Part shown: piece after piece, positions 1 through 64,000 of the stretch
How the letters are laid out: every line of letters starts with the position of its first letter
Position numbering within the stretch: the first letter of the stretch is position 1
Assembly: GCA_038046765.1 (NCBI GenBank)
Contig: JBBSVN010000001.1
Span: 1 to 64,000 of the forward strand
Reading direction: 5' to 3'
DNA from: Candidatus Micrarchaeota archaeon
Lineage (GTDB): Archaea; Micrarchaeota; Micrarchaeia; Anstonellales; Bilamarchaeaceae
DNA length: 64,000 nt
Position numbers and translations under genes: made by a program
Notes under the pieces: generated by a model
The model's database searches: none
What the model was told of the DNA's origin: nothing
What the model saw: the letters and a program-made list of their open reading frames with translations, nothing else

Positions 1-58
1 GGCTCATAGCCAGCCTAAGAAAAGCATTAGGATTTAAGTACTTTCGGAAGTACTGTTT

Positions 59-391
59 TTGACACTAATCACAACCTTTAAAAAGACGCTCAGACATAAA
101 TATGTTATGTCAAGTTTACGATTCTTCAAAGAAAGAAAACCAACAGAACAAAAACCAAAACCAGATTCAAAGAACAAATTTTCTAAATGGAAGGATTATT
201 CTCCAACTACTTTGCTTTGGAAAACTTACTTTTTGGCTGATGATTTAGTTGAAAAAGGAATTTCTAGGGTAGTTAAAAAAGTAGAACAAAAAACAGGTAA
301 AACAAAAAGAAAAATGGCCGTGGATCTAACAGCTTTTACTTTTGCATCTGTGACTGCTGTAGAAATGTTTGTTAGAATGCTTTACCTATGA
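59..391 (+). CDS. Hypothetical basic protein; may be the 5' part of a frameshifted membrane protein continuing in 388..891
   Basis: ORF track; Lys-rich N-terminus, hydrophobic C-terminal segment, ATGA overlap with the next ORF; true start probably a downstream ATG. Confidence 0.4.
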   Translation: MTLITTFKKTLRHKYVMSSLRFFKERKPTEQKPKPDSKNKFSKWKDYSPTTLLWKTYFLADDLVEKGISRVVKKVEQKTGKTKRKMAVDLTAFTFASVTAVEMFVRMLYL

Positions 392-891
392 TTAAAGATT
401 GTTTTGAGGACAATGTTGAAATTAAAGAAACCTTATTTAGTTTTCTAAGTGGTTACGGAAAAGCCATTGCTTTTTTCACTATAGATGTATTCGTAATGTT
501 AAATATGGCACTTATTACAATCTCCGAAAATAAATCTACTAAAAACAACAATGGTGCAATTTCAGAATCTAAATTATCAAAAATAATTAAGGTAACTAGA
601 TTGCCAAAATTATTCCTTGGCTTAGCTGGTGTTTATTATTCTTCTAAGTTGCTTTTGAACCAAAATAAAATTTACGACCAATTATCAAATTATGCACCAG
701 AATTTTTGTTCTTAAATATTTCTCTAATTTCTAGTGCAATTGTTGATTACATTTGTAGCGGAAGTAACGGCATGGTCGATCGTACCAAAGCCGGGATTAA
801 ATCAGTAATAGAAAAAACAATCGCTGCAATAAAACCAGTATCCGAACCTGCGTTCGTTCCAGTAAAGTTAAATCAAATTTCGCTCGATTAA
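388..891 (+). CDS. Hypothetical membrane protein
   Basis: About three hydrophobic segments; no recognisable motif. Confidence 0.5.
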   Translation: MIKDCFEDNVEIKETLFSFLSGYGKAIAFFTIDVFVMLNMALITISENKSTKNNNGAISESKLSKIIKVTRLPKLFLGLAGVYYSSKLLLNQNKIYDQLSNYAPEFLFLNISLISSAIVDYICSGSNGMVDRTKAGIKSVIEKTIAAIKPVSEPAFVPVKLNQISLD

Positions 892-944
892 TTCGCTTAC
901 GATAACAAACAAATAAAAATACTATTCGTGAATTATATATCTTA

Positions 945-1023
945 GCAATGGGCGATGAGCAATGAGCGTTGGGCCTCGTTTTAGTTTGCTCAATAGCGCA
1001 AGGCTCAAGGCACAAAGCTAATC
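945..1023. repeat. Degenerate 7-bp-period repeats in two opposed blocks
   Basis: gcaatgg/gcgatga/gcaatga/gcgttgg then gcgcaag/gctcaag/gcacaaa/gctaatc; tgagcaa (956-962) is complementary to ttgctca (986-992). Confidence 0.6.
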
Positions 1024-1038
1024 AATGGTGTTTATAAT

Positions 1039-1311
1039 ATGGCAAAAGTTGTTGTTAAAACAAGTTCAGAAGAAGTTGAAGTAGCAGATGGAACGATCCT
1101 GGCAGAATTAGATGGCAAATGCTCTGTCCTTTATGGATGCAAATCTGGAACATGCGGTTCGTGTATGGTCAAAGTTACAAAAGGAATGGAAAACTTAGAA
1201 GCACCAAACGAAATCGAAAAATCTGGTTTAGAAGTTTTTGCAAATTCTCCTAATCAAAGATTAATGTGCCAGTGTAAAATTAAAAAAGGAGAAATTGAAA
1301 TTGAATTCTAA
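1039..1311 (+). CDS. 2Fe-2S ferredoxin
   Basis: C-x4-C-x2-C (GCKSGTCGSC) plus distal RLMCQC. Confidence 0.92.
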   Translation: MAKVVVKTSSEEVEVADGTILAELDGKCSVLYGCKSGTCGSCMVKVTKGMENLEAPNEIEKSGLEVFANSPNQRLMCQCKIKKGEIEIEF

Positions 1312-1448
1312 ATTCGCTGATATACTACTTCAATTAACTCCCGCAAATTAATTCGTTAGGTGCTTTCGTTCGCCATCAAATTCGTTAGCGCAAGTTTGTT
1401 ATTGTTTTGGTAATCGTTTTTTATATTTTTTCTATTAATAACTAAATA

Positions 1449-2108
1449 GTGCGAATTTACGCAATACTTATTCTGTTTTTGTTAATTTTCGGATGTACTA
1501 CAAATTCTACTGTCCAAAAAGAAAATCAAACTAACGATTCTCTAAGCGATATTCGGGATAGTATAAAACAAGGTATAAAGGAAGGTATCATCGAAGGAGT
1601 TAAAACAAGTACGGCTGCGCTAAACGCATCAGCAAATAATTCTACTCAAATTAAAATCGAAGTCTCGATAATCGCGCCAACGCAGGCTTGTGTTGACTTT
1701 GATGGCGATGACATCTTTAATTCAAGCAACGTTACAACCTACGGTCAGGTTTATGAAGATGTTTGCACTGGTCCTAGAAATGTTCGCGAATACACGTGCA
1801 GTAAGAAAGGAGACGTTTCTTACTACGTTACCGAGTGTCCAAGACAATACACCTGTATCGAAGGCGGATGCGTAAAAATCGCTCAAACATGCAAAGATAG
1901 CGATGATGGGATAAACGAAAATGTTTCCGCAAGCGTCTGGATTAATGATGCGAATGGTTTTCTAAAAGAGTATAAAGACACTTGCCTAAGCTCGAATCAG
2001 CTTCTTGAATACTATTGCAATGGTAGCGAACAGGCAACAAGAATTATCGATTGCAATAGTCAATTCAGCTGCGATAAGAATTCGCCAAGCTGTACTTTTC
2101 CTAGATAA
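1449..2108 (+). CDS. Lipoprotein with Cys-rich CxDxDG repeats
   Basis: Lipobox-like IFGC; two repeats CVDFDG..DVC..REYTC and CKDSDDG..DTC..LEYYC; paralog of 43307..44308. Confidence 0.75.
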   Translation: MRIYAILILFLLIFGCTTNSTVQKENQTNDSLSDIRDSIKQGIKEGIIEGVKTSTAALNASANNSTQIKIEVSIIAPTQACVDFDGDDIFNSSNVTTYGQVYEDVCTGPRNVREYTCSKKGDVSYYVTECPRQYTCIEGGCVKIAQTCKDSDDGINENVSASVWINDANGFLKEYKDTCLSSNQLLEYYCNGSEQATRIIDCNSQFSCDKNSPSCTFPR

Positions 2109-2146
2109 TCGAAACGTTTTTAAATACTTTTTAACACATATTAATT

Positions 2147-2791
2147 ATGATTAAGTACAAAGATCTTGCCCAAGGTGCAAAAGTTATTCCAATTTCTAGA
2201 GCAGCACCTCATTTTATTGATGAATCAGTCGCAAGAAAACCTATTCCGCCAGAACAAATGGGTCAAATGCACGTTTTAACTCCAAGACCTAACTGGTCAA
2301 AACTAGACCTTGAAAATGATCGAATAGAAATATTCCACAACTTAAATTTAGAACAAACCTTGGAGTTAGAAAGACTAGATTTTGTAATTTTACCAAACAG
2401 TGTTATTGATCATATTTTACAAAATCCAAAATTAAGGGAGAAATACGCGAAGTTAGGTTTATTTCCCTGCAGAACTGGAACCTGGGTAGACCTTGATGAA
2501 GAAAATTGCATTATAAAACAGGATGGAAAAACAAAAGAAATCAGACTTCATACAAAAAATGGTTGGTATAAAAAAGACGAGTTCGGAATTCCTTCTGGCG
2601 CACCATCTAATGAATTTGATCCTGATGCGAGATACTTATATAGAGCAGGTAACTGTTCTGAGTTTCTGGTTCGCGTCGCCGGCTACATAGGCTGGCCTAA
2701 CATCTATGCGGGCACTGGTTGGTCCAATGGTCTTGGGGTGGCGTGCATTACCCGCGAAACGTATGAGAAATTATTCGTAGATAAAATCTGA
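2147..2791 (+). CDS. Putative DGR target protein, C-type-lectin-like fold
   Basis: FPCRTGT..GWY..GIP..ARYL..LVR[variable]GVAC; closely similar to the C-terminus of 23010..24938; GC-rich 3' segment. Confidence 0.7.
   Translation: MIKYKDLAQGAKVIPISRAAPHFIDESVARKPIPPEQMGQMHVLTPRPNWSKLDLENDRIEIFHNLNLEQTLELERLDFVILPNSVIDHILQNPKLREKYAKLGLFPCRTGTWVDLDEENCIIKQDGKTKEIRLHTKNGWYKKDEFGIPSGAPSNEFDPDARYLYRAGNCSEFLVRVAGYIGWPNIYAGTGWSNGLGVACITRETYEKLFVDKI
2666..2749 (+). repeat. Putative DGR variable region VR1
   Basis: 47/80 GC over 2671-2750; ends in ggggtggcgtgcatt, identical to 24873-24887. Confidence 0.6.
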
Positions 2792-2823
2792 AGTCTTAAC
2801 AAAGTCTCTAGTTATTTTTATTT

Positions 2824-3672
2824 CTACTTGCTGAGCTCTTTTCGTGTGTGGGTTTCTTTCCAAGCCCCAGCTTTATTTGTTCTTTCAATTACGTATCTTT
2901 CTAATAATTCGTCCTTGTTACGGTCATCTAAGTTTCTCTTAAAAATTTCTGCCCGTGTTTTAACTGTTGTTAAAGTTTCTCTTATCTCTTCTATAAATGC
3001 TGCTGCGTATGCTCTTTCTTTTAAGTGTATTTCCTTTGACGCAGGGTCATTTAATAAAAAACTCCAACCAGCATGGTAAGGGAATTGTCTAATTGGGAAA
3101 GGTCCCTCGCATAATCCGCTGTTGTCTACGCCTAATCCATACTTCGCTTGTTCGTCATTAATTGTTCTTGCGGTTGGATACCAAAGTAATTCGTGCGAAA
3201 ATGGGTTTTCATAATCGTACTTTCGGTAGTGTTTTTTTAGCGCACCATTTACATCGTTAATCGGGCCTAGAATTTTTTCTAATATCGGCTGTACTAATTC
3301 TGGATCGTAAACTTCGACGACGTGCATAAGATATCTTAGATTTAAACTCCTTCTAATTTCTAGTCCTGCCTCAGTTAACATATGCGTTAATTCTACAGGT
3401 TCACTTATTAGTTTTCGTTCCCAACCAAAAAATAATGTGAGCGGTTTAAGTCCTAAAATTGTAAATGAAAGTTCAAGCGAAATCGTGCGTTGCACTATCC
3501 ACGTTGTTGGATCGCTTATGATATAATGCGGTCTAATTTCTCGTAAAATGTGGTATGCATCATCAAAATGTTTTTCGAATCTGTCTTTAGCATGTGGAAA
3601 TGCAGGAAGTATCCTTTCCTTGAATATGCCTCTACATAATTCCTTATGGCTAACCATAATTACTTTATGCAA
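2824..3672 (-). CDS. Hypothetical protein
   Basis: 282-aa ORF; TATA-like tttataaa near 3680-3687 suggests a start at the MVSHK ATG. Confidence 0.6.
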   Translation of the reverse strand: MHKVIMVSHKELCRGIFKERILPAFPHAKDRFEKHFDDAYHILREIRPHYIISDPTTWIVQRTISLELSFTILGLKPLTLFFGWERKLISEPVELTHMLTEAGLEIRRSLNLRYLMHVVEVYDPELVQPILEKILGPINDVNGALKKHYRKYDYENPFSHELLWYPTARTINDEQAKYGLGVDNSGLCEGPFPIRQFPYHAGWSFLLNDPASKEIHLKERAYAAAFIEEIRETLTTVKTRAEIFKRNLDDRNKDELLERYVIERTNKAGAWKETHTRKELSK

Positions 3673-3714
3673 AAAACAGTTTATAAATGTGTGGTTTTTG
3701 ATGATTGAAGCTGT

Positions 3715-4905
3715 TTAAAGTATAATGTCAATATTCCCCTTAGAACTAACGGTTATCGCAGTCTCTTTAGAAAAGTCAAATGTTTTAGCAAAGCCTCGAG
3801 TTATCTTTATGTTCATTCCCTTTTGTATCCATTTACCCCGATCATCGAACATGAATACGATTGCCTCATTTTCATCTTCATCAACAACTTTTAGTCTTAC
3901 TGCTTCTTTCTTTTCTTTGCCTTTGGGGTAAGTAATATTTTGCACTTCTAAGACATTTAGAAGTTCAGTATTTATGTTTCGCATTCCATTCTTGATTTTT
4001 GTTAAGTTTGTTATTTTTATTTCTTTGAATTTATCTCTTGCTAAGTTGTAAGCTAATTTGACATCCTGTTCTGATTCTTTAGTAAGCCGCTTCATTTCCC
4101 TTTGCATTAATTTATCGTCTCCCCCTGATGCGAGCATTGTCTCGTACGCGCGTTGAAACACGCTTTGCGGTGCTGACGCATACATTTGTTTTGCCTGTAA
4201 TTCTTCACTGTCCTTTTTCTCAATGTTTTCAATTTCATTCGCTACAAGCGAGACGTTTTTTTGTTCAGTTGTAAGAGAGCCTATTTCCTCTTCAAGTCTT
4301 AGCTGCTTTGGTTGGCCTAAGTGCTGTTCAATTTGCTCTTGTAAATCTTTATCTGTTTGATAGCCAGTTTCTGCTGGAGTTGTCGTATCTGTGGCAGTAA
4401 ATGAATCTAAATCCGAAATAGCTTCCATGTACCCCGTTAAAAATTCTTGTATTGCTTTTCTTCCATTCTCGCTGTCTTGGTGCATATTTGCTGTTGTTTT
4501 CATGTATACCTTTTCAATTGTTGGCATCATTTTGTTTTTTACTGCATCTGCACGTAATTTTCCTAATTTTTTTTCAAATAGTTTTGTAATTGGTGCAAGT
4601 ACTCTGTTTCTTTTATTCTCCTGATCAAGTGTCGTTGGTGTTGATATATCTTGCTCGTGATTTTCAGAAGAAAATATTTCCGCAAAGCTCATTACTTCCT
4701 GCTCGTTCGATTTTCTTTTATCTAGTAATGTCTGTGCGACTTGTTTTACGGATATATCTTTATCATAACTTAATTCCATTAAAGCAAAAAGTGCAGCAGG
4801 ATCATCCATTTCCCCTAATTTTCTCGCCGCATTCTTGCGTACATCGGGGCTTTCATCAAAAGTAAGTGAGACTAATTTATTTATATTCGTTTGAGTAGTT
4901 TGCAT
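3715..4905 (-). CDS. HEAT-repeat plus C-terminal OB-fold protein
   Basis: N-terminal DESPDVRKNAARKLGE..ALFALMELSYD..VKQVA (HEAT); the C-terminal ~95 aa resemble an RPA/SSB OB fold. Confidence 0.65.
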   Translation of the reverse strand: MQTTQTNINKLVSLTFDESPDVRKNAARKLGEMDDPAALFALMELSYDKDISVKQVAQTLLDKRKSNEQEVMSFAEIFSSENHEQDISTPTTLDQENKRNRVLAPITKLFEKKLGKLRADAVKNKMMPTIEKVYMKTTANMHQDSENGRKAIQEFLTGYMEAISDLDSFTATDTTTPAETGYQTDKDLQEQIEQHLGQPKQLRLEEEIGSLTTEQKNVSLVANEIENIEKKDSEELQAKQMYASAPQSVFQRAYETMLASGGDDKLMQREMKRLTKESEQDVKLAYNLARDKFKEIKITNLTKIKNGMRNINTELLNVLEVQNITYPKGKEKKEAVRLKVVDEDENEAIVFMFDDRGKWIQKGMNIKITRGFAKTFDFSKETAITVSSKGNIDIIL

Positions 4906-4974
4906 ATTTATCCAACTATATACTAATAGTATAGCTTAAAAAACATTTTTCTTTAATATTAGATTCTTAATATC

Positions 4975-5064
4975 CCGAGGCCAGAAAATTTATCGCCTCG
5001 GTCTATCCTGAACCAATGAGATAAAACCTAAGATTTCCTAATCGGTATTACTTATTTGGTTCAG
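4975..5064. ncRNA. Candidate two-hairpin structured RNA or leader
   Basis: ccgaggc (4975-4981)/gcctcgg (4995-5001) and ctgaaccaa (5008-5016)/ttggttcag (5056-5064) in an intergenic gap. Confidence 0.35.
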
Positions 5065-5140
5065 TATATCCCCTGCTAATACTTAAAATATGTATATATA
5101 AATTGACTTAGAGAACTCATGATATACGATTTCTCTAGAA

Positions 5141-5680
5141 GTGATTTTGATGAATGATGAAGAAATGAAATCCCAAATAACTCCACTTGAAACAGAAAAA
5201 AATTCTCTTATTGAAAGAATTAAAGAACTTAATAAAAGACTAAGGTATAAAAGCTACGAGCTTAAGGCACTAGAGCCGTTCTTAAAACAACACGAAGGCG
5301 TAAATATAGGTCCTTTAAGAGAAAGAAAAAGAAAACTGGATTTTAGAATAACTACTGCAGCATATACTCCTAAAATTGAAAGGGATCTTTTAAAAGAATT
5401 AAAAAAGATTGATGATGAACTGGCAAAATACAAAGATGTTGAAAAAGGCCGAAGAAAAGAACGGTTTGTAAGACAGGATATAATTGATATAACTGCTGAA
5501 ACATCTAAAATCGAAGAACGCTTAAAAGTCATTCGAGAAGAATTAAAAGTTCTTTATGTTGATTCGCAACAAATCCGTGCCACAGCAAGAAAAGAAGCTG
5601 CTATAAAGGCGTTTAAGGACGATATGGCGACTCTTGAAGACATGGGAATAATTGTTGAACATAAGGGAAAGAAGAAATAG
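5141..5680 (+). CDS. Archaeal coiled-coil protein (COG1340-like)
   Basis: Heptad-rich; LDFRITTAAYTPKIERDLLKELKKI resembles the conserved block of this family. Confidence 0.6.
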   Translation: MILMNDEEMKSQITPLETEKNSLIERIKELNKRLRYKSYELKALEPFLKQHEGVNIGPLRERKRKLDFRITTAAYTPKIERDLLKELKKIDDELAKYKDVEKGRRKERFVRQDIIDITAETSKIEERLKVIREELKVLYVDSQQIRATARKEAAIKAFKDDMATLEDMGIIVEHKGKKK

Positions 5681-5862
5681 TTTATTCTATTTTTTATCTT
5701 TTTTATCGTAATCATCTAAAATAATTAAATTTTTATCTAAAATATTTGAATATTTATCTGGTTTTAAAAGCGTTTTCTCTCTCACATTTATTAAATCAAT
5801 TTTCCAGAAACTGGCCTGATCCCACTAAAAAATTCCTTCGGAATATCTGCTGCTAATTGAAG

Positions 5863-7590
5863 TTATTGTTCGGGTTTTTGTTCTACTGTAACTGAAACCG
5901 AGCAATCTTTTGTATAAATTTCTAATTGATATTTTCCGGCTTTGTCAATTTCAAATGTCAAAGTATTCGTGATTTTGTTTCCCCCTTGCGGCACTACCTC
6001 ATCCAATATTGGCCGTTCAAAAATAGCATCATGTCTAACAAGCTTAATCCTTGTGTATCCTCCTACGCCTTCTAGGTTAATTACAAAACCAACCTTTCCA
6101 GCATCTAAATCAAATGCCTCTGTTCGTGAGATATCTTGTCCCGATTCACTAGATTGTCTAAATGTTTTTGAAAAACCCTCGGAAACCTTTGCAGGTTCTA
6201 ACTGCATTTGTTTTTCTTTTTCTTCAAGAAATCTTAAACGAGCTTGAAGGGTTGCGAGGTGTTTTTGGTTTACGGAAAGACGCCATTTTGAGAACTTGTA
6301 TTTAGGATACAAACATATCTCTAATAAACCTATCAATGCTATTTCAAAATTATCCTTACTTATATACTTAGCGGATGAATATTCTCCATAATCATCTATT
6401 TCAAATTCCCCGTGTTCAATCTTCTTTTCTGTTTCCTCAATCTCTTTTCTAACTTCTTCAATTGATTTACGTTTTAATCTCCAAGTTTTGAAAGCTGAAA
6501 CATAACCTCCTAGTGATCCTACAAAACCCAGCGTAGCTATACTTGCAACTAATAAATCGACCTTTTCTGCACCATCTAAAATAATCCAAGATGCTAATGT
6601 TGAAATTGTTGCTCCGAAGATCTTCATTGACACTCTTCTTCGCATTTCGCTACCCGTCAACCTTTCCTTGCCAACATCAACAGTCGCAACAGTCTGCGCT
6701 TGCCTAGTTGTCATCGCTTGCGTAGTTTCCTTTTTAGTTACCCTTAGCAAAGCCTCCTTCATTTCTGTTGCAGTTGCAAATCTTTTATCCGGGTCAATTT
6801 GCATTGTTCGTTCTACGATCGATCTATGCAAAGAATCAAAAATTCCAGAATAGTCAAAAATAAATGTATTTTTACAATGAGGTTCAATGTCGCCCACAGA
6901 TAAACTAAATAACATTGAACCTAAGGAATACACATCTGTTTGGAAAACTGGTTTAATACCCGCTTCAGGTGCAGTTGTGTGGGGTGTCTCAAATAAATAT
7001 ACTGAAGATAAGTTGCGATCAATTCTCGTTCCAATTTTTGCTGTACCGCCTACTTCAAGAACACGAATTGTGCCATCTTCTGTTAAAAGTGCATTGCTTA
7101 ATTTAAAATCCCTTAAAATTAGACCCTTGGAATGCGCAGAAGAAATAATGTCACAACATTCGCTAAGCATCTGGGTACTTAGTTCTGATTCTAAAATCCC
7201 TAGTTCATCAAGTCTAATTCCAGGTATATATTCTTTAACAAGATAAATTCTTTTTGTTATTTGATCATTTATGAATTCAAAATATTTACAATATCTAGGG
7301 TCTTCTTGTAAAATTAGTCCTTTTTTATATTCTTCTTCAAGTGATTCTGCTCTCGCATAATTCTTATTTGCAGTTGTTTTGATAACTACGTTTCGGTTTT
7401 CTTTTATGTCGTGAACTAAATATACTTCATACTCTTCTTTAGCTGATTTTCTTAGTGTTTGTATAATTCTAAATCTTCCAGTGAGCATTTGTCCTTCTTC
7501 TGGTGGCATTAATTTTAGCGCAATTTTTTCAGTTGCAGTCTTCACTTTATCCGTTCGTTCGTGTAGTCCTGCTAAAGCTAAATTTGTCAT
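5863..7590 (-). CDS. Ser/Thr kinase-like protein (degenerate), two TM helices, C-terminal beta domain
   Basis: VVIK, LRDFKLSN, APE, TDVYSLG, DPDKRF present; DFG position reads EVG; two hydrophobic helices around aa 322-367. Confidence 0.85.
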   Translation of the reverse strand: MTNLALAGLHERTDKVKTATEKIALKLMPPEEGQMLTGRFRIIQTLRKSAKEEYEVYLVHDIKENRNVVIKTTANKNYARAESLEEEYKKGLILQEDPRYCKYFEFINDQITKRIYLVKEYIPGIRLDELGILESELSTQMLSECCDIISSAHSKGLILRDFKLSNALLTEDGTIRVLEVGGTAKIGTRIDRNLSSVYLFETPHTTAPEAGIKPVFQTDVYSLGSMLFSLSVGDIEPHCKNTFIFDYSGIFDSLHRSIVERTMQIDPDKRFATATEMKEALLRVTKKETTQAMTTRQAQTVATVDVGKERLTGSEMRRRVSMKIFGATISTLASWIILDGAEKVDLLVASIATLGFVGSLGGYVSAFKTWRLKRKSIEEVRKEIEETEKKIEHGEFEIDDYGEYSSAKYISKDNFEIALIGLLEICLYPKYKFSKWRLSVNQKHLATLQARLRFLEEKEKQMQLEPAKVSEGFSKTFRQSSESGQDISRTEAFDLDAGKVGFVINLEGVGGYTRIKLVRHDAIFERPILDEVVPQGGNKITNTLTFEIDKAGKYQLEIYTKDCSVSVTVEQKPEQ

Positions 7591-7697
7591 ACCTTACTTA
7601 TCCGTAAAACCTTTTATAAAGTTATGTTTTATGGGGAAAGACGTAATAATAGAAAGCTTTATATATGTATATATACTATATATACATAGGTGTTAAT

Positions 7698-7937
7698 ATG
7701 GCAAGAGCAATTATGATTTCAGATCACGTTTATGAAGAATTAACTGAACTAAAAAAACCAGGAGAAAGCTATAGTAAAGTAATAGACAAGTTTCTTCATG
7801 AAAATAAAAAGGAGGAAAAAAAAGATATCATGAAGTTTGCTGGTGCCTGGAGTTTTCTTAGTGATGAAAGTGTTGATGAGATAGAAAAAACAGCAAAAAA
7901 AATAAGAAAAGGCTGGAGAAAAGTGGAAAAATGGTAG
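7698..7937 (+). CDS. vapB: VapB-type antitoxin
   Basis: MARAIMISDHVYEELTELKKPGESYSKVI..FAGAWS; overlaps PIN gene; ATG at 7698. Confidence 0.88.
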   Translation: MARAIMISDHVYEELTELKKPGESYSKVIDKFLHENKKEEKKDIMKFAGAWSFLSDESVDEIEKTAKKIRKGWRKVEKW

Positions 7938-8326
7938 TACTAGATACAACATTCATAATTCATTTTCTCAAAAATAAGGAAAATGCATTGCAGAAAGCTC
8001 AAGAAATAAACGAACCAGTTTATACAACGAGATTAAATATTTTCGAAATTTTAGCAGGGATTAATCTGAAAAAAGAGGAAGAAAAACAACCTGCCTTTAG
8101 CATCTTTAATGATTTTTTGTATTCAGTTAAAATTTTAGAACTTGATGAAAAAAGTACAAAAAAAGCTGCAGAAATTTATGCATATTTACATAAAAAAGGA
8201 GAGACCGTAGATAAAATTGATGTTTTAATCGCATCTATGGGAATCACGAATAATCAGGAAAAAATAATAACCGATAATGTAAAAGATTTCTCTAAAATTC
8301 CTGGAATAATTGTTGAAAAATACTAA
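7931..8326 (+). CDS. vapC: VapC PIN-domain toxin
   Basis: VLDTT, E, DVLIAS, TDNVKDF acidic PIN motifs. Confidence 0.92.
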   Translation: MVVLDTTFIIHFLKNKENALQKAQEINEPVYTTRLNIFEILAGINLKKEEEKQPAFSIFNDFLYSVKILELDEKSTKKAAEIYAYLHKKGETVDKIDVLIASMGITNNQEKIITDNVKDFSKIPGIIVEKY

Positions 8327-8337
8327 TCTTAGCTAAA

Positions 8338-8733
8338 TCATTTTTGTTGCGTGTTTAATCTCAAATAATCCTTCACCATCTTATCATGATCAAAAGCCAG
8401 CTTTGGTAATTTGTCAAGACTAAACCAAGCAATTTCTGCTGCATCATCTCCTGCTTTTATTTCGCCCGAAATTATTTTACATAAATAAGTCGCTACAATC
8501 GTTTTTCTTGGGTCTCTATTAGGTTCAGAATAAATTCCTAATAAAGAAATTGGTTCAACAACAAGATTTGTTTCCTCTTTCATTTCCCGTTTTAAACATT
8601 CGATCGCATCTTCGTTTTCTTCAATACGGCCGCCAGGAATCGCCCAAAATCCTAAAAATGGTGGTGCGCCTCGCTTAATTAAAAGTATTTTGTTATCATT
8701 AACAACTAGTCCATCGCATGCAAATTGTCTCAT
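8338..8733 (-). CDS. Nudix hydrolase (ADP-ribose pyrophosphatase-like)
   Basis: Nudix box GGRIEENEDAIECLKREMKEETNL; RDPR, AGDDA, LAFDH. Confidence 0.92.
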   Translation of the reverse strand: MRQFACDGLVVNDNKILLIKRGAPPFLGFWAIPGGRIEENEDAIECLKREMKEETNLVVEPISLLGIYSEPNRDPRKTIVATYLCKIISGEIKAGDDAAEIAWFSLDKLPKLAFDHDKMVKDYLRLNTQQK

Positions 8734-8779
8734 AAATAAAGAATAAAAAGATTATTTTATAACTCGATTCATAATTCCC

Positions 8780-9826
8780 TTAGTCTAATCTTAAAATTTC
8801 CACATTGGATATTACTCCGTTTGTTCTTCTTGTACTGTCGCTTGGATCAATCGCACCAATTCCAAATTGATTTAAATTTTTAGGATCAACTCCTTCAACT
8901 ACGACTAAATCTAGTGGTTTCTCTCTTTTAACTCGGTCTTCTTTAGTTGCATAAACTGCAAAAAGAATCTTGTCACCAACTTTAAGAAGTTGTGTGTAAT
9001 AAACCACGCTTTCCTGGAGGCTAAGACTCATCACTGGTATTACTGACATGCCCTTTTCATCGACATCTTTTCTCTCGCCATTTTCTTTAATCAACAGTCT
9101 ATATTGTTTTTTTATGCCTTCCTCTGTAGCGCAAGACCATCTGCTTACAACAACCCCATTATCACTCGAAAGAAGGTCGCCTGGTTTATAATCCCCTTTA
9201 TTTAACATGTGTGTTCCGTCAGTAACTCCAAATGCAAGGTATGGTCTGCATTCTTCATTGCGCATATCTGTATACTGTATATCTACATTCAATATAAAAT
9301 CAGAAAACTGTTCGTTGTTGCGAACCATAAAAAATACTTTGTTTGCAACTCCAAGGGGATAATTTACAAATTCAAATCCTTTTTCGCTAATTTTAAAAGA
9401 GGATACATCGGTATTAAACATTTGAAAGGCTTCCCAGTTTTGTCCGCCCGCATTTACAAGCGGAACTTCCACCCGTCCTTTCGCAGCTGTGGTTATTTCT
9501 TCAAATAAATTTTTAGTTGGTTTTACGAATGTTTTTGTTACTCGTACTTCTTTCTGTTCTTTTTCTTCTGTTTTTTCCTTAACCTCTGTAACATCATTTA
9601 ATTGTCTAAGTTTTTGTATTACCTCTACCCTACTTTTGTGCGATATCTCTTCTTTCTCTACTGCGACAGTCTTTGGTTTACTACTTCGTTTGTAAGCACT
9701 AATTCCGCCCGCAACTGCCGTCAATAATAATGCTCCCGCAAGAAACCTTTTTAATCGAGAATTTGTTGATTGCGCTATTTTTGCCTTTCCGTTTTCCTTT
9801 GGTCCATTCTTATTGTAAGTAGTCAT
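8780..9826 (-). CDS. Membrane-anchored protein with a beta-sandwich (possibly ConA-like) domain
   Basis: One N-terminal TM, charged linker, beta-rich C-terminus (FSDFILNVDIQY, FGIGA, ISNVEILRL). Confidence 0.5.
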   Translation of the reverse strand: MTTYNKNGPKENGKAKIAQSTNSRLKRFLAGALLLTAVAGGISAYKRSSKPKTVAVEKEEISHKSRVEVIQKLRQLNDVTEVKEKTEEKEQKEVRVTKTFVKPTKNLFEEITTAAKGRVEVPLVNAGGQNWEAFQMFNTDVSSFKISEKGFEFVNYPLGVANKVFFMVRNNEQFSDFILNVDIQYTDMRNEECRPYLAFGVTDGTHMLNKGDYKPGDLLSSDNGVVVSRWSCATEEGIKKQYRLLIKENGERKDVDEKGMSVIPVMSLSLQESVVYYTQLLKVGDKILFAVYATKEDRVKREKPLDLVVVEGVDPKNLNQFGIGAIDPSDSTRRTNGVISNVEILRLD

Positions 9827-9945
9827 AATTCTATTGCCACATAAGTCCTTTTAATACTATCTTTTATAACTATATCTGTTATCCATAACTCGGTTCTTTG
9901 TAAAACTCTTTTTTATAATTATTTGTACATAATAGTTCATACAAC

Positions 9946-10173
9946 GGGCTCATGTGGCAACCTGGATAACCGGCAGGGCTTCGAATGCCGAAGTCGATTT
10001 TGACTTTAAAATTCGGTTAGCAGTTACCCTGAGATGAGGGTTCAAAACCATTACTTTTGATCTTGCAATTTCTTGCGGCAAAAGTAAAGGTGTTGGTCAA
10101 AAGCCTTCACGTCTAAGCTAAGAACGAAACGCAAGACGCGAAACTTGAAGACTAGAAAATCCCTCTGGGCCCG
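9946..10173 (+). tRNA. tRNA-Arg(UCG) with introns at 37/38 (9985-10025) and in the T-loop at 59/60 (10047-10159)
   Basis: Acceptor GGGCTCA/TGGGCCC, anticodon arm CAGGG-CT TCG A|A-CCCTG, T arm GAGGG-TTCAAA|T-CCCTC. Confidence 0.88.
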
Positions 10174-10273
10174 TTTTATTTCTTTTTATTCATATTTTCT
10201 ATTTTCTTGTATTCCATACTTGTCCACCATAAATTACATATATTTAAAAATACTAATATTCACTAATTATAAC

Positions 10274-11158
10274 ATGACACTTAACTTTAAAGCAAATCCT
10301 GATGTTCGCTCAAAACAAAAAACTGTTGTTCTGGTTCATGGTTACACTGGGAGTAGGCGAGAATGGGGAAAGCAAGGGGAAGCACTTAGAGAAAAAAATT
10401 GTCGGGTGGTTGCTTTTGATTTAGCAGGCCACGGTGAATCCGTTTTAAATGGGTCAAATAAAACTTCTTATCTAAAGGACAATGCGCGTATTCTTGTGTC
10501 ATCTATAACTGCAATGGGGGTAGTAAATCCTCAATTTGTTGCACATAGTATGGGCGCACTTGTATTTCTTGAATATGCAAAACTAACTATTGGTACGCCT
10601 TTATTTCCGGCGTCTTCGGTTTTGGTCGCGCCAGAATTAGGTGATCCTAGATACTTGGGTCCAGGGGGTTTACTTTCAGGGAGTTCTCTTATCGCTAGAG
10701 CGCGATTAAATCGCTTTAACAATCTAGTCGATAATGGTCAATTTGAACCAGCTGATGATTCGTTAAATGCTACAATTCGACTTTTCCAAGCGCTTGGACC
10801 AGCAACTATGAAAACATTCGGGGCAACTGATGCTGCCGTTTCAGAGTTTAAGCAATATTTATTTCGTTTAAGAAATCTTGACCCACACGCGCGTCGAGTC
10901 GTTATGCAAGCTCAAATTGAAAGAGGCGCAGAACTACGAGCGCAATTAACTTGTAAAGAGATTCAATTGCCTAATCTTTTAGTTCTTGGCGGATCAGTAG
11001 ATTTATTGATGGACGCAAAAAAAGTCGCAACAATACTTAATGACTCTGGAGTTAAATATGTCCAAAAAATTATTCCTGATGCTGGTCACTTCATACATTT
11101 AGAACAACCTGAAACTTTTACTAATCTATTACTAAATTTTTTAAATATCTCACATTAA
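10274..11158 (+). CDS. Alpha/beta hydrolase
   Basis: LVHGYTG, DLAGHGES, AHSMG nucleophile, D, AGHFIHLEQP; start moved to ATG 10274. Confidence 0.88.
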   Translation: MTLNFKANPDVRSKQKTVVLVHGYTGSRREWGKQGEALREKNCRVVAFDLAGHGESVLNGSNKTSYLKDNARILVSSITAMGVVNPQFVAHSMGALVFLEYAKLTIGTPLFPASSVLVAPELGDPRYLGPGGLLSGSSLIARARLNRFNNLVDNGQFEPADDSLNATIRLFQALGPATMKTFGATDAAVSEFKQYLFRLRNLDPHARRVVMQAQIERGAELRAQLTCKEIQLPNLLVLGGSVDLLMDAKKVATILNDSGVKYVQKIIPDAGHFIHLEQPETFTNLLLNFLNISH

Positions 11159-11168
11159 AATAATTATT

Positions 11169-11396
11169 GGGGGGGGGGGTAATCACCTTCCTAAGCCAGT
11201 GATTACCATCATCCTTTATAAACCTTATTTTCCTATTTACTATTACTAATCTTTCTTATTATTTTGAAATTTTTTATTTATTTTTTAACTTAAATCATCT
11301 CTTCTTTTACCACACTAAATGTATAATTTTTACACTAATTTGATAATTTTATGTTATTTTTAACCTTTTTTTAATTAAAAATGTATAATTTTCACA
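11169..11396. repeat. Intergenic G11 run, 9-bp inverted repeat and three AT-rich direct repeats
   Basis: G run 11169-11179; ggtaatcac/gtgattacc 11178-11207; acactaaatgtataattttt (11312), acactaatttgataatttta (11332), aaatgtataattttcaca (11379). Confidence 0.6.
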
Positions 11397-11443
11397 GTTT
11401 AAAAACACAAAGCTTTATATATCTTAGAACTTTGTATTAAGTT

Positions 11444-12721
11444 ATGAATAAACTTTTTGTTACATTATTTATAATATTCACATTAACCATCGTAAACTAC
11501 GCTGCGAACTGCGAACCGGGGTTTGTTGATCAATTACAAATCCGAGCTTTAGATTCCAAACTAAGGGGAATCGAAAACGCAGTAATAAATGTAACCTATC
11601 AGGTAGATTCAACTACTGGAAAAGGTTACTTCACTTCCCCCGCGCTTACTACTAATGAAAATGGTACTGTTAGTATTCTAATTCGAAACAGAGAACAATT
11701 AGTTTCGCTAGTCGATTGCAACATAAAGATAAATGCACTTTATGCAGGGACCACTGTTTCAACAACTGTTACTGCAAATGCCCATCCAAGCCCAATTGAC
11801 CTTAAGTTTAATGCATATACACTTACTGTTCAGGTAGTTGACCAGACAAACCAGCCAATAATAAATGCCTCCATAATCATAAATAATATCACAAAGAAGA
11901 CTGACATAAACGGTGTTGTATTTTTGCCTGTCTTATCCGGTTCAACAATAATTTTAGTATCCTCTGGAGATGGCACTACCGAACGTACTGTTAATGTTCA
12001 GGATGATCTGCTTACTTCTATCGGTCTTGGATTTTACCCTCTAAATGTCTTTGTTGTTGATGATAATAATAACCCAATTCCAAATGCAAAGGTTCTTCTG
12101 GCAAATAAACAATATTTAACTGATTCGTCCGGATCATTAAAGCTTGAAAAAATATTTGGCGGTACGCAGACAATTACAATTCGTTCGGGTTCGATTACAA
12201 AAACTTACGATGTAGATTTATCCGTTGCGTCTAATCTAAAATCCATATTTGATATTACGCCCCCATCGATTGATAATTTAAACGTAAATCAAAGCGATCA
12301 GGGAATTAAAATAACCTTTAACGTATTTGATTCTGGTCAAAATCCAAGTGGTGTGGTTGGGTCTAATGTGCGGCTTAGCTATTACATTGATTCTGGTGTT
12401 GAACAAAAAGCATCTCTTTATGTGCGTGGCAAAACGCAATATACTGCAGAAATTAAAAAACCATCAATCGGAAGTGTGCTTAACTTTGTAATCGTTGCAG
12501 TTGATCAAGATCAAAATGCACAGACAGTCTCAGGCATCGTAACTGTTTCCGGTGGTCAAATTTTAAATAATACTAACGGGACTACAAATCCCGACCAAAA
12601 AAAACAAGATGGACAACCAGGTGGACAACCTTTTAGTCTTCCTTTGGATATTTTAGCAGGTATTGTTATAGTTATAATTGTTGTTTATCTGGTCTATCGT
12701 TTCAGGGGTGAAGAAAGCTAA
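11444..12721 (+). CDS. Cell-surface protein with Ig-like/carboxypeptidase-regulatory-like repeats and C-terminal TM anchor
   Basis: Signal peptide; repeated V.D....PI.NA.I......TD..G; C-terminal TM followed by YRFRG. Confidence 0.75.
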   Translation: MNKLFVTLFIIFTLTIVNYAANCEPGFVDQLQIRALDSKLRGIENAVINVTYQVDSTTGKGYFTSPALTTNENGTVSILIRNREQLVSLVDCNIKINALYAGTTVSTTVTANAHPSPIDLKFNAYTLTVQVVDQTNQPIINASIIINNITKKTDINGVVFLPVLSGSTIILVSSGDGTTERTVNVQDDLLTSIGLGFYPLNVFVVDDNNNPIPNAKVLLANKQYLTDSSGSLKLEKIFGGTQTITIRSGSITKTYDVDLSVASNLKSIFDITPPSIDNLNVNQSDQGIKITFNVFDSGQNPSGVVGSNVRLSYYIDSGVEQKASLYVRGKTQYTAEIKKPSIGSVLNFVIVAVDQDQNAQTVSGIVTVSGGQILNNTNGTTNPDQKKQDGQPGGQPFSLPLDILAGIVIVIIVVYLVYRFRGEES

Positions 12722-12805
12722 GGTTTTTAAATTGTGTGATATAATCTATATACATAAACAATCATAAAATACAAAATTTTTGTTTATGTCAAATGGTGAT
12801 TTAAT

Positions 12806-13543
12806 ATGCCAAGAGGTAAAAAAATAATTATTGAAAAAGAAATCGAAGATTCTGTAGTCGATGATTACAAATCTATGGATTTAGATGGGATCAAAAAAGA
12901 TCGAGCAGAAAAGGAAGCAAGCCTTACAAGTACTGTTTCAACTGTATTTAAGGCAGCACAAGACCTTTACAAACAAAAAGCCGGTGAAGATGAATTAGAA
13001 TCTAAACACAGCTTATACTCTGTAAAATCTGCTTACGATTATTTAAGAGGCAAGGGTGTAGATCTTTCATTTAGAGCCTTTGGAGGCAGAATTGAAAGAG
13101 GAACTATTGCTTATGTAAAAGTTGGAAGAAAGAGATTCATCCCTGGACGAATCTTAAATGATATTGTTGAAACAAAAGATGACTTTTACACAGTTAGAGA
13201 AGCTTATACTGAATATAAAAAATCAAACAAGGAAATTAACTTTAGGGCATTTATTGGAAGAATCGAAAAAGGTTCAGTTCCAAGCGTAAAGTTTGGTGTC
13301 CGAAGGCTTGTTCCAAAAGAAGCAGTAGAAGCTTTGACCCACATAAGTAATGATTACTATTCAGTAGGTCAGGCAGTTAAGGAACTTCATAAAAGCGGCA
13401 TTAAAATTAAGAGGAATGCATTTGAAAGACGATTGGATAGAGGAAGAATTCCACATGTAAAAGTTGGTGGAAGACGATTTATCCACGGTGAAGTTTTAGA
13501 AGAGTTAACTGACAAGGAAATTGCATTAAAGGAAACTGGATAA
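12806..13543 (+). CDS. Protein with three tandem excisionase-like (HTH_17) domains
   Basis: Three repeats Y[ST]V..A.........[FR].AF..R[IL][ED][RK]G.[IV]..VK.G.[RK]R.[IV]. Confidence 0.7.
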   Translation: MPRGKKIIIEKEIEDSVVDDYKSMDLDGIKKDRAEKEASLTSTVSTVFKAAQDLYKQKAGEDELESKHSLYSVKSAYDYLRGKGVDLSFRAFGGRIERGTIAYVKVGRKRFIPGRILNDIVETKDDFYTVREAYTEYKKSNKEINFRAFIGRIEKGSVPSVKFGVRRLVPKEAVEALTHISNDYYSVGQAVKELHKSGIKIKRNAFERRLDRGRIPHVKVGGRRFIHGEVLEELTDKEIALKETG

Positions 13544-13675
13544 AATTTCCTTTCTTTTAATTTTCTTATTTTATTTTTTATTTTTGTTGCTTTTCTTAGT
13601 ATTTGGTTTACTTTTTCTTTTTAAATTTTTTTATTTTATCTATCGTTTTTAATATCTTTTATTCTTAATTTATTT

Positions 13676-16057
13676 ATGGTAATAAGAAAAGCCTATTTTT
13701 TAGATGCAGACTACGTTTTCAAAAATGACCTAACTTACGTTCGTTTACAGCTTAAGGGTAAAAAAACAACTTTCTTATACTACCAAACTGACCCTTACTT
13801 TTACGTTGATGCGTCAACAGATAAAATTGACGATTTAAAGAAAATAACTGCACAAAATAAAGACGGCTCAATCTGCTCAATTCTTAGAGTTGAATCAGTT
13901 AAGAAAAATGTTTTTGGAACAGAAAAATCACTTCTTAAGGTATTTTGCAAGCAGCCTCGAGATGTGCCTTCTTTAAAACACAGTATTCCTTTTACTTGCT
14001 ACGAATACAATATTCTTTTTGGTAAACGGTTTATGCTAGATATGCAGCTTTCACCTTTTTCAGTTATCACATACGAACGGGAAGGTAATAAAATAAAAAA
14101 AATAATTAAAATTGAAACAGGTAAACCTCCTGATCTAAAGTCTTTAGCATTTGATATTGAAACATACAATCCGGTTGGTATGTCTAGGGAAAAAACCGAT
14201 CCCGTAATCATGATTAGTTATTCTAACTCTAAAAGCGAAGTTCTAACCAGCAAAAAAAGTAAGCATGATTTTGTTCGATCATTTACCAGCGAAAAAGAAA
14301 TTCTCGAAGGGTTTTGCAAAATCGTGCAGCAAGAAAATCCAGATGTAATTTTTGGTTATAACTCAAGTCAGTTTGACCTTCCATATTTACAAGCTCGTTC
14401 CGATATCCTAAATACAAAACTAGATTTAGGAAAAGAAGGCAAAAGAATAAAACAAATTCGAAAAGGAATGGTAAATGGGATGCAAATTTTTGGCAGGACG
14501 CACGTTGATCTTTACCCATTAGTTCGGTTTTTTTCATTTATTGGCTTAATAAAAACTGAAGATTTTACTCTTGATAAGGTTGCAAAAAGTCTTAATGGTA
14601 TGCAAAAAATTGACATTGACAAAAAATTAATCTATCAGATGTGGGATCAAGACCAGGTTGATACGCTTGCTGATTATGCGCTTATGGACGCTAAAGTAAC
14701 AGAGCAGATTGGTCAAAGATATTTAAATCTTTTAATCGAACTAGCGAACATTACAAAGTTCCCTTTATTCGACTTAGCACTTTCAACAAGCGGGCAGATG
14801 GTCGAAAGCGTCCTTATGTTTAACGCAAACACGCGAAATGAAATAATTCCTTCTAAACCTAGTGAAGCGGCGATAAAAGAAAGAACGCTAAACCCGATTC
14901 AGGGTGCGTTTGTCAAATTGCCTGAACCTGGAATTTATGATAACATCGCCGTAATGGATTTTAGAGGTCTATATCCAAGCATAATCGCATCGTACAATAT
15001 AGATCCTTATACAATTACTAAAACAGGGGATGAAAAAACATGTCATTACGCACCAAATGGAGCAGTGTTCCTAAAGCAACCAATGGGGTTAATTCCAAGT
15101 GTCGTTAACTGGCTTCTAGATTACCGGACTAAAATCAAAAAAGAGCTTAAGAACCACGATAAAAATAGTGAAACATACAAACAGTTAGATGCTAGGAGTT
15201 GGAGTCTAAAAATCGTTACAAATTCTATTTATGGTTACCTCGCTTATCCTCGTTCAAGATGGTATTCTCGTGAATCCGGGGACGCAACTACTGCGTATGG
15301 TAGGAAGCACATTACTGAAACAATTGCCGAAGCAGAAAAATGGGGGTTTCATGTTTTATATGGTGATACGGACAGCATATTTTTCTTATACAAAGAAAAA
15401 CAAAAAGTTCTTGAATTTGTCGAACACATAAATAAAAATTTACCCGAAAAGATGGAATTAGAACTTGAAGGGTTTTATCCAAGAGGAGTTTTTGTCAGTA
15501 AAAAAACAGGGTCGCAAGAAAAGGGCGCTAAGAAAAAATATGCACTCTTAGGGGATGACGGGCGAATCAAAATTCGTGGTTTTGAATTAGTTCGGCGCGA
15601 TTGGAGTGATATTGCAAAGAAGACACAGTACGATGTGCTCGAAGCAATCCTAAGGGAAGGTAGCAAGGAAAAGGCAGTAGCCATCGCAAGAAAAACTATC
15701 GAGCGGTTAAAAAAAGGAGAAGTAAGTTTAACTGAACTTGCAATTGAAACGAAAATAAGTAAGGATATGGATAAGTATGCAATAAAAAGTCCTGAAGTAG
15801 CGGCTGCTGAAAAAGCACAACAACGGGGAGTCAAGTTTGAAAAAGACAACATTATTTCGTATGTTATTACAAAGAAAGGAAAATCCATATCTGAAAAAGC
15901 CGAACTTCTTGAATTTGCAAAAGATTATGATCCGGACTATTACATAAATAATCAGGTACTTCCTGCTGTTATGAAAATTTTAAAGGAATTAGGCTACGAT
16001 GAGCATGCTTTAAAAATGGGAGGCGTGCAAAAAGGATTAGGATCATTCTTTGAATAA
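13676..16057 (+). CDS. polB: Family B DNA polymerase
   Basis: Exo DIET and YNSSQFDLPYL; DFRGLYPS, KIVTNSIYGY, YGDTDS, KKKY; C-terminal PIP-like QKGLGSFF. Confidence 0.97.
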   Translation: MVIRKAYFLDADYVFKNDLTYVRLQLKGKKTTFLYYQTDPYFYVDASTDKIDDLKKITAQNKDGSICSILRVESVKKNVFGTEKSLLKVFCKQPRDVPSLKHSIPFTCYEYNILFGKRFMLDMQLSPFSVITYEREGNKIKKIIKIETGKPPDLKSLAFDIETYNPVGMSREKTDPVIMISYSNSKSEVLTSKKSKHDFVRSFTSEKEILEGFCKIVQQENPDVIFGYNSSQFDLPYLQARSDILNTKLDLGKEGKRIKQIRKGMVNGMQIFGRTHVDLYPLVRFFSFIGLIKTEDFTLDKVAKSLNGMQKIDIDKKLIYQMWDQDQVDTLADYALMDAKVTEQIGQRYLNLLIELANITKFPLFDLALSTSGQMVESVLMFNANTRNEIIPSKPSEAAIKERTLNPIQGAFVKLPEPGIYDNIAVMDFRGLYPSIIASYNIDPYTITKTGDEKTCHYAPNGAVFLKQPMGLIPSVVNWLLDYRTKIKKELKNHDKNSETYKQLDARSWSLKIVTNSIYGYLAYPRSRWYSRESGDATTAYGRKHITETIAEAEKWGFHVLYGDTDSIFFLYKEKQKVLEFVEHINKNLPEKMELELEGFYPRGVFVSKKTGSQEKGAKKKYALLGDDGRIKIRGFELVRRDWSDIAKKTQYDVLEAILREGSKEKAVAIARKTIERLKKGEVSLTELAIETKISKDMDKYAIKSPEVAAAEKAQQRGVKFEKDNIISYVITKKGKSISEKAELLEFAKDYDPDYYINNQVLPAVMKILKELGYDEHALKMGGVQKGLGSFFE

Positions 16058-16073
16058 GTTTAAAGGTGTAATT

Positions 16074-16286
16074 ATGGTCGAACCTATTGCAAAAAGAAAA
16101 CCATCTGTTGCAGATGAATTAAAATTTTTAAAAGCAGAAGCAGTTATTCCAAAACGTTCTGCCCGAATCGCTGTCCCTAAAAAAAATGAAACGCAAGATG
16201 TATCTAGAAAAGAAGCTGAAAAACTTGCTGCAAGTTTAGAAAATGAAGCTAGAAAAATCGAAGCTAAAAAAGTAAAAAGGTCTTAA
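16074..16286 (+). CDS. Small basic hypothetical protein
   Basis: ATG 16074 after SD-like aaggtg; co-oriented with polB. Confidence 0.5.
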   Translation: MVEPIAKRKPSVADELKFLKAEAVIPKRSARIAVPKKNETQDVSRKEAEKLAASLENEARKIEAKKVKRS

Positions 16287-16288
16287 TT

Positions 16289-16639
16289 ATGGGATTATTC
16301 GAACTTTTAGATGATGCCACTAAGAAAAATTCCGCTAAAATCTGGAACGGCATGAAACAACTTGAAAAAGACCAGTTTGTTGATCAGGTTTCACTTACTC
16401 TTAGTATTTTAGGCAGTGATAAAGATGGTCCAAAATTTGTTACAAAAATTCTCTCTAATTTAGTAAAAGATGGTTCAAGCAATCTTAATGATTTTGGTCT
16501 TTACATTGAAACAATTCACGATGATGATAAGTTTCCAGAAGAACTAAATCAAAAAGTACATCGGGCTTTAAGTGTTGTTGAAGACTATCGGATTAAGCAT
16601 GCATTAGCAAGTGAACCAAGCAAGGATATAGGAATCTAA
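16289..16639 (+). CDS. Hypothetical protein
   Basis: Operon-like 2-bp spacing on both sides. Confidence 0.6.
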   Translation: MGLFELLDDATKKNSAKIWNGMKQLEKDQFVDQVSLTLSILGSDKDGPKFVTKILSNLVKDGSSNLNDFGLYIETIHDDDKFPEELNQKVHRALSVVEDYRIKHALASEPSKDIGI

Positions 16640-16641
16640 TT

Positions 16642-17673
16642 ATGTTAATTGAAGGAGAAAAATTAGACAAAATGCTCTTAGACGCAAAAACTGTTCTTGA
16701 ACAAAGCAATTGCAAAACTTTTAGTGTAAGCAGTGTAATTCCTAAAGAATGGCTTGTTGACGAAGAAAAAGAGTTCGACAAAATGATTACTAAAAGCAGA
16801 ACTGTTAAAGCCAAAATAAATCATATGCTAATTAAAGAAATGACTAAAGGTCAAACTAAAAAATGCACAATCGATGCAGATGTAAAAATTATTTTTGATT
16901 TTAACACCCACAAAATTAGTATTTCAAATGAGCCTATTTTTATTTTTGGAAGATATAACAAACTTGAAAAAGAAATTTCGCAGTCCCGTTGGCTATGTAA
17001 AAAATGCGAAGGCGAAGGTTGCTTTAAGTGCTATTATAAAGGAAAAAACTACACTTCGGTTGAAGAACTTATTGGAGAACATTTCAAAGAGTTGGCACAA
17101 AGTTCAAACTATTGTATGCATGCTAGCGGGCGTGAGGATGTTGATGTAATTAATACTGCCGGTCGTCCATTTGTTCTTGAAATAATGAATCCTAAAAATC
17201 TTTTACTTGATTTAAATGAAGGTGCTAATCTAATAAATGCTCAAAAAGAAGTTTCTGTTTCTAACCTAAAAAAAGTTCCACGCTCTTTTGTTGAACTCGT
17301 ATCAAACTCGCACTTTGATAAAGAATATATTGCAGAGGTTGAACTTGATCGGAATGTAACTAAAGAAGACGTGGACATTCTTTCTAATTTTAAGGGCGTG
17401 ATTGACCAGCAAACGCCTAATCGAGTTGCGCATCGAAGAAGCGATTTACTAAGAAAACGAATTATAAAAGATCTTTCGGTTGTTAGTCATGAAGCTAATA
17501 AAGTAAAAATAAAAATATTCTGCGAACCTGGTACTTACATTAAAGAATTAATTTCAAGCGATAAAGGTAGGACAAATCCAAGCATAAGTTCGCTTCTAAA
17601 GTGCGAAGCAAAATGCATTGATTTAATCGTTTCCAAGATTAACGACGGATTTTTGGATTTGGTTGTTTGTTAA
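16642..17673 (+). CDS. pus10: tRNA pseudouridine(54/55) synthase Pus10
   Basis: GRYNKL, SQSRWLC, SVEELI, HASGREDVDV, GRPFVLE, QQTPNRVAHRR, GTYIKELI..D.GRT.PS. Confidence 0.95.
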   Translation: MLIEGEKLDKMLLDAKTVLEQSNCKTFSVSSVIPKEWLVDEEKEFDKMITKSRTVKAKINHMLIKEMTKGQTKKCTIDADVKIIFDFNTHKISISNEPIFIFGRYNKLEKEISQSRWLCKKCEGEGCFKCYYKGKNYTSVEELIGEHFKELAQSSNYCMHASGREDVDVINTAGRPFVLEIMNPKNLLLDLNEGANLINAQKEVSVSNLKKVPRSFVELVSNSHFDKEYIAEVELDRNVTKEDVDILSNFKGVIDQQTPNRVAHRRSDLLRKRIIKDLSVVSHEANKVKIKIFCEPGTYIKELISSDKGRTNPSISSLLKCEAKCIDLIVSKINDGFLDLVVC

Positions 17674-17680
17674 ATCTATA

Positions 17681-19021
17681 TTATCTATATACCGCATAAC
17701 AATTTGTCCAGAGTCCTTTTTCTTTTACATACGCTATAAGCTTTTTGTGCTCTGTTTCGGTCATTCTTGGTTTTAATAAATCATTTAGTATAACTCCATC
17801 AAATTCCATCCAAAGGTCGCTTAAAGGTTGTACTTCGTTACCATTTCCTATTAATTTAAACCCCTTTACGAATGCATCAATCGTATCTTTCATTGCTTTA
17901 ACAACAGTTTCTTCTGGTATTCCCTTAGAAAAAAATCCTTTTCTTATACTTAGTTCCAGGATTTGACCCCTAATAAGTTCAATTCCTGCTTTAATTGATT
18001 GTGCATAAGCTGTAGCAGGTAAAGTTATTAGTTTATCTAACTTCTGGCCAACTCGCATATTTTCCGGCCATGCTTTTTCTGCATCTTTTGCCATTTGTTT
18101 TCCTTGATCCATTAATTTTGGATCAAATAATTTTTCGAATGGTTTGCCTTCGTGTTCTAATATTACTGATCTTTGAAACATTATTCTAGTAATATTTTCT
18201 ATTGCGTCACTACCTAAATAAGATAAAAGAGCATTATCTGAAATTAAATTAAAACCATCTATTTGGGTTGTTATTGGTACTAAGCTACCTGGGATCATGT
18301 CTACTTCTCCTGAACCACTCGCTCTAAAAGCAAGTTCAAGTTTTAAGTTCATAGGACTTACTATAAAAAAGTTGTCCCTATCTCCATTCAAAATTACTGT
18401 TGCTGGCATATTCGCTGTCTGGTTACCAATTTCATATATGTTCGCTGCATAAGCCTCTCTCCTAAGTGCTCGTAATATCGCAGTTTGTAATACTGTAAGT
18501 TCTGTTACTGGAAAATGTATGGGGGTATATTGTCCGATTTCTCCAAAATTTCTATCTGAAACAGGTAAATTTCTTTTAGGATCCACTAAATCTCTTGCAG
18601 TCATTGGTCCTAAGTATTCCTCTCTTGTCGCATTCTCACTGTTATTCACAAATAGGGTAAAATCCTCTCGTCCATAAAGTTTATCTGTATTCAATATTGC
18701 TTGTGCGATTACCCATTCTTGTGCAGTTACTTGTATTGGGTTAATCAAAATTCTAGGTTTAAGTAGATCTGTTACTAGTTTTAGTTCGGTTTCAAAGTTT
18801 CCTTTTGCTATCGCGTTTATATCTCTTGCAATTCTCCCAATCTTATCTAGTTCTGCTGAACTAAATGGCCCGTCTTTTTTCATTTCTCGTTCGCGTAATC
18901 TGTTCGCAATTACTTTGAAATCTTCTATGCTAAATTCTCTAGCTGCATTAAATGAGCATCTAACATTAACTTTGTGAATATTTCCGCAAGGTGTTGTTTG
19001 GGTTTGGGCGAGTCTGATCAT
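17681..19021 (-). CDS. Hypothetical protein
   Basis: 446-aa ORF with a leaderless-type TATA upstream; no motif recognised. Confidence 0.65.
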   Translation of the reverse strand: MIRLAQTQTTPCGNIHKVNVRCSFNAAREFSIEDFKVIANRLREREMKKDGPFSSAELDKIGRIARDINAIAKGNFETELKLVTDLLKPRILINPIQVTAQEWVIAQAILNTDKLYGREDFTLFVNNSENATREEYLGPMTARDLVDPKRNLPVSDRNFGEIGQYTPIHFPVTELTVLQTAILRALRREAYAANIYEIGNQTANMPATVILNGDRDNFFIVSPMNLKLELAFRASGSGEVDMIPGSLVPITTQIDGFNLISDNALLSYLGSDAIENITRIMFQRSVILEHEGKPFEKLFDPKLMDQGKQMAKDAEKAWPENMRVGQKLDKLITLPATAYAQSIKAGIELIRGQILELSIRKGFFSKGIPEETVVKAMKDTIDAFVKGFKLIGNGNEVQPLSDLWMEFDGVILNDLLKPRMTETEHKKLIAYVKEKGLWTNCYAVYR

Positions 19022-19122
19022 ACTATAATTGTGTCAAAAAGTCTTTATAAATGTATTCTTTTTAACTTAGTTTTGCTAATTCGATTGTTACTATTAAATA
19101 TTCTCCTGTCAAATTACTATTT

Positions 19123-19764
19123 ATGAATCCTAATCAATTAGTTAAACTGTTATTGCCATTGTTTCTTATTCCGCTGACACTGTACTCAGTTTCATTATTC
19201 GGTCATGATGCGGGAAATGCAGTAATCGGAATCGCGTTCTTTATTGCAGTTGTAAAATTTGCGAACGAAAGCGAACGTAAATACATGATTATTCTAGCTG
19301 TTTTTGCAAGCATATTTGAGAGCGTAAACGTAATTAGCGGAGGATATAAATACATCGGAGCGCCTTTAGTCCCTCTTTGGGTTGGTTTAGGTTGGGGTAT
19401 TTTAGGATTATATTTAGTTAAAAATGTTGAAACTTTCAAAAGTATAAATAATAAAAATGCGTATATTCTATCAGCTATTTTCTTTTCTGCAGTGTGGGTT
19501 CTAACTGGCGCAAGCATTCCTTCGCTTGTTTTCTTAGGAGTCGCTATTTCAACTACTTATGTTCTTAGTTTATCCTCCAAATTCCCCGCATCATTTTTCT
19601 TATTTACTGGAGTTATGGGGGTCGTAATCGAGTTCTTCGGAACTTCGGTTGGAGTTTGGAAATATTTCTTAAACGGTTTACCAATTGACCCGCCTTTACT
19701 CGCTTTAAGCATGGCATATTGTTCGGTTATCGCGTTTGGGATTTGGTTAAGTCGGATTGACTAA
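19123..19764 (+). CDS. Polytopic membrane protein with internal duplication
   Basis: Two halves with E......G..KY.....P motifs (FESVNVISGGYKY / IEFFGTSVGVWKY). Confidence 0.65.
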   Translation: MNPNQLVKLLLPLFLIPLTLYSVSLFGHDAGNAVIGIAFFIAVVKFANESERKYMIILAVFASIFESVNVISGGYKYIGAPLVPLWVGLGWGILGLYLVKNVETFKSINNKNAYILSAIFFSAVWVLTGASIPSLVFLGVAISTTYVLSLSSKFPASFFLFTGVMGVVIEFFGTSVGVWKYFLNGLPIDPPLLALSMAYCSVIAFGIWLSRID

Positions 19765-19777
19765 ATTTATTTAAACT

Positions 19778-20551
19778 CTAACTGGATACGTTATTTAGTT
19801 TTTGCCATTCTTCTTTAGTAAACCAAGCTACAACTACAAGTCCCCTGGATGAGTACTCACTTAAATTTAATCCATCTCCTGAGAAACAGATCGCAGATTT
19901 TATTTTGTTCTCTTTATATCCGATTTCAAAAGTTCCATTTAGCTGAGAATTTATAAATTCTGTGTGGTTTGTTGTGTGAAATGGAAATGTTTTATTTGAT
20001 AAAAAATTTGTGTTGTCTGCACTTACATTTACTTCTAAAATACAATCCGAACAAACTTCTCCATTCGTTTCTTTTATTATATATCTACAGTTACTAGAAT
20101 TGTCGACAAGAATTTCTAAAAATACCGTTACATTGGTCGATACACAACTTGGTTTTAATGCACTAGAAAAATAAAAACTTTTATTTCTTATTTCACCAGC
20201 GCTTATTTTATCTGAACTCCAATTTAGTAAAAATGTTGAAGTCTCTCTACCAATTGTTAGTTTAGAATTAATCTGACTATTAGCAACATTGTAATCTCTT
20301 TCCAGACAGGAAAACTTATACTCTGTATATACCCTATCGAAATTTTTGTTTCCTGTATTCGCTAACGTAACTGGAATTCCATTATCTTTTGGATTATCCG
20401 AAATATCTATCTCAATTTTAGGGTTAGGAATAAGGTTTGGTACATTCAAAGTAATTCCTAAAAAAGCTAAAAATGCCAAAACAGTAATAATTTTATTTAA
20501 CAGTGATTGTTGTCTCCATGACTGTTTTAAACTTGCAATTAATTTTGTCAT
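19778..20551 (-). CDS. Membrane-anchored extracellular protein
   Basis: N-terminal TM, many N-x-S/T sequons, several Cys. Confidence 0.6.
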   Translation of the reverse strand: MTKLIASLKQSWRQQSLLNKIITVLAFLAFLGITLNVPNLIPNPKIEIDISDNPKDNGIPVTLANTGNKNFDRVYTEYKFSCLERDYNVANSQINSKLTIGRETSTFLLNWSSDKISAGEIRNKSFYFSSALKPSCVSTNVTVFLEILVDNSSNCRYIIKETNGEVCSDCILEVNVSADNTNFLSNKTFPFHTTNHTEFINSQLNGTFEIGYKENKIKSAICFSGDGLNLSEYSSRGLVVVAWFTKEEWQKLNNVSS

Positions 20552-20589
20552 TACATTACCAAAATTTCTTCGATAAAATACTACTTCAA

Positions 20590-21612
20590 CTAATTCAATA
20601 TCGCCGCTATCCCGCCAATTCCCTTAAGTCTTTCTCCTGCATCGTTTTGCGCAGTAAATATAATCAGATAAGCACCCTTATGATCCGCATAATCAACTAA
20701 TTTTTCAACTTCCTTTGAATCTCGAAGCAACTCATCTAAAACAAGAAGCTTATTGACTTTGCCAGATTCCACAGCAGCTTTTACTCTCGGGATTCCATAA
20801 ACAGCTAATCCATTTTCCTTCCCTTCTTCTTCCATGATTTTTTCAATGTACTTTAATTCTTTTTGAACACGCTGTTCACCAATAATTTTTTCTACCGCGC
20901 CTCCTTTAAATAATTCGAGTATTCCAGAGCGCTCAGCATAACTACAAAATTCAAAAATAATTTTCTTAAGTAATTTTGGATTTTTATTTTCTAAAAATGT
21001 TTTTAAATTGTCCTTTGTAAATCCAGGCCCAGCTACTAAGACAGTTTCCTCACTTCGGTCTATTTCCCGAGTTATTCTTGTATAATAATCCTCTGTCTTA
21101 GCTTCAAACTTTTTAGGTTCATCACGTTTGCGTGCGTCATTGCTAAATTCTACGCCGTATTCAATTCCGTACCCTCTAACCGTAGCCACAAGCGCGTGTT
21201 CTTCATCAAGTACGATTATTCTTAATTTTGGTTTTTTGGTTTCTTTTTCTGCCTGTTCTATTCTTTTAATTTGGTAAGCTTTCCATTCTTTTATTATCTG
21301 GATTCTCGTTCCTATTTCAACATCTAAAGTGTGATATTTCCCCATTTGGATATACTCTTCAGGGCTTCCACGAATTATTTTTCCTAGTAGCCTAAGCCGG
21401 TTAAGCGTTTTAGAAAATTCGATGTTTTCAATTTTTATCGCAATGTGCATTGGTTTTTTTTCTTCTTTAGTGCCTATTTTGACAGTTCTAAAAGTGCCTG
21501 ATTCTACTTCGTCACCTACGCTTAATGACCTTTCAATGTGCCAGATATCTTCAAGGTTTTCTGTTCCTAGTATAAGTAAATTGGCTTTTCTGTCGAATTT
21601 GAATATTTTCAT
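20590..21612 (-). CDS. pelA: Pelota/Dom34 ribosome rescue factor
   Basis: EDIWHI, RLRLLGKI, GKYHTLDVE, AGPGFTK, AVYG, LKGIGGIAAIL; ATG at 21612. Confidence 0.95.
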   Translation of the reverse strand: MKIFKFDRKANLLILGTENLEDIWHIERSLSVGDEVESGTFRTVKIGTKEEKKPMHIAIKIENIEFSKTLNRLRLLGKIIRGSPEEYIQMGKYHTLDVEIGTRIQIIKEWKAYQIKRIEQAEKETKKPKLRIIVLDEEHALVATVRGYGIEYGVEFSNDARKRDEPKKFEAKTEDYYTRITREIDRSEETVLVAGPGFTKDNLKTFLENKNPKLLKKIIFEFCSYAERSGILELFKGGAVEKIIGEQRVQKELKYIEKIMEEEGKENGLAVYGIPRVKAAVESGKVNKLLVLDELLRDSKEVEKLVDYADHKGAYLIIFTAQNDAGERLKGIGGIAAILN

Positions 21613-21625
21613 GCAAGTCACTTTT

Positions 21626-22888
21626 CTAATATCCTTTTTCAAGTAACCATTTCCATAACGGTAAATATTTTATTTTGCCTTTTATTCCGAACCATTCCTC
21701 TTCTTTTTCATCATCATAGTCTTCTGTTATTATGATAAGATTCTGACACTTTAAGTCTCGACTTCCTTTAAGTAGTGCTCTTATTTCCCTATTTTTAGTA
21801 TCTGGATTTGCTAAATCAACACAAACTTGTACGAGTTTACTTATTTTTTCGTTCTCTGTTATTACAAAATCTATTTCTTCATTTTGCTGATTTTTCCAAT
21901 AATAAAATTTAAGTTTGCCTGATATTTGTGCTTTCTTTAACTCCATAGCAACTGTGTTTTCATAAATTTTTCCTTTATCTTGGCTCATTTTAAATGCCTT
22001 GGCAGTTATGAAACCGTTATCGAAGCAGTATACTTTCTTATTTGATCTAATCTGTTCCTTTACCTTAAAGGAAAACTTATAAATTCTAAACAGTATAAAA
22101 GTTTCTTCTAGATATTTTATGTACTTGTCAATCGTGTGAATACTTTTACATACAGTTACGTCTTTAAGTGTATTGTAAGAATAAAATGCAGCTAAATTAG
22201 ATATCAAATAGTTTGCTAGATTTTCAATTCTTTGCGGGGCTCTTATTTTATATCTTTTTACGATGTCCTTGTATATGATCGCATCAAAAAGTAGGGAAAT
22301 ATAGTTTACTAAGTCCAATTTTTTTACTAAAGGTTCTGGATATCCACCTGTACTTAAAAATTCATCAAGAGCCGCCTTTTTTTCATGATTAGTTAGTTCT
22401 GTTGTCTTTAAATTAAGAAACTCTCTAAAAGAGAAACTGAAGATGTATATCGGTATATATCTTCCAGTTAAGTGGGTTGCCAGTTCTCCGCTAAGTAAAT
22501 TTGAGTTACTTCCAGTAATTACTAATTTATAATTGCTTCTCTGAAGTCTATTTACAAAAAGTTCCCATTTGGGTAAGTTTTGTATTTCATCTAATACTAT
22601 ATAATCCGGATCATTATACCTTGTTTTTATTTTTGTTAAAAGTTCATCATAATCCTTTAATTCTACTAATTTTTCATTGTCAAAGTTAATGTAAGCAAAA
22701 GTTCCAAATTCTTTTAATCGGTGTATTGCAAATGTTGATTTGCCCGCTCTTCTTGGCCCTATAATTACCCTAATAAGATTATCTTCGGGTTTTTTGAAGT
22801 TTGCGTCACGTTGAATATAAAGCTCATTTACCTTTATTTCTAATTCTCTCTTTTGCATCTGTAATATGTTGTTTAGCTCCTCAGTCAT
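21626..22888 (-). CDS. AAA+ ATPase with DUF4143 (COG1373 type)
   Basis: GPRRAGKS, LDEIQ, ITGSNS, HLTGR, GGYP, KVYCFDNG, ENTV, EIDFV..QV. Confidence 0.92.
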   Translation of the reverse strand: MTEELNNILQMQKRELEIKVNELYIQRDANFKKPEDNLIRVIIGPRRAGKSTFAIHRLKEFGTFAYINFDNEKLVELKDYDELLTKIKTRYNDPDYIVLDEIQNLPKWELFVNRLQRSNYKLVITGSNSNLLSGELATHLTGRYIPIYIFSFSFREFLNLKTTELTNHEKKAALDEFLSTGGYPEPLVKKLDLVNYISLLFDAIIYKDIVKRYKIRAPQRIENLANYLISNLAAFYSYNTLKDVTVCKSIHTIDKYIKYLEETFILFRIYKFSFKVKEQIRSNKKVYCFDNGFITAKAFKMSQDKGKIYENTVAMELKKAQISGKLKFYYWKNQQNEEIDFVITENEKISKLVQVCVDLANPDTKNREIRALLKGSRDLKCQNLIIITEDYDDEKEEEWFGIKGKIKYLPLWKWLLEKGY

Positions 22889-22899
22889 ATAAATCATAC

Positions 22900-22950
22900 T
22901 GCACAAAAGTTTATAAATTTGTGCATTACGATATACAAAGTGCACAAAAG
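22900..22950. promoter_or_regulatory. Operator-like repeats around the ATPase TATA box
   Basis: tgcacaaaagt twice (about 22900 and 22941) with inverted tttgtgca, flanking tttataaa. Confidence 0.45.
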
Positions 22951-23009
22951 TAGTTAAAATTTGGGTATAAAGCATAACCTTTTAAACACTTTTTGACACA
23001 TATTTGGAT

Positions 23010-24938
23010 ATGACAAGAAGGCTCACTCCAAGTAGTGGCAATGTAATACCTATAGAAGCAGCTAGAACTAGAGCTTTTGCCGTCAAAACTGACCAAGATC
23101 ACAAATCTTTAGGGATAGTTACTGGAGAAAGGGGAGGTTATGAACTAAAAAAATCTATTTTCAAGAACAATGGCACAACTGAATTATTTTTAGCAACTGA
23201 TTTAAAAACTAATAAAGAGGTAATCGTAAAAAGAGTAACTCTTAAGGCAGAAGATTCAACCTTTAAACTTGCCCCAAGGGAATTTGACATTATAAACTAT
23301 CTAGATCATCCAAACGTGGTTAAAGCGATTGATCAGACTATGACATCGAAGGAAAAAGACGGAAACCAGATAACCGAGTATTTCTTAGTAACAGAAAAAG
23401 TCGAAGGCAAAAATCTAAGGGAACATAGCGCTTTTGGCACTAATTTTTCAGAAGAAGAAAAAATAGAAATTATAACACAGATTTTGCAGGCACTAGAATA
23501 TCTTCATGATAGTGGCGTAATACACAGAGATGTAAAACCAGAAAACATAATGGTTCATAAAACAGAAGATGGAAAAATAAATGTAACTTTGGTTGATTTT
23601 GGCGTTACGCTTACTGCAGTTAGTACTGGTTCAACCGCGCTTCTTCCAATATTTAGTAAGGGTTTTACTGCTCCAGAAGTTTTAGCATGTGCATCTGATG
23701 TTGATGGCAGAGCGGATATCTATTCTACTTCAGCAGTTTTGTCCTGGATTTTTACCGGTTTAGATGGAACAGATATGCAAACTAAATTAAGGACCAAAGA
23801 AGAAATTGACTGCATTGATGGTCAACTTTTAAGTATAATCAAAAAGGGATTAAAGGCAGACCCTGAAGAAAGATATCAAACTGCAAAGGAAATGAAGGAA
23901 GCTTTGGTTAGTGAGATAGAAGAAGGGGCAGATATTGCCGTAGTTGAACCCATTGACAAAGTGAATAAAATTTATCGAGAACTTAAAGCAAGAAAAATGG
24001 AATTAAGAACTAAGTATGCACAATTGGATCGTTCATTTAAGGAAAGCATGAGAAAAACTTTGAAATATGTTATCCCGTCATTTGTAGTTTCTGTAGCTAG
24101 TCTTGGTTATATTTTGACTGAACAACCAAAAGGACTGGCAGCTTTGCTATCTAGTATTGGAGTCTTCTTAGGTTTAACTGTTGCTGGTTTAGTGTTGCAT
24201 TTTAAGTCCAAGGCTAACGCGGATAAACTTAAAAATCTGGATGACCTAGAATTACAAATCGGTGATCTTGCATCAGATTTAGAAGAAATTGAAACAATTC
24301 GGGATTTGGATTCTAAGCGTGATCTGTTTTTAGAAGCTAGATCAGAATCTTTGCTTAGGCTTAAGTCTTCAAAAAAAGCATTAAAAGAAGCAAAAGTCAA
24401 AACACAAGACACGGATGTTGTCGACTGGTTCCTTCTTGACCTTACAAGTAAAGAAATCCAAGTCCATAAAAACTTAAACTTAGAACAAACTCTTGCATTA
24501 GAAAGACTAGATTTTGTAATTTTACCAAATAGTGTTATTGATGAGATTTTACAAGATGGTGCGTTAAGAGAAAAATACACAAAGCTAGGTTTATTCCCCT
24601 GCAGGACTGGAACATGGGTAGAACTTGATGGAGAAAATTGTATAATAAAACAGGATGGAAAAAGTAAGAAAACAAAACTGCATATACAAGATGGCTGGTA
24701 TAAAAAAGATAACCTCGGCATTCCTTCTGGCGAACCTACAAATGAAAATGATCAAGATGCAAGATTTTTGTGGAGAACTAAAAAATATGTTGGCCCTTTG
24801 GTCCGTGGCTTCGACTGGAACGACTTCAACGGGCAGGATGTCGGTGCCCTCAGAAGGCTCGACGGCGGTTACGGGGTGGCGTGCATTTCTCGAGCCAAAT
24901 ACGAAGAAATTTTGGCTCGATCTATTCAAAATGAATAA
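23010..24938 (+). CDS. Ser/Thr protein kinase, two TM helices, coiled coil, DGR-target-like lectin domain
   Basis: VIVK, HRDVKPEN, DFG, APE, ADIYS; TMs around aa 355-399; C-terminal ~165 aa paralogous to 2147..2791; ATG at 23010. Confidence 0.9.
   Translation: MTRRLTPSSGNVIPIEAARTRAFAVKTDQDHKSLGIVTGERGGYELKKSIFKNNGTTELFLATDLKTNKEVIVKRVTLKAEDSTFKLAPREFDIINYLDHPNVVKAIDQTMTSKEKDGNQITEYFLVTEKVEGKNLREHSAFGTNFSEEEKIEIITQILQALEYLHDSGVIHRDVKPENIMVHKTEDGKINVTLVDFGVTLTAVSTGSTALLPIFSKGFTAPEVLACASDVDGRADIYSTSAVLSWIFTGLDGTDMQTKLRTKEEIDCIDGQLLSIIKKGLKADPEERYQTAKEMKEALVSEIEEGADIAVVEPIDKVNKIYRELKARKMELRTKYAQLDRSFKESMRKTLKYVIPSFVVSVASLGYILTEQPKGLAALLSSIGVFLGLTVAGLVLHFKSKANADKLKNLDDLELQIGDLASDLEEIETIRDLDSKRDLFLEARSESLLRLKSSKKALKEAKVKTQDTDVVDWFLLDLTSKEIQVHKNLNLEQTLALERLDFVILPNSVIDEILQDGALREKYTKLGLFPCRTGTWVELDGENCIIKQDGKSKKTKLHIQDGWYKKDNLGIPSGEPTNENDQDARFLWRTKKYVGPLVRGFDWNDFNGQDVGALRRLDGGYGVACISRAKYEEILARSIQNE
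24798..24887 (+). repeat. Putative DGR variable region VR2
   Basis: 52/80 GC over 24801-24880; 7 of 8 codons at 24807-24830 end in C. Confidence 0.7.
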
Positions 24939-24954
24939 TTAATTTTGAATATCG

Positions 24955-24996
24955 CGCGAAACTTATGAGAAATTATTCGTAGATAAAATCTAAAGT
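24955..24996 (+). repeat. Orphan copy of the 3' end of gene 2147..2791
   Basis: 40/42 identical to 2753-2794; reads RETYEKLFVDKI*. Confidence 0.9.
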
Positions 24997-25000
24997 TTGT

Positions 25001-25594
25001 TTATCTGCTCTTACTAATCGTATTATTTATTATCAATTCTTCAAGAGTTGAATTTATTTCAAACATTCCTGATAAATACGTTCCGTTAACAAACACAAGC
25101 GGTACTACACGCTCAGTTACATTGTATTTGACCATAAACTTATCATAAACGTCAAGTTCATTTTGTATAAGTACATTGTACCAGATAAAGTTTGTAACAT
25201 TCTCGTATTTTTGTTCTAGTTCGTTAATTTTCGGGTTTATAGAATTGGAAAACGGACAAAGAGGTGAATAAAAGTAATTAACTTCAAGATACCCTGTTTT
25301 GTTCTTTATTGTTGTGTTTTGATTTTGATTCGTTTCGTTATTTGTTAGATTAACAATGTTTAGACCTGAACTATTCGTTTGGTTTATTCCAAGCACGTCT
25401 ATTTTTACAGGAGTACTATCATTTAGTTTGGTTATATTGGATTTCGTTATATTCGTCTTGTTTGTACTCTCTAAACTGGTTTGGCTGTTATTGCTCGTAT
25501 TATCATAAAATCCATTTTTGTCGTTTTTTACACTCGTACAACCAGAAATGAGTAGCATTAAAGAAAAAAACGCTAGAATTAAAACTTTTTTCAT
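25001..25594 (-). CDS. Lipoprotein with thioredoxin/glutaredoxin-like domain (CPFS)
   Basis: ISGC lipobox, Asn/Thr linker, FYSPLCPFS, VVPLVFVNG. Confidence 0.8.
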   Translation of the reverse strand: MKKVLILAFFSLMLLISGCTSVKNDKNGFYDNTSNNSQTSLESTNKTNITKSNITKLNDSTPVKIDVLGINQTNSSGLNIVNLTNNETNQNQNTTIKNKTGYLEVNYFYSPLCPFSNSINPKINELEQKYENVTNFIWYNVLIQNELDVYDKFMVKYNVTERVVPLVFVNGTYLSGMFEINSTLEELIINNTISKSR

Positions 25595-25648
25595 AGCTAT
25601 TAGTTAAACCGATTGTGTTTTAATTTTTAGGCTTTAATAATATTTACA

Positions 25649-28600
25649 ATGCGTAAGGCATTTTTCTTATTTCTCTTAATATTTGCGATAGCTCAGCTTG
25701 GTTTTTCCACTCCTTATTCTTTAACATCATTGCCTTGGGACGATTACGAATGGAAAAAAGCAAACCCATATATTTTGTATCCTGGCTCCACCGAAATCTT
25801 TGATGGCAATACTATGCACCAAAGTCTACAGTCGCTTAATCTTTCGAACCCAATTTATGATGGTATAACCGATAGTGCCATAAAAACAAATATGTTATCT
25901 GCAAGGTCATCCTACCAAAAAACCCTTGAACAAAAGGATCGATGTAATAGTTACATGACTATAAATCTGGTTTCTTATGGCTATTTTTCTCTTGTTTCAG
26001 GTAATCTTCTTATCGATCTTTTTAGTGCATTTAATTCAAAAAATTCAAAAGACATAATCTTTGTTAGTGGCGTTAAAGGATCAGAATATCTATCTCTTAT
26101 TTATCAAAATACTGACTGCATGGCTTATTCAAGCAACTGGAAATCCATAATGACTTCTGCTACAAACAGTGTTTTATTAAGTCAAAGTCTAAACAATCAA
26201 ATTGACAAAAACCTAAATTTGTCACTGCAAAAGCTATATTTTTCAGGAGTGTGTGAAGAATACTACTCTGGAATAGAAAGAGTAGCCTGCGATGAGATTG
26301 AGCGCAATATACAATCCTATAATAAGTTAAATAAAAATCTTGATATTGATTTGTCGGCATTTAACGATGATATCTCCAAAAACAAACCCGTTACTTCCAA
26401 ATTTGTTCCAATTATGACCTCCTTATGGGATAAGGACGGTGTAATAATCCTTGGTTCAGATATTCTTAATCAGTCTGATTCAACCCTAAATTCTGCGATA
26501 TCTGTCCTTAATTTCAAAAAATTAGAACTAGAAAATGAATCCAAAAAAGTCGATTTAGCTATAACTGATGGAGAAAAGCAAAAATTATACCTTATCACAG
26601 AAGGTCTAGATTTTGACGGGGTTATTGGTTCTAATACAGATACGATCGCACAAAAATTTTCTATTTTAAAAAACAAACAAAAAAGAGCTAAGGATTTACA
26701 AAACAATGCCTCAATTCCAATATCTAAAAAATCTTATCTTAAGGATTCTCTAAATAACATCAAAATTGCTAAAGATATCGTTAGTTCAAATAGCGAAGAA
26801 TCTATTTTGCTATTGCTGGATGCACAAAACGTAGTTGAAAATAATAAAAAAATTACAGAAAAAGAGTTTGCAGATTTAGAAGAATCCTATCAAAGTAAAA
26901 CTCCAAGTGTAGACATTGCAAAGAAATTTTCCGCTATAAGTAAACTTTTAAACCAAACAAAACCGGAAGATCCTTACGGAACACAGTTCACAGATTATGC
27001 TGAAGCACGATCTCAAATAAAGGTATTAAAAGAACAAATCAATGGGTACGATCCTGTTACGCAAAAGCAGGCAGATCTTTTATTTTTAGATGTTGAAAAG
27101 TTAATTAAAAATGCCAAAAGCGATGGGTTAGACACTATTTCCGAGGATTTAAAGTTTAATCTAATTAAGGACTCAAGGTCCAAAACCTTATCTTTGGAAG
27201 TTCTAGGTGATATTCGATCATCTATCCTAAAAAAGGCAGCAAATACATACTCTGATTTACAATCTCAAAGTGATCGGTTACACTTCCTAGTAGACGGCGT
27301 AGCTGATTTATATTACTATCAATCGAAACTTCTGGATGCTGAAAACGGTCTTTTCAAAAATGGCAATTTAATCGTTGATGGAACATCTATCGGTCGTTTA
27401 TCTGGTCTCAAAAATACCTACGATCGTCTGGAACTAGATCTATCAAAGTACAAATCAATTACCTTATCCGCTAAACTTGTACCTACAATTATTTTCTACA
27501 CTAATGGCATATTACTTGATGAATCCGTTCCTTACTCTTTGGCAGTGAATATCGATAATCCGTTTGGACTGGATGCAGAAAATGTAAAAGTTTCAGTTAC
27601 TATTCCCCAAGGACTTATGTTTACCAAATCGGACATTAAGCAAGGAAGCGAAAATATAATCGATATTACCTTAAACAAAAACCAGCTTGAACTTAATCTA
27701 AAGAATATATCTAAATATTCCAATTATCAGGTCGTTTTTGATAAATCAGCTATTCTTGCACGTTCACTTTCAACTAAAAAATTCGTTTATGGTACTGGGG
27801 CAGGTGGCGCAATTTTAGATAAAAACACTACAATCATGCTAGATACTGATGGAAGTTTGATCCTAAACTCTTCTTCAACTTATATTGTTGATGGCAATGA
27901 GTACCTAGGAGAAGTTCTTTCTGCCGGAAGCCACGTATTAACTAGCCAGATCAAGCTGTTTAACGCTTATAATCTGAGTTACGAAAATTATCAAACAAGC
28001 AGGTTAGGGTTAAACCAAGTTGTTTCTTATGACGAGGTTATTAAATCCGATGTCGACCTTGATAAAGTTCCTGTTTTCATTAGTGACAAAAATGATCAAA
28101 AAATCTCGCGTGTTAATGTACTTGCAATAACTAGTCACAAAACTTTGAATAAAGGTATTTTAAGTAACGGTATATACAAAACCGAAGTTTATGAAATTAA
28201 AAAACTCACGAATGCGACACTAAAAATAAGCTATATTCTAGAAAATGTCAGTGATTACATAAATGAAAAAATAATCCTCCTAAAAGGAGTCACTAATAAT
28301 AGTCAAATTCTTTCTTTAGTAAATGCTGCACAAAGTGATTTGCAAAATAATGATACTTCAAATGCCGTTATAAATATTCAAAAAGCACAAAATGAGCTAG
28401 ATCGGTTGAACTCTATTTTAGTGCAAAAACAATCAGAATACGATTCTTTAAGAGAAGCTGTTGACGCGCAATATATTCGTGTTAGTGCTGCACTTTCAAA
28501 CCTCGATCAAAAAAGTGAATTCTATTCCTCCTTCCTAAAACGTAAAAATGAACTTTCAAAAACACTTTCAAATTCCGATGAACTTAAACAAAATCAAATT

Positions 28601-29530
28601 GAAAAAGCAATCTCTACTTTAAAAGAAGTTGATAATTCTTGGGAAAAGACCACTACTAATTTAGCTAGCAAGAAAATTTTCCTAGATTACAATTCGATTA
28701 AATCCAAAATACTTGCGCATGGCTTTGAAAGTGATCTAATCGAAGAATTCAATTCATTTGAAATCGCGCTCGGAGATTTTGGCAGTTCGAATAATTTAGA
28801 TTCTTTTGTTACTCTAGCAAATTCATTTGCACAGGTTTCTAAAGTTGGATCAAACTACGAATCTAATTACACTAATGGTCTTATAGAAGGCTCAACTACT
28901 ATAAACATCCTAAAAAATCAGTTGAAAAATGATTTGAACTTATACATTTTGGAATATAAAAATGCTAAAGGAAGTAGCTATGAAAAATTATTCCCAGTTG
29001 ACCCCTCTTCTTTTGACAAAATTATTAAAGATGCGGAGTTAATTATCTCTAAAAAAGGCTCGCTTAAAGAACTTTCTTCGAAGAATAGTGAATTACAACT
29101 TAGTGCATTAAAAATAAAATCCAGTTTGACTGATCTTAAAAAAATCTCCGAGGATCAGGTCTCTAGTCTTAAAACTCTATTTGCTGCTAAAAAAGATTCT
29201 GTTGATTCTAGCCAAGCCGTAAAAATACAAAAGAATATTGATCGGGCTAGTGCGTTTATTGATACTAAACAGTACGTTGATGCGCTTAAACTTTCACAAA
29301 ATACCTTACTTGATCTAACCAAAACTAATCCTAAAGACCAGACCCAGTTGATTATTCTTTCTGCCTTAACAGTAATTGTTCTTGGTGCGATTGCCTTTTA
29401 CATCATAAAACAGAAAAAAGGGGAAGATAAAGGCAATAGCAAGGTATTTAGAAAGCTGGAAAAAGTTGAAGAAGTTGCAGATAATAATTCTCCATCAACT
29501 TCTCAAAGCTCTGATGAAAAATATTTATGA
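25649..29530 (+). CDS. Large secreted coiled-coil surface protein with C-terminal TM anchor
   Basis: Signal peptide; long helical regions around a beta-rich centre; TM then KQKK. Confidence 0.75.
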   Translation: MRKAFFLFLLIFAIAQLGFSTPYSLTSLPWDDYEWKKANPYILYPGSTEIFDGNTMHQSLQSLNLSNPIYDGITDSAIKTNMLSARSSYQKTLEQKDRCNSYMTINLVSYGYFSLVSGNLLIDLFSAFNSKNSKDIIFVSGVKGSEYLSLIYQNTDCMAYSSNWKSIMTSATNSVLLSQSLNNQIDKNLNLSLQKLYFSGVCEEYYSGIERVACDEIERNIQSYNKLNKNLDIDLSAFNDDISKNKPVTSKFVPIMTSLWDKDGVIILGSDILNQSDSTLNSAISVLNFKKLELENESKKVDLAITDGEKQKLYLITEGLDFDGVIGSNTDTIAQKFSILKNKQKRAKDLQNNASIPISKKSYLKDSLNNIKIAKDIVSSNSEESILLLLDAQNVVENNKKITEKEFADLEESYQSKTPSVDIAKKFSAISKLLNQTKPEDPYGTQFTDYAEARSQIKVLKEQINGYDPVTQKQADLLFLDVEKLIKNAKSDGLDTISEDLKFNLIKDSRSKTLSLEVLGDIRSSILKKAANTYSDLQSQSDRLHFLVDGVADLYYYQSKLLDAENGLFKNGNLIVDGTSIGRLSGLKNTYDRLELDLSKYKSITLSAKLVPTIIFYTNGILLDESVPYSLAVNIDNPFGLDAENVKVSVTIPQGLMFTKSDIKQGSENIIDITLNKNQLELNLKNISKYSNYQVVFDKSAILARSLSTKKFVYGTGAGGAILDKNTTIMLDTDGSLILNSSSTYIVDGNEYLGEVLSAGSHVLTSQIKLFNAYNLSYENYQTSRLGLNQVVSYDEVIKSDVDLDKVPVFISDKNDQKISRVNVLAITSHKTLNKGILSNGIYKTEVYEIKKLTNATLKISYILENVSDYINEKIILLKGVTNNSQILSLVNAAQSDLQNNDTSNAVINIQKAQNELDRLNSILVQKQSEYDSLREAVDAQYIRVSAALSNLDQKSEFYSSFLKRKNELSKTLSNSDELKQNQIEKAISTLKEVDNSWEKTTTNLASKKIFLDYNSIKSKILAHGFESDLIEEFNSFEIALGDFGSSNNLDSFVTLANSFAQVSKVGSNYESNYTNGLIEGSTTINILKNQLKNDLNLYILEYKNAKGSSYEKLFPVDPSSFDKIIKDAELIISKKGSLKELSSKNSELQLSALKIKSSLTDLKKISEDQVSSLKTLFAAKKDSVDSSQAVKIQKNIDRASAFIDTKQYVDALKLSQNTLLDLTKTNPKDQTQLIILSALTVIVLGAIAFYIIKQKKGEDKGNSKVFRKLEKVEEVADNNSPSTSQSSDEKYL

Positions 29531-29540
29531 TTTATGCTCT

Positions 29541-31061
29541 TCAAAAAAAATCGGCCATGCTGCTCTGCCCTTTTTTTAATTGGGCAGTTTCGTTAGCGTT
29601 TTTATTTTCCTCTGTTTGTTCTGATTTAATTTCTTTTTTTTTCCTATCAATTTCAAAACTAGTGCGCATTGTACCAACAATACTCTTCATTTTCTTTTCC
29701 TTGTTTATAGCTGACCAATAATAATACTCGTCTCTAGTTCCCTTTGTCATTAAGATATAAATTTCCCCTTTCTTTAATCTTGCTGCCCGACCTCTTCTTT
29801 GAATACTTCTTATTTCGCTAGGTACTGGTTCATAAAATATTACTGCATCGACACTTGGGATATCTAGTCCTTCTTCTCCAATTGATGATGCAACTAAAAT
29901 ATTGAAAACTCCCGATCTAAAATCATCTATTGTTTGTTCCTGTATCTTTCTTGTAACTCCATCTTTTTTTCCGACAAACTGTTTAGATACAAAATTGTTC
30001 TTATTAAGTTGGTCTTCTAGTAACTTGATTTGATCTCTATACTGGGCAAAAATTATTATTTTTTTATCTTTAAGTCTTTGCATTAAATTAAGAAGAAGTC
30101 TTAATTTTGGGTGATCCTCTACACTTTGCGTGTTTGCAAGATTAATTACTTCGTTAAATTCTGTTTCGCTTAGTAGTACTTTCGCTGATTTACCCTCCTT
30201 TTCATTAAGTTTTTTTATGTATTCTCTTAGTGCAAAAAGTCCCTGTGTTTCAACTAATTCAGTCATATGCAAAAGATTTAGTAATATTGTATAATGCACT
30301 ATCGCGCGGTACTTTATGTCATTTGGTATATCCATTATTTTCTGGCGCATCTTTAGGAATTCTCCTTTATTTTTTAGTGGGGGTGGAAAACCCATTCCGC
30401 CTAGCATTCTTGCATGCTTTGACGTAAGATTATCGAGTTGTCTTTTTATCAAAAGTAACGTAGGGGAAAGCTCTGTTGTAAGCCAGGTCATTTCGCTTTT
30501 TTGAACATACTGTTTTACGTCGGGGTCATCAATAGTTCTAATTTCAATGTTTGTTATATTTAGTGCCTTTACGACCTCCTGTATTTTATCTCTTTTTCCT
30601 CCGGGCGAAGCAGTTAAACCTACAATCAAAGATTTTTTCTTTAAGGCGTTAGCAACAAAAGTGTATGCGTAATTCTTAACTGCGCGGTGCGATTCATCAA
30701 AAACACAAAGTGCAAAATCTGGTTCAAGAACATTATTTTTTATATCATTTGCAATTGTTTGGGGAGTTGCGATTATTATGCTATTTTTATACTCTTTTAT
30801 TCTAGTCTGTACATTTTTTTCCCCTGTAATTAGTGCAATATTGTCTGTTTCCAGTTCTCGTTTTGTTGTTTCAAAATGTTGCTTTGCCAGTGGTTTAGTT
30901 GGAGTTAATAATAAGCATTTCCCGTTTTTCATTTTTTCTTTTATTAGCATTAGGGAGATTAATGTTTTTCCTAATCCAGTTGGCAGTATAACTAGTGTAT
31001 TGCCGTTTTGCATTATCGAATTGTAAATTGCAAGCTGATATGCTCTTGGGATTAGCAGCAT
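29541..31061 (-). CDS. Hef/FANCM(Mph1)-like SF2 helicase lacking the ERCC4 nuclease domain
   Basis: PRAYQ, PTGLGKT, DESH, LTASPG, HPKL, EEGLDIP, QRRGRAAR, GTRDE; ends QSSMADFF. Confidence 0.9.
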   Translation of the reverse strand: MLLIPRAYQLAIYNSIMQNGNTLVILPTGLGKTLISLMLIKEKMKNGKCLLLTPTKPLAKQHFETTKRELETDNIALITGEKNVQTRIKEYKNSIIIATPQTIANDIKNNVLEPDFALCVFDESHRAVKNYAYTFVANALKKKSLIVGLTASPGGKRDKIQEVVKALNITNIEIRTIDDPDVKQYVQKSEMTWLTTELSPTLLLIKRQLDNLTSKHARMLGGMGFPPPLKNKGEFLKMRQKIMDIPNDIKYRAIVHYTILLNLLHMTELVETQGLFALREYIKKLNEKEGKSAKVLLSETEFNEVINLANTQSVEDHPKLRLLLNLMQRLKDKKIIIFAQYRDQIKLLEDQLNKNNFVSKQFVGKKDGVTRKIQEQTIDDFRSGVFNILVASSIGEEGLDIPSVDAVIFYEPVPSEIRSIQRRGRAARLKKGEIYILMTKGTRDEYYYWSAINKEKKMKSIVGTMRTSFEIDRKKKEIKSEQTEENKNANETAQLKKGQSSMADFF

Positions 31062-31354
31062 GGATAATCTGTTGCATTAACAGAATAAAAAATAATGCCT
31101 TATTCTAAAACAGCTTAATTTTCTTAAATAATTTTATCGTTGCTCGGTTTAATTCAATTTTTAACAAGTCTATTTTACTGCTTTTATTGTCGATTCGCCT
31201 TGTTTTATTAAAATCACGCTATATGGATGTTTTATAATTTTCTGGCATTTTCGTTTAGATGTCGCCTTTTTAGTAATAAGGCGTACGCAATTCGAACTAC
31301 ACAAAGCTTTTTAATAAAAATCTGGTATAACATTGCAGAATCAAATCATTTACG

Positions 31355-31624
31355 ATGGTGAACAATATGACGACCAAGTTATCTAGAATGTATGGAATGG
31401 ACTTATTTACCGATAGTGGTAAATTCTTAGGGAACGCACAGGACTTTATTCTTGACGCAGAAAGCGGTGAAGTTTCAAGAGTATTAATTGAACAATTGCC
31501 AAAAGGAAAGGAAGAAGCAAAAAAAGCACTTCGTGAAAAGAGTATCCTCTACAAAAATGTAAAATCTGTAGAAGATGTTATTGTAGTTACAAAAGGTCTT
31601 GGCGGAGCTCCAGTAATGGAGTAA
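31355..31624 (+). CDS. PRC-barrel domain protein
   Basis: LSRMYGMDLFTDSGKFLG..QDFILD..ILYKNVKSVEDVIVV. Confidence 0.85.
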   Translation: MVNNMTTKLSRMYGMDLFTDSGKFLGNAQDFILDAESGEVSRVLIEQLPKGKEEAKKALREKSILYKNVKSVEDVIVVTKGLGGAPVME

Positions 31625-31682
31625 ATTTTTTCTATTTTTAATTATTTTTAATTTTTAATTTGTTGATTGGAGGTTAAATTAT

Positions 31683-31868
31683 ATGGCAAAAAGTTGGGTG
31701 CGTGGTCTTGTTTTTATTGTTGCGGTAGCGATTGGTTACTTTGTAACTACTATCTGGGGGCAATTACGGCCTGAAGATGATTCAACTACTGTTTTAATCG
31801 TTGGAGTTGTAGTTACGCTAGCCTCTTTTGTTGCGATGTATTTTATGACTAAAGGGGGCGGAGATTAG
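31683..31868 (+). CDS. Small two-TM membrane protein
   Basis: SD ggaggt upstream; two hydrophobic helices. Confidence 0.7.
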   Translation: MAKSWVRGLVFIVAVAIGYFVTTIWGQLRPEDDSTTVLIVGVVVTLASFVAMYFMTKGGGD

Positions 31869-32014
31869 TATAAATTAATCCAATACTCCTCAATTTGAAA
31901 AAAGCGCAAGTTCTAAATACAAACCTGTCGGAAGCGACATTAATCATTTACTCATGGTCGCTTCAGCAGAACACGATTATAAACAATTTTTCAATTATCT
32001 CTTCTTAACTCCTT

Positions 32015-32518
32015 CTATATTTTCAACTTCTTAAAAATCCGTTCAACTCGTTTCCTAGTCTTCTGATCATTTTTAACTAAAACAATTCCCTTGTGGGGTT
32101 GCCCGTAAACAAGTACATAGTTCTTAGGCATTTGGTTCATGAACGCAAGTGCAGTAATGTCTTCCTCGCCTTCTATTAAAACTCCGCAATGGTGCTTAAG
32201 TAATTCTTTCGCATCATTAATCAATTTCTTAGAAAGCGTCCCCGCCGGGTTCTTGTATTTGACCATCTTACCAAAACTTTTTTTCATTACATCTACGTAT
32301 ATTTTGGGTAAGTCTCTTCGCATATATTTTAAGTCAAACACACCCACATATGGTTTTACTCCTAGAGCTAAAAGCGCAAGTGTTGAAATGTCCCCTACGC
32401 TTATTATTTTGTATCTTTTACTAATTATTTTTATTTCCTGTAAATCCGCATATACTTTTCCGAATGGTCTTTTTAGTTCCTTTCTAATGCTTGAGTTTAT
32501 TAGAACGTAATCATTCAT
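32015..32518 (-). CDS. GTP-dependent dephospho-CoA kinase (DUF359)
   Basis: LKRPFG, SVGD, NPAGTL, GEED, YGQP..G. Confidence 0.9.
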   Translation of the reverse strand: MNDYVLINSSIRKELKRPFGKVYADLQEIKIISKRYKIISVGDISTLALLALGVKPYVGVFDLKYMRRDLPKIYVDVMKKSFGKMVKYKNPAGTLSKKLINDAKELLKHHCGVLIEGEEDITALAFMNQMPKNYVLVYGQPHKGIVLVKNDQKTRKRVERIFKKLKI

Positions 32519-32570
32519 ACTATTTACTTTACAAACTTATTTTTTAAACTCGAGCGAGTATGTATTATCT

Positions 32571-33749
32571 ATGCGTTCTAAATCAAAACTTAGTAAAAAC
32601 ACCAAATTACTTGCCTTAACTAGTTTTCTAGTAGATATTAGTTCAGAAATGGTTGTTCCCTTATTACCCTTTTTTGTTACAACTATTTTGGGAGCGCCAT
32701 TATTTGTTCTAGGTTTAATCGAAGCCGTGCGTGAATTAACTGCGAATGTCGTTGGCATATTTTCTGGAATAATCAGTGACAAGCTTGGAAAGAAAAAGAA
32801 TATTATAATTCTTGGGTATTCGCTTTCTGGTTTAATGAAAGTTTTTCTTGTTACTGCTACAACTTGGTTTAGTGTACTTCCAATTGTATTTTTTGAACGG
32901 GTTGGAAAAGGAATAAGGGAAGCTCCGCGTGATGCGTTAATTACGCATTCTGAACCAAAAGAAAATTTAGGTTACGCGTTTGGATTTAGAAAAATGTGTG
33001 ACAACGCGGGCGCATTTATTGGGCCCATACTTGCGACATTTTTACTTACTATTCTTATTTCGCAAGGAGTTGATTATGCTTATCGGACAATCTTTCTTAT
33101 CGCATTAATTCCAGCTGCGCTTTCAATTGTTGTTCTATTATTTTTACAAGAAAAAGATGGACATAAGGCAACTGATGGCGTAAAAACAATTATCGGTGAT
33201 GTCCTAAAAATTCCTAATTTTAAAAAGTTTGTCTTTTGTATGTTTTTGTTTTCGCTTGGGCAGTTTGCAATCTCGTTTTTTCTGATTCGTGCTGCAGATT
33301 ACCTGACTTTGTTTTTGATTCCGGTCGTATACTTAGCGTATAATGCAATGTACACTGTACTTTCTCTTCCTGCGGGTTATTTTACTGATAAAGTGGGTGC
33401 TAAAAATTCTCTTTTATTTTCTCAAGTGTTATTTCTGACAGTTCTTTTAGGATTCTCATTTTTTGCAAACTCTGTTAGTTTATTCCTATTTTTTGGATTG
33501 TTTGGCGTGTTTATGACTATAAACGAAACCGCTCCGCGTGTTTTTTTAGCTAAGAGCGTTGATCATAAACACTATGCAAGTTCGATCGGTTTATATCAAG
33601 GATTAATTGGTGTTGCTGCACTTCCAGCTAATATTCTAGCTGGTTTTCTATACACGACAAAAATACTAGATGTTCCAGCGTCTTTTGTATTTTCGATAGT
33701 TACAACTGTTTTATCCATGCTGCTGCTTTTGATTTTGGTTAAAGAATAA
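32571..33749 (+). CDS. MFS transporter
   Basis: DISSEM, SDKLGKKK, ERVGKGIREAPRDAL; about 12 TM. Confidence 0.93.
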   Translation: MRSKSKLSKNTKLLALTSFLVDISSEMVVPLLPFFVTTILGAPLFVLGLIEAVRELTANVVGIFSGIISDKLGKKKNIIILGYSLSGLMKVFLVTATTWFSVLPIVFFERVGKGIREAPRDALITHSEPKENLGYAFGFRKMCDNAGAFIGPILATFLLTILISQGVDYAYRTIFLIALIPAALSIVVLLFLQEKDGHKATDGVKTIIGDVLKIPNFKKFVFCMFLFSLGQFAISFFLIRAADYLTLFLIPVVYLAYNAMYTVLSLPAGYFTDKVGAKNSLLFSQVLFLTVLLGFSFFANSVSLFLFFGLFGVFMTINETAPRVFLAKSVDHKHYASSIGLYQGLIGVAALPANILAGFLYTTKILDVPASFVFSIVTTVLSMLLLLILVKE

Positions 33750-33761
33750 TAAAATGATAAA

Positions 33762-34922
33762 TTATTTGTTAAAAATAACTACTTCAATGTAACTATCATT
33801 TTTAGTCTGGTTTTTTGTTATGTCTATTGTGTATAAGTTTTCTACGTAAACTGTTTGATTGTTTACAGTTGTGTTAAGTTTTATTGGTAAGTACACTCCC
33901 TTAGCTTTGTTGCTGTTTTCACATAGTGCAACTTGCGTTCTAAGGTTTGGCTCAGTTGTTACACTATAACCGCAGAACTCATATGTTTTATTTCCTACAC
34001 TTAGGTTTTGGTTTAGGTAAATTCTTTGTTTTAAGCTAGAGATTTTTACCAATTCTTCAAAGGTTGTATTAGATGCATTTGTTTGCCATGTTTGATTTAT
34101 TTGAGTACTATTGGAATAATTTTGATCATAAATAAAGCCCTGTTTAATTACTTCCTGTTTTGGTTTTGTTGCAATTATCTTTAATTTAGGCCCGGTTTCC
34201 AAGTCCTTAAACTCTACTACAATTATATTATTGTTCCCAAATAAACTAATCTGGTCTCCTTCTTTTATATCATCAAAATAACCATTCATAGATATAATTA
34301 TTCTATTAACGCAAACATACTTTTCATTGTATATTTTGGGGTATTCCTTAGTTACCTTCCATTTATCATCTCCTAAAAATGCTGAATTATTCTGTAGTTC
34401 TGATAAATTATACCTCTGACCTAATAGGTATATCGTTTCCGAATCCTGAATGCACCAATCTTGCGAGTTGGTATAAATATAAACTGCATTAAATAAGCTA
34501 ACCTTTTTCTGATCACCATTATCGCTAATAATTGGTGTAAGATAAATTTCTTCTCTTGGGTACCCGCCACCATCAAATGGTTCTATGAATTGGATTTGTT
34601 GATTTGTTAATCGTATAAATTCTTTGCTGTAAATCCCTGCTCCTTCAAGATTAATTCCGTATTTTTTAAGTGGAAATAAAAAAGTCCCTTTCCCAGTGGA
34701 AATCCCATCTCCCTTAATCGCATTTATAAGAATGGTAGAACTATTTTCATCAGAAGTTATGTTCATGTACCTTTTTTCGTTAACTTCATCTCTAACATAT
34801 TCATAAGTACCTTTACTATATTCATATACTTTTTCAACCCGATCATTAATACAACCAAAGAATAATAATGAAACTAGCAGAATTCCTAAAATAATCGACT
34901 TGTTCATGTTCATTAAAATCAC
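33762..34922 (-). CDS. Lipoprotein, possibly S-layer-related
   Basis: FFGC lipobox; many sequons; beta-rich. Confidence 0.6.
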   Translation of the reverse strand: MILMNMNKSIILGILLVSLLFFGCINDRVEKVYEYSKGTYEYVRDEVNEKRYMNITSDENSSTILINAIKGDGISTGKGTFLFPLKKYGINLEGAGIYSKEFIRLTNQQIQFIEPFDGGGYPREEIYLTPIISDNGDQKKVSLFNAVYIYTNSQDWCIQDSETIYLLGQRYNLSELQNNSAFLGDDKWKVTKEYPKIYNEKYVCVNRIIISMNGYFDDIKEGDQISLFGNNNIIVVEFKDLETGPKLKIIATKPKQEVIKQGFIYDQNYSNSTQINQTWQTNASNTTFEELVKISSLKQRIYLNQNLSVGNKTYEFCGYSVTTEPNLRTQVALCENSNKAKGVYLPIKLNTTVNNQTVYVENLYTIDITKNQTKNDSYIEVVIFNK

Positions 34923-36550
34923 CCTGAATTATTAAATACTATTTCAAATGCTGTACTATCGCGAGGGATGAAAATTGATTTGATTCCTGGATTTAATGTA
35001 TCCTCGTTTCCCCAGATTACTTTGACGTCTTTGTTGGTTTGATTTATTTCTAGAATATCTGAGAAAACTGAAATAAATGCAACTGAATAACAACAAGGTT
35101 CCATACGTGATACTTGCCAAATTCGAACATATTTTCCCCTTACATCCTCTGTCTTTCCTACTTCGAGTTTCCACGTATAATTATTTTTGTCTTTTAGCAC
35201 TAAAAATTCCTTGTAGGGAGGGTAATATCCATTTCCTTCAGAACTAGAATACCTAAATTCTTCATTGCTTATATTTAATTTATCATCTTGAAAAAATATA
35301 TTTGGTTTACCTTTTGCTAATAATAAAGAATAGTTCTCCTTGTCTTTCCTTAATCTTAGAATAGACCAAGTTTGATTTAAAATATCTAAAGTAATGCCAC
35401 TTTGATCAATCATTGAAGAACTTGAAAAACCCAAAGACATTAGTTCTACGGTATCATTTGCTCTGGTTTCTTTTCTAAAGTAAGAATAATAACAATTATT
35501 ATTAGTAATATTTAGTTCAGTTATATTTTGATTGTAAACCTCACATTGATAAATTAGAGGATCGAATTCCAGATAAATTCCACTTTCATTAAGTTGTTCT
35601 GTTTCGTTAATTAGTCCATAATTTGTTACTATTTTTGTTCGTTTTCTATTTTTTGGAAAAATCCTTATCGATTTTAACAGAGGTATGTCTCTAGTGTGAT
35701 TGCCTTGACTTATGTTTCCGTCTTCCCAAAGTATATCTGAATTTGAGTAGTTTAGAACTTCTATATCAGATAAAACTGAAATAGAAATCCAGCTCGGAAT
35801 AATTGGTTCTAAAGTAGTTGAATTAAGTGCACTACCTGATGGACCAAATTGCCAAATGTGAACATACCTGCCATTAACAAAAACCGTACCCCCTACTGCA
35901 ATTAAGATTGATGAATCATTTGCATTTTCTAAAATTACATAAGTTCGATTGATAGATGCAATAAAAGTATAATTTGAGTATGTCCAGTTTACACCATCTA
36001 TTTCAAAACTATCCGAACGGTTAATCCATTTTATAGAATAATTTTTTCCTAATATGACCTCACTTTTACTCTCCTTCTTCTCAAACTTTAAAATAGCGAT
36101 TTTCTCTCCATTCTTTGTTCTAAATGACAGCGCATTCGATTCAGTAAGATCAAAGTATGTTGCATAATTATAAGAATAACTTTTTGCTACAGGTATCGAA
36201 GGATAGAAATCTAGTTTTAATTCACTTCCATTAAAAGTTTGATTTACAGCGTAGATCGTTCTATAGTCTCTACCAAAAATTCCTTGCTCAATAACACTTG
36301 AAAAATTGTAACTGGTTGATTCGATTACGTTTATTGGATTGTTATTTATTATTATGTTATTCGAATTATTCGACAAATTAGTTTGATTCAAAACATTCGG
36401 ATTATCAAGTTCATTTACTTCAACAACCATAGAAACATTTCCAGAATCATTAGTTATGTTCGCTTTGATATCATAGTAACTACTATCAGTGCAGCCAAAT
36501 AGTATAAACAAACTTAAGGCCAAGATAAATAATTTTGTGTTCCCGTTCAT
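34919..36550 (-). CDS. Lipoprotein with duplicated beta-rich domain, possibly S-layer-related
   Basis: LFGC lipobox; repeat VGGTVFVNGRYVHIWQ..SVLSDI..LKSIRI / VGKTEDVRGKYVRIWQ..SVFSDI..IKSIFI. Confidence 0.65.
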   Translation of the reverse strand: MNGNTKLFILALSLFILFGCTDSSYYDIKANITNDSGNVSMVVEVNELDNPNVLNQTNLSNNSNNIIINNNPINVIESTSYNFSSVIEQGIFGRDYRTIYAVNQTFNGSELKLDFYPSIPVAKSYSYNYATYFDLTESNALSFRTKNGEKIAILKFEKKESKSEVILGKNYSIKWINRSDSFEIDGVNWTYSNYTFIASINRTYVILENANDSSILIAVGGTVFVNGRYVHIWQFGPSGSALNSTTLEPIIPSWISISVLSDIEVLNYSNSDILWEDGNISQGNHTRDIPLLKSIRIFPKNRKRTKIVTNYGLINETEQLNESGIYLEFDPLIYQCEVYNQNITELNITNNNCYYSYFRKETRANDTVELMSLGFSSSSMIDQSGITLDILNQTWSILRLRKDKENYSLLLAKGKPNIFFQDDKLNISNEEFRYSSSEGNGYYPPYKEFLVLKDKNNYTWKLEVGKTEDVRGKYVRIWQVSRMEPCCYSVAFISVFSDILEINQTNKDVKVIWGNEDTLNPGIKSIFIPRDSTAFEIVFNNSG

Positions 36551-36610
36551 ATGCTTTTTCTTAAATTCGCTTATTTAAATAAACTTTTTAGCAATAGTTG
36601 TTTCTAAAAT

Positions 36611-37354
36611 ATGTTTATAAATAAAGAAATGCTTCATTTAGCTATGCGAACAGCAAATTACCTTAGATTTTTTATTCTCTTATTAGTCTTAATTAGCTCT
36701 AGCTTCGCTTCATTTATTTATGGTGATATCTACTCGAACAACCTGGAAAAACTAAACAAAACGCTCATCAAAATTGACGGTCGTTTTAGTTACCAATTCG
36801 TTACTGAAAAATCAAACTATTCGATATTTCTTCCTGATGGCGAGTTTAACATAACTGCAAGTAATTTTGATAATAATGGTGAACTTGTCCTCTATAGTAA
36901 AGAGCAGTTTAAGGCGGGGGATAAAGACCAGAAAATTGATTTGGTACTTAACTCAGTTGGTAAGTTTAATTTCGATTGGATTGTTACGCTTGGAGTTCTT
37001 CTAATTAGTATTACTTTAATGTTTTTAGTAGTACTTTGGTTTGATTCTAAAAAACAAGGAATAATAATTAAAATTCCGGAAATCAAAATTCCGGATCTAG
37101 AAAACAGTGTCATTTCAAAGCAATTGTCTATCTCAAAGTCCGAAATTCAAACCGAATCGGCAGAGCTAGACCAGGATGCTAAGTTAATTCTGTCAATTCT
37201 AGAATCATTAGAAAACCGTGCAACGCAGAGCGAACTAAAGGATAAAACTAACTTTTCAGATGCTAAACTTAGTCTTATTCTAAGCGAGCTTGAGCAATTA
37301 GGCAAAATAAAGAAATTCAAACGCGGAAGGGGAAATATTATACGGAAACTTTAA
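36611..37354 (+). CDS. Membrane protein with C-terminal winged HTH (COG2512-like)
   Basis: Signal peptide, ectodomain, TM, then RATQSEL....FSDAKLSLILSELE..GKIKKFKRGRGNII. Confidence 0.85.
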   Translation: MFINKEMLHLAMRTANYLRFFILLLVLISSSFASFIYGDIYSNNLEKLNKTLIKIDGRFSYQFVTEKSNYSIFLPDGEFNITASNFDNNGELVLYSKEQFKAGDKDQKIDLVLNSVGKFNFDWIVTLGVLLISITLMFLVVLWFDSKKQGIIIKIPEIKIPDLENSVISKQLSISKSEIQTESAELDQDAKLILSILESLENRATQSELKDKTNFSDAKLSLILSELEQLGKIKKFKRGRGNIIRKL

Positions 37355-37725
37355 GATTCGAGCTTAAATCTTTCCAGACCCAAAACCTCATCGTAAACAT
37401 GGTCTGAACTTATGATTACGTAAGGTTGTGAACATGCAGCATGAAACGCATCAAAAACCCCTATCTTATTGTCATCAATATAACTTGCAGCTAAGTACGC
37501 AATTTCTTTTTCTAGTCCTCTTACTTCAAATAATTGATAAATATCGCTGACAATCTGCTCACATTCCATATTAAACTTTTTAGATATTAACATTGTTTCC
37601 AGAACTACAAAACTGCTAGTCCAAATTTTTCCTTTATGTTGCTCATAAACTTTCAAGGCTTTTTCTCTAAGCCAATCGTCATTTTTTATCAATGCACATA
37701 TAAAATCCGTATCAGCAAAAAATAT
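37351..37725 (-). CDS. vapC: PIN-domain toxin with no canonical in-frame start
   Basis: Frame extends upstream of 37692 to IFFADTDFICALIKNDD; also FDAFHAA, ISSDHVYD. Confidence 0.75.
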   Translation of the reverse strand: MFFADTDFICALIKNDDWLREKALKVYEQHKGKIWTSSFVVLETMLISKKFNMECEQIVSDIYQLFEVRGLEKEIAYLAASYIDDNKIGVFDAFHAACSQPYVIISSDHVYDEVLGLERFKLES

Positions 37726-37729
37726 ACAA

Positions 37730-37990
37730 TCACCTTCTTTTTAAGTTCGAAAGTGCTTCTTTTTCAGCATCTTCTCTTGCAATTCTTTTCAAATCGTTAA
37801 TTGTCAAATGTGCTGGTATTTTTTTTCCTTGTTCTTGAAGAGATTTTAACGGATCTTTTGATATTGGAATTAGAAGCAGTTTGGTTCTAGTACGAACTAA
37901 CTCGTAATCTCGACCAAATTCTTGAATCACTTCCTGTGTAAGATTTACCCTACATTTTGAATCGGCATGTAATGAAACCATTTTTCCCAC
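37730..37990 (-). CDS. AbrB/MazE-like antitoxin
   Basis: DSKCRVNL..LLLIPISKDPL; directly upstream of the PIN gene; cccac/gtggg repeats around its TATA. Confidence 0.8.
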   Translation of the reverse strand: MGKMVSLHADSKCRVNLTQEVIQEFGRDYELVRTRTKLLLIPISKDPLKSLQEQGKKIPAHLTINDLKRIAREDAEKEALSNLKRR

Positions 37991-38068
37991 CTAGATATAC
38001 TTTGGTGGGCAATATTTATAAATTTTCCCACTTGGCTATAACCCTGCAAAATTCAACCTTTTCAGAAT

Positions 38069-39370
38069 TTATCCTTTTGTCGGATCATTAACTTTGCCTA
38101 TAAATATAATCGACCCTGTGCCTTTATCTTGAATTATAAAAATAAATGGATGATCTGCTTTGAACACTGGTGGCGAAGGTAACGTCATAGGTTTCATTTC
38201 AACTGCTGTTGCAGCTGCTGCTTCTGTTCCTTCTTCGTTTACTTCAACAAATGCTTGGTGAATTACTTCTGATATGCTTAAATCCTTGTTACCCGTAATT
38301 CCTGAAAAATCTGCTTTGCTTGAATCAAATGAGGTTGACATACCTAAATCAATGAGATTTTTACCAAGATAATATTTACTCTGGAATTTGAACTTTGGAA
38401 TTGAAACATCAACTTCCTGCGTTTGCATTTTCTGCTTCCATCTATTTAGATTTTCTAAAGACAGATTACTTTCTAAACTAGTCATTTCTTCTTTAGGTAA
38501 AATAATCAACATTGAAAGTTCGTTGTCTTTATAGGGTAGTTCTAATATTTGTAATCGTTCATCTTCAAAATAATTAAAGCTTTTAGTTTTTTTCATCATC
38601 TGCGCTTTTACTATTTTAGTGGAAGTTACTTCAAAATCTTCTTCTTTTGTTAAACTTTTATCAAATTTTGTTTCCCAACTGCCTTTGAAATAAATTGCAT
38701 TTGTGATAATTAGCCTTATATTTTGATCAAGATCGTTTGGGCCAATCATGTCTTTTATTTTTTGATTCGTTTCGTTTTCAATCCAGTTATTTATCATTAA
38801 TCTGGATTGCTCAAGTTGGTTGACAAAATCAACATTGGTAGCTTCCGCGCCATAATAGTTTTTGACAATGTCCTTGTAACTCTGTAATATTGAATAATCT
38901 TTTTGTATCCAAAGCGCGTTTGCTGTACTTAGATTATAACTTTTATTCGCTTTATTTAAGTTATTATAAATACTTGCGAACCCGGATCGTCTTACGGATT
39001 CGTTTTCAGAAAAATAAAACACTTTCTGTATTTCTTGTGCGGTTTGTCCTTTAGCTCCTTCATAAGTTATTGCTAAAGCACTTGAAATGCTATAAGGTGA
39101 GAAGAAAACGTTTTCATCGTTTGTTTTTTGTTTTGAATAAAGGTCAAATGCAAACTGATTGCTAGCTTCAACCATACTCTTTTTTTCTTCTGTACTTAGG
39201 TTAAGCGCAGTTGAATTTAATTGAAGTTGCAGTGCTGGAATTTCAGGCGTTTTATTGTTTGTTTCATTTTTAAGAAAGTTGTTTGAATCCTTTGTACTCG
39301 CACATCCTGAAATAAAAAGAGCTAATGCAATTATTAGTAATAGAAACATTCGTCCGCTCGTTGTTTTCAT
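38069..39370 (-). CDS. Serpin with lipoprotein signal
   Basis: NVFFSPYSI, NAIYFKGSW, hinge EEGTEAAAAT, FKADHPF; ISGC lipobox. Confidence 0.96.
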   Translation of the reverse strand: MKTTSGRMFLLLIIALALFISGCASTKDSNNFLKNETNNKTPEIPALQLQLNSTALNLSTEEKKSMVEASNQFAFDLYSKQKTNDENVFFSPYSISSALAITYEGAKGQTAQEIQKVFYFSENESVRRSGFASIYNNLNKANKSYNLSTANALWIQKDYSILQSYKDIVKNYYGAEATNVDFVNQLEQSRLMINNWIENETNQKIKDMIGPNDLDQNIRLIITNAIYFKGSWETKFDKSLTKEEDFEVTSTKIVKAQMMKKTKSFNYFEDERLQILELPYKDNELSMLIILPKEEMTSLESNLSLENLNRWKQKMQTQEVDVSIPKFKFQSKYYLGKNLIDLGMSTSFDSSKADFSGITGNKDLSISEVIHQAFVEVNEEGTEAAAATAVEMKPMTLPSPPVFKADHPFIFIIQDKGTGSIIFIGKVNDPTKG

Positions 39371-39435
39371 AAAAATAATGTGATTCGAAGGCTTTAAGGT
39401 ATAATGTGATTTCCTTAGGTTTTTGCCTAATTTAC

Positions 39436-40110
39436 CTATAATTCCCTCGCCCCGTCTTTCCCGCCAATAATTATCTTATCAAACTTCGTAAATATCCCGT
39501 TCTCAACAACGCCCGGATAATTCTTCAACTCTGCTTCAGTTTTTTTAGGGTCTTTAACTAACATTTCACAATCAAGTAAAAAGTTTCCATTATCAGTAAT
39601 TATTGGGCCAAGTTTTCCATCAGAAGCGCGATAGGTTACCTTGTTTGTAAATGTCTTTAGAAAACGCATTACCGTACTATGCGCAAAAGGAACTACTTCA
39701 ACGACTACTTTACCTTCTAGTTTTGGTTTTATCTTAGATTCATCTGCAATTACTATGAATTTTTTAGCAGCATATGCAACTACCTTTTCCCTAGTTAAAG
39801 CTCCGCCTCCGCCTTTTAGTACGCCAACTTTAGTTGCAACATCTGCACCGTCCACTGTCAAATCGATTCGTTCTACTTCGTCAGGTTCAGCAATCTTTAA
39901 ACCTAATCCGAGTGCATAAATTCGAGTATCAAAAGAAGTAGGTATACATTTTATATTTAATTTTTCTTTCTTTACGCGCTCTGCAAGCAGTTTGATAAAT
40001 TCTTTAGCAGTGCTACCGCTTCCAATTCCTAAAATCGAATTATTTTCGACAAACTCGAGCGCGGCTTTTGAAGCATTAATTTTTCCTAATAAATTCGATG
40101 AAGAAGACAT
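39436..40110 (-). CDS. rpiA: Ribose-5-phosphate isomerase A
   Basis: GIGSGST, DGAD, KGGGGALTREK, TDNGN, GVVENGIF. Confidence 0.97.
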   Translation of the reverse strand: MSSSSNLLGKINASKAALEFVENNSILGIGSGSTAKEFIKLLAERVKKEKLNIKCIPTSFDTRIYALGLGLKIAEPDEVERIDLTVDGADVATKVGVLKGGGGALTREKVVAYAAKKFIVIADESKIKPKLEGKVVVEVVPFAHSTVMRFLKTFTNKVTYRASDGKLGPIITDNGNFLLDCEMLVKDPKKTEAELKNYPGVVENGIFTKFDKIIIGGKDGAREL

Positions 40111-40145
40111 AAATAGAATAAAAGAAACTAATATTTATAATTGCG

Positions 40146-40391
40146 CTAGGATTTTTTAAATTTCTCAGCTAGTTTTTTATCCTGCGTAAATGTTGCCTTT
40201 CCCTTGCTTTGCCCCAAGTATTCTATGATGTTACCTTCCTTATCGGTAAGCGTCATATCAGTTATTTCCTTACCAGTTCGCATAGTTAAAATAGCAGGTT
40301 TTCCTTTGAACATTACGCTTATGCTGTATACTTTTGTATCCTGGTTATACGCATAATGTATATCGCAGTTTTTAAAATCCTTAATAGACAT
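40146..40391 (-). CDS. Small hypothetical protein
   Basis: ORF with SD-like gtgatt upstream. Confidence 0.45.
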   Translation of the reverse strand: MSIKDFKNCDIHYAYNQDTKVYSISVMFKGKPAILTMRTGKEITDMTLTDKEGNIIEYLGQSKGKATFTQDKKLAEKFKKS

Positions 40392-40398
40392 AAAATCA

Positions 40399-40647
40399 CT
40401 AAACGCTTACAAGTCTTAGCATTATCGAATCGTTAGCTTTAAGCATTTCTTTTATTTGTGAATTTTTTAAGAATGGTTCCATAAATTTAGCTGATATATT
40501 ATACGCCTGAGCGGTCTCGGTCATTTTGATTTTATTTGTCATATCAGTTGTTTTTGCAATTTCGAGTTTTGGTATTTTTATTATTATATTTTGAAGTCTT
40601 TTGTTTTCTTCATCGTATTCTTTTGGTTTAAACGCTTCTGGTGACAT
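40399..40647 (-). CDS. Small hypothetical protein
   Basis: ORF only. Confidence 0.45.
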   Translation of the reverse strand: MSPEAFKPKEYDEENKRLQNIIIKIPKLEIAKTTDMTNKIKMTETAQAYNISAKFMEPFLKNSQIKEMLKANDSIMLRLVSV

Positions 40648-40679
40648 AATTTAATATTAAACTAGGCATAATTAAATAC

Positions 40680-41348
40680 CTACGTTCTACTTTCATGTTT
40701 CTTCTTATTGCTACAAAGGTCGAACAAAACCTCGTAAGCTTTTAGAAGTTCTGCATCTTCAACAAAAATCAGGAATTCTGGGACGCATGTCATTAATTCA
40801 TAGATTAATACGTTATTTCGAAAGAGTTCGTTAAGAATTACTAAACCCACTCCCCGAGTTTTAACTATCACCGGAGGCAGGTGTAAATTTATTTCTGCTA
40901 TGTTTTTCTTAACATCAATTATGTATTCTTTAGAAACGATATCCAAAAATTCCTCAATTTTAGACTCGTCAATCATAACTCTTATCGATTCTTCTCCCTG
41001 AACAAATCGAATCATTTCTCCTTTTTCATATTTTACGCTGTTAAAGATTTCAGATAAGAGTTCAGTAACTTTAGGGCTTTTTTTAACTGCAATAATTGCG
41101 AGGTGACTTTTAGTAGATATTTTTGCGCCTCTAATAAGTTTTGCAGCTTCTTTGTACTGATCTAAATATTTGTTTTCTTTAGGATATCTTCTTATTGCGC
41201 TAATTATTGCGTCTTCGCTACCCTCAATTCCATTGTCTCTACAATGTCTAGCTAGTGCTCGAACGTTTATCATGTCTCGTTCTAGGTCTAAGCGTATTGA
41301 CGGGTCCTTGTCTATAAGTTTCCAAACAGAATCTCGAATATTTGTCAT
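40680..41348 (-). CDS. ACT-domain regulator-like protein
   Basis: L....INVRALAR..AIISAIRRY N-terminus; C-terminal ACT-like TRGV....LNEL..NNVLI.E.MTC..E. Confidence 0.75.
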   Translation of the reverse strand: MTNIRDSVWKLIDKDPSIRLDLERDMINVRALARHCRDNGIEGSEDAIISAIRRYPKENKYLDQYKEAAKLIRGAKISTKSHLAIIAVKKSPKVTELLSEIFNSVKYEKGEMIRFVQGEESIRVMIDESKIEEFLDIVSKEYIIDVKKNIAEINLHLPPVIVKTRGVGLVILNELFRNNVLIYELMTCVPEFLIFVEDAELLKAYEVLFDLCSNKKKHESRT

Positions 41349-41440
41349 AAATACATTAAATGTGTCAAAACTTATTAAAATGTTTATTTTTTGTCATAAA
41401 ATATAAATGCTACTTTTTGCAATAAACATTTGGTGAAAAA

Positions 41441-42385
41441 ATGAAATTACTAATGAGTTTTGGAAAACATCAGAATGCTTTAGACGCTAGTGAATTAAGA
41501 GCTGATCTTGTCAGGTTTAAACCGCACGTGTACGTTAAAGAAACAATTCTCCTTACGCCAGATCGTAGATTACCAATCATTGCTTTTCAAAATAAAAGAA
41601 TCAAAGATGGAAGAAAAAGTCCAGAAGAAAAAAAATCTCAGATGCACGATATAGCAAAGGCGTTTAGAGAAGAAGACTGGGTCGAATTTAAAGTTGAAGA
41701 ATATTCTATAGTTGCGGATTCGCAAGTAAGGTGGATGCATAATGTTGAAGATTATCCACAAGAGCAGATTCAAAGGATGGCTGCTGCTGGGCTGTGCCAC
41801 ACGCGTATGGGTGGGATTATCCTTAGCTTTGTCTCAAGAGGAGATTTTGGATACGCTATGGGGTTAGCAGAACAAGAATTGCGTGGTTTTAAACTGTTGG
41901 TCAAAGATCGAAACAAACGAATAGTTCGCGGTATTATGGAAATGGAAAAGGAACTGCCGAATCTAGCCTTAGATGAAGAACTTAGAGTCTTGTGTCGATT
42001 TGGTTTAACTCATAAAGAAATATCTGTTCAACTAAAAGAAAAACTTGGTGAAAGCGTAGAGTTAGTTCGGTATCCTAAAGTTAACCGATACGTGGAGCTT
42101 TTATCCGACCCTAATCCAGGTATTTCAAAAGATGATCTAGTATATTATATGTTCTATTGTCTCTACAACGATTTTGTCGATACTCAATTTGGTGTTGATT
42201 TTGAAAAATCTGTTAGAATTGAAGAAGAAGTTTTTAGGCAATTAGGAGGCAGTGCGGGTTTCTTAGAGCGCATGGAAAAAGCTCTAAATCTTGGTATGGA
42301 GGGGGGAGGAGTAGATCTAAGAGTCGTTCAAAACAAGTTTATAGAAAACTTAAAAGAAGTCTATGAGAAAACATTAAATGGGTGA
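41441..42385 (+). CDS. Hypothetical protein
   Basis: 314-aa ORF after SD ggtga. Confidence 0.6.
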   Translation: MKLLMSFGKHQNALDASELRADLVRFKPHVYVKETILLTPDRRLPIIAFQNKRIKDGRKSPEEKKSQMHDIAKAFREEDWVEFKVEEYSIVADSQVRWMHNVEDYPQEQIQRMAAAGLCHTRMGGIILSFVSRGDFGYAMGLAEQELRGFKLLVKDRNKRIVRGIMEMEKELPNLALDEELRVLCRFGLTHKEISVQLKEKLGESVELVRYPKVNRYVELLSDPNPGISKDDLVYYMFYCLYNDFVDTQFGVDFEKSVRIEEEVFRQLGGSAGFLERMEKALNLGMEGGGVDLRVVQNKFIENLKEVYEKTLNG

Positions 42386-43124
42386 AAAATATATGCAACA
42401 ACCACTTTATCTTCTTGATAGTTACGCAAAAGATTTGGAAACTTCGGTTAAAGAAATAATTGAAAAAGACGGCAAGCATTTTGTTGTTCTAGATGATACT
42501 GTATTTTACGCACGCGGAGGAGGACAACCATCGGATACCGGAAAGATTATCAGATTAAGCGATAACAGCGAATTTAATGTTGTTTCCGTTACAAAATTCG
42601 AAGGTAAAATCTTACATGAAGTAAGTGGACAAGACGCAAAACTCGAAACAGGAAACAGGATCAAATGCATTATTGACTGGCCTAGGAGATATCGCTTAAT
42701 GCGCATCCATACTGCTACACATATTCTAGCTGCAATCATGCATAAAGAATAAGGAGTTCTAATTTCGGGTAACGAACTAGGCGAAGATAAAGCTCGAGTT
42801 GATTTTAACCTGCAAGACGCGAACAGCGAAAAAATCCAAAATTATATAAACAAAACAAATGAAGCGATTAAACGAAATCTAGAGGTAACAATGACTTTTA
42901 TGCCTCGGGAAGACGCATTGAAGTTACCGGGCGCAGTAAAATTAATGGGTGCGCTTCCACCAGACATCCAGACATTGCGAATCGTACAAATTGGAGACGT
43001 CGATTTGCAGGCAGATGGTGGAACGCATGTTAAAAACACGAGCGAGATTGGAGAAATCGAACTAATTAGAATTGATAATAAGGGTAAGGATAATCGACGG
43101 GTTTACTTTAAGTTGAAAGATTAA
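42378..43124 (+). pseudogene. alaX: AlaX-M alanyl-tRNA editing protein interrupted by one in-frame TAA (42750-42752)
   Basis: FYARGGGQPSDTG, RIHTATH, then HKE*GVLISGNEL..ARVDF continuing in frame to QADGGTHVKNTSEIG. Confidence 0.88.
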
Positions 43125-43133
43125 CTGCAAAGG

Positions 43134-43180
43134 GTAGTGCCTAAGTTTTTATAAAGATATGGATTTTTCTTAGGCACTAC
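43134..43180. promoter_or_regulatory. Perfect 12-bp inverted repeat flanking a TATA-like box
   Basis: gtagtgcctaag (43134-43145) / cttaggcactac (43169-43180) around tttttataaa. Confidence 0.6.
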
Positions 43181-43306
43181 AAAATTTAGAAAATAATTAG
43201 TTATCCTTTTGCACAGTAAAACTCATCATCTGTCCAGAATTAGAAACGTTACTTATCGAGTCTGGAGTCTGTAATAAATTTTGCTAAAAACTTCTAAAAA
43301 ATGAGT

Positions 43307-44308
43307 TTATTGTACAACACATCTTCCAGCGCTACAATAGCTATTTGGTGAAGTACTTGAACATGGTAGTGTAATACTTTTTACTTCATTACCATCACAG
43401 TAGTATTCAAGTACCTTTGTCGAATCAACACAAGTATCATAATTGTAAACTATTGACGCATTGTAAAGAATAGGGTGAACGTTAACATATCCTGATACTT
43501 CTCTTGTTATCCCATCACTATCTTTACAAGAAACATCGCTTCTACAAGCTCCATTTTGGCAAGGACAATTTATCTGTTCGGTTGCTTGCATATTCCCATT
43601 GCAATAATATTGGGTTAGTGTTGTTTCGTTTGAGCATGTATCCGTATAAATTCCTGGAAGTCCGTCTCCAAAGTCTACTTTTACAGAACCCTTAAGCGTA
43701 GTATTCCTAGTTGTATCATTATTAGTACAAATTTGTTGGAATTTATTACACGCTCCATTACTACAATAGTAGCCGGATGGACATTCGTAAACTGATGAGT
43801 CTATTTTGTTGCCTACACAAGAATACTCTCGAACATTCTTTGTTGAAGTGCAGATATCAGAATAATTTTGACCTCCATAGATAACCGTTCCAGGGGTATT
43901 TACGTTTCCTCCATTATCACTATCTGTACAATCATTTGTAGTAGTTAGAATGCATTTTCCTAAAAAGCAACTGTATCTATTAGGGCATAAAATCGCTTCT
44001 TTTTGTAATTGTCCATCTTGACAATAATATTCATCAACAGTATTGGTATCAACACAACTTTCTGATACATATTTATCATTTACAAATGCGTCTGCTGCAA
44101 CATATATGTTTTTACCATCACTATCATTACAAACCGAAGTTGGATTTTTTATCTGATCTGTTATTGACGGTTTTGTTTGTGTTTCTTTAGTAGGAGTTGA
44201 ATTTTGTACCTCTGTTTGATTTGTTGGAGTAACTACTTCTTTATAAGCGCTAGTACAACCAAAAATAACCAAAATCGCCGCGAGTAATAAGATCGTAAAA
44301 ATTTTCAT
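43307..44308 (-). CDS. Lipoprotein with four Cys-rich CxDSDG repeats
   Basis: IFGC lipobox; repeats C.DSD.G..D.C..EYYC..C..G.C. Confidence 0.8.
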   Translation of the reverse strand: MKIFTILLLAAILVIFGCTSAYKEVVTPTNQTEVQNSTPTKETQTKPSITDQIKNPTSVCNDSDGKNIYVAADAFVNDKYVSESCVDTNTVDEYYCQDGQLQKEAILCPNRYSCFLGKCILTTTNDCTDSDNGGNVNTPGTVIYGGQNYSDICTSTKNVREYSCVGNKIDSSVYECPSGYYCSNGACNKFQQICTNNDTTRNTTLKGSVKVDFGDGLPGIYTDTCSNETTLTQYYCNGNMQATEQINCPCQNGACRSDVSCKDSDGITREVSGYVNVHPILYNASIVYNYDTCVDSTKVLEYYCDGNEVKSITLPCSSTSPNSYCSAGRCVVQ

Positions 44309-44434
44309 AAGATACCTTTTAACGTAAATTATTAAAAATACCCCTTAATCTGGGAATTTGCTTTAATACCTTTGTAGTAATATATATTAGACTAAGAAAA
44401 GAATATTAACAACCGATTTTAAGAGGTAGATAAA

Positions 44435-45031
44435 ATGCAGTTTAAAGATATTGTAATGAACAGATATGCTACAAAATTGTTTGACGGGAAAGAACTACCA
44501 GAAGAAAAAGTACATGAACTGTTGGAATTAATCAGATTCTCAGCCTCATCTTTCAATATTCAGCCTTGGAAAATAAAAATAATAAAAGATAAAGAAACTA
44601 AGGAAGCTTTATTTGGTGCATCATATAATCAACCTCAGGTAACTAGTTGTTCGCATTTATTAGTTTTTTGTGCTGATACAAATATAATGCCGTTAATTGA
44701 TAAACTCGAAAAACACCTCAAGGGTGCTATGTCTCCAGATAAATTAAAGCCATACATGGAAATGATGCGCGGATTTGCTGGAAGTATGAACGAGCAACAA
44801 ACACTATCTTGGTCACAAAGACAAGTTTATTTAGCTCTAGGTAATGCATTAAATGGTGCTAAATCTTTAGGATTTGACTCCTGCCCTATGGAAGGATTTA
44901 GTCCTGCTGAATACTCAAAAGTACTTAAGCTTCCAGGAAATATCGTACCGGCTGCAATTTGTGCAATAGGTCATGCCGCAGATAAAGCGCATCCAAAAAT
45001 GAGATTTTCTAAGGAGGAAATTTTAATTTAA
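44435..45031 (+). CDS. Nitroreductase family protein
   Basis: RYATKLFD, SSFNIQPW, NQPQV, GFDSCPMEGF. Confidence 0.95.
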   Translation: MQFKDIVMNRYATKLFDGKELPEEKVHELLELIRFSASSFNIQPWKIKIIKDKETKEALFGASYNQPQVTSCSHLLVFCADTNIMPLIDKLEKHLKGAMSPDKLKPYMEMMRGFAGSMNEQQTLSWSQRQVYLALGNALNGAKSLGFDSCPMEGFSPAEYSKVLKLPGNIVPAAICAIGHAADKAHPKMRFSKEEILI

Positions 45032-45137
45032 CTTTTTTCTTTTTTATTTGTTTTTAATTTTTCTCCAAGTTTTTGTATCTTTTAGAAACTTACACCTTTC
45101 ACTACTATTTATAAATATTTCCTAGCTAATTATAATT

Positions 45138-45422
45138 ATGCAAGTTCAATTAAATGTACCTGGTGCGAAAAATATTCCTGCTCGTGCCTTTGCTTCTAAA
45201 GCTCCACTTATGGGTGATAAAATTAAGGCGAATTCTCTAGTTATCCCTCTTAGTCCAGAGGTTATTGAGAGCGAATTAGGTCGACTAAGACGAGAGCAAA
45301 AACTTCCTGTAAGTATCCCAATTTATCAACCAGAAATGCCTGCAAATGTTCCAGATAAACCAAATTCTGCTCCCAAAGAAGAAGAACAAAAACGTGGAGT
45401 TGTAATAATTTCTATTTTTTAA
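45138..45422 (+). CDS. Small Pro-rich hypothetical protein
   Basis: TATA tttataaa about 25 nt upstream; T-rich terminator downstream. Confidence 0.6.
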   Translation: MQVQLNVPGAKNIPARAFASKAPLMGDKIKANSLVIPLSPEVIESELGRLRREQKLPVSIPIYQPEMPANVPDKPNSAPKEEEQKRGVVIISIF

Positions 45423-45470
45423 TTTTCTTTCGGTTTTCTTCTTTTTTCGATTCTATTTTAAACAAACTAA

Positions 45471-46418
45471 CTAGTAAAAACTATGTAATCTTATGTTTAA
45501 ATCGTGCGAATCGCTCGCAACAAAATGCCCTGTTCTTACAGTTTCCACACTTCTACTTAGTTCGGGGGTTACTAATGCTAAAGATTCTTTAATTTCCTTT
45601 GCTCCAACTAATAAATCGTCTTCTCCGCAAACGCAAAGAAACCTTTTAGGTAATTCAAATACTCTTAATTTTAAAAGTTCAAATAGATCTTCTGCTTGCT
45701 TGAACATTGTTGATAAAACCATTGTAGTTACTTCTGGGCTAGATCTTTTCAAATCTGCTAAAAATGAATCAAATGATTCAACTGCTTTATCTCCTGTCGC
45801 GATATTTCGAGCGATTAATGGACTAAATAATTCAAAAACTGCTCTTGTTAGCATAAATGATTTATATGCTGATCGATTAAGTTCTTGCGAATAGGCTGCG
45901 TTCTGGTCTAAATTGTACATAGTATTAAATCCTGCTAAAAGTGAACGCGTAAGTAACGAAACACAAGGTAAATTTGTATAAGGAAGGGTTCTTCTTACAT
46001 CTCTTATGATTGGTGCAGCTAAAACAATACTCTCTGCTTGAATCATTTTTTGATTTTGTTGCGAAAGCCTAGCATAGTTTATTGCTACTAGTCCGCCCCA
46101 GCTATGGCCTAATAAGTGTAACCTTCTAATCCCTAGTTCTTTGCATAAATTTGCGATTGCTCGAGTCGAATCATCAAGAATTGTTGCTGCAGTTGATTCT
46201 CCTAATGCGGATAATCCATGACCTGGCAAATCTATCACGACTAAAGGTTTTCCCATACTACAAATCGGTTCGACTTGTCCTAAGAAATCTTTGTGTGTTC
46301 GACCTAAACCGTGTATTGCGACTACTGCCTCTGCATTAGTATTCAATCTACCAAAAGTTTTATAGTGAATCAGGGATTTATTGCCTGCTGGTGTTTTACC
46401 TAAAGTTAACTGGCTCAT
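45471..46418 (-). CDS. Alpha/beta hydrolase, paralog of 10274..11158
   Basis: IHGLG, DLPGHGLS, GHSWGG, GEDDLLV, TGHF. Confidence 0.88.
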   Translation of the reverse strand: MSQLTLGKTPAGNKSLIHYKTFGRLNTNAEAVVAIHGLGRTHKDFLGQVEPICSMGKPLVVIDLPGHGLSALGESTAATILDDSTRAIANLCKELGIRRLHLLGHSWGGLVAINYARLSQQNQKMIQAESIVLAAPIIRDVRRTLPYTNLPCVSLLTRSLLAGFNTMYNLDQNAAYSQELNRSAYKSFMLTRAVFELFSPLIARNIATGDKAVESFDSFLADLKRSSPEVTTMVLSTMFKQAEDLFELLKLRVFELPKRFLCVCGEDDLLVGAKEIKESLALVTPELSRSVETVRTGHFVASDSHDLNIRLHSFY

Positions 46419-46541
46419 CAGTATATAATGCATAACACTCTTTTTAAATGTTGCTAAAAATGGGATATTTTGATATTTAACTTATATCTCATTAACGTTT
46501 TCCAATAATTTCTTTAAACGTACTAGATACATTAACTACTA

Positions 46542-46604
46542 GGTGCATGCATAATGGCTACTTGAGCTTTTAGCAATGACAAATTAGCTGAACAGGCATG
46601 CACC
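46542..46604. repeat. 9-bp inverted repeat enclosing heptamer-like units
   Basis: ggtgcatgc / gcatgcacc with cttgagc, ttttagc, aattagc inside. Confidence 0.5.
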
Positions 46605-46613
46605 TTCTTATTT

Positions 46614-47495
46614 TTAATTTTGTTTGGAGGGTGCAACAAATGAAGTAACATTTACACCTGCATTCATTAATAGTTCAATTAGCCTAGTTGTTTTTTCCGA
46701 GTCTTCTTCTAACGGATGGGTAAATCCAAATTCTCCTTCTTCCCCCTCAATTTTGTAAACAATGTGCAACTGGTGAAGCAAATCCACGTTTTCATTAAAT
46801 GCTTTCATTGTTTTATAATACGTAAATGGTTCGTTAATACCAAGCATTACCTGGATATATTTATTATCAATTATTGATGCATCTTTACGGATTAGTTCTT
46901 CAAAATTAATTTTTGATTCTGCTAAAAATCTAAGGTTCTTAAGAATTATGTTGCATTCTAATTCCAAGTCCAATCCTCTTAGGTGCTCCTCAGTTAATGT
47001 TTTTACTCTACCAAATTCTCCGTCCGTATATTCCCATCCCTTTTTCTCAAACTCCCGTAAAAGTGCCTTAACTGTAGATTTTTTTCTATAAATAGGAGTC
47101 TCGCTAAGTGCTTGATCTAATCGTATTGCCAGAAACTTCAATTCATCTGTTAATGTTATTGATGAAAATTTTTTTGTAGTATAAAGCGCAATTTTTGGTT
47201 TTATTTTTTCTCGAAATCTTAAAAAAGTAGGATTAGTATCATCTTCTATAGCTGCCCACAAAACCATTCTCATTTCGCTAAGTCTAGTTAGAAGTTCGAG
47301 CGTTTTCTTTGCCTGCCTTAGTTTTTTGTTTTCAAGTTCAACAAGTTCTATTTCTCCGCTTTCCAACTTTGTTCTATCTCCAAGCCTAGTTCCTTCTACA
47401 AAAATTCTTACGTGTTTTTTACCCTTACTTAATGCTTCTTTTGCAGGAATAAAGATGTCTACTTCTTTAGGTACAACCATCAATGTCCTTGTCAT
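46614..47495 (-). CDS. Hypothetical protein
   Basis: 293-aa ORF 13 bp downstream of PCNA. Confidence 0.6.
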   Translation of the reverse strand: MTRTLMVVPKEVDIFIPAKEALSKGKKHVRIFVEGTRLGDRTKLESGEIELVELENKKLRQAKKTLELLTRLSEMRMVLWAAIEDDTNPTFLRFREKIKPKIALYTTKKFSSITLTDELKFLAIRLDQALSETPIYRKKSTVKALLREFEKKGWEYTDGEFGRVKTLTEEHLRGLDLELECNIILKNLRFLAESKINFEELIRKDASIIDNKYIQVMLGINEPFTYYKTMKAFNENVDLLHQLHIVYKIEGEEGEFGFTHPLEEDSEKTTRLIELLMNAGVNVTSFVAPSKQN

Positions 47496-47508
47496 TATCT
47501 AGAACCCG

Positions 47509-48249
47509 TTACTCGCTCTCAATTCTTGGAGCTAGATAATAGACAACCTTTGCCTTTTCTATGTCATATTCTACCTTAAGTGGCCTGTCTGTTTCTAGGT
47601 TTATTGTAACTGGAGAAGATCCGCTAGCTGCCTTTACAATATCCTCTAAATACTGCAAAGGGAAAGTTGCTTTTGTCTGAACGGCTGTTTGTATTTCGCT
47701 TACTTCGTCCCCTTTTTCAAACTCTGCTCTTACATCCCCGCCTTCGCCTTTCACATCTACAATAAATGCATTAGGTTCTAAAATAAGTCTTACGTGTGAG
47801 CTTACTAATTTTGCATCTTTTAAAGCTTCTTTTAATGCATCTGCGTTTATTCTAGCGTAATTTGCATAATCAATTTTAAGTTCCTTGGATAATCCAGAAC
47901 CAATGTCAAGAATCGGTACTTTAAACGTTCTTTTTCTTTTATCTGTGAAAAACTTCACGACTAATCTTCCTTCTTCGAGGGTTAGTTCTGCTTTTTCTCC
48001 TTTTTTACCTCGAGCTAGGATGTTTACAAATTGTGAAATATCAAGTCCAAGTTTTGTTTCTTCTTCTACTGAGTATTCGACAAATGCACTTTTTGGCATT
48101 GTAAATGAGACCATGCTTATCTGGCTTGGGTCCATTGCCTTTAATTGTAGTCCGTCTTTTTTTACCTCAAAAACTCCTTCTTCAACTAAGCTTGCTATTG
48201 AATCTATTGCTGATTTAAGAGATGGTGCTTCTTGTATAACTAGCTTCAT
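47509..48249 (-). CDS. pcn: PCNA sliding clamp
   Basis: LKAMDPSQISMV, YLEDIVK, DRPLKVEY, YYLAPRIE. Confidence 0.97.
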   Translation of the reverse strand: MKLVIQEAPSLKSAIDSIASLVEEGVFEVKKDGLQLKAMDPSQISMVSFTMPKSAFVEYSVEEETKLGLDISQFVNILARGKKGEKAELTLEEGRLVVKFFTDKRKRTFKVPILDIGSGLSKELKIDYANYARINADALKEALKDAKLVSSHVRLILEPNAFIVDVKGEGGDVRAEFEKGDEVSEIQTAVQTKATFPLQYLEDIVKAASGSSPVTINLETDRPLKVEYDIEKAKVVYYLAPRIESE

Positions 48250-48443
48250 AAAATTCGCCTCCGTGTCGTGTAATTTTTATATGCTTCTTATGTTCTTTTT
48301 TCTAAATCTCCCATTATATATAAGTAGTATAAATAAAAAAAGCTTTGTATTTACTGCTTCTCGAGTTTAATTTCCTTGCATTTCCAGTACTGTTCGTTCT
48401 TTTGAACAAAGAAAATAAAAACATCAAATACATTTAAATTTTC

Positions 48444-49064
48444 ATGCAGAAAGCAATGGCTGAGTTTATTGGTATTTTACTTGGTGATGGGTCTATAGGT
48501 ATTTACAAATCCAAAATTAAGAATAAAATAAAAACGTTGTACCGAATAAAAATTACTCTCAATTCAAAAGATGACCTGGATTATTCTGAATATGTTCGTA
48601 ACCTTATAAAAAAATTATTTAAATTAGAAACCATAGTCAAAAAAAGAAAAGATGAAAATGCCTTAGATATATTTATTTTCAAGAAAGAAATTATTATTCT
48701 TTTGTTAAACTTAGGGATGGAATTAGCTCCTAAATGGAATCGGGCAAAGGTGCCAAGATACTTCCTAGCAAAAAATTTAATTTCAGATGTTCTTAGAGGA
48801 TATGTAGATACAGATGGTTGTATTAAACTTGCTCAAAATAATGGGACCTTGTACCCTCGAATAGAAATGAAAATTTCTCCAGCACCAATGCAAAAGCAAT
48901 TAATTGATGGTTTATTTGAATTAGGGTTTGAACCAAAAATTTATCAAATAGGTAAGGGAAAGGTAAGCGTATCCTTGCATGGAAAACGTAATCTTAAAAT
49001 GTGGGGCGAGAAAATTGGTTTTTCCAACCGAAAAAATATTCTTAGATATAATAAGTTTAATTAA
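48444..49064 (+). mobile_element. Free-standing double-motif LAGLIDADG endonuclease
   Basis: AEFIGILLGDGS and LRGYVDTDGC; KIGFSN tail; no intein splice motifs. Confidence 0.85.
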
Positions 49065-49124
49065 AATAAAAAATCCAACAAAAAGCACAAGAGCGTTTGT
49101 TATCTTTTTTGTTGAAACAAAAAA

Positions 49125-49279
49125 TAGCGGGAAGTGGAATACCAACCATAAACCAAAGCTGTGGTTTAAAATTTTTGAACCAATGATCTCCGGGTTATGA
49201 GCTTCGCCTCGAAATTTTTATACTATAAGAAATATAAAAATTAAGATCCGGCGGGTACTCCAGGCTACCCTATCCCGCT
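49125..49279 (-). tRNA. Initiator tRNA-Met(CAU) with introns at 30/31 (49203-49247) and 59/60 (about 49139-49173)
   Basis: AGCGGGA/TCCCGCT with A1-U72; CCGG|G-CTCATAA-CCCGG; 4-bp BHB helix CGCC/GGCG at the first intron. Confidence 0.9.
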
Positions 49280-49330
49280 ATTCGTAGAATAAAGATGTGT
49301 CTAACTATTTATAAATATAGATGACTCGTT

Positions 49331-50089
49331 TTAGCCGCTACTTTGATTTATCGTTATGTTTCCGCCAACGTTGACCACTGCGCTTGTATTTGCGCTACTA
49401 TTAACTGATACGTTTGCTTGCGGGAGGGTATAACTTTTTGGATAAAATTTAACTGTACTTACAAATTGCTTAGCAGTTGCATCAGCCATATCTGGGTTAG
49501 TAGAATAAATCCGAACTCCATACAATGCCTGATTTTCCGCTGGGACTATACTCATTGCTATTCCGAAATACTTTACATTTTTTCTTAATGCAATAAATTT
49601 CATGAACGCGCCCTTTGCTGTGCCTACATTTATTGCAGAAATATCGCTCATATTAGTTGCAAAATGCAATATTCCTAAAGGATCAGTTTCTGCTTCCGCC
49701 TCGCTTTGAAGGTTTGTCCCTGCAAAATCATAAGGATCTATCTGGCTTACGTTCTCTAAATTTCCTGTGTAAAAGTAAGTTACTAAAAGATAGGTATCAT
49801 CTGGGCCGCTAAATAATACCGAAGCGTAACCATTACTACTATTATATCCATTTAATCTTTCTTCCCAGTCAAAATTTGCTGGATACTGGAATGTAAATAA
49901 TAATTTGCTATAATTTTTAGTTTCGTTAAACGTTATCTCGTTTTGCGTTATCGGAGGAGTAACTGTACTGTTAAATGGAGGTATCTTGGTGGTATTTTGG
50001 TCGCTTGATTTTCCTAATAATTGTAAGCACCCGCTTAATAATAATGAAATAATTAAAATTCCTATAAAAATTCTACTTACCTGTTTCAT
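49331..50089 (-). CDS. Lipoprotein, possibly PsbP-like fold
   Basis: LSGC lipobox; FTFQYPANF, FVSTVKF. Confidence 0.6.
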   Translation of the reverse strand: MKQVSRIFIGILIISLLLSGCLQLLGKSSDQNTTKIPPFNSTVTPPITQNEITFNETKNYSKLLFTFQYPANFDWEERLNGYNSSNGYASVLFSGPDDTYLLVTYFYTGNLENVSQIDPYDFAGTNLQSEAEAETDPLGILHFATNMSDISAINVGTAKGAFMKFIALRKNVKYFGIAMSIVPAENQALYGVRIYSTNPDMADATAKQFVSTVKFYPKSYTLPQANVSVNSSANTSAVVNVGGNITINQSSG

Positions 50090-50107
50090 AGTTTTGCCTC
50101 ATCTATC

Positions 50108-51004
50108 TTATTTTGTTAAAATTCTTACGCCATTTTCTTCTACAAGTATAGTGTGTTCAAACTGTGCCACAAGTCCGCCCCCTGTTTCTTTTAAGACTGG
50201 GTATCCTCGAACTACCTGCATTGAAAGTAATTCTTTTAGTGCTGATGTGACAAGAAGTTTTGAAGAAAATTCTTTTCTTACCCATCGCTCTGCAAATGGT
50301 AGTGTTGTGTAATTATCTTTTACAAAATTAAGTATTTGCCTGGATTGCCTCATTCTGACGGGGTTATCCGACACAATGCTAAATATTTCTACCTGTTCGG
50401 CATCTTCAACATATCCTTTGCCATTTGTAGTAAATGGCTCTATTGCAAATATTTCGCCTTCCTTTAACTTGTACTTTTCACCGGTTTTTACATTTGGTAT
50501 GTTGACTCCGGCGTGTAAATCTCCAGTTGATATGCTATGCCCGCTTAGGTTTGAAATTGGTTTAACCCCAAAGCTTCGAATTTTTTCCTCTATTATTTCG
50601 CCAATTTGCCCGTTTGTTACTCCTGCTTTTGCGAATTTTAGCGCAGCATCTAAGGCCTCGCGTGAAGCGTTAATCAAATTTTCGTTTTTGCCGCTTAAAT
50701 CTATTGTGTAAGCAGTATCTCCTATTGCGCCATCAACCGATACTCCAATATCAATTTTTACCATGTCGTTTTCATCAAGGGCTAGAGTACAATCAAATTC
50801 TGGTGTGTAATGCGCTGCGATGTTGTTTATACTTATATTAACAGGAAATCCTGGTTTAGCCCCTTCTTCAAGAATCATTGATTCGATGTTCTCAGCTATT
50901 TCGAGTAAAGGTTCGCCCACCATTATTAGTTTTTTACTATCTTCGCGTATTTTGCCTGCTATTTTTCCAGCTTGTATAAAGTTTTCTAGTTCGGTGCTAT
51001 CCAT
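50108..51004 (-). CDS. map: Methionine aminopeptidase type II
   Basis: AAHYTP, KIDIG, GDTA, NLSGH, AIEPF, QFEHT. Confidence 0.97.
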   Translation of the reverse strand: MDSTELENFIQAGKIAGKIREDSKKLIMVGEPLLEIAENIESMILEEGAKPGFPVNISINNIAAHYTPEFDCTLALDENDMVKIDIGVSVDGAIGDTAYTIDLSGKNENLINASREALDAALKFAKAGVTNGQIGEIIEEKIRSFGVKPISNLSGHSISTGDLHAGVNIPNVKTGEKYKLKEGEIFAIEPFTTNGKGYVEDAEQVEIFSIVSDNPVRMRQSRQILNFVKDNYTTLPFAERWVRKEFSSKLLVTSALKELLSMQVVRGYPVLKETGGGLVAQFEHTILVEENGVRILTK

Positions 51005-51092
51005 AAAAATACCTGTTAGTAATAAGCTAAGGTTTTATTTAAAATACTGCTTTTACTATCTATTTAAATACTTGTTCTACCACAACATAGGT

Positions 51093-51575
51093 ATGAATAA
51101 AACTAGAAAATCAGTAATTGCAGCTTCGATCGTAATTAGTGCAGTCGGTTTAAACGTGGCAGATTGGAAACAAAAGCAACCTCAAAATGAACAAAACAGA
51201 AAACCCACGACTATAGTTAATCTTAGGTCAGAGCTAATTGATAGCGAGCAAATTTTTAGGGAATTGAATTACTTACAAATGAATCCGGTGCCCATGGGTG
51301 AACGTGCGGAAAGATCCCTTTTGTTAAGAAATAAAGTTCTAGAGAAGGTTAGGGAATTTGAATCAGAAATTAGCAAAGCACGTACACCTAGAGAACTAAA
51401 AATAATCGTAACTGAGATAAACTCATTTTTGGAAGAATTTGGTGCAATAAGTCCATCTGAGTTAAAACGAGGACGCCCTATGTTTAATGAACTTTTAGAA
51501 ATGGCAAAGAAAAAGGGGGAAAATTTAGTTGCAACTAAGTTTAATTTGTTAGATAGTCTAGGAATTCATCCATAA
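51093..51575 (+). CDS. Small helical protein with N-terminal signal/anchor
   Basis: ATG 51093 after TATA tttaaata; MNKTRKSVIAASIVISAVGL. Confidence 0.6.
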   Translation: MNKTRKSVIAASIVISAVGLNVADWKQKQPQNEQNRKPTTIVNLRSELIDSEQIFRELNYLQMNPVPMGERAERSLLLRNKVLEKVREFESEISKARTPRELKIIVTEINSFLEEFGAISPSELKRGRPMFNELLEMAKKKGENLVATKFNLLDSLGIHP

Positions 51576-51576
51576 T

Positions 51577-53061
51577 CTATTTTTTCTTATCTTCAATACT
51601 TGGAATTTCTTTTGCAAGAGCAACGGTCTCAAATTCAGGTATAAGTTGTAAAGTTCTTAAAATCTCAAATCTTGGGTCAGACCTCACTCTTTTAACATAT
51701 TCGTTGTTAGGGTCTGCTTTTTTCAATTCTCTAAACTTAGTCCATAAAAGAGCAGTCGCTCGCATACCTCTTCTTTGTGATTCTGTTGAGTTTGCATTAC
51801 CTGTTACAAATGCATTTTGTGAATTTGTTATGTCTCCTCCCCAAGCGTGTGTTTTATCTCCTGTTAATATCGCCATCAGACCGCGCGACATGCCGCCTGG
51901 AGGGTAATAACTTGAGTCTTTTTTGAAAATTTGGTCTAACTGTTTGGTAAATTCATCAAAACCAGTACCATTAATTTTAAGGTAATTTTCTTCGCCATTT
52001 GGAAGATGTGCAAAAAATAGATACAGAAGTTGGTTATATACATAAACTTTTTCAGATGCAGCAGTATTGTATCCCTTACTCTTGGCAATTTCGATTGAAG
52101 TAACCTGCGCGTATCCTTCTTTTAATGGATAAAGTATATTACTTTGGTCAAAATGATGTAATTGTTCATGAACAGATGCAACATATATCGTGCCATCATC
52201 AGGTTTAGCTTTAACCATTGATTCTAAATTAAAGAGCACATTGCCGCTATGTCTATGATATATTCCAAATGCCAGACCAGGAATATAATCGACATTATCA
52301 AATGGTTGTGGTTCTCGTGCACCGCCATCGGTCCCAGTTTGTTTTACTTCTGATTTTTCAGGGATATCAACTGGTACCTGGACATTTACGCTAGCTCCGT
52401 TTCCGAATCTTCTTAAGAGATTAGCTGGGATGTTTGTGCGATTACCATAATATTCTCTAACTGCTGCAACTGCACTATCTTTATAATCTATAAGTTCTTT
52501 TTTTACTTTTGTGTGCTGGGTACCTAATATTTTTGCATTTTCAATAAAATGAATTACTTCGGGGCGTTTAAGAAGAAGATCTACAACAGAAGAAAATTCA
52601 GGTAGTTTATCTGTCTGTTTTTCTTTAACAATTTCTTTTTTCCCTTCTTCGGATTTTTGTTCCTCTTTCACTAGCTTTATTGGTTTAGTCATCTTTGCCA
52701 AATATCTGCTTGCTTCATAGTAATGCTCTTTTTGATCTCCCGTTCTACCAGCTAGTTCGTAAGCTATTTCTTCTGTTGCTTTAGTGATAATTTTTCCTTT
52801 TTTCCTCTCCGCTGCAATTTCTATTTCGATAGCTTTTACTGGACTTTGCTCGGCAAGTTTGGAAAATAATGTTGCCTTTAATCTTCCGGTACCTCCGCTA
52901 GAATTAGTAAGAATCGCGTCAACTTCCTTTGAATTGTTTAATACTAAATTTCTATTAAGATAAAACTCAAAAACAGATTCAGTTTTTTTACCTAGTTTCC
53001 TGTTTTTTATATCTTCACGCGCGTCAAATTCTTTTGGTGCTCCAGTTGTCATTTCTGCCAT
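51577..53061 (-). CDS. Zincin-like metallopeptidase
   Basis: VHEQLHH..LKEGYAQ (HExxH plus E); ATG at 53061. Confidence 0.7.
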   Translation of the reverse strand: MAEMTTGAPKEFDAREDIKNRKLGKKTESVFEFYLNRNLVLNNSKEVDAILTNSSGGTGRLKATLFSKLAEQSPVKAIEIEIAAERKKGKIITKATEEIAYELAGRTGDQKEHYYEASRYLAKMTKPIKLVKEEQKSEEGKKEIVKEKQTDKLPEFSSVVDLLLKRPEVIHFIENAKILGTQHTKVKKELIDYKDSAVAAVREYYGNRTNIPANLLRRFGNGASVNVQVPVDIPEKSEVKQTGTDGGAREPQPFDNVDYIPGLAFGIYHRHSGNVLFNLESMVKAKPDDGTIYVASVHEQLHHFDQSNILYPLKEGYAQVTSIEIAKSKGYNTAASEKVYVYNQLLYLFFAHLPNGEENYLKINGTGFDEFTKQLDQIFKKDSSYYPPGGMSRGLMAILTGDKTHAWGGDITNSQNAFVTGNANSTESQRRGMRATALLWTKFRELKKADPNNEYVKRVRSDPRFEILRTLQLIPEFETVALAKEIPSIEDKKK

Positions 53062-53092
53062 ACAATAATATGAGATTAACTTAATTAAAAAA

Positions 53093-53127
53093 GCTACGTG
53101 CCAATGGCTAAGAACTAAAGGCAACTA
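53093..53127. repeat. 7-bp-period repeats
   Basis: gctacgt/gccaatg/gctaaga/actaaag/gcaacta. Confidence 0.45.
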
Positions 53128-53245
53128 AATAGGTACCTTGGCTTAACCGTATATTAAGTTTATTTTAATGTAAAACAATGGTTTATAAATACTTCGATGC
53201 ACATTGTATTTACTAATAATTACAACATTTAGAGGCGTTAATTTT

Positions 53246-54121
53246 ATGAGCACAACAATTCAACAACCAACTCAAAGAATAAGAGGCCCAAAGTTAGAAG
53301 TGTTCATATCAAGATTATATGGTCTTCCTTTTGATGAAGAATTAGCTAGAGCAGATAAAGATAATAGAGTTATTGTTTCTAGTAAAAGACTAAGTTCAGC
53401 CCTAATTGGAAGCGATGAATGGAAAGCAATCAAAAAAGCTTTTGCTTGCTGGTCTGGAACTATGACTGCTTATGTTGAACCAAATGTAGAACTTGGGCAA
53501 GCTGCTAGAAGACTTAGCGATCTTGGAGATTTTCCTAAGTTAAGTAAAAATCAGTACGAACATGCTATTGTTTATACTGACCCCCAAACAGGAAATGATT
53601 GGATCTTTCCAATTCCAGAAAAATATTTAAGAGTAAAAAATGGAATTTTAGTTATTGAGCACCCTGATTATGGTTTAGATAGAGAAGGAACAAATAGATT
53701 AGTTTTACCAGTATCAGTTGAAAGAGTTGATTTAGTTGAAGGTTTTCCAGTTCGAAATGGTTGGTATTTACCAGATGCGATTCATGGAATACCTCAAACA
53801 AGTCAAGTAGATTATTCAACTAAAGCTAGACACTTGTGGAGAGTTGATAAAAGAGTTGGTCCGGTTAGGCTCGGCTACGACGACATGGGCGGCATCGACG
53901 ACATTAACGGGCGGTATGTCGACTTTGACGATAGGCCGTCCAATGGTTACGGGCTGGTAACAGAGGCCAGCGAAGCTGGCACGCCGGCTACAAAAGACGA
54001 AATTAAAACTAGTAGACAATCTAGCGTCATTCAGTTAAATGAAGGAGACTCCGAATTAATAATTCGAGGAAGCGATGCAAAAATTGAAGCAGCTTTAAGA
54101 CTTTTAGAAAGTTTGAGATAA
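53246..54121 (+). CDS. Putative DGR target protein, C-type-lectin-like fold
   Basis: FACWSGT..FPVRNGWY..HGIP..ARHLWRV..VGPVR[variable]RPSNGYGLV; start at MSTTIQ. Confidence 0.75.
   Translation: MSTTIQQPTQRIRGPKLEVFISRLYGLPFDEELARADKDNRVIVSSKRLSSALIGSDEWKAIKKAFACWSGTMTAYVEPNVELGQAARRLSDLGDFPKLSKNQYEHAIVYTDPQTGNDWIFPIPEKYLRVKNGILVIEHPDYGLDREGTNRLVLPVSVERVDLVEGFPVRNGWYLPDAIHGIPQTSQVDYSTKARHLWRVDKRVGPVRLGYDDMGGIDDINGRYVDFDDRPSNGYGLVTEASEAGTPATKDEIKTSRQSSVIQLNEGDSELIIRGSDAKIEAALRLLESLR
53858..53956 (+). repeat. Putative DGR variable region VR3
   Basis: 48/80 GC over 53861-53940; 11 of 13 codons at 53870-53908 end in C. Confidence 0.75.
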
Positions 54122-54129
54122 AATTAATT

Positions 54130-54528
54130 TTAAATTTTTCTTAATGTCTCCTCTGGTTTAAGTATTATTATTTCCCTAAATTTCTCTAAGTCCAAGAGAT
54201 GATGATCATACGAAACAATAAAATCAGCATTAGCTTCTACTGCCCCTTCTAAGACTTTGTCATCATCCGAATCTACTTTAATAAATTCTATTTTCTCTTT
54301 TGGAAAAACTATTATTAAAATCTTTATAAGTTCCTTTATTCTCTCATCCTTCTCTTCTTCATTATGTTCGAAATCTCTTTTTAAAATTTCCCCATATTCT
54401 TCCAAGATTTCTGGACTTGTAAATCCTTCGATTTGTTTTTCTTGTATTTTAAGAAGTAATTCATAAGCGACGCCCTTAGAGATCGTACCTGAAATTAGTA
54501 CGTTTGTATCAAGAAAAATCTTAGTAGT
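54130..54528 (-). CDS. vapC: PIN_3-type toxin with no ATG/GTG/TTG before the first motif
   Basis: Frame extends from 54405 up to TTKIFLDTNVLISG directly after the antitoxin TAG; DSDDDKVLEGA, IVSYDHHLL. Confidence 0.8.
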   Translation of the reverse strand, partial: TTKIFLDTNVLISGTISKGVAYELLLKIQEKQIEGFTSPEILEEYGEILKRDFEHNEEEKDERIKELIKILIIVFPKEKIEFIKVDSDDDKVLEGAVEANADFIVSYDHHLLDLEKFREIIILKPEETLRKI

Positions 54529-54804
54529 CTAAGGAACGCCGCGCCTCTTGTGAACTATCTTTACTACGTCTTCTTGTTTTATTCCCAAAGATTTGGCTTT
54601 TTTACTGCTCTCTTCTACAAGTTTGTCCCATGAAGATTTAAAATCTTCTTTACTCGGTTTGTAAACTTTTTTTAGCATAATTGTATCTCCTGTACCAAAT
54701 ACTGCGAATACTGTACCTTTTCCCGCTTTAATCTCGTTACGAATGTCCAATGGTATTACTATTTGCCCTTTTGATGTCATATGTGTTATTTCGACTTCCG
54801 ACAT
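54529..54804 (-). CDS. AbrB/SpoVT antitoxin
   Basis: MTSKGQIVIPLDIR; tandem ttcttactt repeats at the promoter. Confidence 0.92.
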   Translation of the reverse strand: MSEVEITHMTSKGQIVIPLDIRNEIKAGKGTVFAVFGTGDTIMLKKVYKPSKEDFKSSWDKLVEESSKKAKSLGIKQEDVVKIVHKRRGVP

Positions 54805-54902
54805 ATTATCACCTAGTAGTATATTCTTACTTTCTTACTTTATAAATGTTGTGGCATAATACAATAAGTTCTTTTCTGTTTGAACAAGCTACCTATAATC
54901 AT

Positions 54903-57488
54903 TTAAATTTTCCAATACTTTTTATTTTTAATAAACATTTTCTGCGAGTTTAGTAAATCAAGATAAAACTGTTCTTCATTTGGGTGTAATTTCTTTAATA
55001 CGCGCTCAGCTCCGCCAACTCCAATTCCATAAACTGAAAATGCAATTATCGCCAAAATTCCGTAGTTTCGTATCAATCTGGATTTAGCTAATAAAACTTC
55101 TCTTTTTTCTCCCTCGCGCTCGATCATTGTAAAAGATATTGTATTACATTTTTGACAAATAATTTTTTCTTTGCCTTCCTCTAGATGTCCTCCAATGTGC
55201 AGATATCTTGTAGCACCACAATTCATACATTTAAGCGAAACTGTTTTTTCAATCGTCCTTTCCTTTAATGCCTTTACCATCGCTGCTCTAGGCTCGAAAC
55301 CCCCTATTGCTTCGCCCGAAGATACGCGGTCGATACCAATCTTTCCAAAATAGCTAAAACTTTCGCGTTTGTCAAATATAAATTTAATTTCTTTTTTATC
55401 AATTTTGCTCGCAATTTTTTCTAAACTATCTACATCGAAATATCTGAAAAATGTGCTTCTTAAGGCCTCTTCATAAACTACGCTGTTTTTTAACGCATCA
55501 ATAAATCTGTGCGTTACTATCGCATCTTCTTTTAAAAGTCCAAATAGCCGCCCTACATGCGTGAACCTGGATTTTAGAAGCATTGAATTTTCAAGACTAA
55601 GTTCTAACTGCTTAGTTGGGGATTTTATACTTCGAATCGCATTTTCTAAGTTTTTATTATCTAGTGGAAAAGGAAGCTTTATCATTATTCTATACGCATC
55701 AGCTACTGCTCTTACGCTTTCGCCAATTAATTTGGAAAGATTATACGATATTATTCTTCCAAATGCTTCGTTTATCTTAGTTCCAAAGCAGCAGTGTAAA
55801 ATTACTGTTTGGTCAACCACTTCGATTATAATCGTCTGTTGGTCTGCAATAATTTTATCTTTTTTATATGCTTTTCTTAATTCGCCTACTCCCTTAGCTA
55901 CTTCGTAGCTTATTGGTATATCCTCGCCCGTCCACTCTGGAATTGCGATATCTAATGCGATACTTGGATCAACTAAAACTTCACTTTCGGTTATATCAAT
56001 AACCTGCCATGGTGAACCTTTACATAAAAAGCTCGATCCGTTTTCTATGTTCATAACAAAGTCTTCATCTAAGCTTGCGATTATTGAATTACTTGAAATA
56101 TTTTTAAGCAGGTATTTTTTTCCTTTTGGTATTGTTGAAACATTGGTGTAATAATATTCGCGTGCACGCGGAGCATTTTTTATATGCGCATTTTCGCTTT
56201 CGCCTTGGTCATTAGTTATCTGCTCAAAATAAATTATGCCTTCTGCATAAAGTTGCACGGCTATTTTTTTTAATTTTTCAAATTCGATTCCGTACGCGTA
56301 AGACCTAGATAAGATTTCATGTATGCTTTTTAAGTCTGTTTTTCCCCGGTCAAAACAAATTCCTACGATTTGGTGAGCGATTACATCAAGCGCGCCTTTT
56401 TCAACATTTTTATCTTCAAGATAGGAATTTTCTGATAAAATTTTTATCATCTGTGCTTCAAGATAATCATCTAAATCTGATGTAAAAACTATTCCTTTTG
56501 GTATTTTGTTTAGGCTATGCCCGCTTCTTCCAACTCGCTGTATTAAACGAAAAACTTGGTGCGGTGAGCCGTACTGAACTACTAGATCAATATCTCCAAT
56601 ATCAATACCAAGCTCTAATGAACTGGTTGAAACTAGCGAGTGGATCTTACCTTGTTTAAATTGTTCTTCTGCATTTATTCTTACTTCTTTTGAAAGCGAG
56701 CCGTGGTGTATTTCAATCGGTGCTCCAAGTGTTCTTAAACTTGCACTTATTTCTTCAGCAGTACTTCGCGTGTTTGTAAATATTATCGCACGATGATTTT
56801 TGGATAATTCACTTATTTGGGAAATTCGCTCTTCCTGTTTTGGTATGTGTTTTATTTCGATATGTCTTTCTCGTATCCTATCTACTTCCGCAACAGAGTA
56901 GTTCCTAAATCCAAAAATTAGCCGTGCCGCTTCTTCCTCCTTTGCAACAGTTGCGCTTATTGCAATTCTTTTGAACTGGGCAATTTCTTCTAAGCGTTCT
57001 AAACCAAGCGATAACTGCGCGCCGCGTTTATTATCTAGTATATCATGAACTTCATCAACAATTACAAACTCGATGTTTTTTAGGTGTTCACGCATAACTC
57101 GTCCTAAGAGTAATGCCTGCAAACTTTCAGGAGTTGTAAGAAGTATTTGGGGCGGATTGTTTCGTTGTTTTGTCCGTTCGTACTGAGTCGTATCTCCTGT
57201 TCGTACCTCATGACTTACCTCAAGGCGCTCGCACCACCAGTCAAATCTTTGGTATAAATCGCGATTTAGGCTTCGAAGTGGGGTTATATAAAGTGCTTTT
57301 ATCCCCTGTTTTTTATCGCCTATTTTCTCTAGTACTGGTAGTAATGCGCACTCTGTTTTTCCGCTTCCGGTTGGAGCAATTATTATTGTATTTTCTCCAG
57401 ATAGTATTTTGGGGATAGCAATTTTTTGTATGTGCGTCAAATCCCCGAACCGTTCGCGAATCAGTTCTGCAACTGTTGTCATATACAA
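54903..57488 (-). CDS. lhr: Lhr-family helicase with C-terminal Zn finger
   Basis: APTGSGKT, TTPESL, DEVH, SAT, HHGSLS, LELGIDIG, QRVGRSGH, P.W.G; CMNC..CQKC. Confidence 0.95.
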   Translation of the reverse strand: MYMTTVAELIRERFGDLTHIQKIAIPKILSGENTIIIAPTGSGKTECALLPVLEKIGDKKQGIKALYITPLRSLNRDLYQRFDWWCERLEVSHEVRTGDTTQYERTKQRNNPPQILLTTPESLQALLLGRVMREHLKNIEFVIVDEVHDILDNKRGAQLSLGLERLEEIAQFKRIAISATVAKEEEAARLIFGFRNYSVAEVDRIRERHIEIKHIPKQEERISQISELSKNHRAIIFTNTRSTAEEISASLRTLGAPIEIHHGSLSKEVRINAEEQFKQGKIHSLVSTSSLELGIDIGDIDLVVQYGSPHQVFRLIQRVGRSGHSLNKIPKGIVFTSDLDDYLEAQMIKILSENSYLEDKNVEKGALDVIAHQIVGICFDRGKTDLKSIHEILSRSYAYGIEFEKLKKIAVQLYAEGIIYFEQITNDQGESENAHIKNAPRAREYYYTNVSTIPKGKKYLLKNISSNSIIASLDEDFVMNIENGSSFLCKGSPWQVIDITESEVLVDPSIALDIAIPEWTGEDIPISYEVAKGVGELRKAYKKDKIIADQQTIIIEVVDQTVILHCCFGTKINEAFGRIISYNLSKLIGESVRAVADAYRIMIKLPFPLDNKNLENAIRSIKSPTKQLELSLENSMLLKSRFTHVGRLFGLLKEDAIVTHRFIDALKNSVVYEEALRSTFFRYFDVDSLEKIASKIDKKEIKFIFDKRESFSYFGKIGIDRVSSGEAIGGFEPRAAMVKALKERTIEKTVSLKCMNCGATRYLHIGGHLEEGKEKIICQKCNTISFTMIEREGEKREVLLAKSRLIRNYGILAIIAFSVYGIGVGGAERVLKKLHPNEEQFYLDLLNSQKMFIKNKKYWKI

Positions 57489-57519
57489 ATAATATATATG
57501 TTTTGAGCTATTAATATTT

Positions 57520-58047
57520 ATGGATGAAATTGAAGTTAAGGTAATTGAAGAAGATTTTACGCTAATTAGAAAGCAACTAATAAAATTAGGTGCTAAGAAA
57601 ACATTTTCCGGTAAATTTTCAACTATTTATTTGGACACTTCCGACCTAAAATTTAAAAATGAGAAGAAAGTTTTGCGAGTCCGAGAAGGCAAGAAAAATG
57701 TAATTACTTTTAAAGAAACAGTTAGCGAGAGTGGCATAAGTATCTATGACGAACTGGAAACCGAGGTTAAAGATACAGAAATTCTTGTTCAAATCCTAAA
57801 GCGACTTGGTTATATTATCTCTGATAAAATAGAAAAAATAAGAGAAATTTACGAGCTAGATGACGCGGAAATTGTTTTTGATAAGCTTCTTGGTAAATAC
57901 TATTTTGTTCCAGAGTACATGGAAATCGAAGCATCTAATAAACAGATAATAGAATCATATATATCTAAATTAGGCGTAAAAAGCGAGAACATAAAGTCTA
58001 TAAATAGCCACGAACTTATTAATTATTATAAGAAAAAGAATGACTAG
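57520..58047 (+). CDS. cyaB: CYTH-domain protein (class IV adenylate cyclase-like)
   Basis: EIEVK, YLD, LRVR, ELET, EKIREIY, YMEIE. Confidence 0.9.
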   Translation: MDEIEVKVIEEDFTLIRKQLIKLGAKKTFSGKFSTIYLDTSDLKFKNEKKVLRVREGKKNVITFKETVSESGISIYDELETEVKDTEILVQILKRLGYIISDKIEKIREIYELDDAEIVFDKLLGKYYFVPEYMEIEASNKQIIESYISKLGVKSENIKSINSHELINYYKKKND

Positions 58048-59327
58048 TGAAATTGATGGAAGCAACAAAAGTTTCTGCTTTAGAAAAAAAAGCACAAAGT
58101 GTTCTTGAATACTATCAACTTACTTACCTGCCAATTACTCTAAACAAAAGATCATTTACTGCAAAAGAATCAGAAGAGATTATTAAAAAGGCAGTTCTAA
58201 CAAGTACAAATAATCCTTCTAAAATACGATCGGGAGTATTTAGGGAACTTACCTATCGAAATCCAGAACTTGCCTTAAGAATTGAAATTTCAGCAATGGA
58301 AAAAAAACATGGGATTAAATTAACAGAAGTCGAACAAAGTAATCTCGTAATGTTAACTGCAAAAACGTTTGTGCAAGATAAGTCTTTTAATAAAATAGAA
58401 GCGCATGAGGCATATCTGGGAGCAAGTAAAAAACTAAGTATTCTAGTAGAAAAAAAATTACAAAAACAAATTCCATCAACACCTAAAGAAGTTCCAATTG
58501 CAGCAGAAGATTTTGAAAAAGTCGTTGATACAACATACAAAAAAGCATTTGTTGATTTTAAATCTTTTTTAGATCGAACTGGATTTGGTGATATCTCAAA
58601 GAAAATGCCAACAGCGCCTCCAATAAATATTCTTGAATCAAATCCATCTAATCTTGCTGAGTATGATTCTGATAAAAAATCTATAAATATCTTTAAGGAA
58701 AACTTAAGAAAAAATCCTTCTTTACTTTATGGCACGCTTGTACATGAATTATTTCACGCAAGTTTTGATGCTTACGCAAGCAAAGATGCAATGACAATCT
58801 TTGCGGGTAGTTCTGTTTTTTCACGAGTCATGAATGAAGGGCTAGCTGAGATAATGTCTGGTATTTTTAATGACTTAGAAAAAAGAAATGTTTACTATGG
58901 ATCTAGAATAACTGCTGGCTTATTTAAGTGGATTCTTAGCTTGGACTCAACTGGTTTTAATTCAAAAGGTGGGATAACTGTTCCAGAAATCGGAAAAAAT
59001 AAGGTTATGCGAGCAGTGCTAAACCATGATTGGCAATCATTAAGGGAAAGTTTTGATGCTAAATTCGGAAAGGATTCCTGGGGAGAATTTTTTAAGACTC
59101 TTACTCGGGATAAAGATAGGAAAATTATTGAAGATGAGGACAAATACGAAAAAGCCGCCATTAACGGAATGGTCTACATGTTAGATAATGTTTCTAAACT
59201 AGGTCAATCGGATGTTCAAAGAATGCTTTCATCAAGGATGATTCTTAATGATCCTGCTTTTAAAGATGTAAAAGACGCTTTATTTGAAGCTAGAAAAACG
59301 GCTATTTATGCTAAAGTTAGTAAGTAA
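58047..59327 (+). CDS. Zincin-like metallopeptidase
   Basis: AEYD....INI, LVHELFH..MNEGLAE. Confidence 0.75.
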   Translation: MKLMEATKVSALEKKAQSVLEYYQLTYLPITLNKRSFTAKESEEIIKKAVLTSTNNPSKIRSGVFRELTYRNPELALRIEISAMEKKHGIKLTEVEQSNLVMLTAKTFVQDKSFNKIEAHEAYLGASKKLSILVEKKLQKQIPSTPKEVPIAAEDFEKVVDTTYKKAFVDFKSFLDRTGFGDISKKMPTAPPINILESNPSNLAEYDSDKKSINIFKENLRKNPSLLYGTLVHELFHASFDAYASKDAMTIFAGSSVFSRVMNEGLAEIMSGIFNDLEKRNVYYGSRITAGLFKWILSLDSTGFNSKGGITVPEIGKNKVMRAVLNHDWQSLRESFDAKFGKDSWGEFFKTLTRDKDRKIIEDEDKYEKAAINGMVYMLDNVSKLGQSDVQRMLSSRMILNDPAFKDVKDALFEARKTAIYAKVSK

Positions 59328-59826
59328 CTTTTGGACTAGCAGCTACTTTTCTTGTTCCCGTTTCTGCAATTTTTCCCAGTACTTCGTTTTCTATTCTTTT
59401 TTTGGCAAATACGTCGTAAGTTTTTTCTAATCCTTGTTCAATCATTTCTTTTCTAAATTGTTCGATTTCAGCTTTAATTTTTTTAATTCCTTCCTCTTTT
59501 TTCTTTGAGTTAGAATCAGTTTGTAATTCTTTGGCTCTTTTACTCCATCCCTCTATTTTTTTATCCATCTGTTTATAGCTTGGGCTGCTGAAAAAAGAAA
59601 GCAAGTCTGATCCAAAATTTCTTAATGCCTTATCTGATTCTTCATCATAAACTAGTCTAGGCACTGCTGTTTTCAAATCTTTTCTTGGTTCCGACATTGG
59701 TTTTTGCACCTTAAATATTTTTGCATCAGGCGCGGAGTTTAGCATTCTTCTGCTTTGTTCGCTCCTGCAGCTTGGTGCATATAAGCAAAGTGCAAATATT
59801 AATGCTTTAGTGCGAGCGTACTTCAT
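59317..59826 (-). CDS. Small helical protein with signal/lipoprotein-like N-terminus
   Basis: MKYARTKALIFALCLYAPSC; TATA upstream; C-terminal coiled coil. Confidence 0.6.
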   Translation of the reverse strand: MKYARTKALIFALCLYAPSCRSEQSRRMLNSAPDAKIFKVQKPMSEPRKDLKTAVPRLVYDEESDKALRNFGSDLLSFFSSPSYKQMDKKIEGWSKRAKELQTDSNSKKKEEGIKKIKAEIEQFRKEMIEQGLEKTYDVFAKKRIENEVLGKIAETGTRKVAASPKVTY

Positions 59827-59962
59827 AGTTATAGTGTGTTAAAATAAGTATTTAAATCTATAAGAATGGGTGTTAGATAATAAATTATAAAAAAAGAAAT
59901 TAAAAAATCCAGAGAATTGCATTCTCTAGCTTTTCAAGCTCTGGCTTGAAAATCAAATTTAT

Positions 59963-60208
59963 TTATTTCTTTGCTGCTTTTGCTGTGCCTTTGTCATCCA
60001 TTTCACAGCATCCTTCTTTGCATGCACCGCACATTCCCATGCTGTGTGCTAAAGAACCAACACCAAAGAGCAATAATAATAATCCTGCTGCCATGTTTGC
60101 TGTTGTTGAACTTAAGGATCCTAATCCTGCAAGTAAAAACATTAAACCAGCAAGTAATACCATTAATCCTGAAACTTTTTCGCACATTCCTCCTTTACAC
60201 ATATACAA
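59963..60208 (-). CDS. Small Cys-rich two-TM protein
   Basis: SD aggtga; MC....CEK, two TMs, H..GMCGACKEGCC. Confidence 0.65.
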   Translation of the reverse strand: MYMCKGGMCEKVSGLMVLLAGLMFLLAGLGSLSSTTANMAAGLLLLLFGVGSLAHSMGMCGACKEGCCEMDDKGTAKAAKK

Positions 60209-60312
60209 TTCACCTGAAAAGTTTTTTATTATTAAGATAAACTACAAACAAAAGCTTATAAATACATGTTAGTACATATTTATTGCTAATTATTATAACA
60301 GGTGGGTATTTA

Positions 60313-60495
60313 ATGGAAATAACTAAATATGAACTTTCAAGATTAATGGGTGCACGGGCACTACAATTATCATGCATGGCACCTCCGCTTGTAAAAGCTA
60401 CTGCTAAAATGAGTTTTCTTGATGTAGCTGAACTCGAGTACAAACAAAAAGTTATTCCTTTAGTCGTATTTAGAAAGAAAACAAAAGAAAGTTAA
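60313..60495 (+). CDS. rpoK: RNA polymerase subunit Rpo6/K
   Basis: TKYELSRLMGARALQLS..APPLV..A..E.....IPL. Confidence 0.93.
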   Translation: MEITKYELSRLMGARALQLSCMAPPLVKATAKMSFLDVAELEYKQKVIPLVVFRKKTKES

Positions 60496-60533
60496 CTTTT
60501 TTTCTTACTTTAATTTTACTTTAATTATTCATC

Positions 60534-61172
60534 TTATTCTTTACTTACATTAAAAGGAGCTTGGACTAAATCTATTTTATAACCTGGTCCGGTTTCCCTT
60601 AATAGCACTCTTTTTTCTTGGTCTATCCATCTATAAAATGTCTGTCTGGTTTTACCCTGCCCTAATTCCAGCCTTATCCTATAAGCACTTCTGCCAAGCG
60701 TGGTATCATTACCCTCACTTATTAGATCGATTCTGTTTGTTATTACTGATCCCATCGCAAGACTATATTCTGATTCAACACTCCAGTTCCAAGTATTATC
60801 AATTGCAAGCATCCAAGGTGCAAAAACATAGAAAAATTGATCCTTTAAGGTGTAATTATTATATGTTCTATCATTTCCAAATTGATCGACGCATGCAAAT
60901 GTTCTGTTTAGCGTTCCCTGTATTTCTATTGCAGTGCAATTTATTCCCTTCTTTATATTATACAAAATTATAAATGAGTTGTTGGATGCTGACACATTAT
61001 ATAAATAAACATATCTTTCTCCATCAAGTAGCGCAAATTTTGTGTTCTTTACTAAAGGCGCTTCCCTTACCGAATTACTCTGGACGATTTTTTGTGCTGG
61101 AAATAAGTAAACTGATGCGCTAATCATAAGTACAAAAACAATTACTGTGTATAAGAAAATCTTATTATCCAT
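60534..61172 (-). CDS. Membrane-anchored hypothetical protein
   Basis: N-terminal TM; beta-rich, WIDQEKRVLL. Confidence 0.6.
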   Translation of the reverse strand: MDNKIFLYTVIVFVLMISASVYLFPAQKIVQSNSVREAPLVKNTKFALLDGERYVYLYNVSASNNSFIILYNIKKGINCTAIEIQGTLNRTFACVDQFGNDRTYNNYTLKDQFFYVFAPWMLAIDNTWNWSVESEYSLAMGSVITNRIDLISEGNDTTLGRSAYRIRLELGQGKTRQTFYRWIDQEKRVLLRETGPGYKIDLVQAPFNVSKE

Positions 61173-61180
61173 AGTCTCAC

Positions 61181-61696
61181 TTATTGTACTTTTGCCGCTT
61201 TTCCAAACTTTGCGTAGGGTTTAGTTGTTGGGCTATCCATTTTCTCAAAAAGAATCTGGGTAATGCGCATTCCCGCATGAAGTTTTATACTAAAAGGCGC
61301 GAAGTTAACTATTTCTAAAACTTGTCTGTTGTCGCTTCCAGGTTGGACTAATGCGGCAGTTACATGTATACATAGTCCCATTCTTGCGTATCTTGTACGT
61401 CCTTCTAATTTTCCCATTATTGATGGGCTAAGTGTAATCTTTTCAATCGTTTTTCCTAAGCACATTTCTCCTGGTTTTAATGTAATTATCTTCGCTTTTT
61501 TAAGTTCGAGCGCTTCGTTAAAATCAGTTTCTTTTAAGTCAACAATCTTATTGTGAAATTTCTTTTTGAAAAAATACCATTCATCGCTTAATGTTAAATC
61601 GACTGTTGCTCCTCCTAGTTGCGAGGGCTCGAACGGAGTTATCTTTATCTCGCCTTTTTTCATTGCTTTTTTAATATTGGAATCACTTAGTGGCAT
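61181..61696 (-). CDS. dcd: dCTP deaminase
   Basis: LSD, VDLTL, EGRTRYARMGL, QPG, LEIVN, GMRITQI; ATG at 61696. Confidence 0.9.
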   Translation of the reverse strand: MPLSDSNIKKAMKKGEIKITPFEPSQLGGATVDLTLSDEWYFFKKKFHNKIVDLKETDFNEALELKKAKIITLKPGEMCLGKTIEKITLSPSIMGKLEGRTRYARMGLCIHVTAALVQPGSDNRQVLEIVNFAPFSIKLHAGMRITQILFEKMDSPTTKPYAKFGKAAKVQ

Positions 61697-61747
61697 AAAT
61701 AAGAAAACAAGACAAAGATTAAAAAGATTCCAGAAGCAGATAACGCT

Positions 61748-62449
61748 ATGCAAATTAAATCAATTAAGATAATTGTCAACCCGAAAAAAGAATGGGCGAT
61801 TAAACTCGCTAAAGAAGTAGGGTTATTTCTTATTCAAAATAAATTTAAAATCTCAAAGCAAAAAGCAGACTTAACAATTTGTATTGGCGGAGACGGAACA
61901 ATTCTTTACGCAAATCACAAAGACCGGATTGATGGCGCAATACTTGGGATCGGAAGTAGCACGAGCGTTGTATGTATACTACGAAATGATAACTGGAAGG
62001 AAAAAATTCTGGATCTTATTAAATCTGCGAATGTCGAAAAGCGTCTTAGCCTCTTATGCGAATTTGAAGGTAAAAAGATATCTGCAATAAATGATGTAGT
62101 AATTCACTCCTGCGATTATCGGGTAATAAAAATAAATCTTAAAATAAATGGCGAAACTTTCGAATTTCAGGGAGATGGGGTAATAATTTCAACTCCAACT
62201 GGTTCAACTGCTTATGCGTATTCAGCTGGCGGGAAAACGTTATCTACTGTTTCTCGGGAAATCGAAATTGTTCCGATCTGCCCTTATAAACGGACATTTG
62301 AAACAGAAATAACTGATCAAAATAGTGAAATTGAAATAATTTGTGACCGAGGGAGTGCGCTTATAATTGACGGGATTTTTATCGGGAAGGTAAAACCAAA
62401 TCAGACAATAAGAGTTAAAAAAGGTGAAGATGTAAGCTTTATCGTATAG
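61748..62449 (+). CDS. nadK: NAD kinase
   Basis: GGDGT, AINDV, GDG, STPTGSTAY..SAGG. Confidence 0.95.
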   Translation: MQIKSIKIIVNPKKEWAIKLAKEVGLFLIQNKFKISKQKADLTICIGGDGTILYANHKDRIDGAILGIGSSTSVVCILRNDNWKEKILDLIKSANVEKRLSLLCEFEGKKISAINDVVIHSCDYRVIKINLKINGETFEFQGDGVIISTPTGSTAYAYSAGGKTLSTVSREIEIVPICPYKRTFETEITDQNSEIEIICDRGSALIIDGIFIGKVKPNQTIRVKKGEDVSFIV

Positions 62450-62460
62450 GTGATTACTTT

Positions 62461-63660
62461 ATGAAAAAATTCTTGTTTGCGTTGTTACTATTTTCTATTC
62501 TCTTATTAGGTTGTACTCAAAAACCATCCATTATAAAGGCCAACGATTCTGTAATTGTACCACCAACAGTACAATCAAATGTTTCTAACCTCACAAATAC
62601 ATCTGAACCACCTGCTGTTGTTAAATCTGAAACCGTTAAGTTTGGGGCCATCTTGCCTTTAACTGGTACGCTTGCTAATATCGGAGATGGTATGAAAAAT
62701 GCAATGCTTCTAGCTGTTCGTGAAATAAACGGACAGGGCGGTATAAATGGCAAAATTGTTGAACTTGTAATTGAAGATAGTGCATGCAATCCGTCAAACG
62801 GCGTTTCTGCGGCAACTAAGCTTGTTTCTATTGATAAAGTTTTGGCAGTAGCCGGTCCAACATGTTCGGGTGAAAGTTTAGCATCTGCAAATGTTTTTAC
62901 TGATAATAAAGTTGTTGCACTTTCCCCTAGCGCAACAAGCTCTAAATTGACTACTTCAAGTGATTATCTATTTAGAATTGTCCCAAGCGACTCTTTTCAG
63001 GGAAGCGTAGCTGCGAAATATTCTAGAAATACGCTTGGTGCAAAAAGATCTGCAATATTCTATATTAATAACGACTGGGGCGTGGGACTTCGGGACTCGT
63101 TCAAAAAAACATTTGTTGATATGGGCGGGGAAATTTCAACTGAACAGAGCATGATGGGGGACGCAACTGATGTAAAGACAGAGTTGACTAGGATAAGAGC
63201 ACTAAATTCTGACCTTATATATCTGGCATGTTATCCAAAAGAGTGTTCAATTGCATTAAAACAAATTTCGGACTTCGGTATCAACATAACTGTGCTTGGT
63301 GCAGATGGAGCTGATGATCCACAAACATTATCTAGTTTAGGAAATGCTGCAGAAGGCCTTACGATAACGATCGCAAGTTCTCAAAACGCAGTTGACTTTT
63401 CTAAAAATTATAAATCTTTATATGCAAAAGAAGCCGGTGCTTACACTGCACAATCTTATGACTCTATAAATTTGCTTGCCAGTGCAGTAAAAAGCGGTGC
63501 GATAGACGGACCATCGATAAAAAGCTACCTTTACGGTGTTAATTACAAAGGCGTAAGCGGTAACATTGAATTTGATTCAAACGGCGACCTAAAAGGTTAC
63601 AAATACGACCTTAAAAAATGGACTAATGGAAAGTTTGTTTTGCTAGAGAAAGCAGGTTAA
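62461..63660 (+). CDS. Branched-chain amino acid ABC transporter substrate-binding lipoprotein
   Basis: LLGC; PLTG, INGQGGING, EDSAC, GPTCSG, FRIVPSD, GVSGNIEFD. Confidence 0.93.
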   Translation: MKKFLFALLLFSILLLGCTQKPSIIKANDSVIVPPTVQSNVSNLTNTSEPPAVVKSETVKFGAILPLTGTLANIGDGMKNAMLLAVREINGQGGINGKIVELVIEDSACNPSNGVSAATKLVSIDKVLAVAGPTCSGESLASANVFTDNKVVALSPSATSSKLTTSSDYLFRIVPSDSFQGSVAAKYSRNTLGAKRSAIFYINNDWGVGLRDSFKKTFVDMGGEISTEQSMMGDATDVKTELTRIRALNSDLIYLACYPKECSIALKQISDFGINITVLGADGADDPQTLSSLGNAAEGLTITIASSQNAVDFSKNYKSLYAKEAGAYTAQSYDSINLLASAVKSGAIDGPSIKSYLYGVNYKGVSGNIEFDSNGDLKGYKYDLKKWTNGKFVLLEKAG

Positions 63661-63666
63661 TTAATT

Positions 63667-63754
63667 GCTTGTAGCCTGTGGCTTGGTAGCTATTAGCCAC
63701 TTGCTAATTGCCACGAGTCACTCGCCAATAATTGCTACTTGCAACCCGTTACGG
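63667..63754. repeat. About 12 degenerate 7-bp units between ABC transporter genes
   Basis: gcttgta gcctgtg gcttggta gctatta gccactt gctaatt gccacga gtcactc gccaata..gctactt gcaaccc gttacgg. Confidence 0.7.
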
Positions 63755-63778
63755 TCTACATGCCATTAGCTGATTCAT

Positions 63779-64000
63779 ATGTCTGAACTTGTTTTAATTC
63801 TGCAAATTCTTGTAAACGGGATAATTGCTGGTGCAATACTTTCGTTAGTTGCAATTGGGTACAATATGATTTATGGGATTCTTAAGTTTATCAATTTTGC
63901 ACATGGAGATGTTGTAACATTTTCCTCTTTTATCTTCTTTTTTTTCTTTGTTCAGATTAAGTTGCCAATTTACTTATCTGTTATCCTGGCAGTTATTCTG
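63779..64000 (+). CDS. livH: Branched-chain amino acid ABC permease, partial (not in ORF track)
   Basis: MSELVLILQILVNGIIAGAILSLVAIGYNMIYGILKFINFAHGD; runs off the window. Confidence 0.93.
   Translation, partial: MSELVLILQILVNGIIAGAILSLVAIGYNMIYGILKFINFAHGDVVTFSSFIFFFFFVQIKLPIYLSVILAVIL

Follow-up and report, generated by a model that had tools for sequence, protein, structure and literature searches.

The described systems closest to the one reported here are the DGRs of DUSEL4 Nanoarchaeota. In the sections of Paul et al. 2015 (PMC4372165) drawn on here, these are reported to have several cassettes per genome, target proteins that adopt a C-type-lectin (CLec) fold, GRA triloops, and genes elsewhere in the genome that carry a variable region (VR) without a reverse transcriptase (RT); whether the latter are fossil or remote targets is left undecided in those sections. 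Remote targets are stated by Roux et al. to escape their method.

The window analyzed here is a 64-kb stretch (64,000 nt) of DNA from a Micrarchaeota archaeon. Three of its genes, T1, T2 and T3, are predicted from sequence comparison and structural models to encode CLec-fold DGR target proteins. Their features are listed below, together with those of two templates (TR1, TR2) on contig C4.

2147..2791, plus strand: T1 gene, 214 aa, predicted stand-alone CLec-fold variable protein; candidate orphan target
2669..2746, plus strand: VR1, with an IMH-like GGGGTGGC end, no matching template and no downstream hairpin
23010..24938, plus strand: T2 gene, 642 aa, Ser/Thr kinase with two predicted membrane helices and a C-terminal CLec domain; candidate remote target of TR2
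24793..24880, plus strand: VR2, including its IMH GGTTACGGGGTGGC (IMH* of the template: GGTTACGAAATGAC); matches TR2
24890..24920, plus strand: hairpin of 10 bp just 3' of the VR2 IMH, within the T2 coding sequence
24946..24991, plus strand: non-coding remnant of the end of a T1-type gene, directly 3' of the T2 stop, with 89% identity to the T1 3' end over 46 nt
53246..54121, plus strand: T3 gene, 291 aa, predicted CLec-fold variable protein with a C-terminal extension; candidate remote target of TR1, drifted
53856..53957, plus strand: VR3, including its IMH; matches TR1 with drift
53966..53980, plus strand: hairpin of 6 bp with a GAA trinucleotide loop, 3' of VR3; the cis target of cassette A has an identical one
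G000:C4, about 13424-13332, minus strand: TR1, template of VR3
G000:C4, about 71947-71860, minus strand: TR2, template of VR2

The initial annotation proposed a common scaffold for the three genes and predicted a CLec fold, and both proposals hold up. The T1/T2 family aligns with the T3 family at a probability of 99.0% (E 2.3e-18). The AF2 model of T1 residues 45-214 (pLDDT 91.7) has the nanoarchaeal DGR protein 5ioo as its best structural match (Z 8.0, rmsd 3.5, 134 aligned), and nearly all other matches are C-type lectins. The T3 model (pLDDT 85.6) gave no Foldseek match in the PDB; its best 50 structural matches are almost all C-type lectins, with 5ioo at Z 7.3 and TaqVP 5vf4 at Z 6.5. The Z values are middling (6-8 for T3 to CLec domains), and in both T1 and T3 the VR lies at the end of the CLec domain. 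Neither domain is given a name by a Pfam search. The CLec fold of T2 is assigned by homology, its C-terminal domain being 53-57% identical to T1; it follows a kinase domain at residues 59-290 (Pkinase, E 6.9e-35) and membrane helices predicted by hydropathy at 351-369 and 374-398. A hydropathy scan of T1 found no hydrophobic segment. T3 is a paralogue (76% identity) of the cis target of cassette A.

The variable parts were originally recognized by a jump in GC content, runs of NNC codons and shared anchors, all of which are confirmed. GC content is 61.5% in VR1, 65.6% in VR2 and 58.8% in VR3, compared with about 35% upstream in each gene, and no other 80-nt segment of the 64 kb reaches 56%. 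The NNC runs of 7/8 codons in VR2 and 11/13 in VR3 can be read from the codon lists; across the whole stretches, NNC codons number 11/26 (VR1), 16/30 (VR2) and 16/34 (VR3). All four anchors shared between VRs are in place, and one of them, gtccaatggt, has a single further copy at 54745 that falls in no VR.

As originally noted, the window contains no RT (PF00078) and no template, and neither does the rest of its 82-kb contig. The suggested search of the remaining genome located DGR-type RTs with TR1 and TR2 in two cassettes on contig C4, each in the order target, RT-16 RNA, TR, RT. Both RTs score above the PF00078 cut-off, carry YVDD and are 67-77% identical to each other in their halves; they are assigned to the DGR clade from their context. 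Full-length matches to the Rfam RNA RT-16 (RF03019) lie immediately 5' of both templates and exceed the gathering score, with 88.2 bits at TR1 and 59.8 bits at TR2; the 64-kb window has none, as expected for remote targets. The Avd gene included in the suggested search was not found in either cassette: matches to PF22296 are weak and below the cut-off, and the better one, a gene of 133 aa, belongs to an ATP synthase operon. MutS, MutL and NucS were not found in the 89.7%-complete genome. The placement of contigs C1 and C4 in one cell rests on binning and on the template match.

Comparison of the VRs with these templates reveals the predicted restriction of mismatches to adenines. VR2 aligns to TR2 without gaps and differs at 19/32 A and 0/56 non-A positions (Fisher p 4e-11). 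VR3 differs from TR1 at 12/29 A and 3/64 non-A positions (Fisher p 3e-5), with a 9-nt insertion in the AAC-rich part. More than one template was thus correctly anticipated. Adenine-only matches were obtained for four targets, with non-A mismatches of 0/56, 0/52, 0/59 and 0/64. In addition to its own cis target, TR2 has two remote candidates, the kinase-membrane-CLec genes T2 and C4:139124-137322. The hairpin beside VR2 is stable as folded DNA (-12.9 kcal/mol, z -3.7, 0/200 shuffles as good) and that beside VR3 has a z of -2.1, while no hairpin is present downstream of VR1 (z +0.67). VR2 and VR3 have both IMH and hairpin and VR1 has the IMH-like motif alone; more generally, downstream hairpins are present at template-matched VRs and absent at both orphans tested.

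No template for VR1 was detected in the assembly (89.7% complete) or the fetched loci by an A-tolerant scan that recovers TR2 in the VR2 control. TR1 was rejected as a candidate (15/44 non-A mismatches in a gapped alignment), and TR2 likewise does not match. VR1 bears a weak likeness to templates of relatives (score 54, null maximum 44.5). As neither template nor hairpin was found, T1 with VR1 is classified, by sequence, as an orphan target, and the template of the VR1 family is a third one, missing from the assembly. The genome contains four further orphan paralogues, one with a stop in its VR. The three genes are all predicted CLec-fold targets; they are not equivalent, with VR2 matching perfectly outside adenines, VR3 drifted and VR1 orphaned. 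The proposal of genome-wide remote targets diversified in trans is supported by the exact match of VR2 and the drifted match of VR3, and is qualified by the orphan VR1 and, as regards present activity, by two RTs that are both out of frame and by a cis VR that is essentially invariant in other samples.

Both RT genes on C4 are interrupted, with a -1 offset, where one loop carries an (AG)7 tract. Only three tracts of (AG)6 or longer occur in 1.5 Mb, two of them in the RT genes, and all three are equal in length, 5' context and -1 offset. The tract has the same length, with no gaps, in the one contig of another sample that bridges it. In runs X4-X6 the locus is covered piecemeal, and an X4 contig that crosses the tract and extends about 13 nt past it at one end was not counted as bridging. 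The cis VR of cassette B has 0-1 differing positions in three runs, as judged from contigs, which drop rare variants. Full-length alleles of this genome's own RTs were not found. Re-initiation of the second RT half as a separate protein was considered and rejected: that frame has no consistent start codon, and none in either RT here. Further candidate tracts in the same genome lie within an orphan gene and in two upstream regions. No homologues of the orphan gene that follows the third AG tract were found in 60 relatives.

The link between tract and frame extends to a set of 221 distinct related RT loci. Of the loci that carry a G, C or AG tract at this site, 28/30 are frameshifted (18 at +1, 10 at -1), compared with 5/191 loci without one; a looser tract threshold gives 31/36 and 2/185. 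The p-values of this association are overstated because the loci are relatives. In 31/31 out-of-frame tract loci, an open first frame reaches the tract and an open second frame continues from it; the frame change maps to the tract in 31/31, and YxDD is kept in 31/31. Both RT halves remain conserved: dN of the downstream halves is 0.08-0.23 in 14 pairs, compared with dS >0.85, which is near saturation and so places recent decay outside the reach of dN/dS. The tracts consist of G, C, AG or AC units, are 7-24 nt long and shift the frame in both directions, and a single RT clade of 38 contains G, C and AG tracts intermingled with one another (quick tree, SH-aLRT 100). A single programmed -1 ribosomal frameshift across the family is ruled out, as +1 offsets outnumber -1.

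Near-identical full-length and split alleles coexist among public assemblies. Five protein clusters at 90% identity hold full-length and partial RTs that are about 99-100% identical, and in four of the five the N-part ends differ in repeat length (AC, AG, two G types). Locus L006 has an in-frame G9 copy and a -1 G11 copy on either side of an assembly gap; homopolymer lengths in assemblies can be errors. Clean TR/VR pairs are present at 17/25 assessable out-of-frame loci and 6/6 in-frame loci, which suggests that the OFF state can last long. Seven out-of-frame loci have 4-8 non-A mismatches between TR and VR. Among close RT protein matches, 82/119 are called as pieces of at most 260 aa, some of them cut by contig ends; RTs of viral contigs (≤57% identity) served as background only.

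On the basis of these patterns, we consider it probable that a slipped-strand phase switch in the RT gates hypermutation by a two-engine DGR network with dispersed targets. As in known DGRs, each engine's template RNA would be copied by the RT with adenine-specific errors into cDNA that would home to any gene with a matching VR, IMH and hairpin, near or far. The TR2 engine would serve its cis target and both remote kinase-membrane-CLec genes; the TR1 engine would serve its own cis target and may formerly have served T3. T1 and the further paralogues would be retired targets of templates missing from the assembly. The simple-sequence repeat, in an insertion-tolerant RT loop, would gate the engines: whenever replication added or removed a repeat unit, the catalytic YVDD half would come into or go out of frame. 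A minority of cells or lineages would diversify their targets and the majority would keep the present variants. In this assembly, both RTs would be OFF, at (AG)7 and -1. With less assurance, we lean towards a broader reading in which one hypermutator is controlled by another: Micrarchaeota DGRs would repeatedly have placed slippery G, C, AG and AC repeats in one tolerant RT loop, and stochastic, reversible, mostly-OFF switching would meter the genome-wide diversification of intracellular lectin sensors, including membrane-anchored Ser/Thr kinases.

Out-of-frame alleles make up 29 of 31 or 32 in the clade, above the two thirds expected from random length, while both halves are conserved. This could also reflect recoding, whereby the gene remains out of frame at the DNA level and every cell makes full-length RT at a low, constant level, either because RNA polymerase slips on the tract or because the ribosome slips by 2 nt on the dinucleotide repeat; the uniformity of the three AG tracts in this genome fits such a fixed signal. 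We nevertheless regard it as unlikely, given that the mixture of offsets, units and lengths is unlike one programmed signal and that near-identical alleles differ in repeat length in the DNA itself. In addition, known transcriptional slippage occurs mainly at A/T runs. Recoding could act on top of DNA-level switching.

There is little reason to favor a one-way loss, in which the RT is inactivated by mutation at the tract, a hotspot, in which lineages that are out of frame, this genome among them, are transient or frozen branches from in-frame lineages, and in which the window genes are all fossils. The static cis VR in three runs, the drift of VR3, the orphan paralogues and the non-A mismatches at seven out-of-frame loci are compatible with it, and inactivated DGR RTs are on record in the relevant portion of PMC3521204. 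However, another stop is present in just 1/28 out-of-frame RTs, compared with 3/191 others, and across a deep clade the tract has either persisted or arisen anew with other units, a pattern not favored by a hotspot that is purely lethal. Slipped-strand changes are also reversible in known contingency loci, according to the sections of PMC3711429 on their mechanism. It is very improbable that the real RT genes are in frame and the repeats mis-sequenced or misassembled. While most tracts are error-prone G/C homopolymers of at least 9, and P0002 and P0003 show frameshifted forms of T1-type genes in other assemblies, both RT loci here carry an identical dinucleotide repeat of 14 nt, which a contig assembled separately reproduces with no gaps. 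Errors would neither leave 28/30 loci out of frame nor put tracts at one site.

If the phase switch operates as proposed, it bears on how DGRs are controlled. To our knowledge, little has been established about how cells control their DGRs so as not to overwrite a useful variant immediately. Switching by a repeat within the RT would be a concrete mechanism, testable from reads alone by relating tract length to VR diversity; if true, it would explain in general terms how a good variant is retained and would be a case of archaeal SSR phase variation. Remote DGR targets are already known, and the interruption of the RT by a repeat is the less expected part. A repeat-switched DGR RT was not found in a literature search that left out Paul et al. 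2017 (Nat Microbiol) and all supplements, either of which could mention split RTs. Surveys that depend on finding an uninterrupted RT close to the target will overlook or reject this RT clade, given how many close matches are short pieces. The fossil-or-remote question, as put in the cited sections of Paul et al. 2015 (PMC4372165), would be answered by this genome with both, and kinase-CLec remote targets, known from cyanobacteria in the part of PMC7517822 that treats them, are extended to a DPANN archaeon.

The system resembles that of DUSEL4, as portrayed in the same sections (PMC4372165, PDB 5ioo), in its several cassettes, GGGGT-type IMH versus GAAAT-type IMH*, GRA-triloop hairpin inside the target gene, and CLec fold. 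It differs in that the RT-less genes can be sorted into one exact remote match, one drifted and one orphan, that RT-16 RNA replaces an ORF between target and RT, and that a repeat interrupts the RT genes; the main text of that paper does not use the word "frameshift". Scattered targets of one TR with A-only differences are shared with the Treponema and Lineage 4 DGRs (Wu et al., PMC5758913) and the cyanobacterial remote variable proteins (Vallota-Eastman et al., PMC7517822), as are, in the descriptions considered from both papers, the Ser/Thr kinase with C-terminal CLec domain, template-less paralogues and in-frame indels beside AAC runs. Unlike those systems, the host is a DPANN archaeon, two templates have separate target sets, the CLec subfamily has no Pfam match, and T2 has two membrane helices between kinase and CLec domain, an arrangement in which these two domains would face one side of the membrane together. 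With SSR contingency loci, as characterized in those sections of PMC3711429, the RT genes share a homopolymer or dinucleotide tract in the coding region, variable in length, with +1 and -1 offsets and intact halves; the frame change falls at the tract in 31/31 cases, and ON and OFF forms occur among near-identical copies in the related RT clusters and L006. The gene that would be switched here is not a surface protein or methyltransferase, as in those loci, but the engine of a second hypermutation system, and its host is an archaeon.

The initial annotation's reading of dispersed DGR targets proved correct: the feature is real, and its three genes lie where they were placed.

2147-2791: T1, target gene with variable region VR1
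23010-24938: T2, target gene with variable region VR2
53246-54121: T3, target gene with variable region VR3

GC content rises abruptly in the variable parts (61.5%, 65.6% and 58.8%, against about 35% upstream), and no 80-nt window of the 64-kb stretch other than VR1-VR3 reaches 56% GC. The shared anchors and NNC codon runs are present in the window sequence as described, and the common scaffold is backed by profile comparison, in which the T1/T2 family is homologous to the T3 family (probability 99.0%). T2 combines a Ser/Thr kinase and two predicted membrane helices with the domain common to T1 and T3, neither of which has a hydrophobic segment. Given the two helices, kinase and variable domain would face the same membrane side, presumably the cytoplasm; this topology suggests a role in sensing ligands within the cell or in choosing substrates. 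A profile search found at least nine paralogues in the genome besides T2's partner on contig C8. A third kinase-membrane-CLec paralogue (L304; C8, about 49820-51460) has an in-frame stop within the variable region, and no template matches it. In the window, a minus-strand 575-aa gene at 5863-7590 weakly matches the T2 kinase domain (25% identity, E 1e-7).

The AlphaFold models of T3 (pLDDT 85.6) and of the T1 domain (pLDDT 91.7) are confident. Foldseek returned no match with T3. In a wider structural search, C-type lectin domains fill nearly all of the top-50 lists for both proteins, in agreement with the proposed CLec fold. The nanoarchaeal DGR variable protein 5ioo is the top match of T1 (Z 8.0, rmsd 3.5, 134 aligned) and also matches T3 (Z 7.3); these Z values are middling, yet the match lists are uniform.

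The genome (1.5 Mb, 89.7% complete) encodes two RTs, both on contig C4, with Micrarchaeota as their nearest named relatives; the host is accordingly taken to belong to that group. Each RT gene has a template (TR1 in cassette A, TR2 in cassette B), and both cassettes are ordered target, Rfam RT-16 RNA, template, RT. The Avd gene also anticipated was found in neither. On contig C16, some 5 kb from an orphan target, a 133-aa gene (L113:1465-1866) flanked on both sides by ATP synthase subunit genes matches bAvd weakly (E 0.003, below cut-off); we take its product to be probably a four-helix-bundle protein of intervening-sequence type.

Each template differs from the VR of its own adjacent (cis) target at adenines only (TR1, 19/29 adenine and 0/64 other mismatches; TR2, 17/32 and 0/59). 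The adenine bias expected of the window genes is likewise found in VR2 and VR3. VR2 differs from TR2 at 19/32 adenines and 0/56 other positions. Another kinase-CLec gene that matches TR2, at a distance of about 65 kb on C4, shows 20/32 and 0/52. VR3 differs from TR1 at 12/29 adenines and 3/64 other positions, and its AAC-rich part carries a 9-nt insertion. From these non-adenine mismatches and the insertion, VR3 appears to owe its last rewriting to an older version of TR1 or to slipped cDNA; indels of this kind are described for remote DGR targets (PMC5758913). More than one template is thus involved, as proposed, and VR1 matches neither. No template for VR1 or four other paralogues turned up when the genome and the fetched loci were scanned, a search in which the VR2 control recovered TR2; VR1 and its C4 paralogue bear only a loose likeness to relatives' templates. 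On these matches T2 is a current, T3 a drifted and T1 a retired remote target. The assignment of T2 to TR2 and of T3 to TR1 as remote targets is close to certain, and far surer than the switch discussed below.

GAA triloop hairpins lie 3' of the VRs of both cis targets and of VR3. VR2 is followed by a hairpin with a 10-bp stem (z -3.7), the C4 kinase target by a weak 5-bp stem, and the two orphans tested by none. Behind both TR2-matched kinase targets lies a non-coding copy of a T1-type gene end (window 24946-24991; C4 about 136748-136711, minus strand), separated from the C4 gene by two small ORFs. An insertion seems to have replaced the 3' end of these genes and brought with it the hairpin that licenses homing.

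Both RT genes reach a stop soon after an identical (AG)7 tract, and the YVDD catalytic half continues in the -1 frame; they carry two of the genome's three (AG)6+ tracts. To place this in context, RT loci were gathered with the second RT half as query, which favours neither frame. After removal of 78 of the 299 loci (32 duplicates, 26 incomplete loci and 20 that lacked one half or both), 221 were kept. Tracts in the RT loop (homopolymer of at least 9 or dinucleotide run of at least 12) occur in 30/221 loci, 28 of them out of frame (18 at +1, 10 at -1), against 5/191 tract-free loci, three of these at G7-G8 runs; a looser threshold gives 31/36 against 2/185, the loci not being independent of each other. 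The partial locus L023 has an AC tract at -1. A quick tree, built on 85 of the 221 loci, places 31 tract-bearing RTs in one 38-member clade (SH-aLRT 100) with interleaved G, C and AG units. Three further tract-bearing RTs fall elsewhere, among them one of an Aenigmatarchaeota genome. L050 and L144 (an Aenigmatarchaeota genome and a metagenome contig) have G10 tracts and frameshifts at the same loop outside the Micrarchaeota clade, possibly of independent origin.

All 31 out-of-frame loci have a first frame open up to the tract and a second open from it, and all retain YxDD, while the wrong frames are broken by stops in 37/62 and 20/62 cases. Purifying selection acts on the downstream halves in 14/14 pairs, with dS near saturation, and 1/28 out-of-frame RTs has an additional stop. 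Five of ten 90%-identity protein clusters mix full-length and partial RTs at about 99-100% identity; in four of these, the truncated first part ends directly past a repeat of greater or smaller length: an AC repeat in one cluster, an AG repeat with two distinct OFF (frame-broken) lengths in another, and G runs in the remaining two. One more cluster has two in-frame G lengths, and at locus L006 G9 (in frame) and G11 (-1) flank an assembly gap. MutS, MutL and NucS were not found in this incomplete assembly, an absence that would favour slippage. In-frame alleles number 2/31 in the clade (3/32 with an AG11 run), below the one third expected from random length. The RT protein set is less extreme (full-length 32/119; repeat-encoded peptides in 13/29 parsed loops), so the extent of OFF bias is uncertain.

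The reading we favour, and consider probable, is that TR1 and TR2 would diversify targets in trans by mutagenic retrohoming, with slipped-strand phase variation of the RT acting as the gate. Relatives support the gate at the level of alleles, from which we infer the switching itself. For cassette B, the assembled contigs show neither switching nor VR variation in this organism. A contig from another sample of the study that may be the source of the assembly runs ungapped across tract, template and VR and differs at 3 positions, and contigs from two other studies have 1 and 0 differences over the cis VR. Such near-invariance is as compatible with an OFF state as with a fossil; a one-way off-ramp that leaves fossils would explain it, and drifted TR/VR pairs occur in seven out-of-frame relatives against 0/6 assessable in-frame ones, but we hold this reading improbable. 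Somewhat less improbable, though still unlikely, is a recoding rheostat in place of a DNA-level switch. It is kept in play by the third (AG)7 tract (L300:1436-2323; C4:124935), which stands where an orphan gene begins and repeats the length, the 5' context (AAATTTGAA, as in RT2, the cassette B RT) and the -1 offset of the RT tracts. The lengths of G runs may reflect assembly errors; an artefact throughout is very improbable.

The third tract joins a short ATG-led leader to a 295-codon ORF in the -1 frame, a candidate second switched gene for which neither a Pfam match nor a homologue among 60 relatives was found. C9 and C10 tracts (minus strand; C3:85430 and C8:19798) lie in near-identical context at two unnamed genes, between TATA-like TTATAAA and ATG, and are candidates for spacing-type phase variation. 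A G11 run at window 11169-11179, 10 nt past the stop codon that ends an alpha/beta hydrolase gene (10145-11158), is one of only three G/C runs of at least 9 in the genome. One contig of sequencing run X3 (depth about 10) departs from the assembly inside TR2 and just upstream (L002:2471 and 2493); the change within TR2 replaces a C of the template strand with A, and an adenine gained there would create a new variable site.

Broken DGR RTs have been interpreted as inactivation (PMC3521204), and no repeat-switched DGR RT appears in the literature searched, including the available text of PMC8144416, PMC8867640, PMC11661182 and PMC3711429. The window genes themselves are of a known kind, since earlier papers describe GRA-triloop DGRs and VR genes lacking an RT in DPANN archaea (PMC4372165), as well as remote targets (PMC5758913) and kinase-CLec remote targets (PMC7517822).

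Follow-up and report, generated by a model that had tools for sequence, protein, structure and literature searches.

The gene at positions 23,010 to 24,938 of the window, that is, of the whole 64,000-nt stretch analysed (positions 1 to 64,000 of contig C1 of the Micrarchaeota genome under study, labelled G000), raises the question whether an archaeal protein kinase is rewritten by a DGR, from which template, and what its variable surface may serve. A DGR-diversified kinase with a CLec recognition domain had been proposed in an initial annotation of the DNA; for this archaeon, the proposal was borne out by a template, by 19 of 19 mismatches at template adenines and by a CLec fold, as set out below.

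Domain order of the kinase and its CLec paralogs

The gene, its domains and related elements were located as follows.

22980..23004, plus strand: TATA-like promoter motif of 25 nt, 5 nt upstream of the ATG, common to the second kinase and both stand-alone CLec paralogs
23010..24938, plus strand: kinase-2TM-coiled coil-CLec gene, a remote DGR target (ORF, 642 aa)
23139..23924, plus strand: predicted Ser/Thr kinase domain of Hanks type (about residues 44-305) with intact catalytic residues and a degenerate Gly-rich loop
24423..24935, plus strand: C-type-lectin-fold (CLec) domain of an AvpA-like Micrarchaeota family without Pfam model, from structure model and profile search
24955..24991, plus strand: orphan copy of the paralog 3′ end behind the kinase stop, matching at 36 of 37 nt
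2118..2791, plus strand: stand-alone CLec paralog of 214 aa (ORF 2147-2791) with the shared promoter, a GC-rich variable-region-like tail and an IMH-like site, no strong hairpin

Residues 59-290 of the 642-aa protein matched Pfam Pkinase (E 6.9e-35), and K74, E91, H172/D174, N179, D196, E223, D236 and R288 were unchanged in six of six aligned relatives, which upholds the intact catalytic motifs annotated initially. On reading the sequence, the catalytic Lys, alphaC Glu, HRD..N, DFG, APE, subdomain IX Asp and subdomain XI Arg were all present; the GxGxxG glycine-rich loop was non-canonical in the window protein and five aligned relatives. A full-length model was of low confidence (mean pLDDT 59.9) and had a disordered N-terminal leader.

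For the C-terminal 177 aa, a Pfam search returned no family at E <= 0.1. A model of the CLec domain, built with a 72-sequence alignment, reached a pLDDT of 94.6. Its top structural match among 48,161 chains was the nanoarchaeal DGR protein AvpA (5IOO; Z 7.7, rmsd 3.5, 135 aligned), followed almost exclusively by entries titled as C-type-lectin domains (nearly all of the 50 rows listed), including TaqVP (Z 5.9). Structural Z values under 8 are moderate, and Foldseek against the PDB with the same model gave no match at E <= 0.001; the modelled domain is nevertheless assigned a CLec fold because of the consistent match list and the DNA evidence. The lectin-like domain of the initial annotation was thus recovered, rather than a domain without CLec fold.

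The last 170 residues of the kinase protein were 57% identical to the product of ORF 2147-2791. Between 24471-24765 and 2339-2633, the DNA was 82% identical over 296 bp, in agreement with the high nucleotide similarity noted earlier for a paralog near 2335-2600, and the variable-region-like tail of this paralog was indeed diverged and of other length, being 6 nt shorter than that of the kinase. A second stand-alone CLec paralog was located at C4:193926-193285, and both paralogs have GC-rich tails with an IMH-like site. When the genome was scanned for templates of both paralogs, only self-matches were obtained, and the assembly (89.7% complete) holds no template for either. The idea of the stand-alone paralog as donor was therefore abandoned, the donor being the template RNA on contig C4, while as partner of the kinase, the other role suggested initially, the paralog stays a candidate; the paralog tails appear to derive from a template since lost or left out of the assembly.

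The 25-nt promoter motif matched the genome four times at 0-2 mismatches, exactly at the two kinases and the two stand-alone CLec paralogs. As controls, one unrelated match was obtained at 4 mismatches and none for each of 10 shuffled motifs. Because the motif occurs at 0-2 mismatches only before these four genes, they are regarded as one duplicated, probably co-regulated set. With the motif 5 nt before the ATG, the kinase gene start would be leaderless, and the orphan at 24955..24991 is probably a displaced older gene end.

The 1.5-Mb genome contains 13 ORFs matching the kinase profile and 12 matching CLec profiles. In a third kinase-2TM gene (L004:3752-5938, on contig C8), the CLec is internally deleted and the old gene end persists at the start of the next ORF. 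A divergent kinase in the window (5863-7590, minus strand) has two hydrophobic segments, atypical catalytic motifs and a different, beta-rich-looking C-terminal domain.

Template, variable region and state of the retroelement

Following BLAST of the gene against the genome, two short stretches were matched on contig C4, one of which was the template repeat C4:71944-71858. The TR sought for the variable region was thus present, on another contig; none was found within the 64-kb window. On C4, DGR cassette A comprises a target gene, an RT-16 RNA, the template TR-A and a reverse transcriptase (RT). RVT_1 scored above cut-off at C4:70963-71385, directly downstream of TR-A, in a gene frameshifted at an AG tract, and RT-16 (Rfam) RNA was detected above the gathering score in both cassettes of the genome. 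Of the variable region annotated initially at 24798-24887, the existence stood but the limits did not, and were corrected as given here.

24435..24504, plus strand: 70-bp stretch at the CLec start, common to the second kinase gene (identical runs of 39 and 30 bp)
24793..24879, plus strand: variable region copied from TR-A (template G000:C4:71944-71858, minus strand), its last 13 nt being the IMH-like site
24890..24920, plus strand: DNA hairpin inside the CDS just downstream of the IMH-like site, with 10-bp perfect arms (24890-24899 and 24911-24920) and an 11-nt loop

Between 24793-24879 and TR-A, 19 of 87 positions differed, and 19 of these 19 were template adenines (32 of the 87 nt being A; hypergeometric p 5e-11). 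Outside the IMH zone, 15 of 28 template adenines were changed. Similarly, all 20 mismatches of a second kinase-TM-CLec gene (C4:139124-137322) and all 17 of the cassette's own target were at template adenines. A genome-wide scan with TR-A returned three targets, namely the cassette's own gene (score 63.5), the window kinase (59.9) and the second kinase (55.6), while 40 triplet-shuffled templates scored at most 15.9. All three carry GGGG where the template has GAAA (IMH vs IMH*). Just upstream of the variable region, the two kinases differed at 62 of 288 sites; within it, none of the 51 non-adenine sites differed between them, as against 13 of the 28 adenine positions, a pattern read as recent, separate rewriting from one template. 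At the level of DNA, the mismatches show that the last 28 CLec codons of two kinases and of the cassette's own target received template sequence with randomised adenines; for the two kinases, predicted to be membrane proteins, this amounts to retrohoming in trans into the tip of the CLec.

Nineteen codons of the window variable region are diversifiable, corresponding to about 10^15.8 protein variants. For the hairpin at 24890-24920, z was -3.73 (0 of 200 shuffles); only a 5-bp stem (z -1.0) was found in the second kinase.

A second template, TR-B (C4, about 13424-13330), has a remote target in the window, a stand-alone CLec gene at 53204-54121 (plus strand) whose variable region carries an in-frame insertion of 9 nt and which has a hairpin with a GAA triloop. 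The cassette target genes share a 104-bp upstream region of 90% identity (C4:73147-73043 and C4:14584-14481), and their proteins do not align at DNA level. Several CLec genes (on C7, C16 and C2) fit neither template.

The 70-bp stretch at 24435..24504 has the appearance of a recombination or conversion seam and of an assembly-ambiguous point. In run X2, one contig continued from the N-part of the window kinase along a path with 12 differences from the window sequence between 24444 and 24554; the two kinases differ from each other by just as many in this interval. Because this contig leads into the CLec start of the second kinase, the pairing of N- and C-parts is judged the one weak point, and the misassembly risk flagged initially near 24430 was to this extent justified. 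The architecture would not be lost, however: the sole alternative path seen is the CLec of the other kinase, and because this CLec also carries a TR-A-derived variable region, either pairing would yield a kinase-TM-CLec protein with a template-derived tip. Similar fusions were moreover found in another genome (G014) and a metagenome locus (L179). Despite the near-identical 70 bp and the X2 path, a kinase part joined to a CLec part by misassembly is highly improbable.

The two RT genes of the genome are 73% identical and share an AG repeat (C4:71420 and C4:12881; loci L001 and L006) at which the reading frame of each is broken. In each, an open N-terminal frame up to the tract is followed by an open C-terminal frame with YVDD. 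Where an AG or poly-G tract occupies this position, 14 of 15 RT genes were out of frame, compared with 3 of 64 without tract, counted over 79 genes (77 of 80 fetched loci, three having no N-part, and the two of this genome) that include non-independent related loci and one locus containing Ns. In related Micrarchaeota RTs, AG or G11 tracts at the same spot are nearly always out of frame; the strikingly constant G11 might alternatively reflect programmed slippage. Paul et al. (2017) reportedly described purine tracts in RT genes of DPANN archaea, and the supplements of that work may list kinase targets.

Over 24500-25200, 0 differences were found in the assembled contigs, which drop rare variants, of runs X2 and X3; runs X4 and X5 cover the kinase gene in pieces only (14 of 30 and 20 of 30 bins). 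A PF22296 (Avd) match was not found in the 89.7% complete genome; some DGRs are without avd (PMC8632793). Because both RTs are out of frame and two other samples show the same variable region, diversification looks switched off at present. The same two observations, together with the Avd result, the decayed paralogs and the truncated third kinase, would also suit a fossil target, in which variable regions were recently written, both RTs are dead and the kinases keep fixed, selected tips. We hold this to be unlikely, given that open N-terminal and C-terminal (YVDD) frames are kept around the tract, that one tract breaks both RTs though these are only 73% identical, that templates and RT-16 RNAs are intact, and that the association of tract and frameshift holds across relatives. 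A reversible off state is the preferred reading of the two frameshifted RTs.

Relatives of the kinase and of its CLec domain

The best matches to this DNA were groundwater metagenomes of one study, and the closest RTs were Micrarchaeota records (76% and 74%), which makes Micrarchaeota the probable host. When genes next to named RT loci were compared, median identities came to 38-42% in all four groups and did not discriminate between them. The CLec family was detected in 87 of 176 genomes of the order. Among the 150 of 301 CLec matches listed, none outside this genome lay in a frame longer than 498 aa, and no kinase domain was found in 18 scanned out of 104 other CLec matches. A full-length kinase with a short CLec occurred twice among 2814 candidates, both in this genome. 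In viral contigs, no CLec relative was found.

The fetched loci yielded 59 distinct kinase ORFs; of those not belonging to this genome, a single one, in G014 (643 aa), had a CLec. Because G014, a one-contig genome, carries this protein without any RT match, the kinase-CLec architecture does not need an active DGR. Metagenome locus L179 encodes two tandem kinases, the second ending in a CLec that is 28% identical to the window CLec (pairwise E 6e-13) and 51% identical to that of G014. Its tail is variable-region-like, with an IMH-like site; for the L179 and G014 tails, no template was found among 244 sequences, and the best matches of the L179 tail were templates of other genomes, with several non-adenine mismatches. 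HHalign of the G014 C-terminus with the short-CLec alignment was weak (probability 12.9), homology resting on other sequence comparisons. Kinase-TM-CLec relatives were found in one further family genome and one metagenome contig. The G128 and G111 (split) kinases end in an unrelated helical domain, and those of G112 and G089 in none; the kinase-hairpin unit accepts exchangeable C-terminal modules.

A kinase tree, built by a quick method from 42 rows, had unresolved deep forks and several long branches, and was set aside for claims on origin. Two further members of the CLec family are of note: L109:543-1961 (G082) encodes a CLec with an internal variable-region-like patch, followed by repeats judged ankyrin-like by eye, and at least 20 CLec-family matches (132 candidates) were obtained in G139, a genome that is 75% complete.

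Topology, proposed function and known systems

Three features lie between the kinase and CLec domains.

24060..24116, plus strand: transmembrane helix 1, residues 351-369, moderately hydrophobic (KD mean 1.63)
24141..24197, plus strand: transmembrane helix 2, residues 378-396 (KD mean 2.25), followed by basic residues
24207..24389, plus strand: long helical stalk between membrane and CLec (helix 375-447 in the low-confidence model, and sequence), a putative coiled coil

Two transmembrane segments had been annotated initially and were found again at residues 351-369 and 378-396; in the full-length model (mean pLDDT 59.9), both are bordered by long helices. Counted in front of helix 1, within the loop and behind helix 2, K/R residues numbered 5/1/4 in the window kinase, 3/1/6 in the second and 4/1/1 in the shortened third kinase, and interhelix loops measure 3-6 residues in all three. 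Paired helices were likewise read in L116 and L179, and the one stand-alone paralog tested had no hydrophobic segment. From hydropathy and charge bias, the simplest topology would be N-in, C-in, with kinase and CLec both cytoplasmic; two segments were predicted between them, not the odd number of spans of a receptor kinase. Because the predicted topology places both domains in the cytoplasm, the 642-aa kinase is probably not an outward-facing receptor. An outward receptor kinase, in which one helix spans the membrane and an extracellular CLec senses host-cell surfaces, would be in keeping with the weakness of helix 1 (1.63) and with the cell-cell attachment proposed for DPANN DGR targets in the accessible text of PMC6349945. 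Such a receptor is rather improbable in the face of the closely spaced helix pairs in all three kinases of the genome and in L116 and L179, the basic residues after the second helix in two of the three, and the soluble nature of the closest CLec paralogs.

In the mechanism that we favour, the window gene, a remote (trans) target of cassette A on C4, encodes a protein that would be anchored to the inner membrane face by a hairpin of two helices, leaving both the kinase and the CLec in the cytoplasm. The variable CLec surface would bind a protein inside the cell or at the membrane, which would be delivered to the kinase as substrate, or the kinase would be switched on through the coiled-coil stalk. 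Because both RT genes are out of frame at the AG repeat, rewriting would be episodic, most cells holding fixed variants and rare repeat-length changes allowing bursts. On this prediction, which we consider fairly probable, binding of a cytoplasmic or membrane protein by the variable surface would select that protein as substrate or activate the kinase, and rewriting would come in bursts; points against it are the only moderate hydrophobicity of helix 1 (1.63), the single basic residue after the hairpin in the third kinase, the low confidence of the full-length model, the failure to find Avd or, in the contigs of runs X2 and X3, any variant of the variable region, and the G014 gene in a genome with no RT match.

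Kinases like this one were found in 39 of 75 family genomes and in 2 of 325 other genomes of the phylum. Their concentration in the family, the disordered N-terminal leader of the low-confidence model and the manipulation of host signalling proposed for a viral kinase target (Roux et al., in its accessible part) would be compatible with an exported effector, passed into the host-cell membrane, where its variable CLec picks out host substrates during an arms race between host and symbiont. A shared N-terminal export leader was not detectable, the kinases and paralogs scoring 28-32, not above background among 1203 ORFs, and export seems improbable. A wider reading may be put forward tentatively, as a doubtful yet conceivable extension: an adaptive-receptor-like signalling set in a small-genome, probably host-dependent archaeon, in which one template would rewrite the tips of several membrane kinases, co-regulated soluble CLec copies would tune these kinases and the slippery RT repeat would gate bursts. 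Foreign proteins, whether from viruses or from the host cell where the two cells touch, would then be recognised by the kinases, which would either phosphorylate these proteins or trigger a response by signalling.

The CLec of cyanobacterial kinase-CLec variable proteins is of the FGE-sulfatase type. Here, by contrast, it is AvpA-like and without Pfam match, the C-terminal 177 aa having hit no family at E <= 0.1, FGE-sulfatase included; the comparison points to separate CLec families as the source of the kinase-CLec design in archaea and in cyanobacteria. As a lead judged by domain make-up, kinase-Lcl_C fusions of Thermodesulfobacteriota (ESM Atlas clusters) also join a kinase to a C-terminal CLec-like domain, the Lcl_C family having a CLec-like fold, but are bacterial and of about 450 aa.

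Ser/Thr kinase-CLec DGR variable proteins, internal and remote, are known in cyanobacteria from the accessible text of Vallota-Eastman et al. (2020, PMC7517822), so that the precedent cited in the initial annotation is genuine, and kinase-CLec targets also appear in genome surveys (accessible parts of PMC5758913 and PMC11661182). As far as the former text describes them, the cyanobacterial proteins share with the window kinase the grafting of an N-terminal Hanks kinase to a C-terminal CLec whose 3′ end holds the variable region, as well as dispersed paralogs, the use of remote targets and the proposed autoinhibition or substrate choice. Most of them are predicted to be cytosolic, whereas the host here is an archaeon and a two-helix membrane hairpin and coiled coil are present; remote targets were called there at a 50% identity threshold and here by a perfect adenine-only template match.

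Remote variable regions are also known in DPANN archaea (Paul et al. 2015, PMC4372165, accessible text). The DUSEL4 Nanoarchaeota DGRs and AvpA (5IOO), as portrayed there and in the accessible text of Handa et al. (2016, PMC5006420), share with the present system a short variable region (about 28 codons, many of them AAY-derived), an IMH of GGGGT type paired with an IMH* rich in A, a hairpin within the CDS, multiple cassettes per genome, RT-less variable regions and the CLec fold (Z 7.7). They differ in that the target here is a multidomain membrane kinase ('kinase' being absent from the main text of both papers), that the kinase hairpin has an 11-nt loop instead of a GRA triloop, and that Avd was not found. 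With the clade 5 DGR conflict-system sensors of multicellular bacteria (Dore et al. 2024, PMC10907252, accessible text), the system shares trans-acting DGRs and membrane targets with a cytoplasmic CLec, there proposed as sensors, but no effector or NTPase neighbours were recognised around the window kinase; CPR/DPANN clade 5F DGRs are described in that text as being without conflict domains. According to the accessible part of the Roux et al. preprint, archaeal clade 5/DPANN DGR targets are mostly without transmembrane or recognisable domains.

An archaeal kinase DGR target was not found in the literature searched, though survey supplements may list one. The design of a DGR-rewritten kinase, known in cyanobacteria, is apparently not yet described in archaea. 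Of the new system announced in the initial annotation, the archaeal, membrane-tethered kinase-CLec combination looks undescribed and is retained, while a wholly new system is not, in view of the precedents in the accessible texts of PMC7517822 and PMC4372165. On two contigs, three genes in all were written from one archaeal template, each with mismatches at template adenines only. Unlike the DPANN DGR targets that are assumed, in the texts accessible, to serve attachment, an enzyme would report here what the variable surface binds, and because of this kinase read-out, what archaeal DGRs select for becomes testable.
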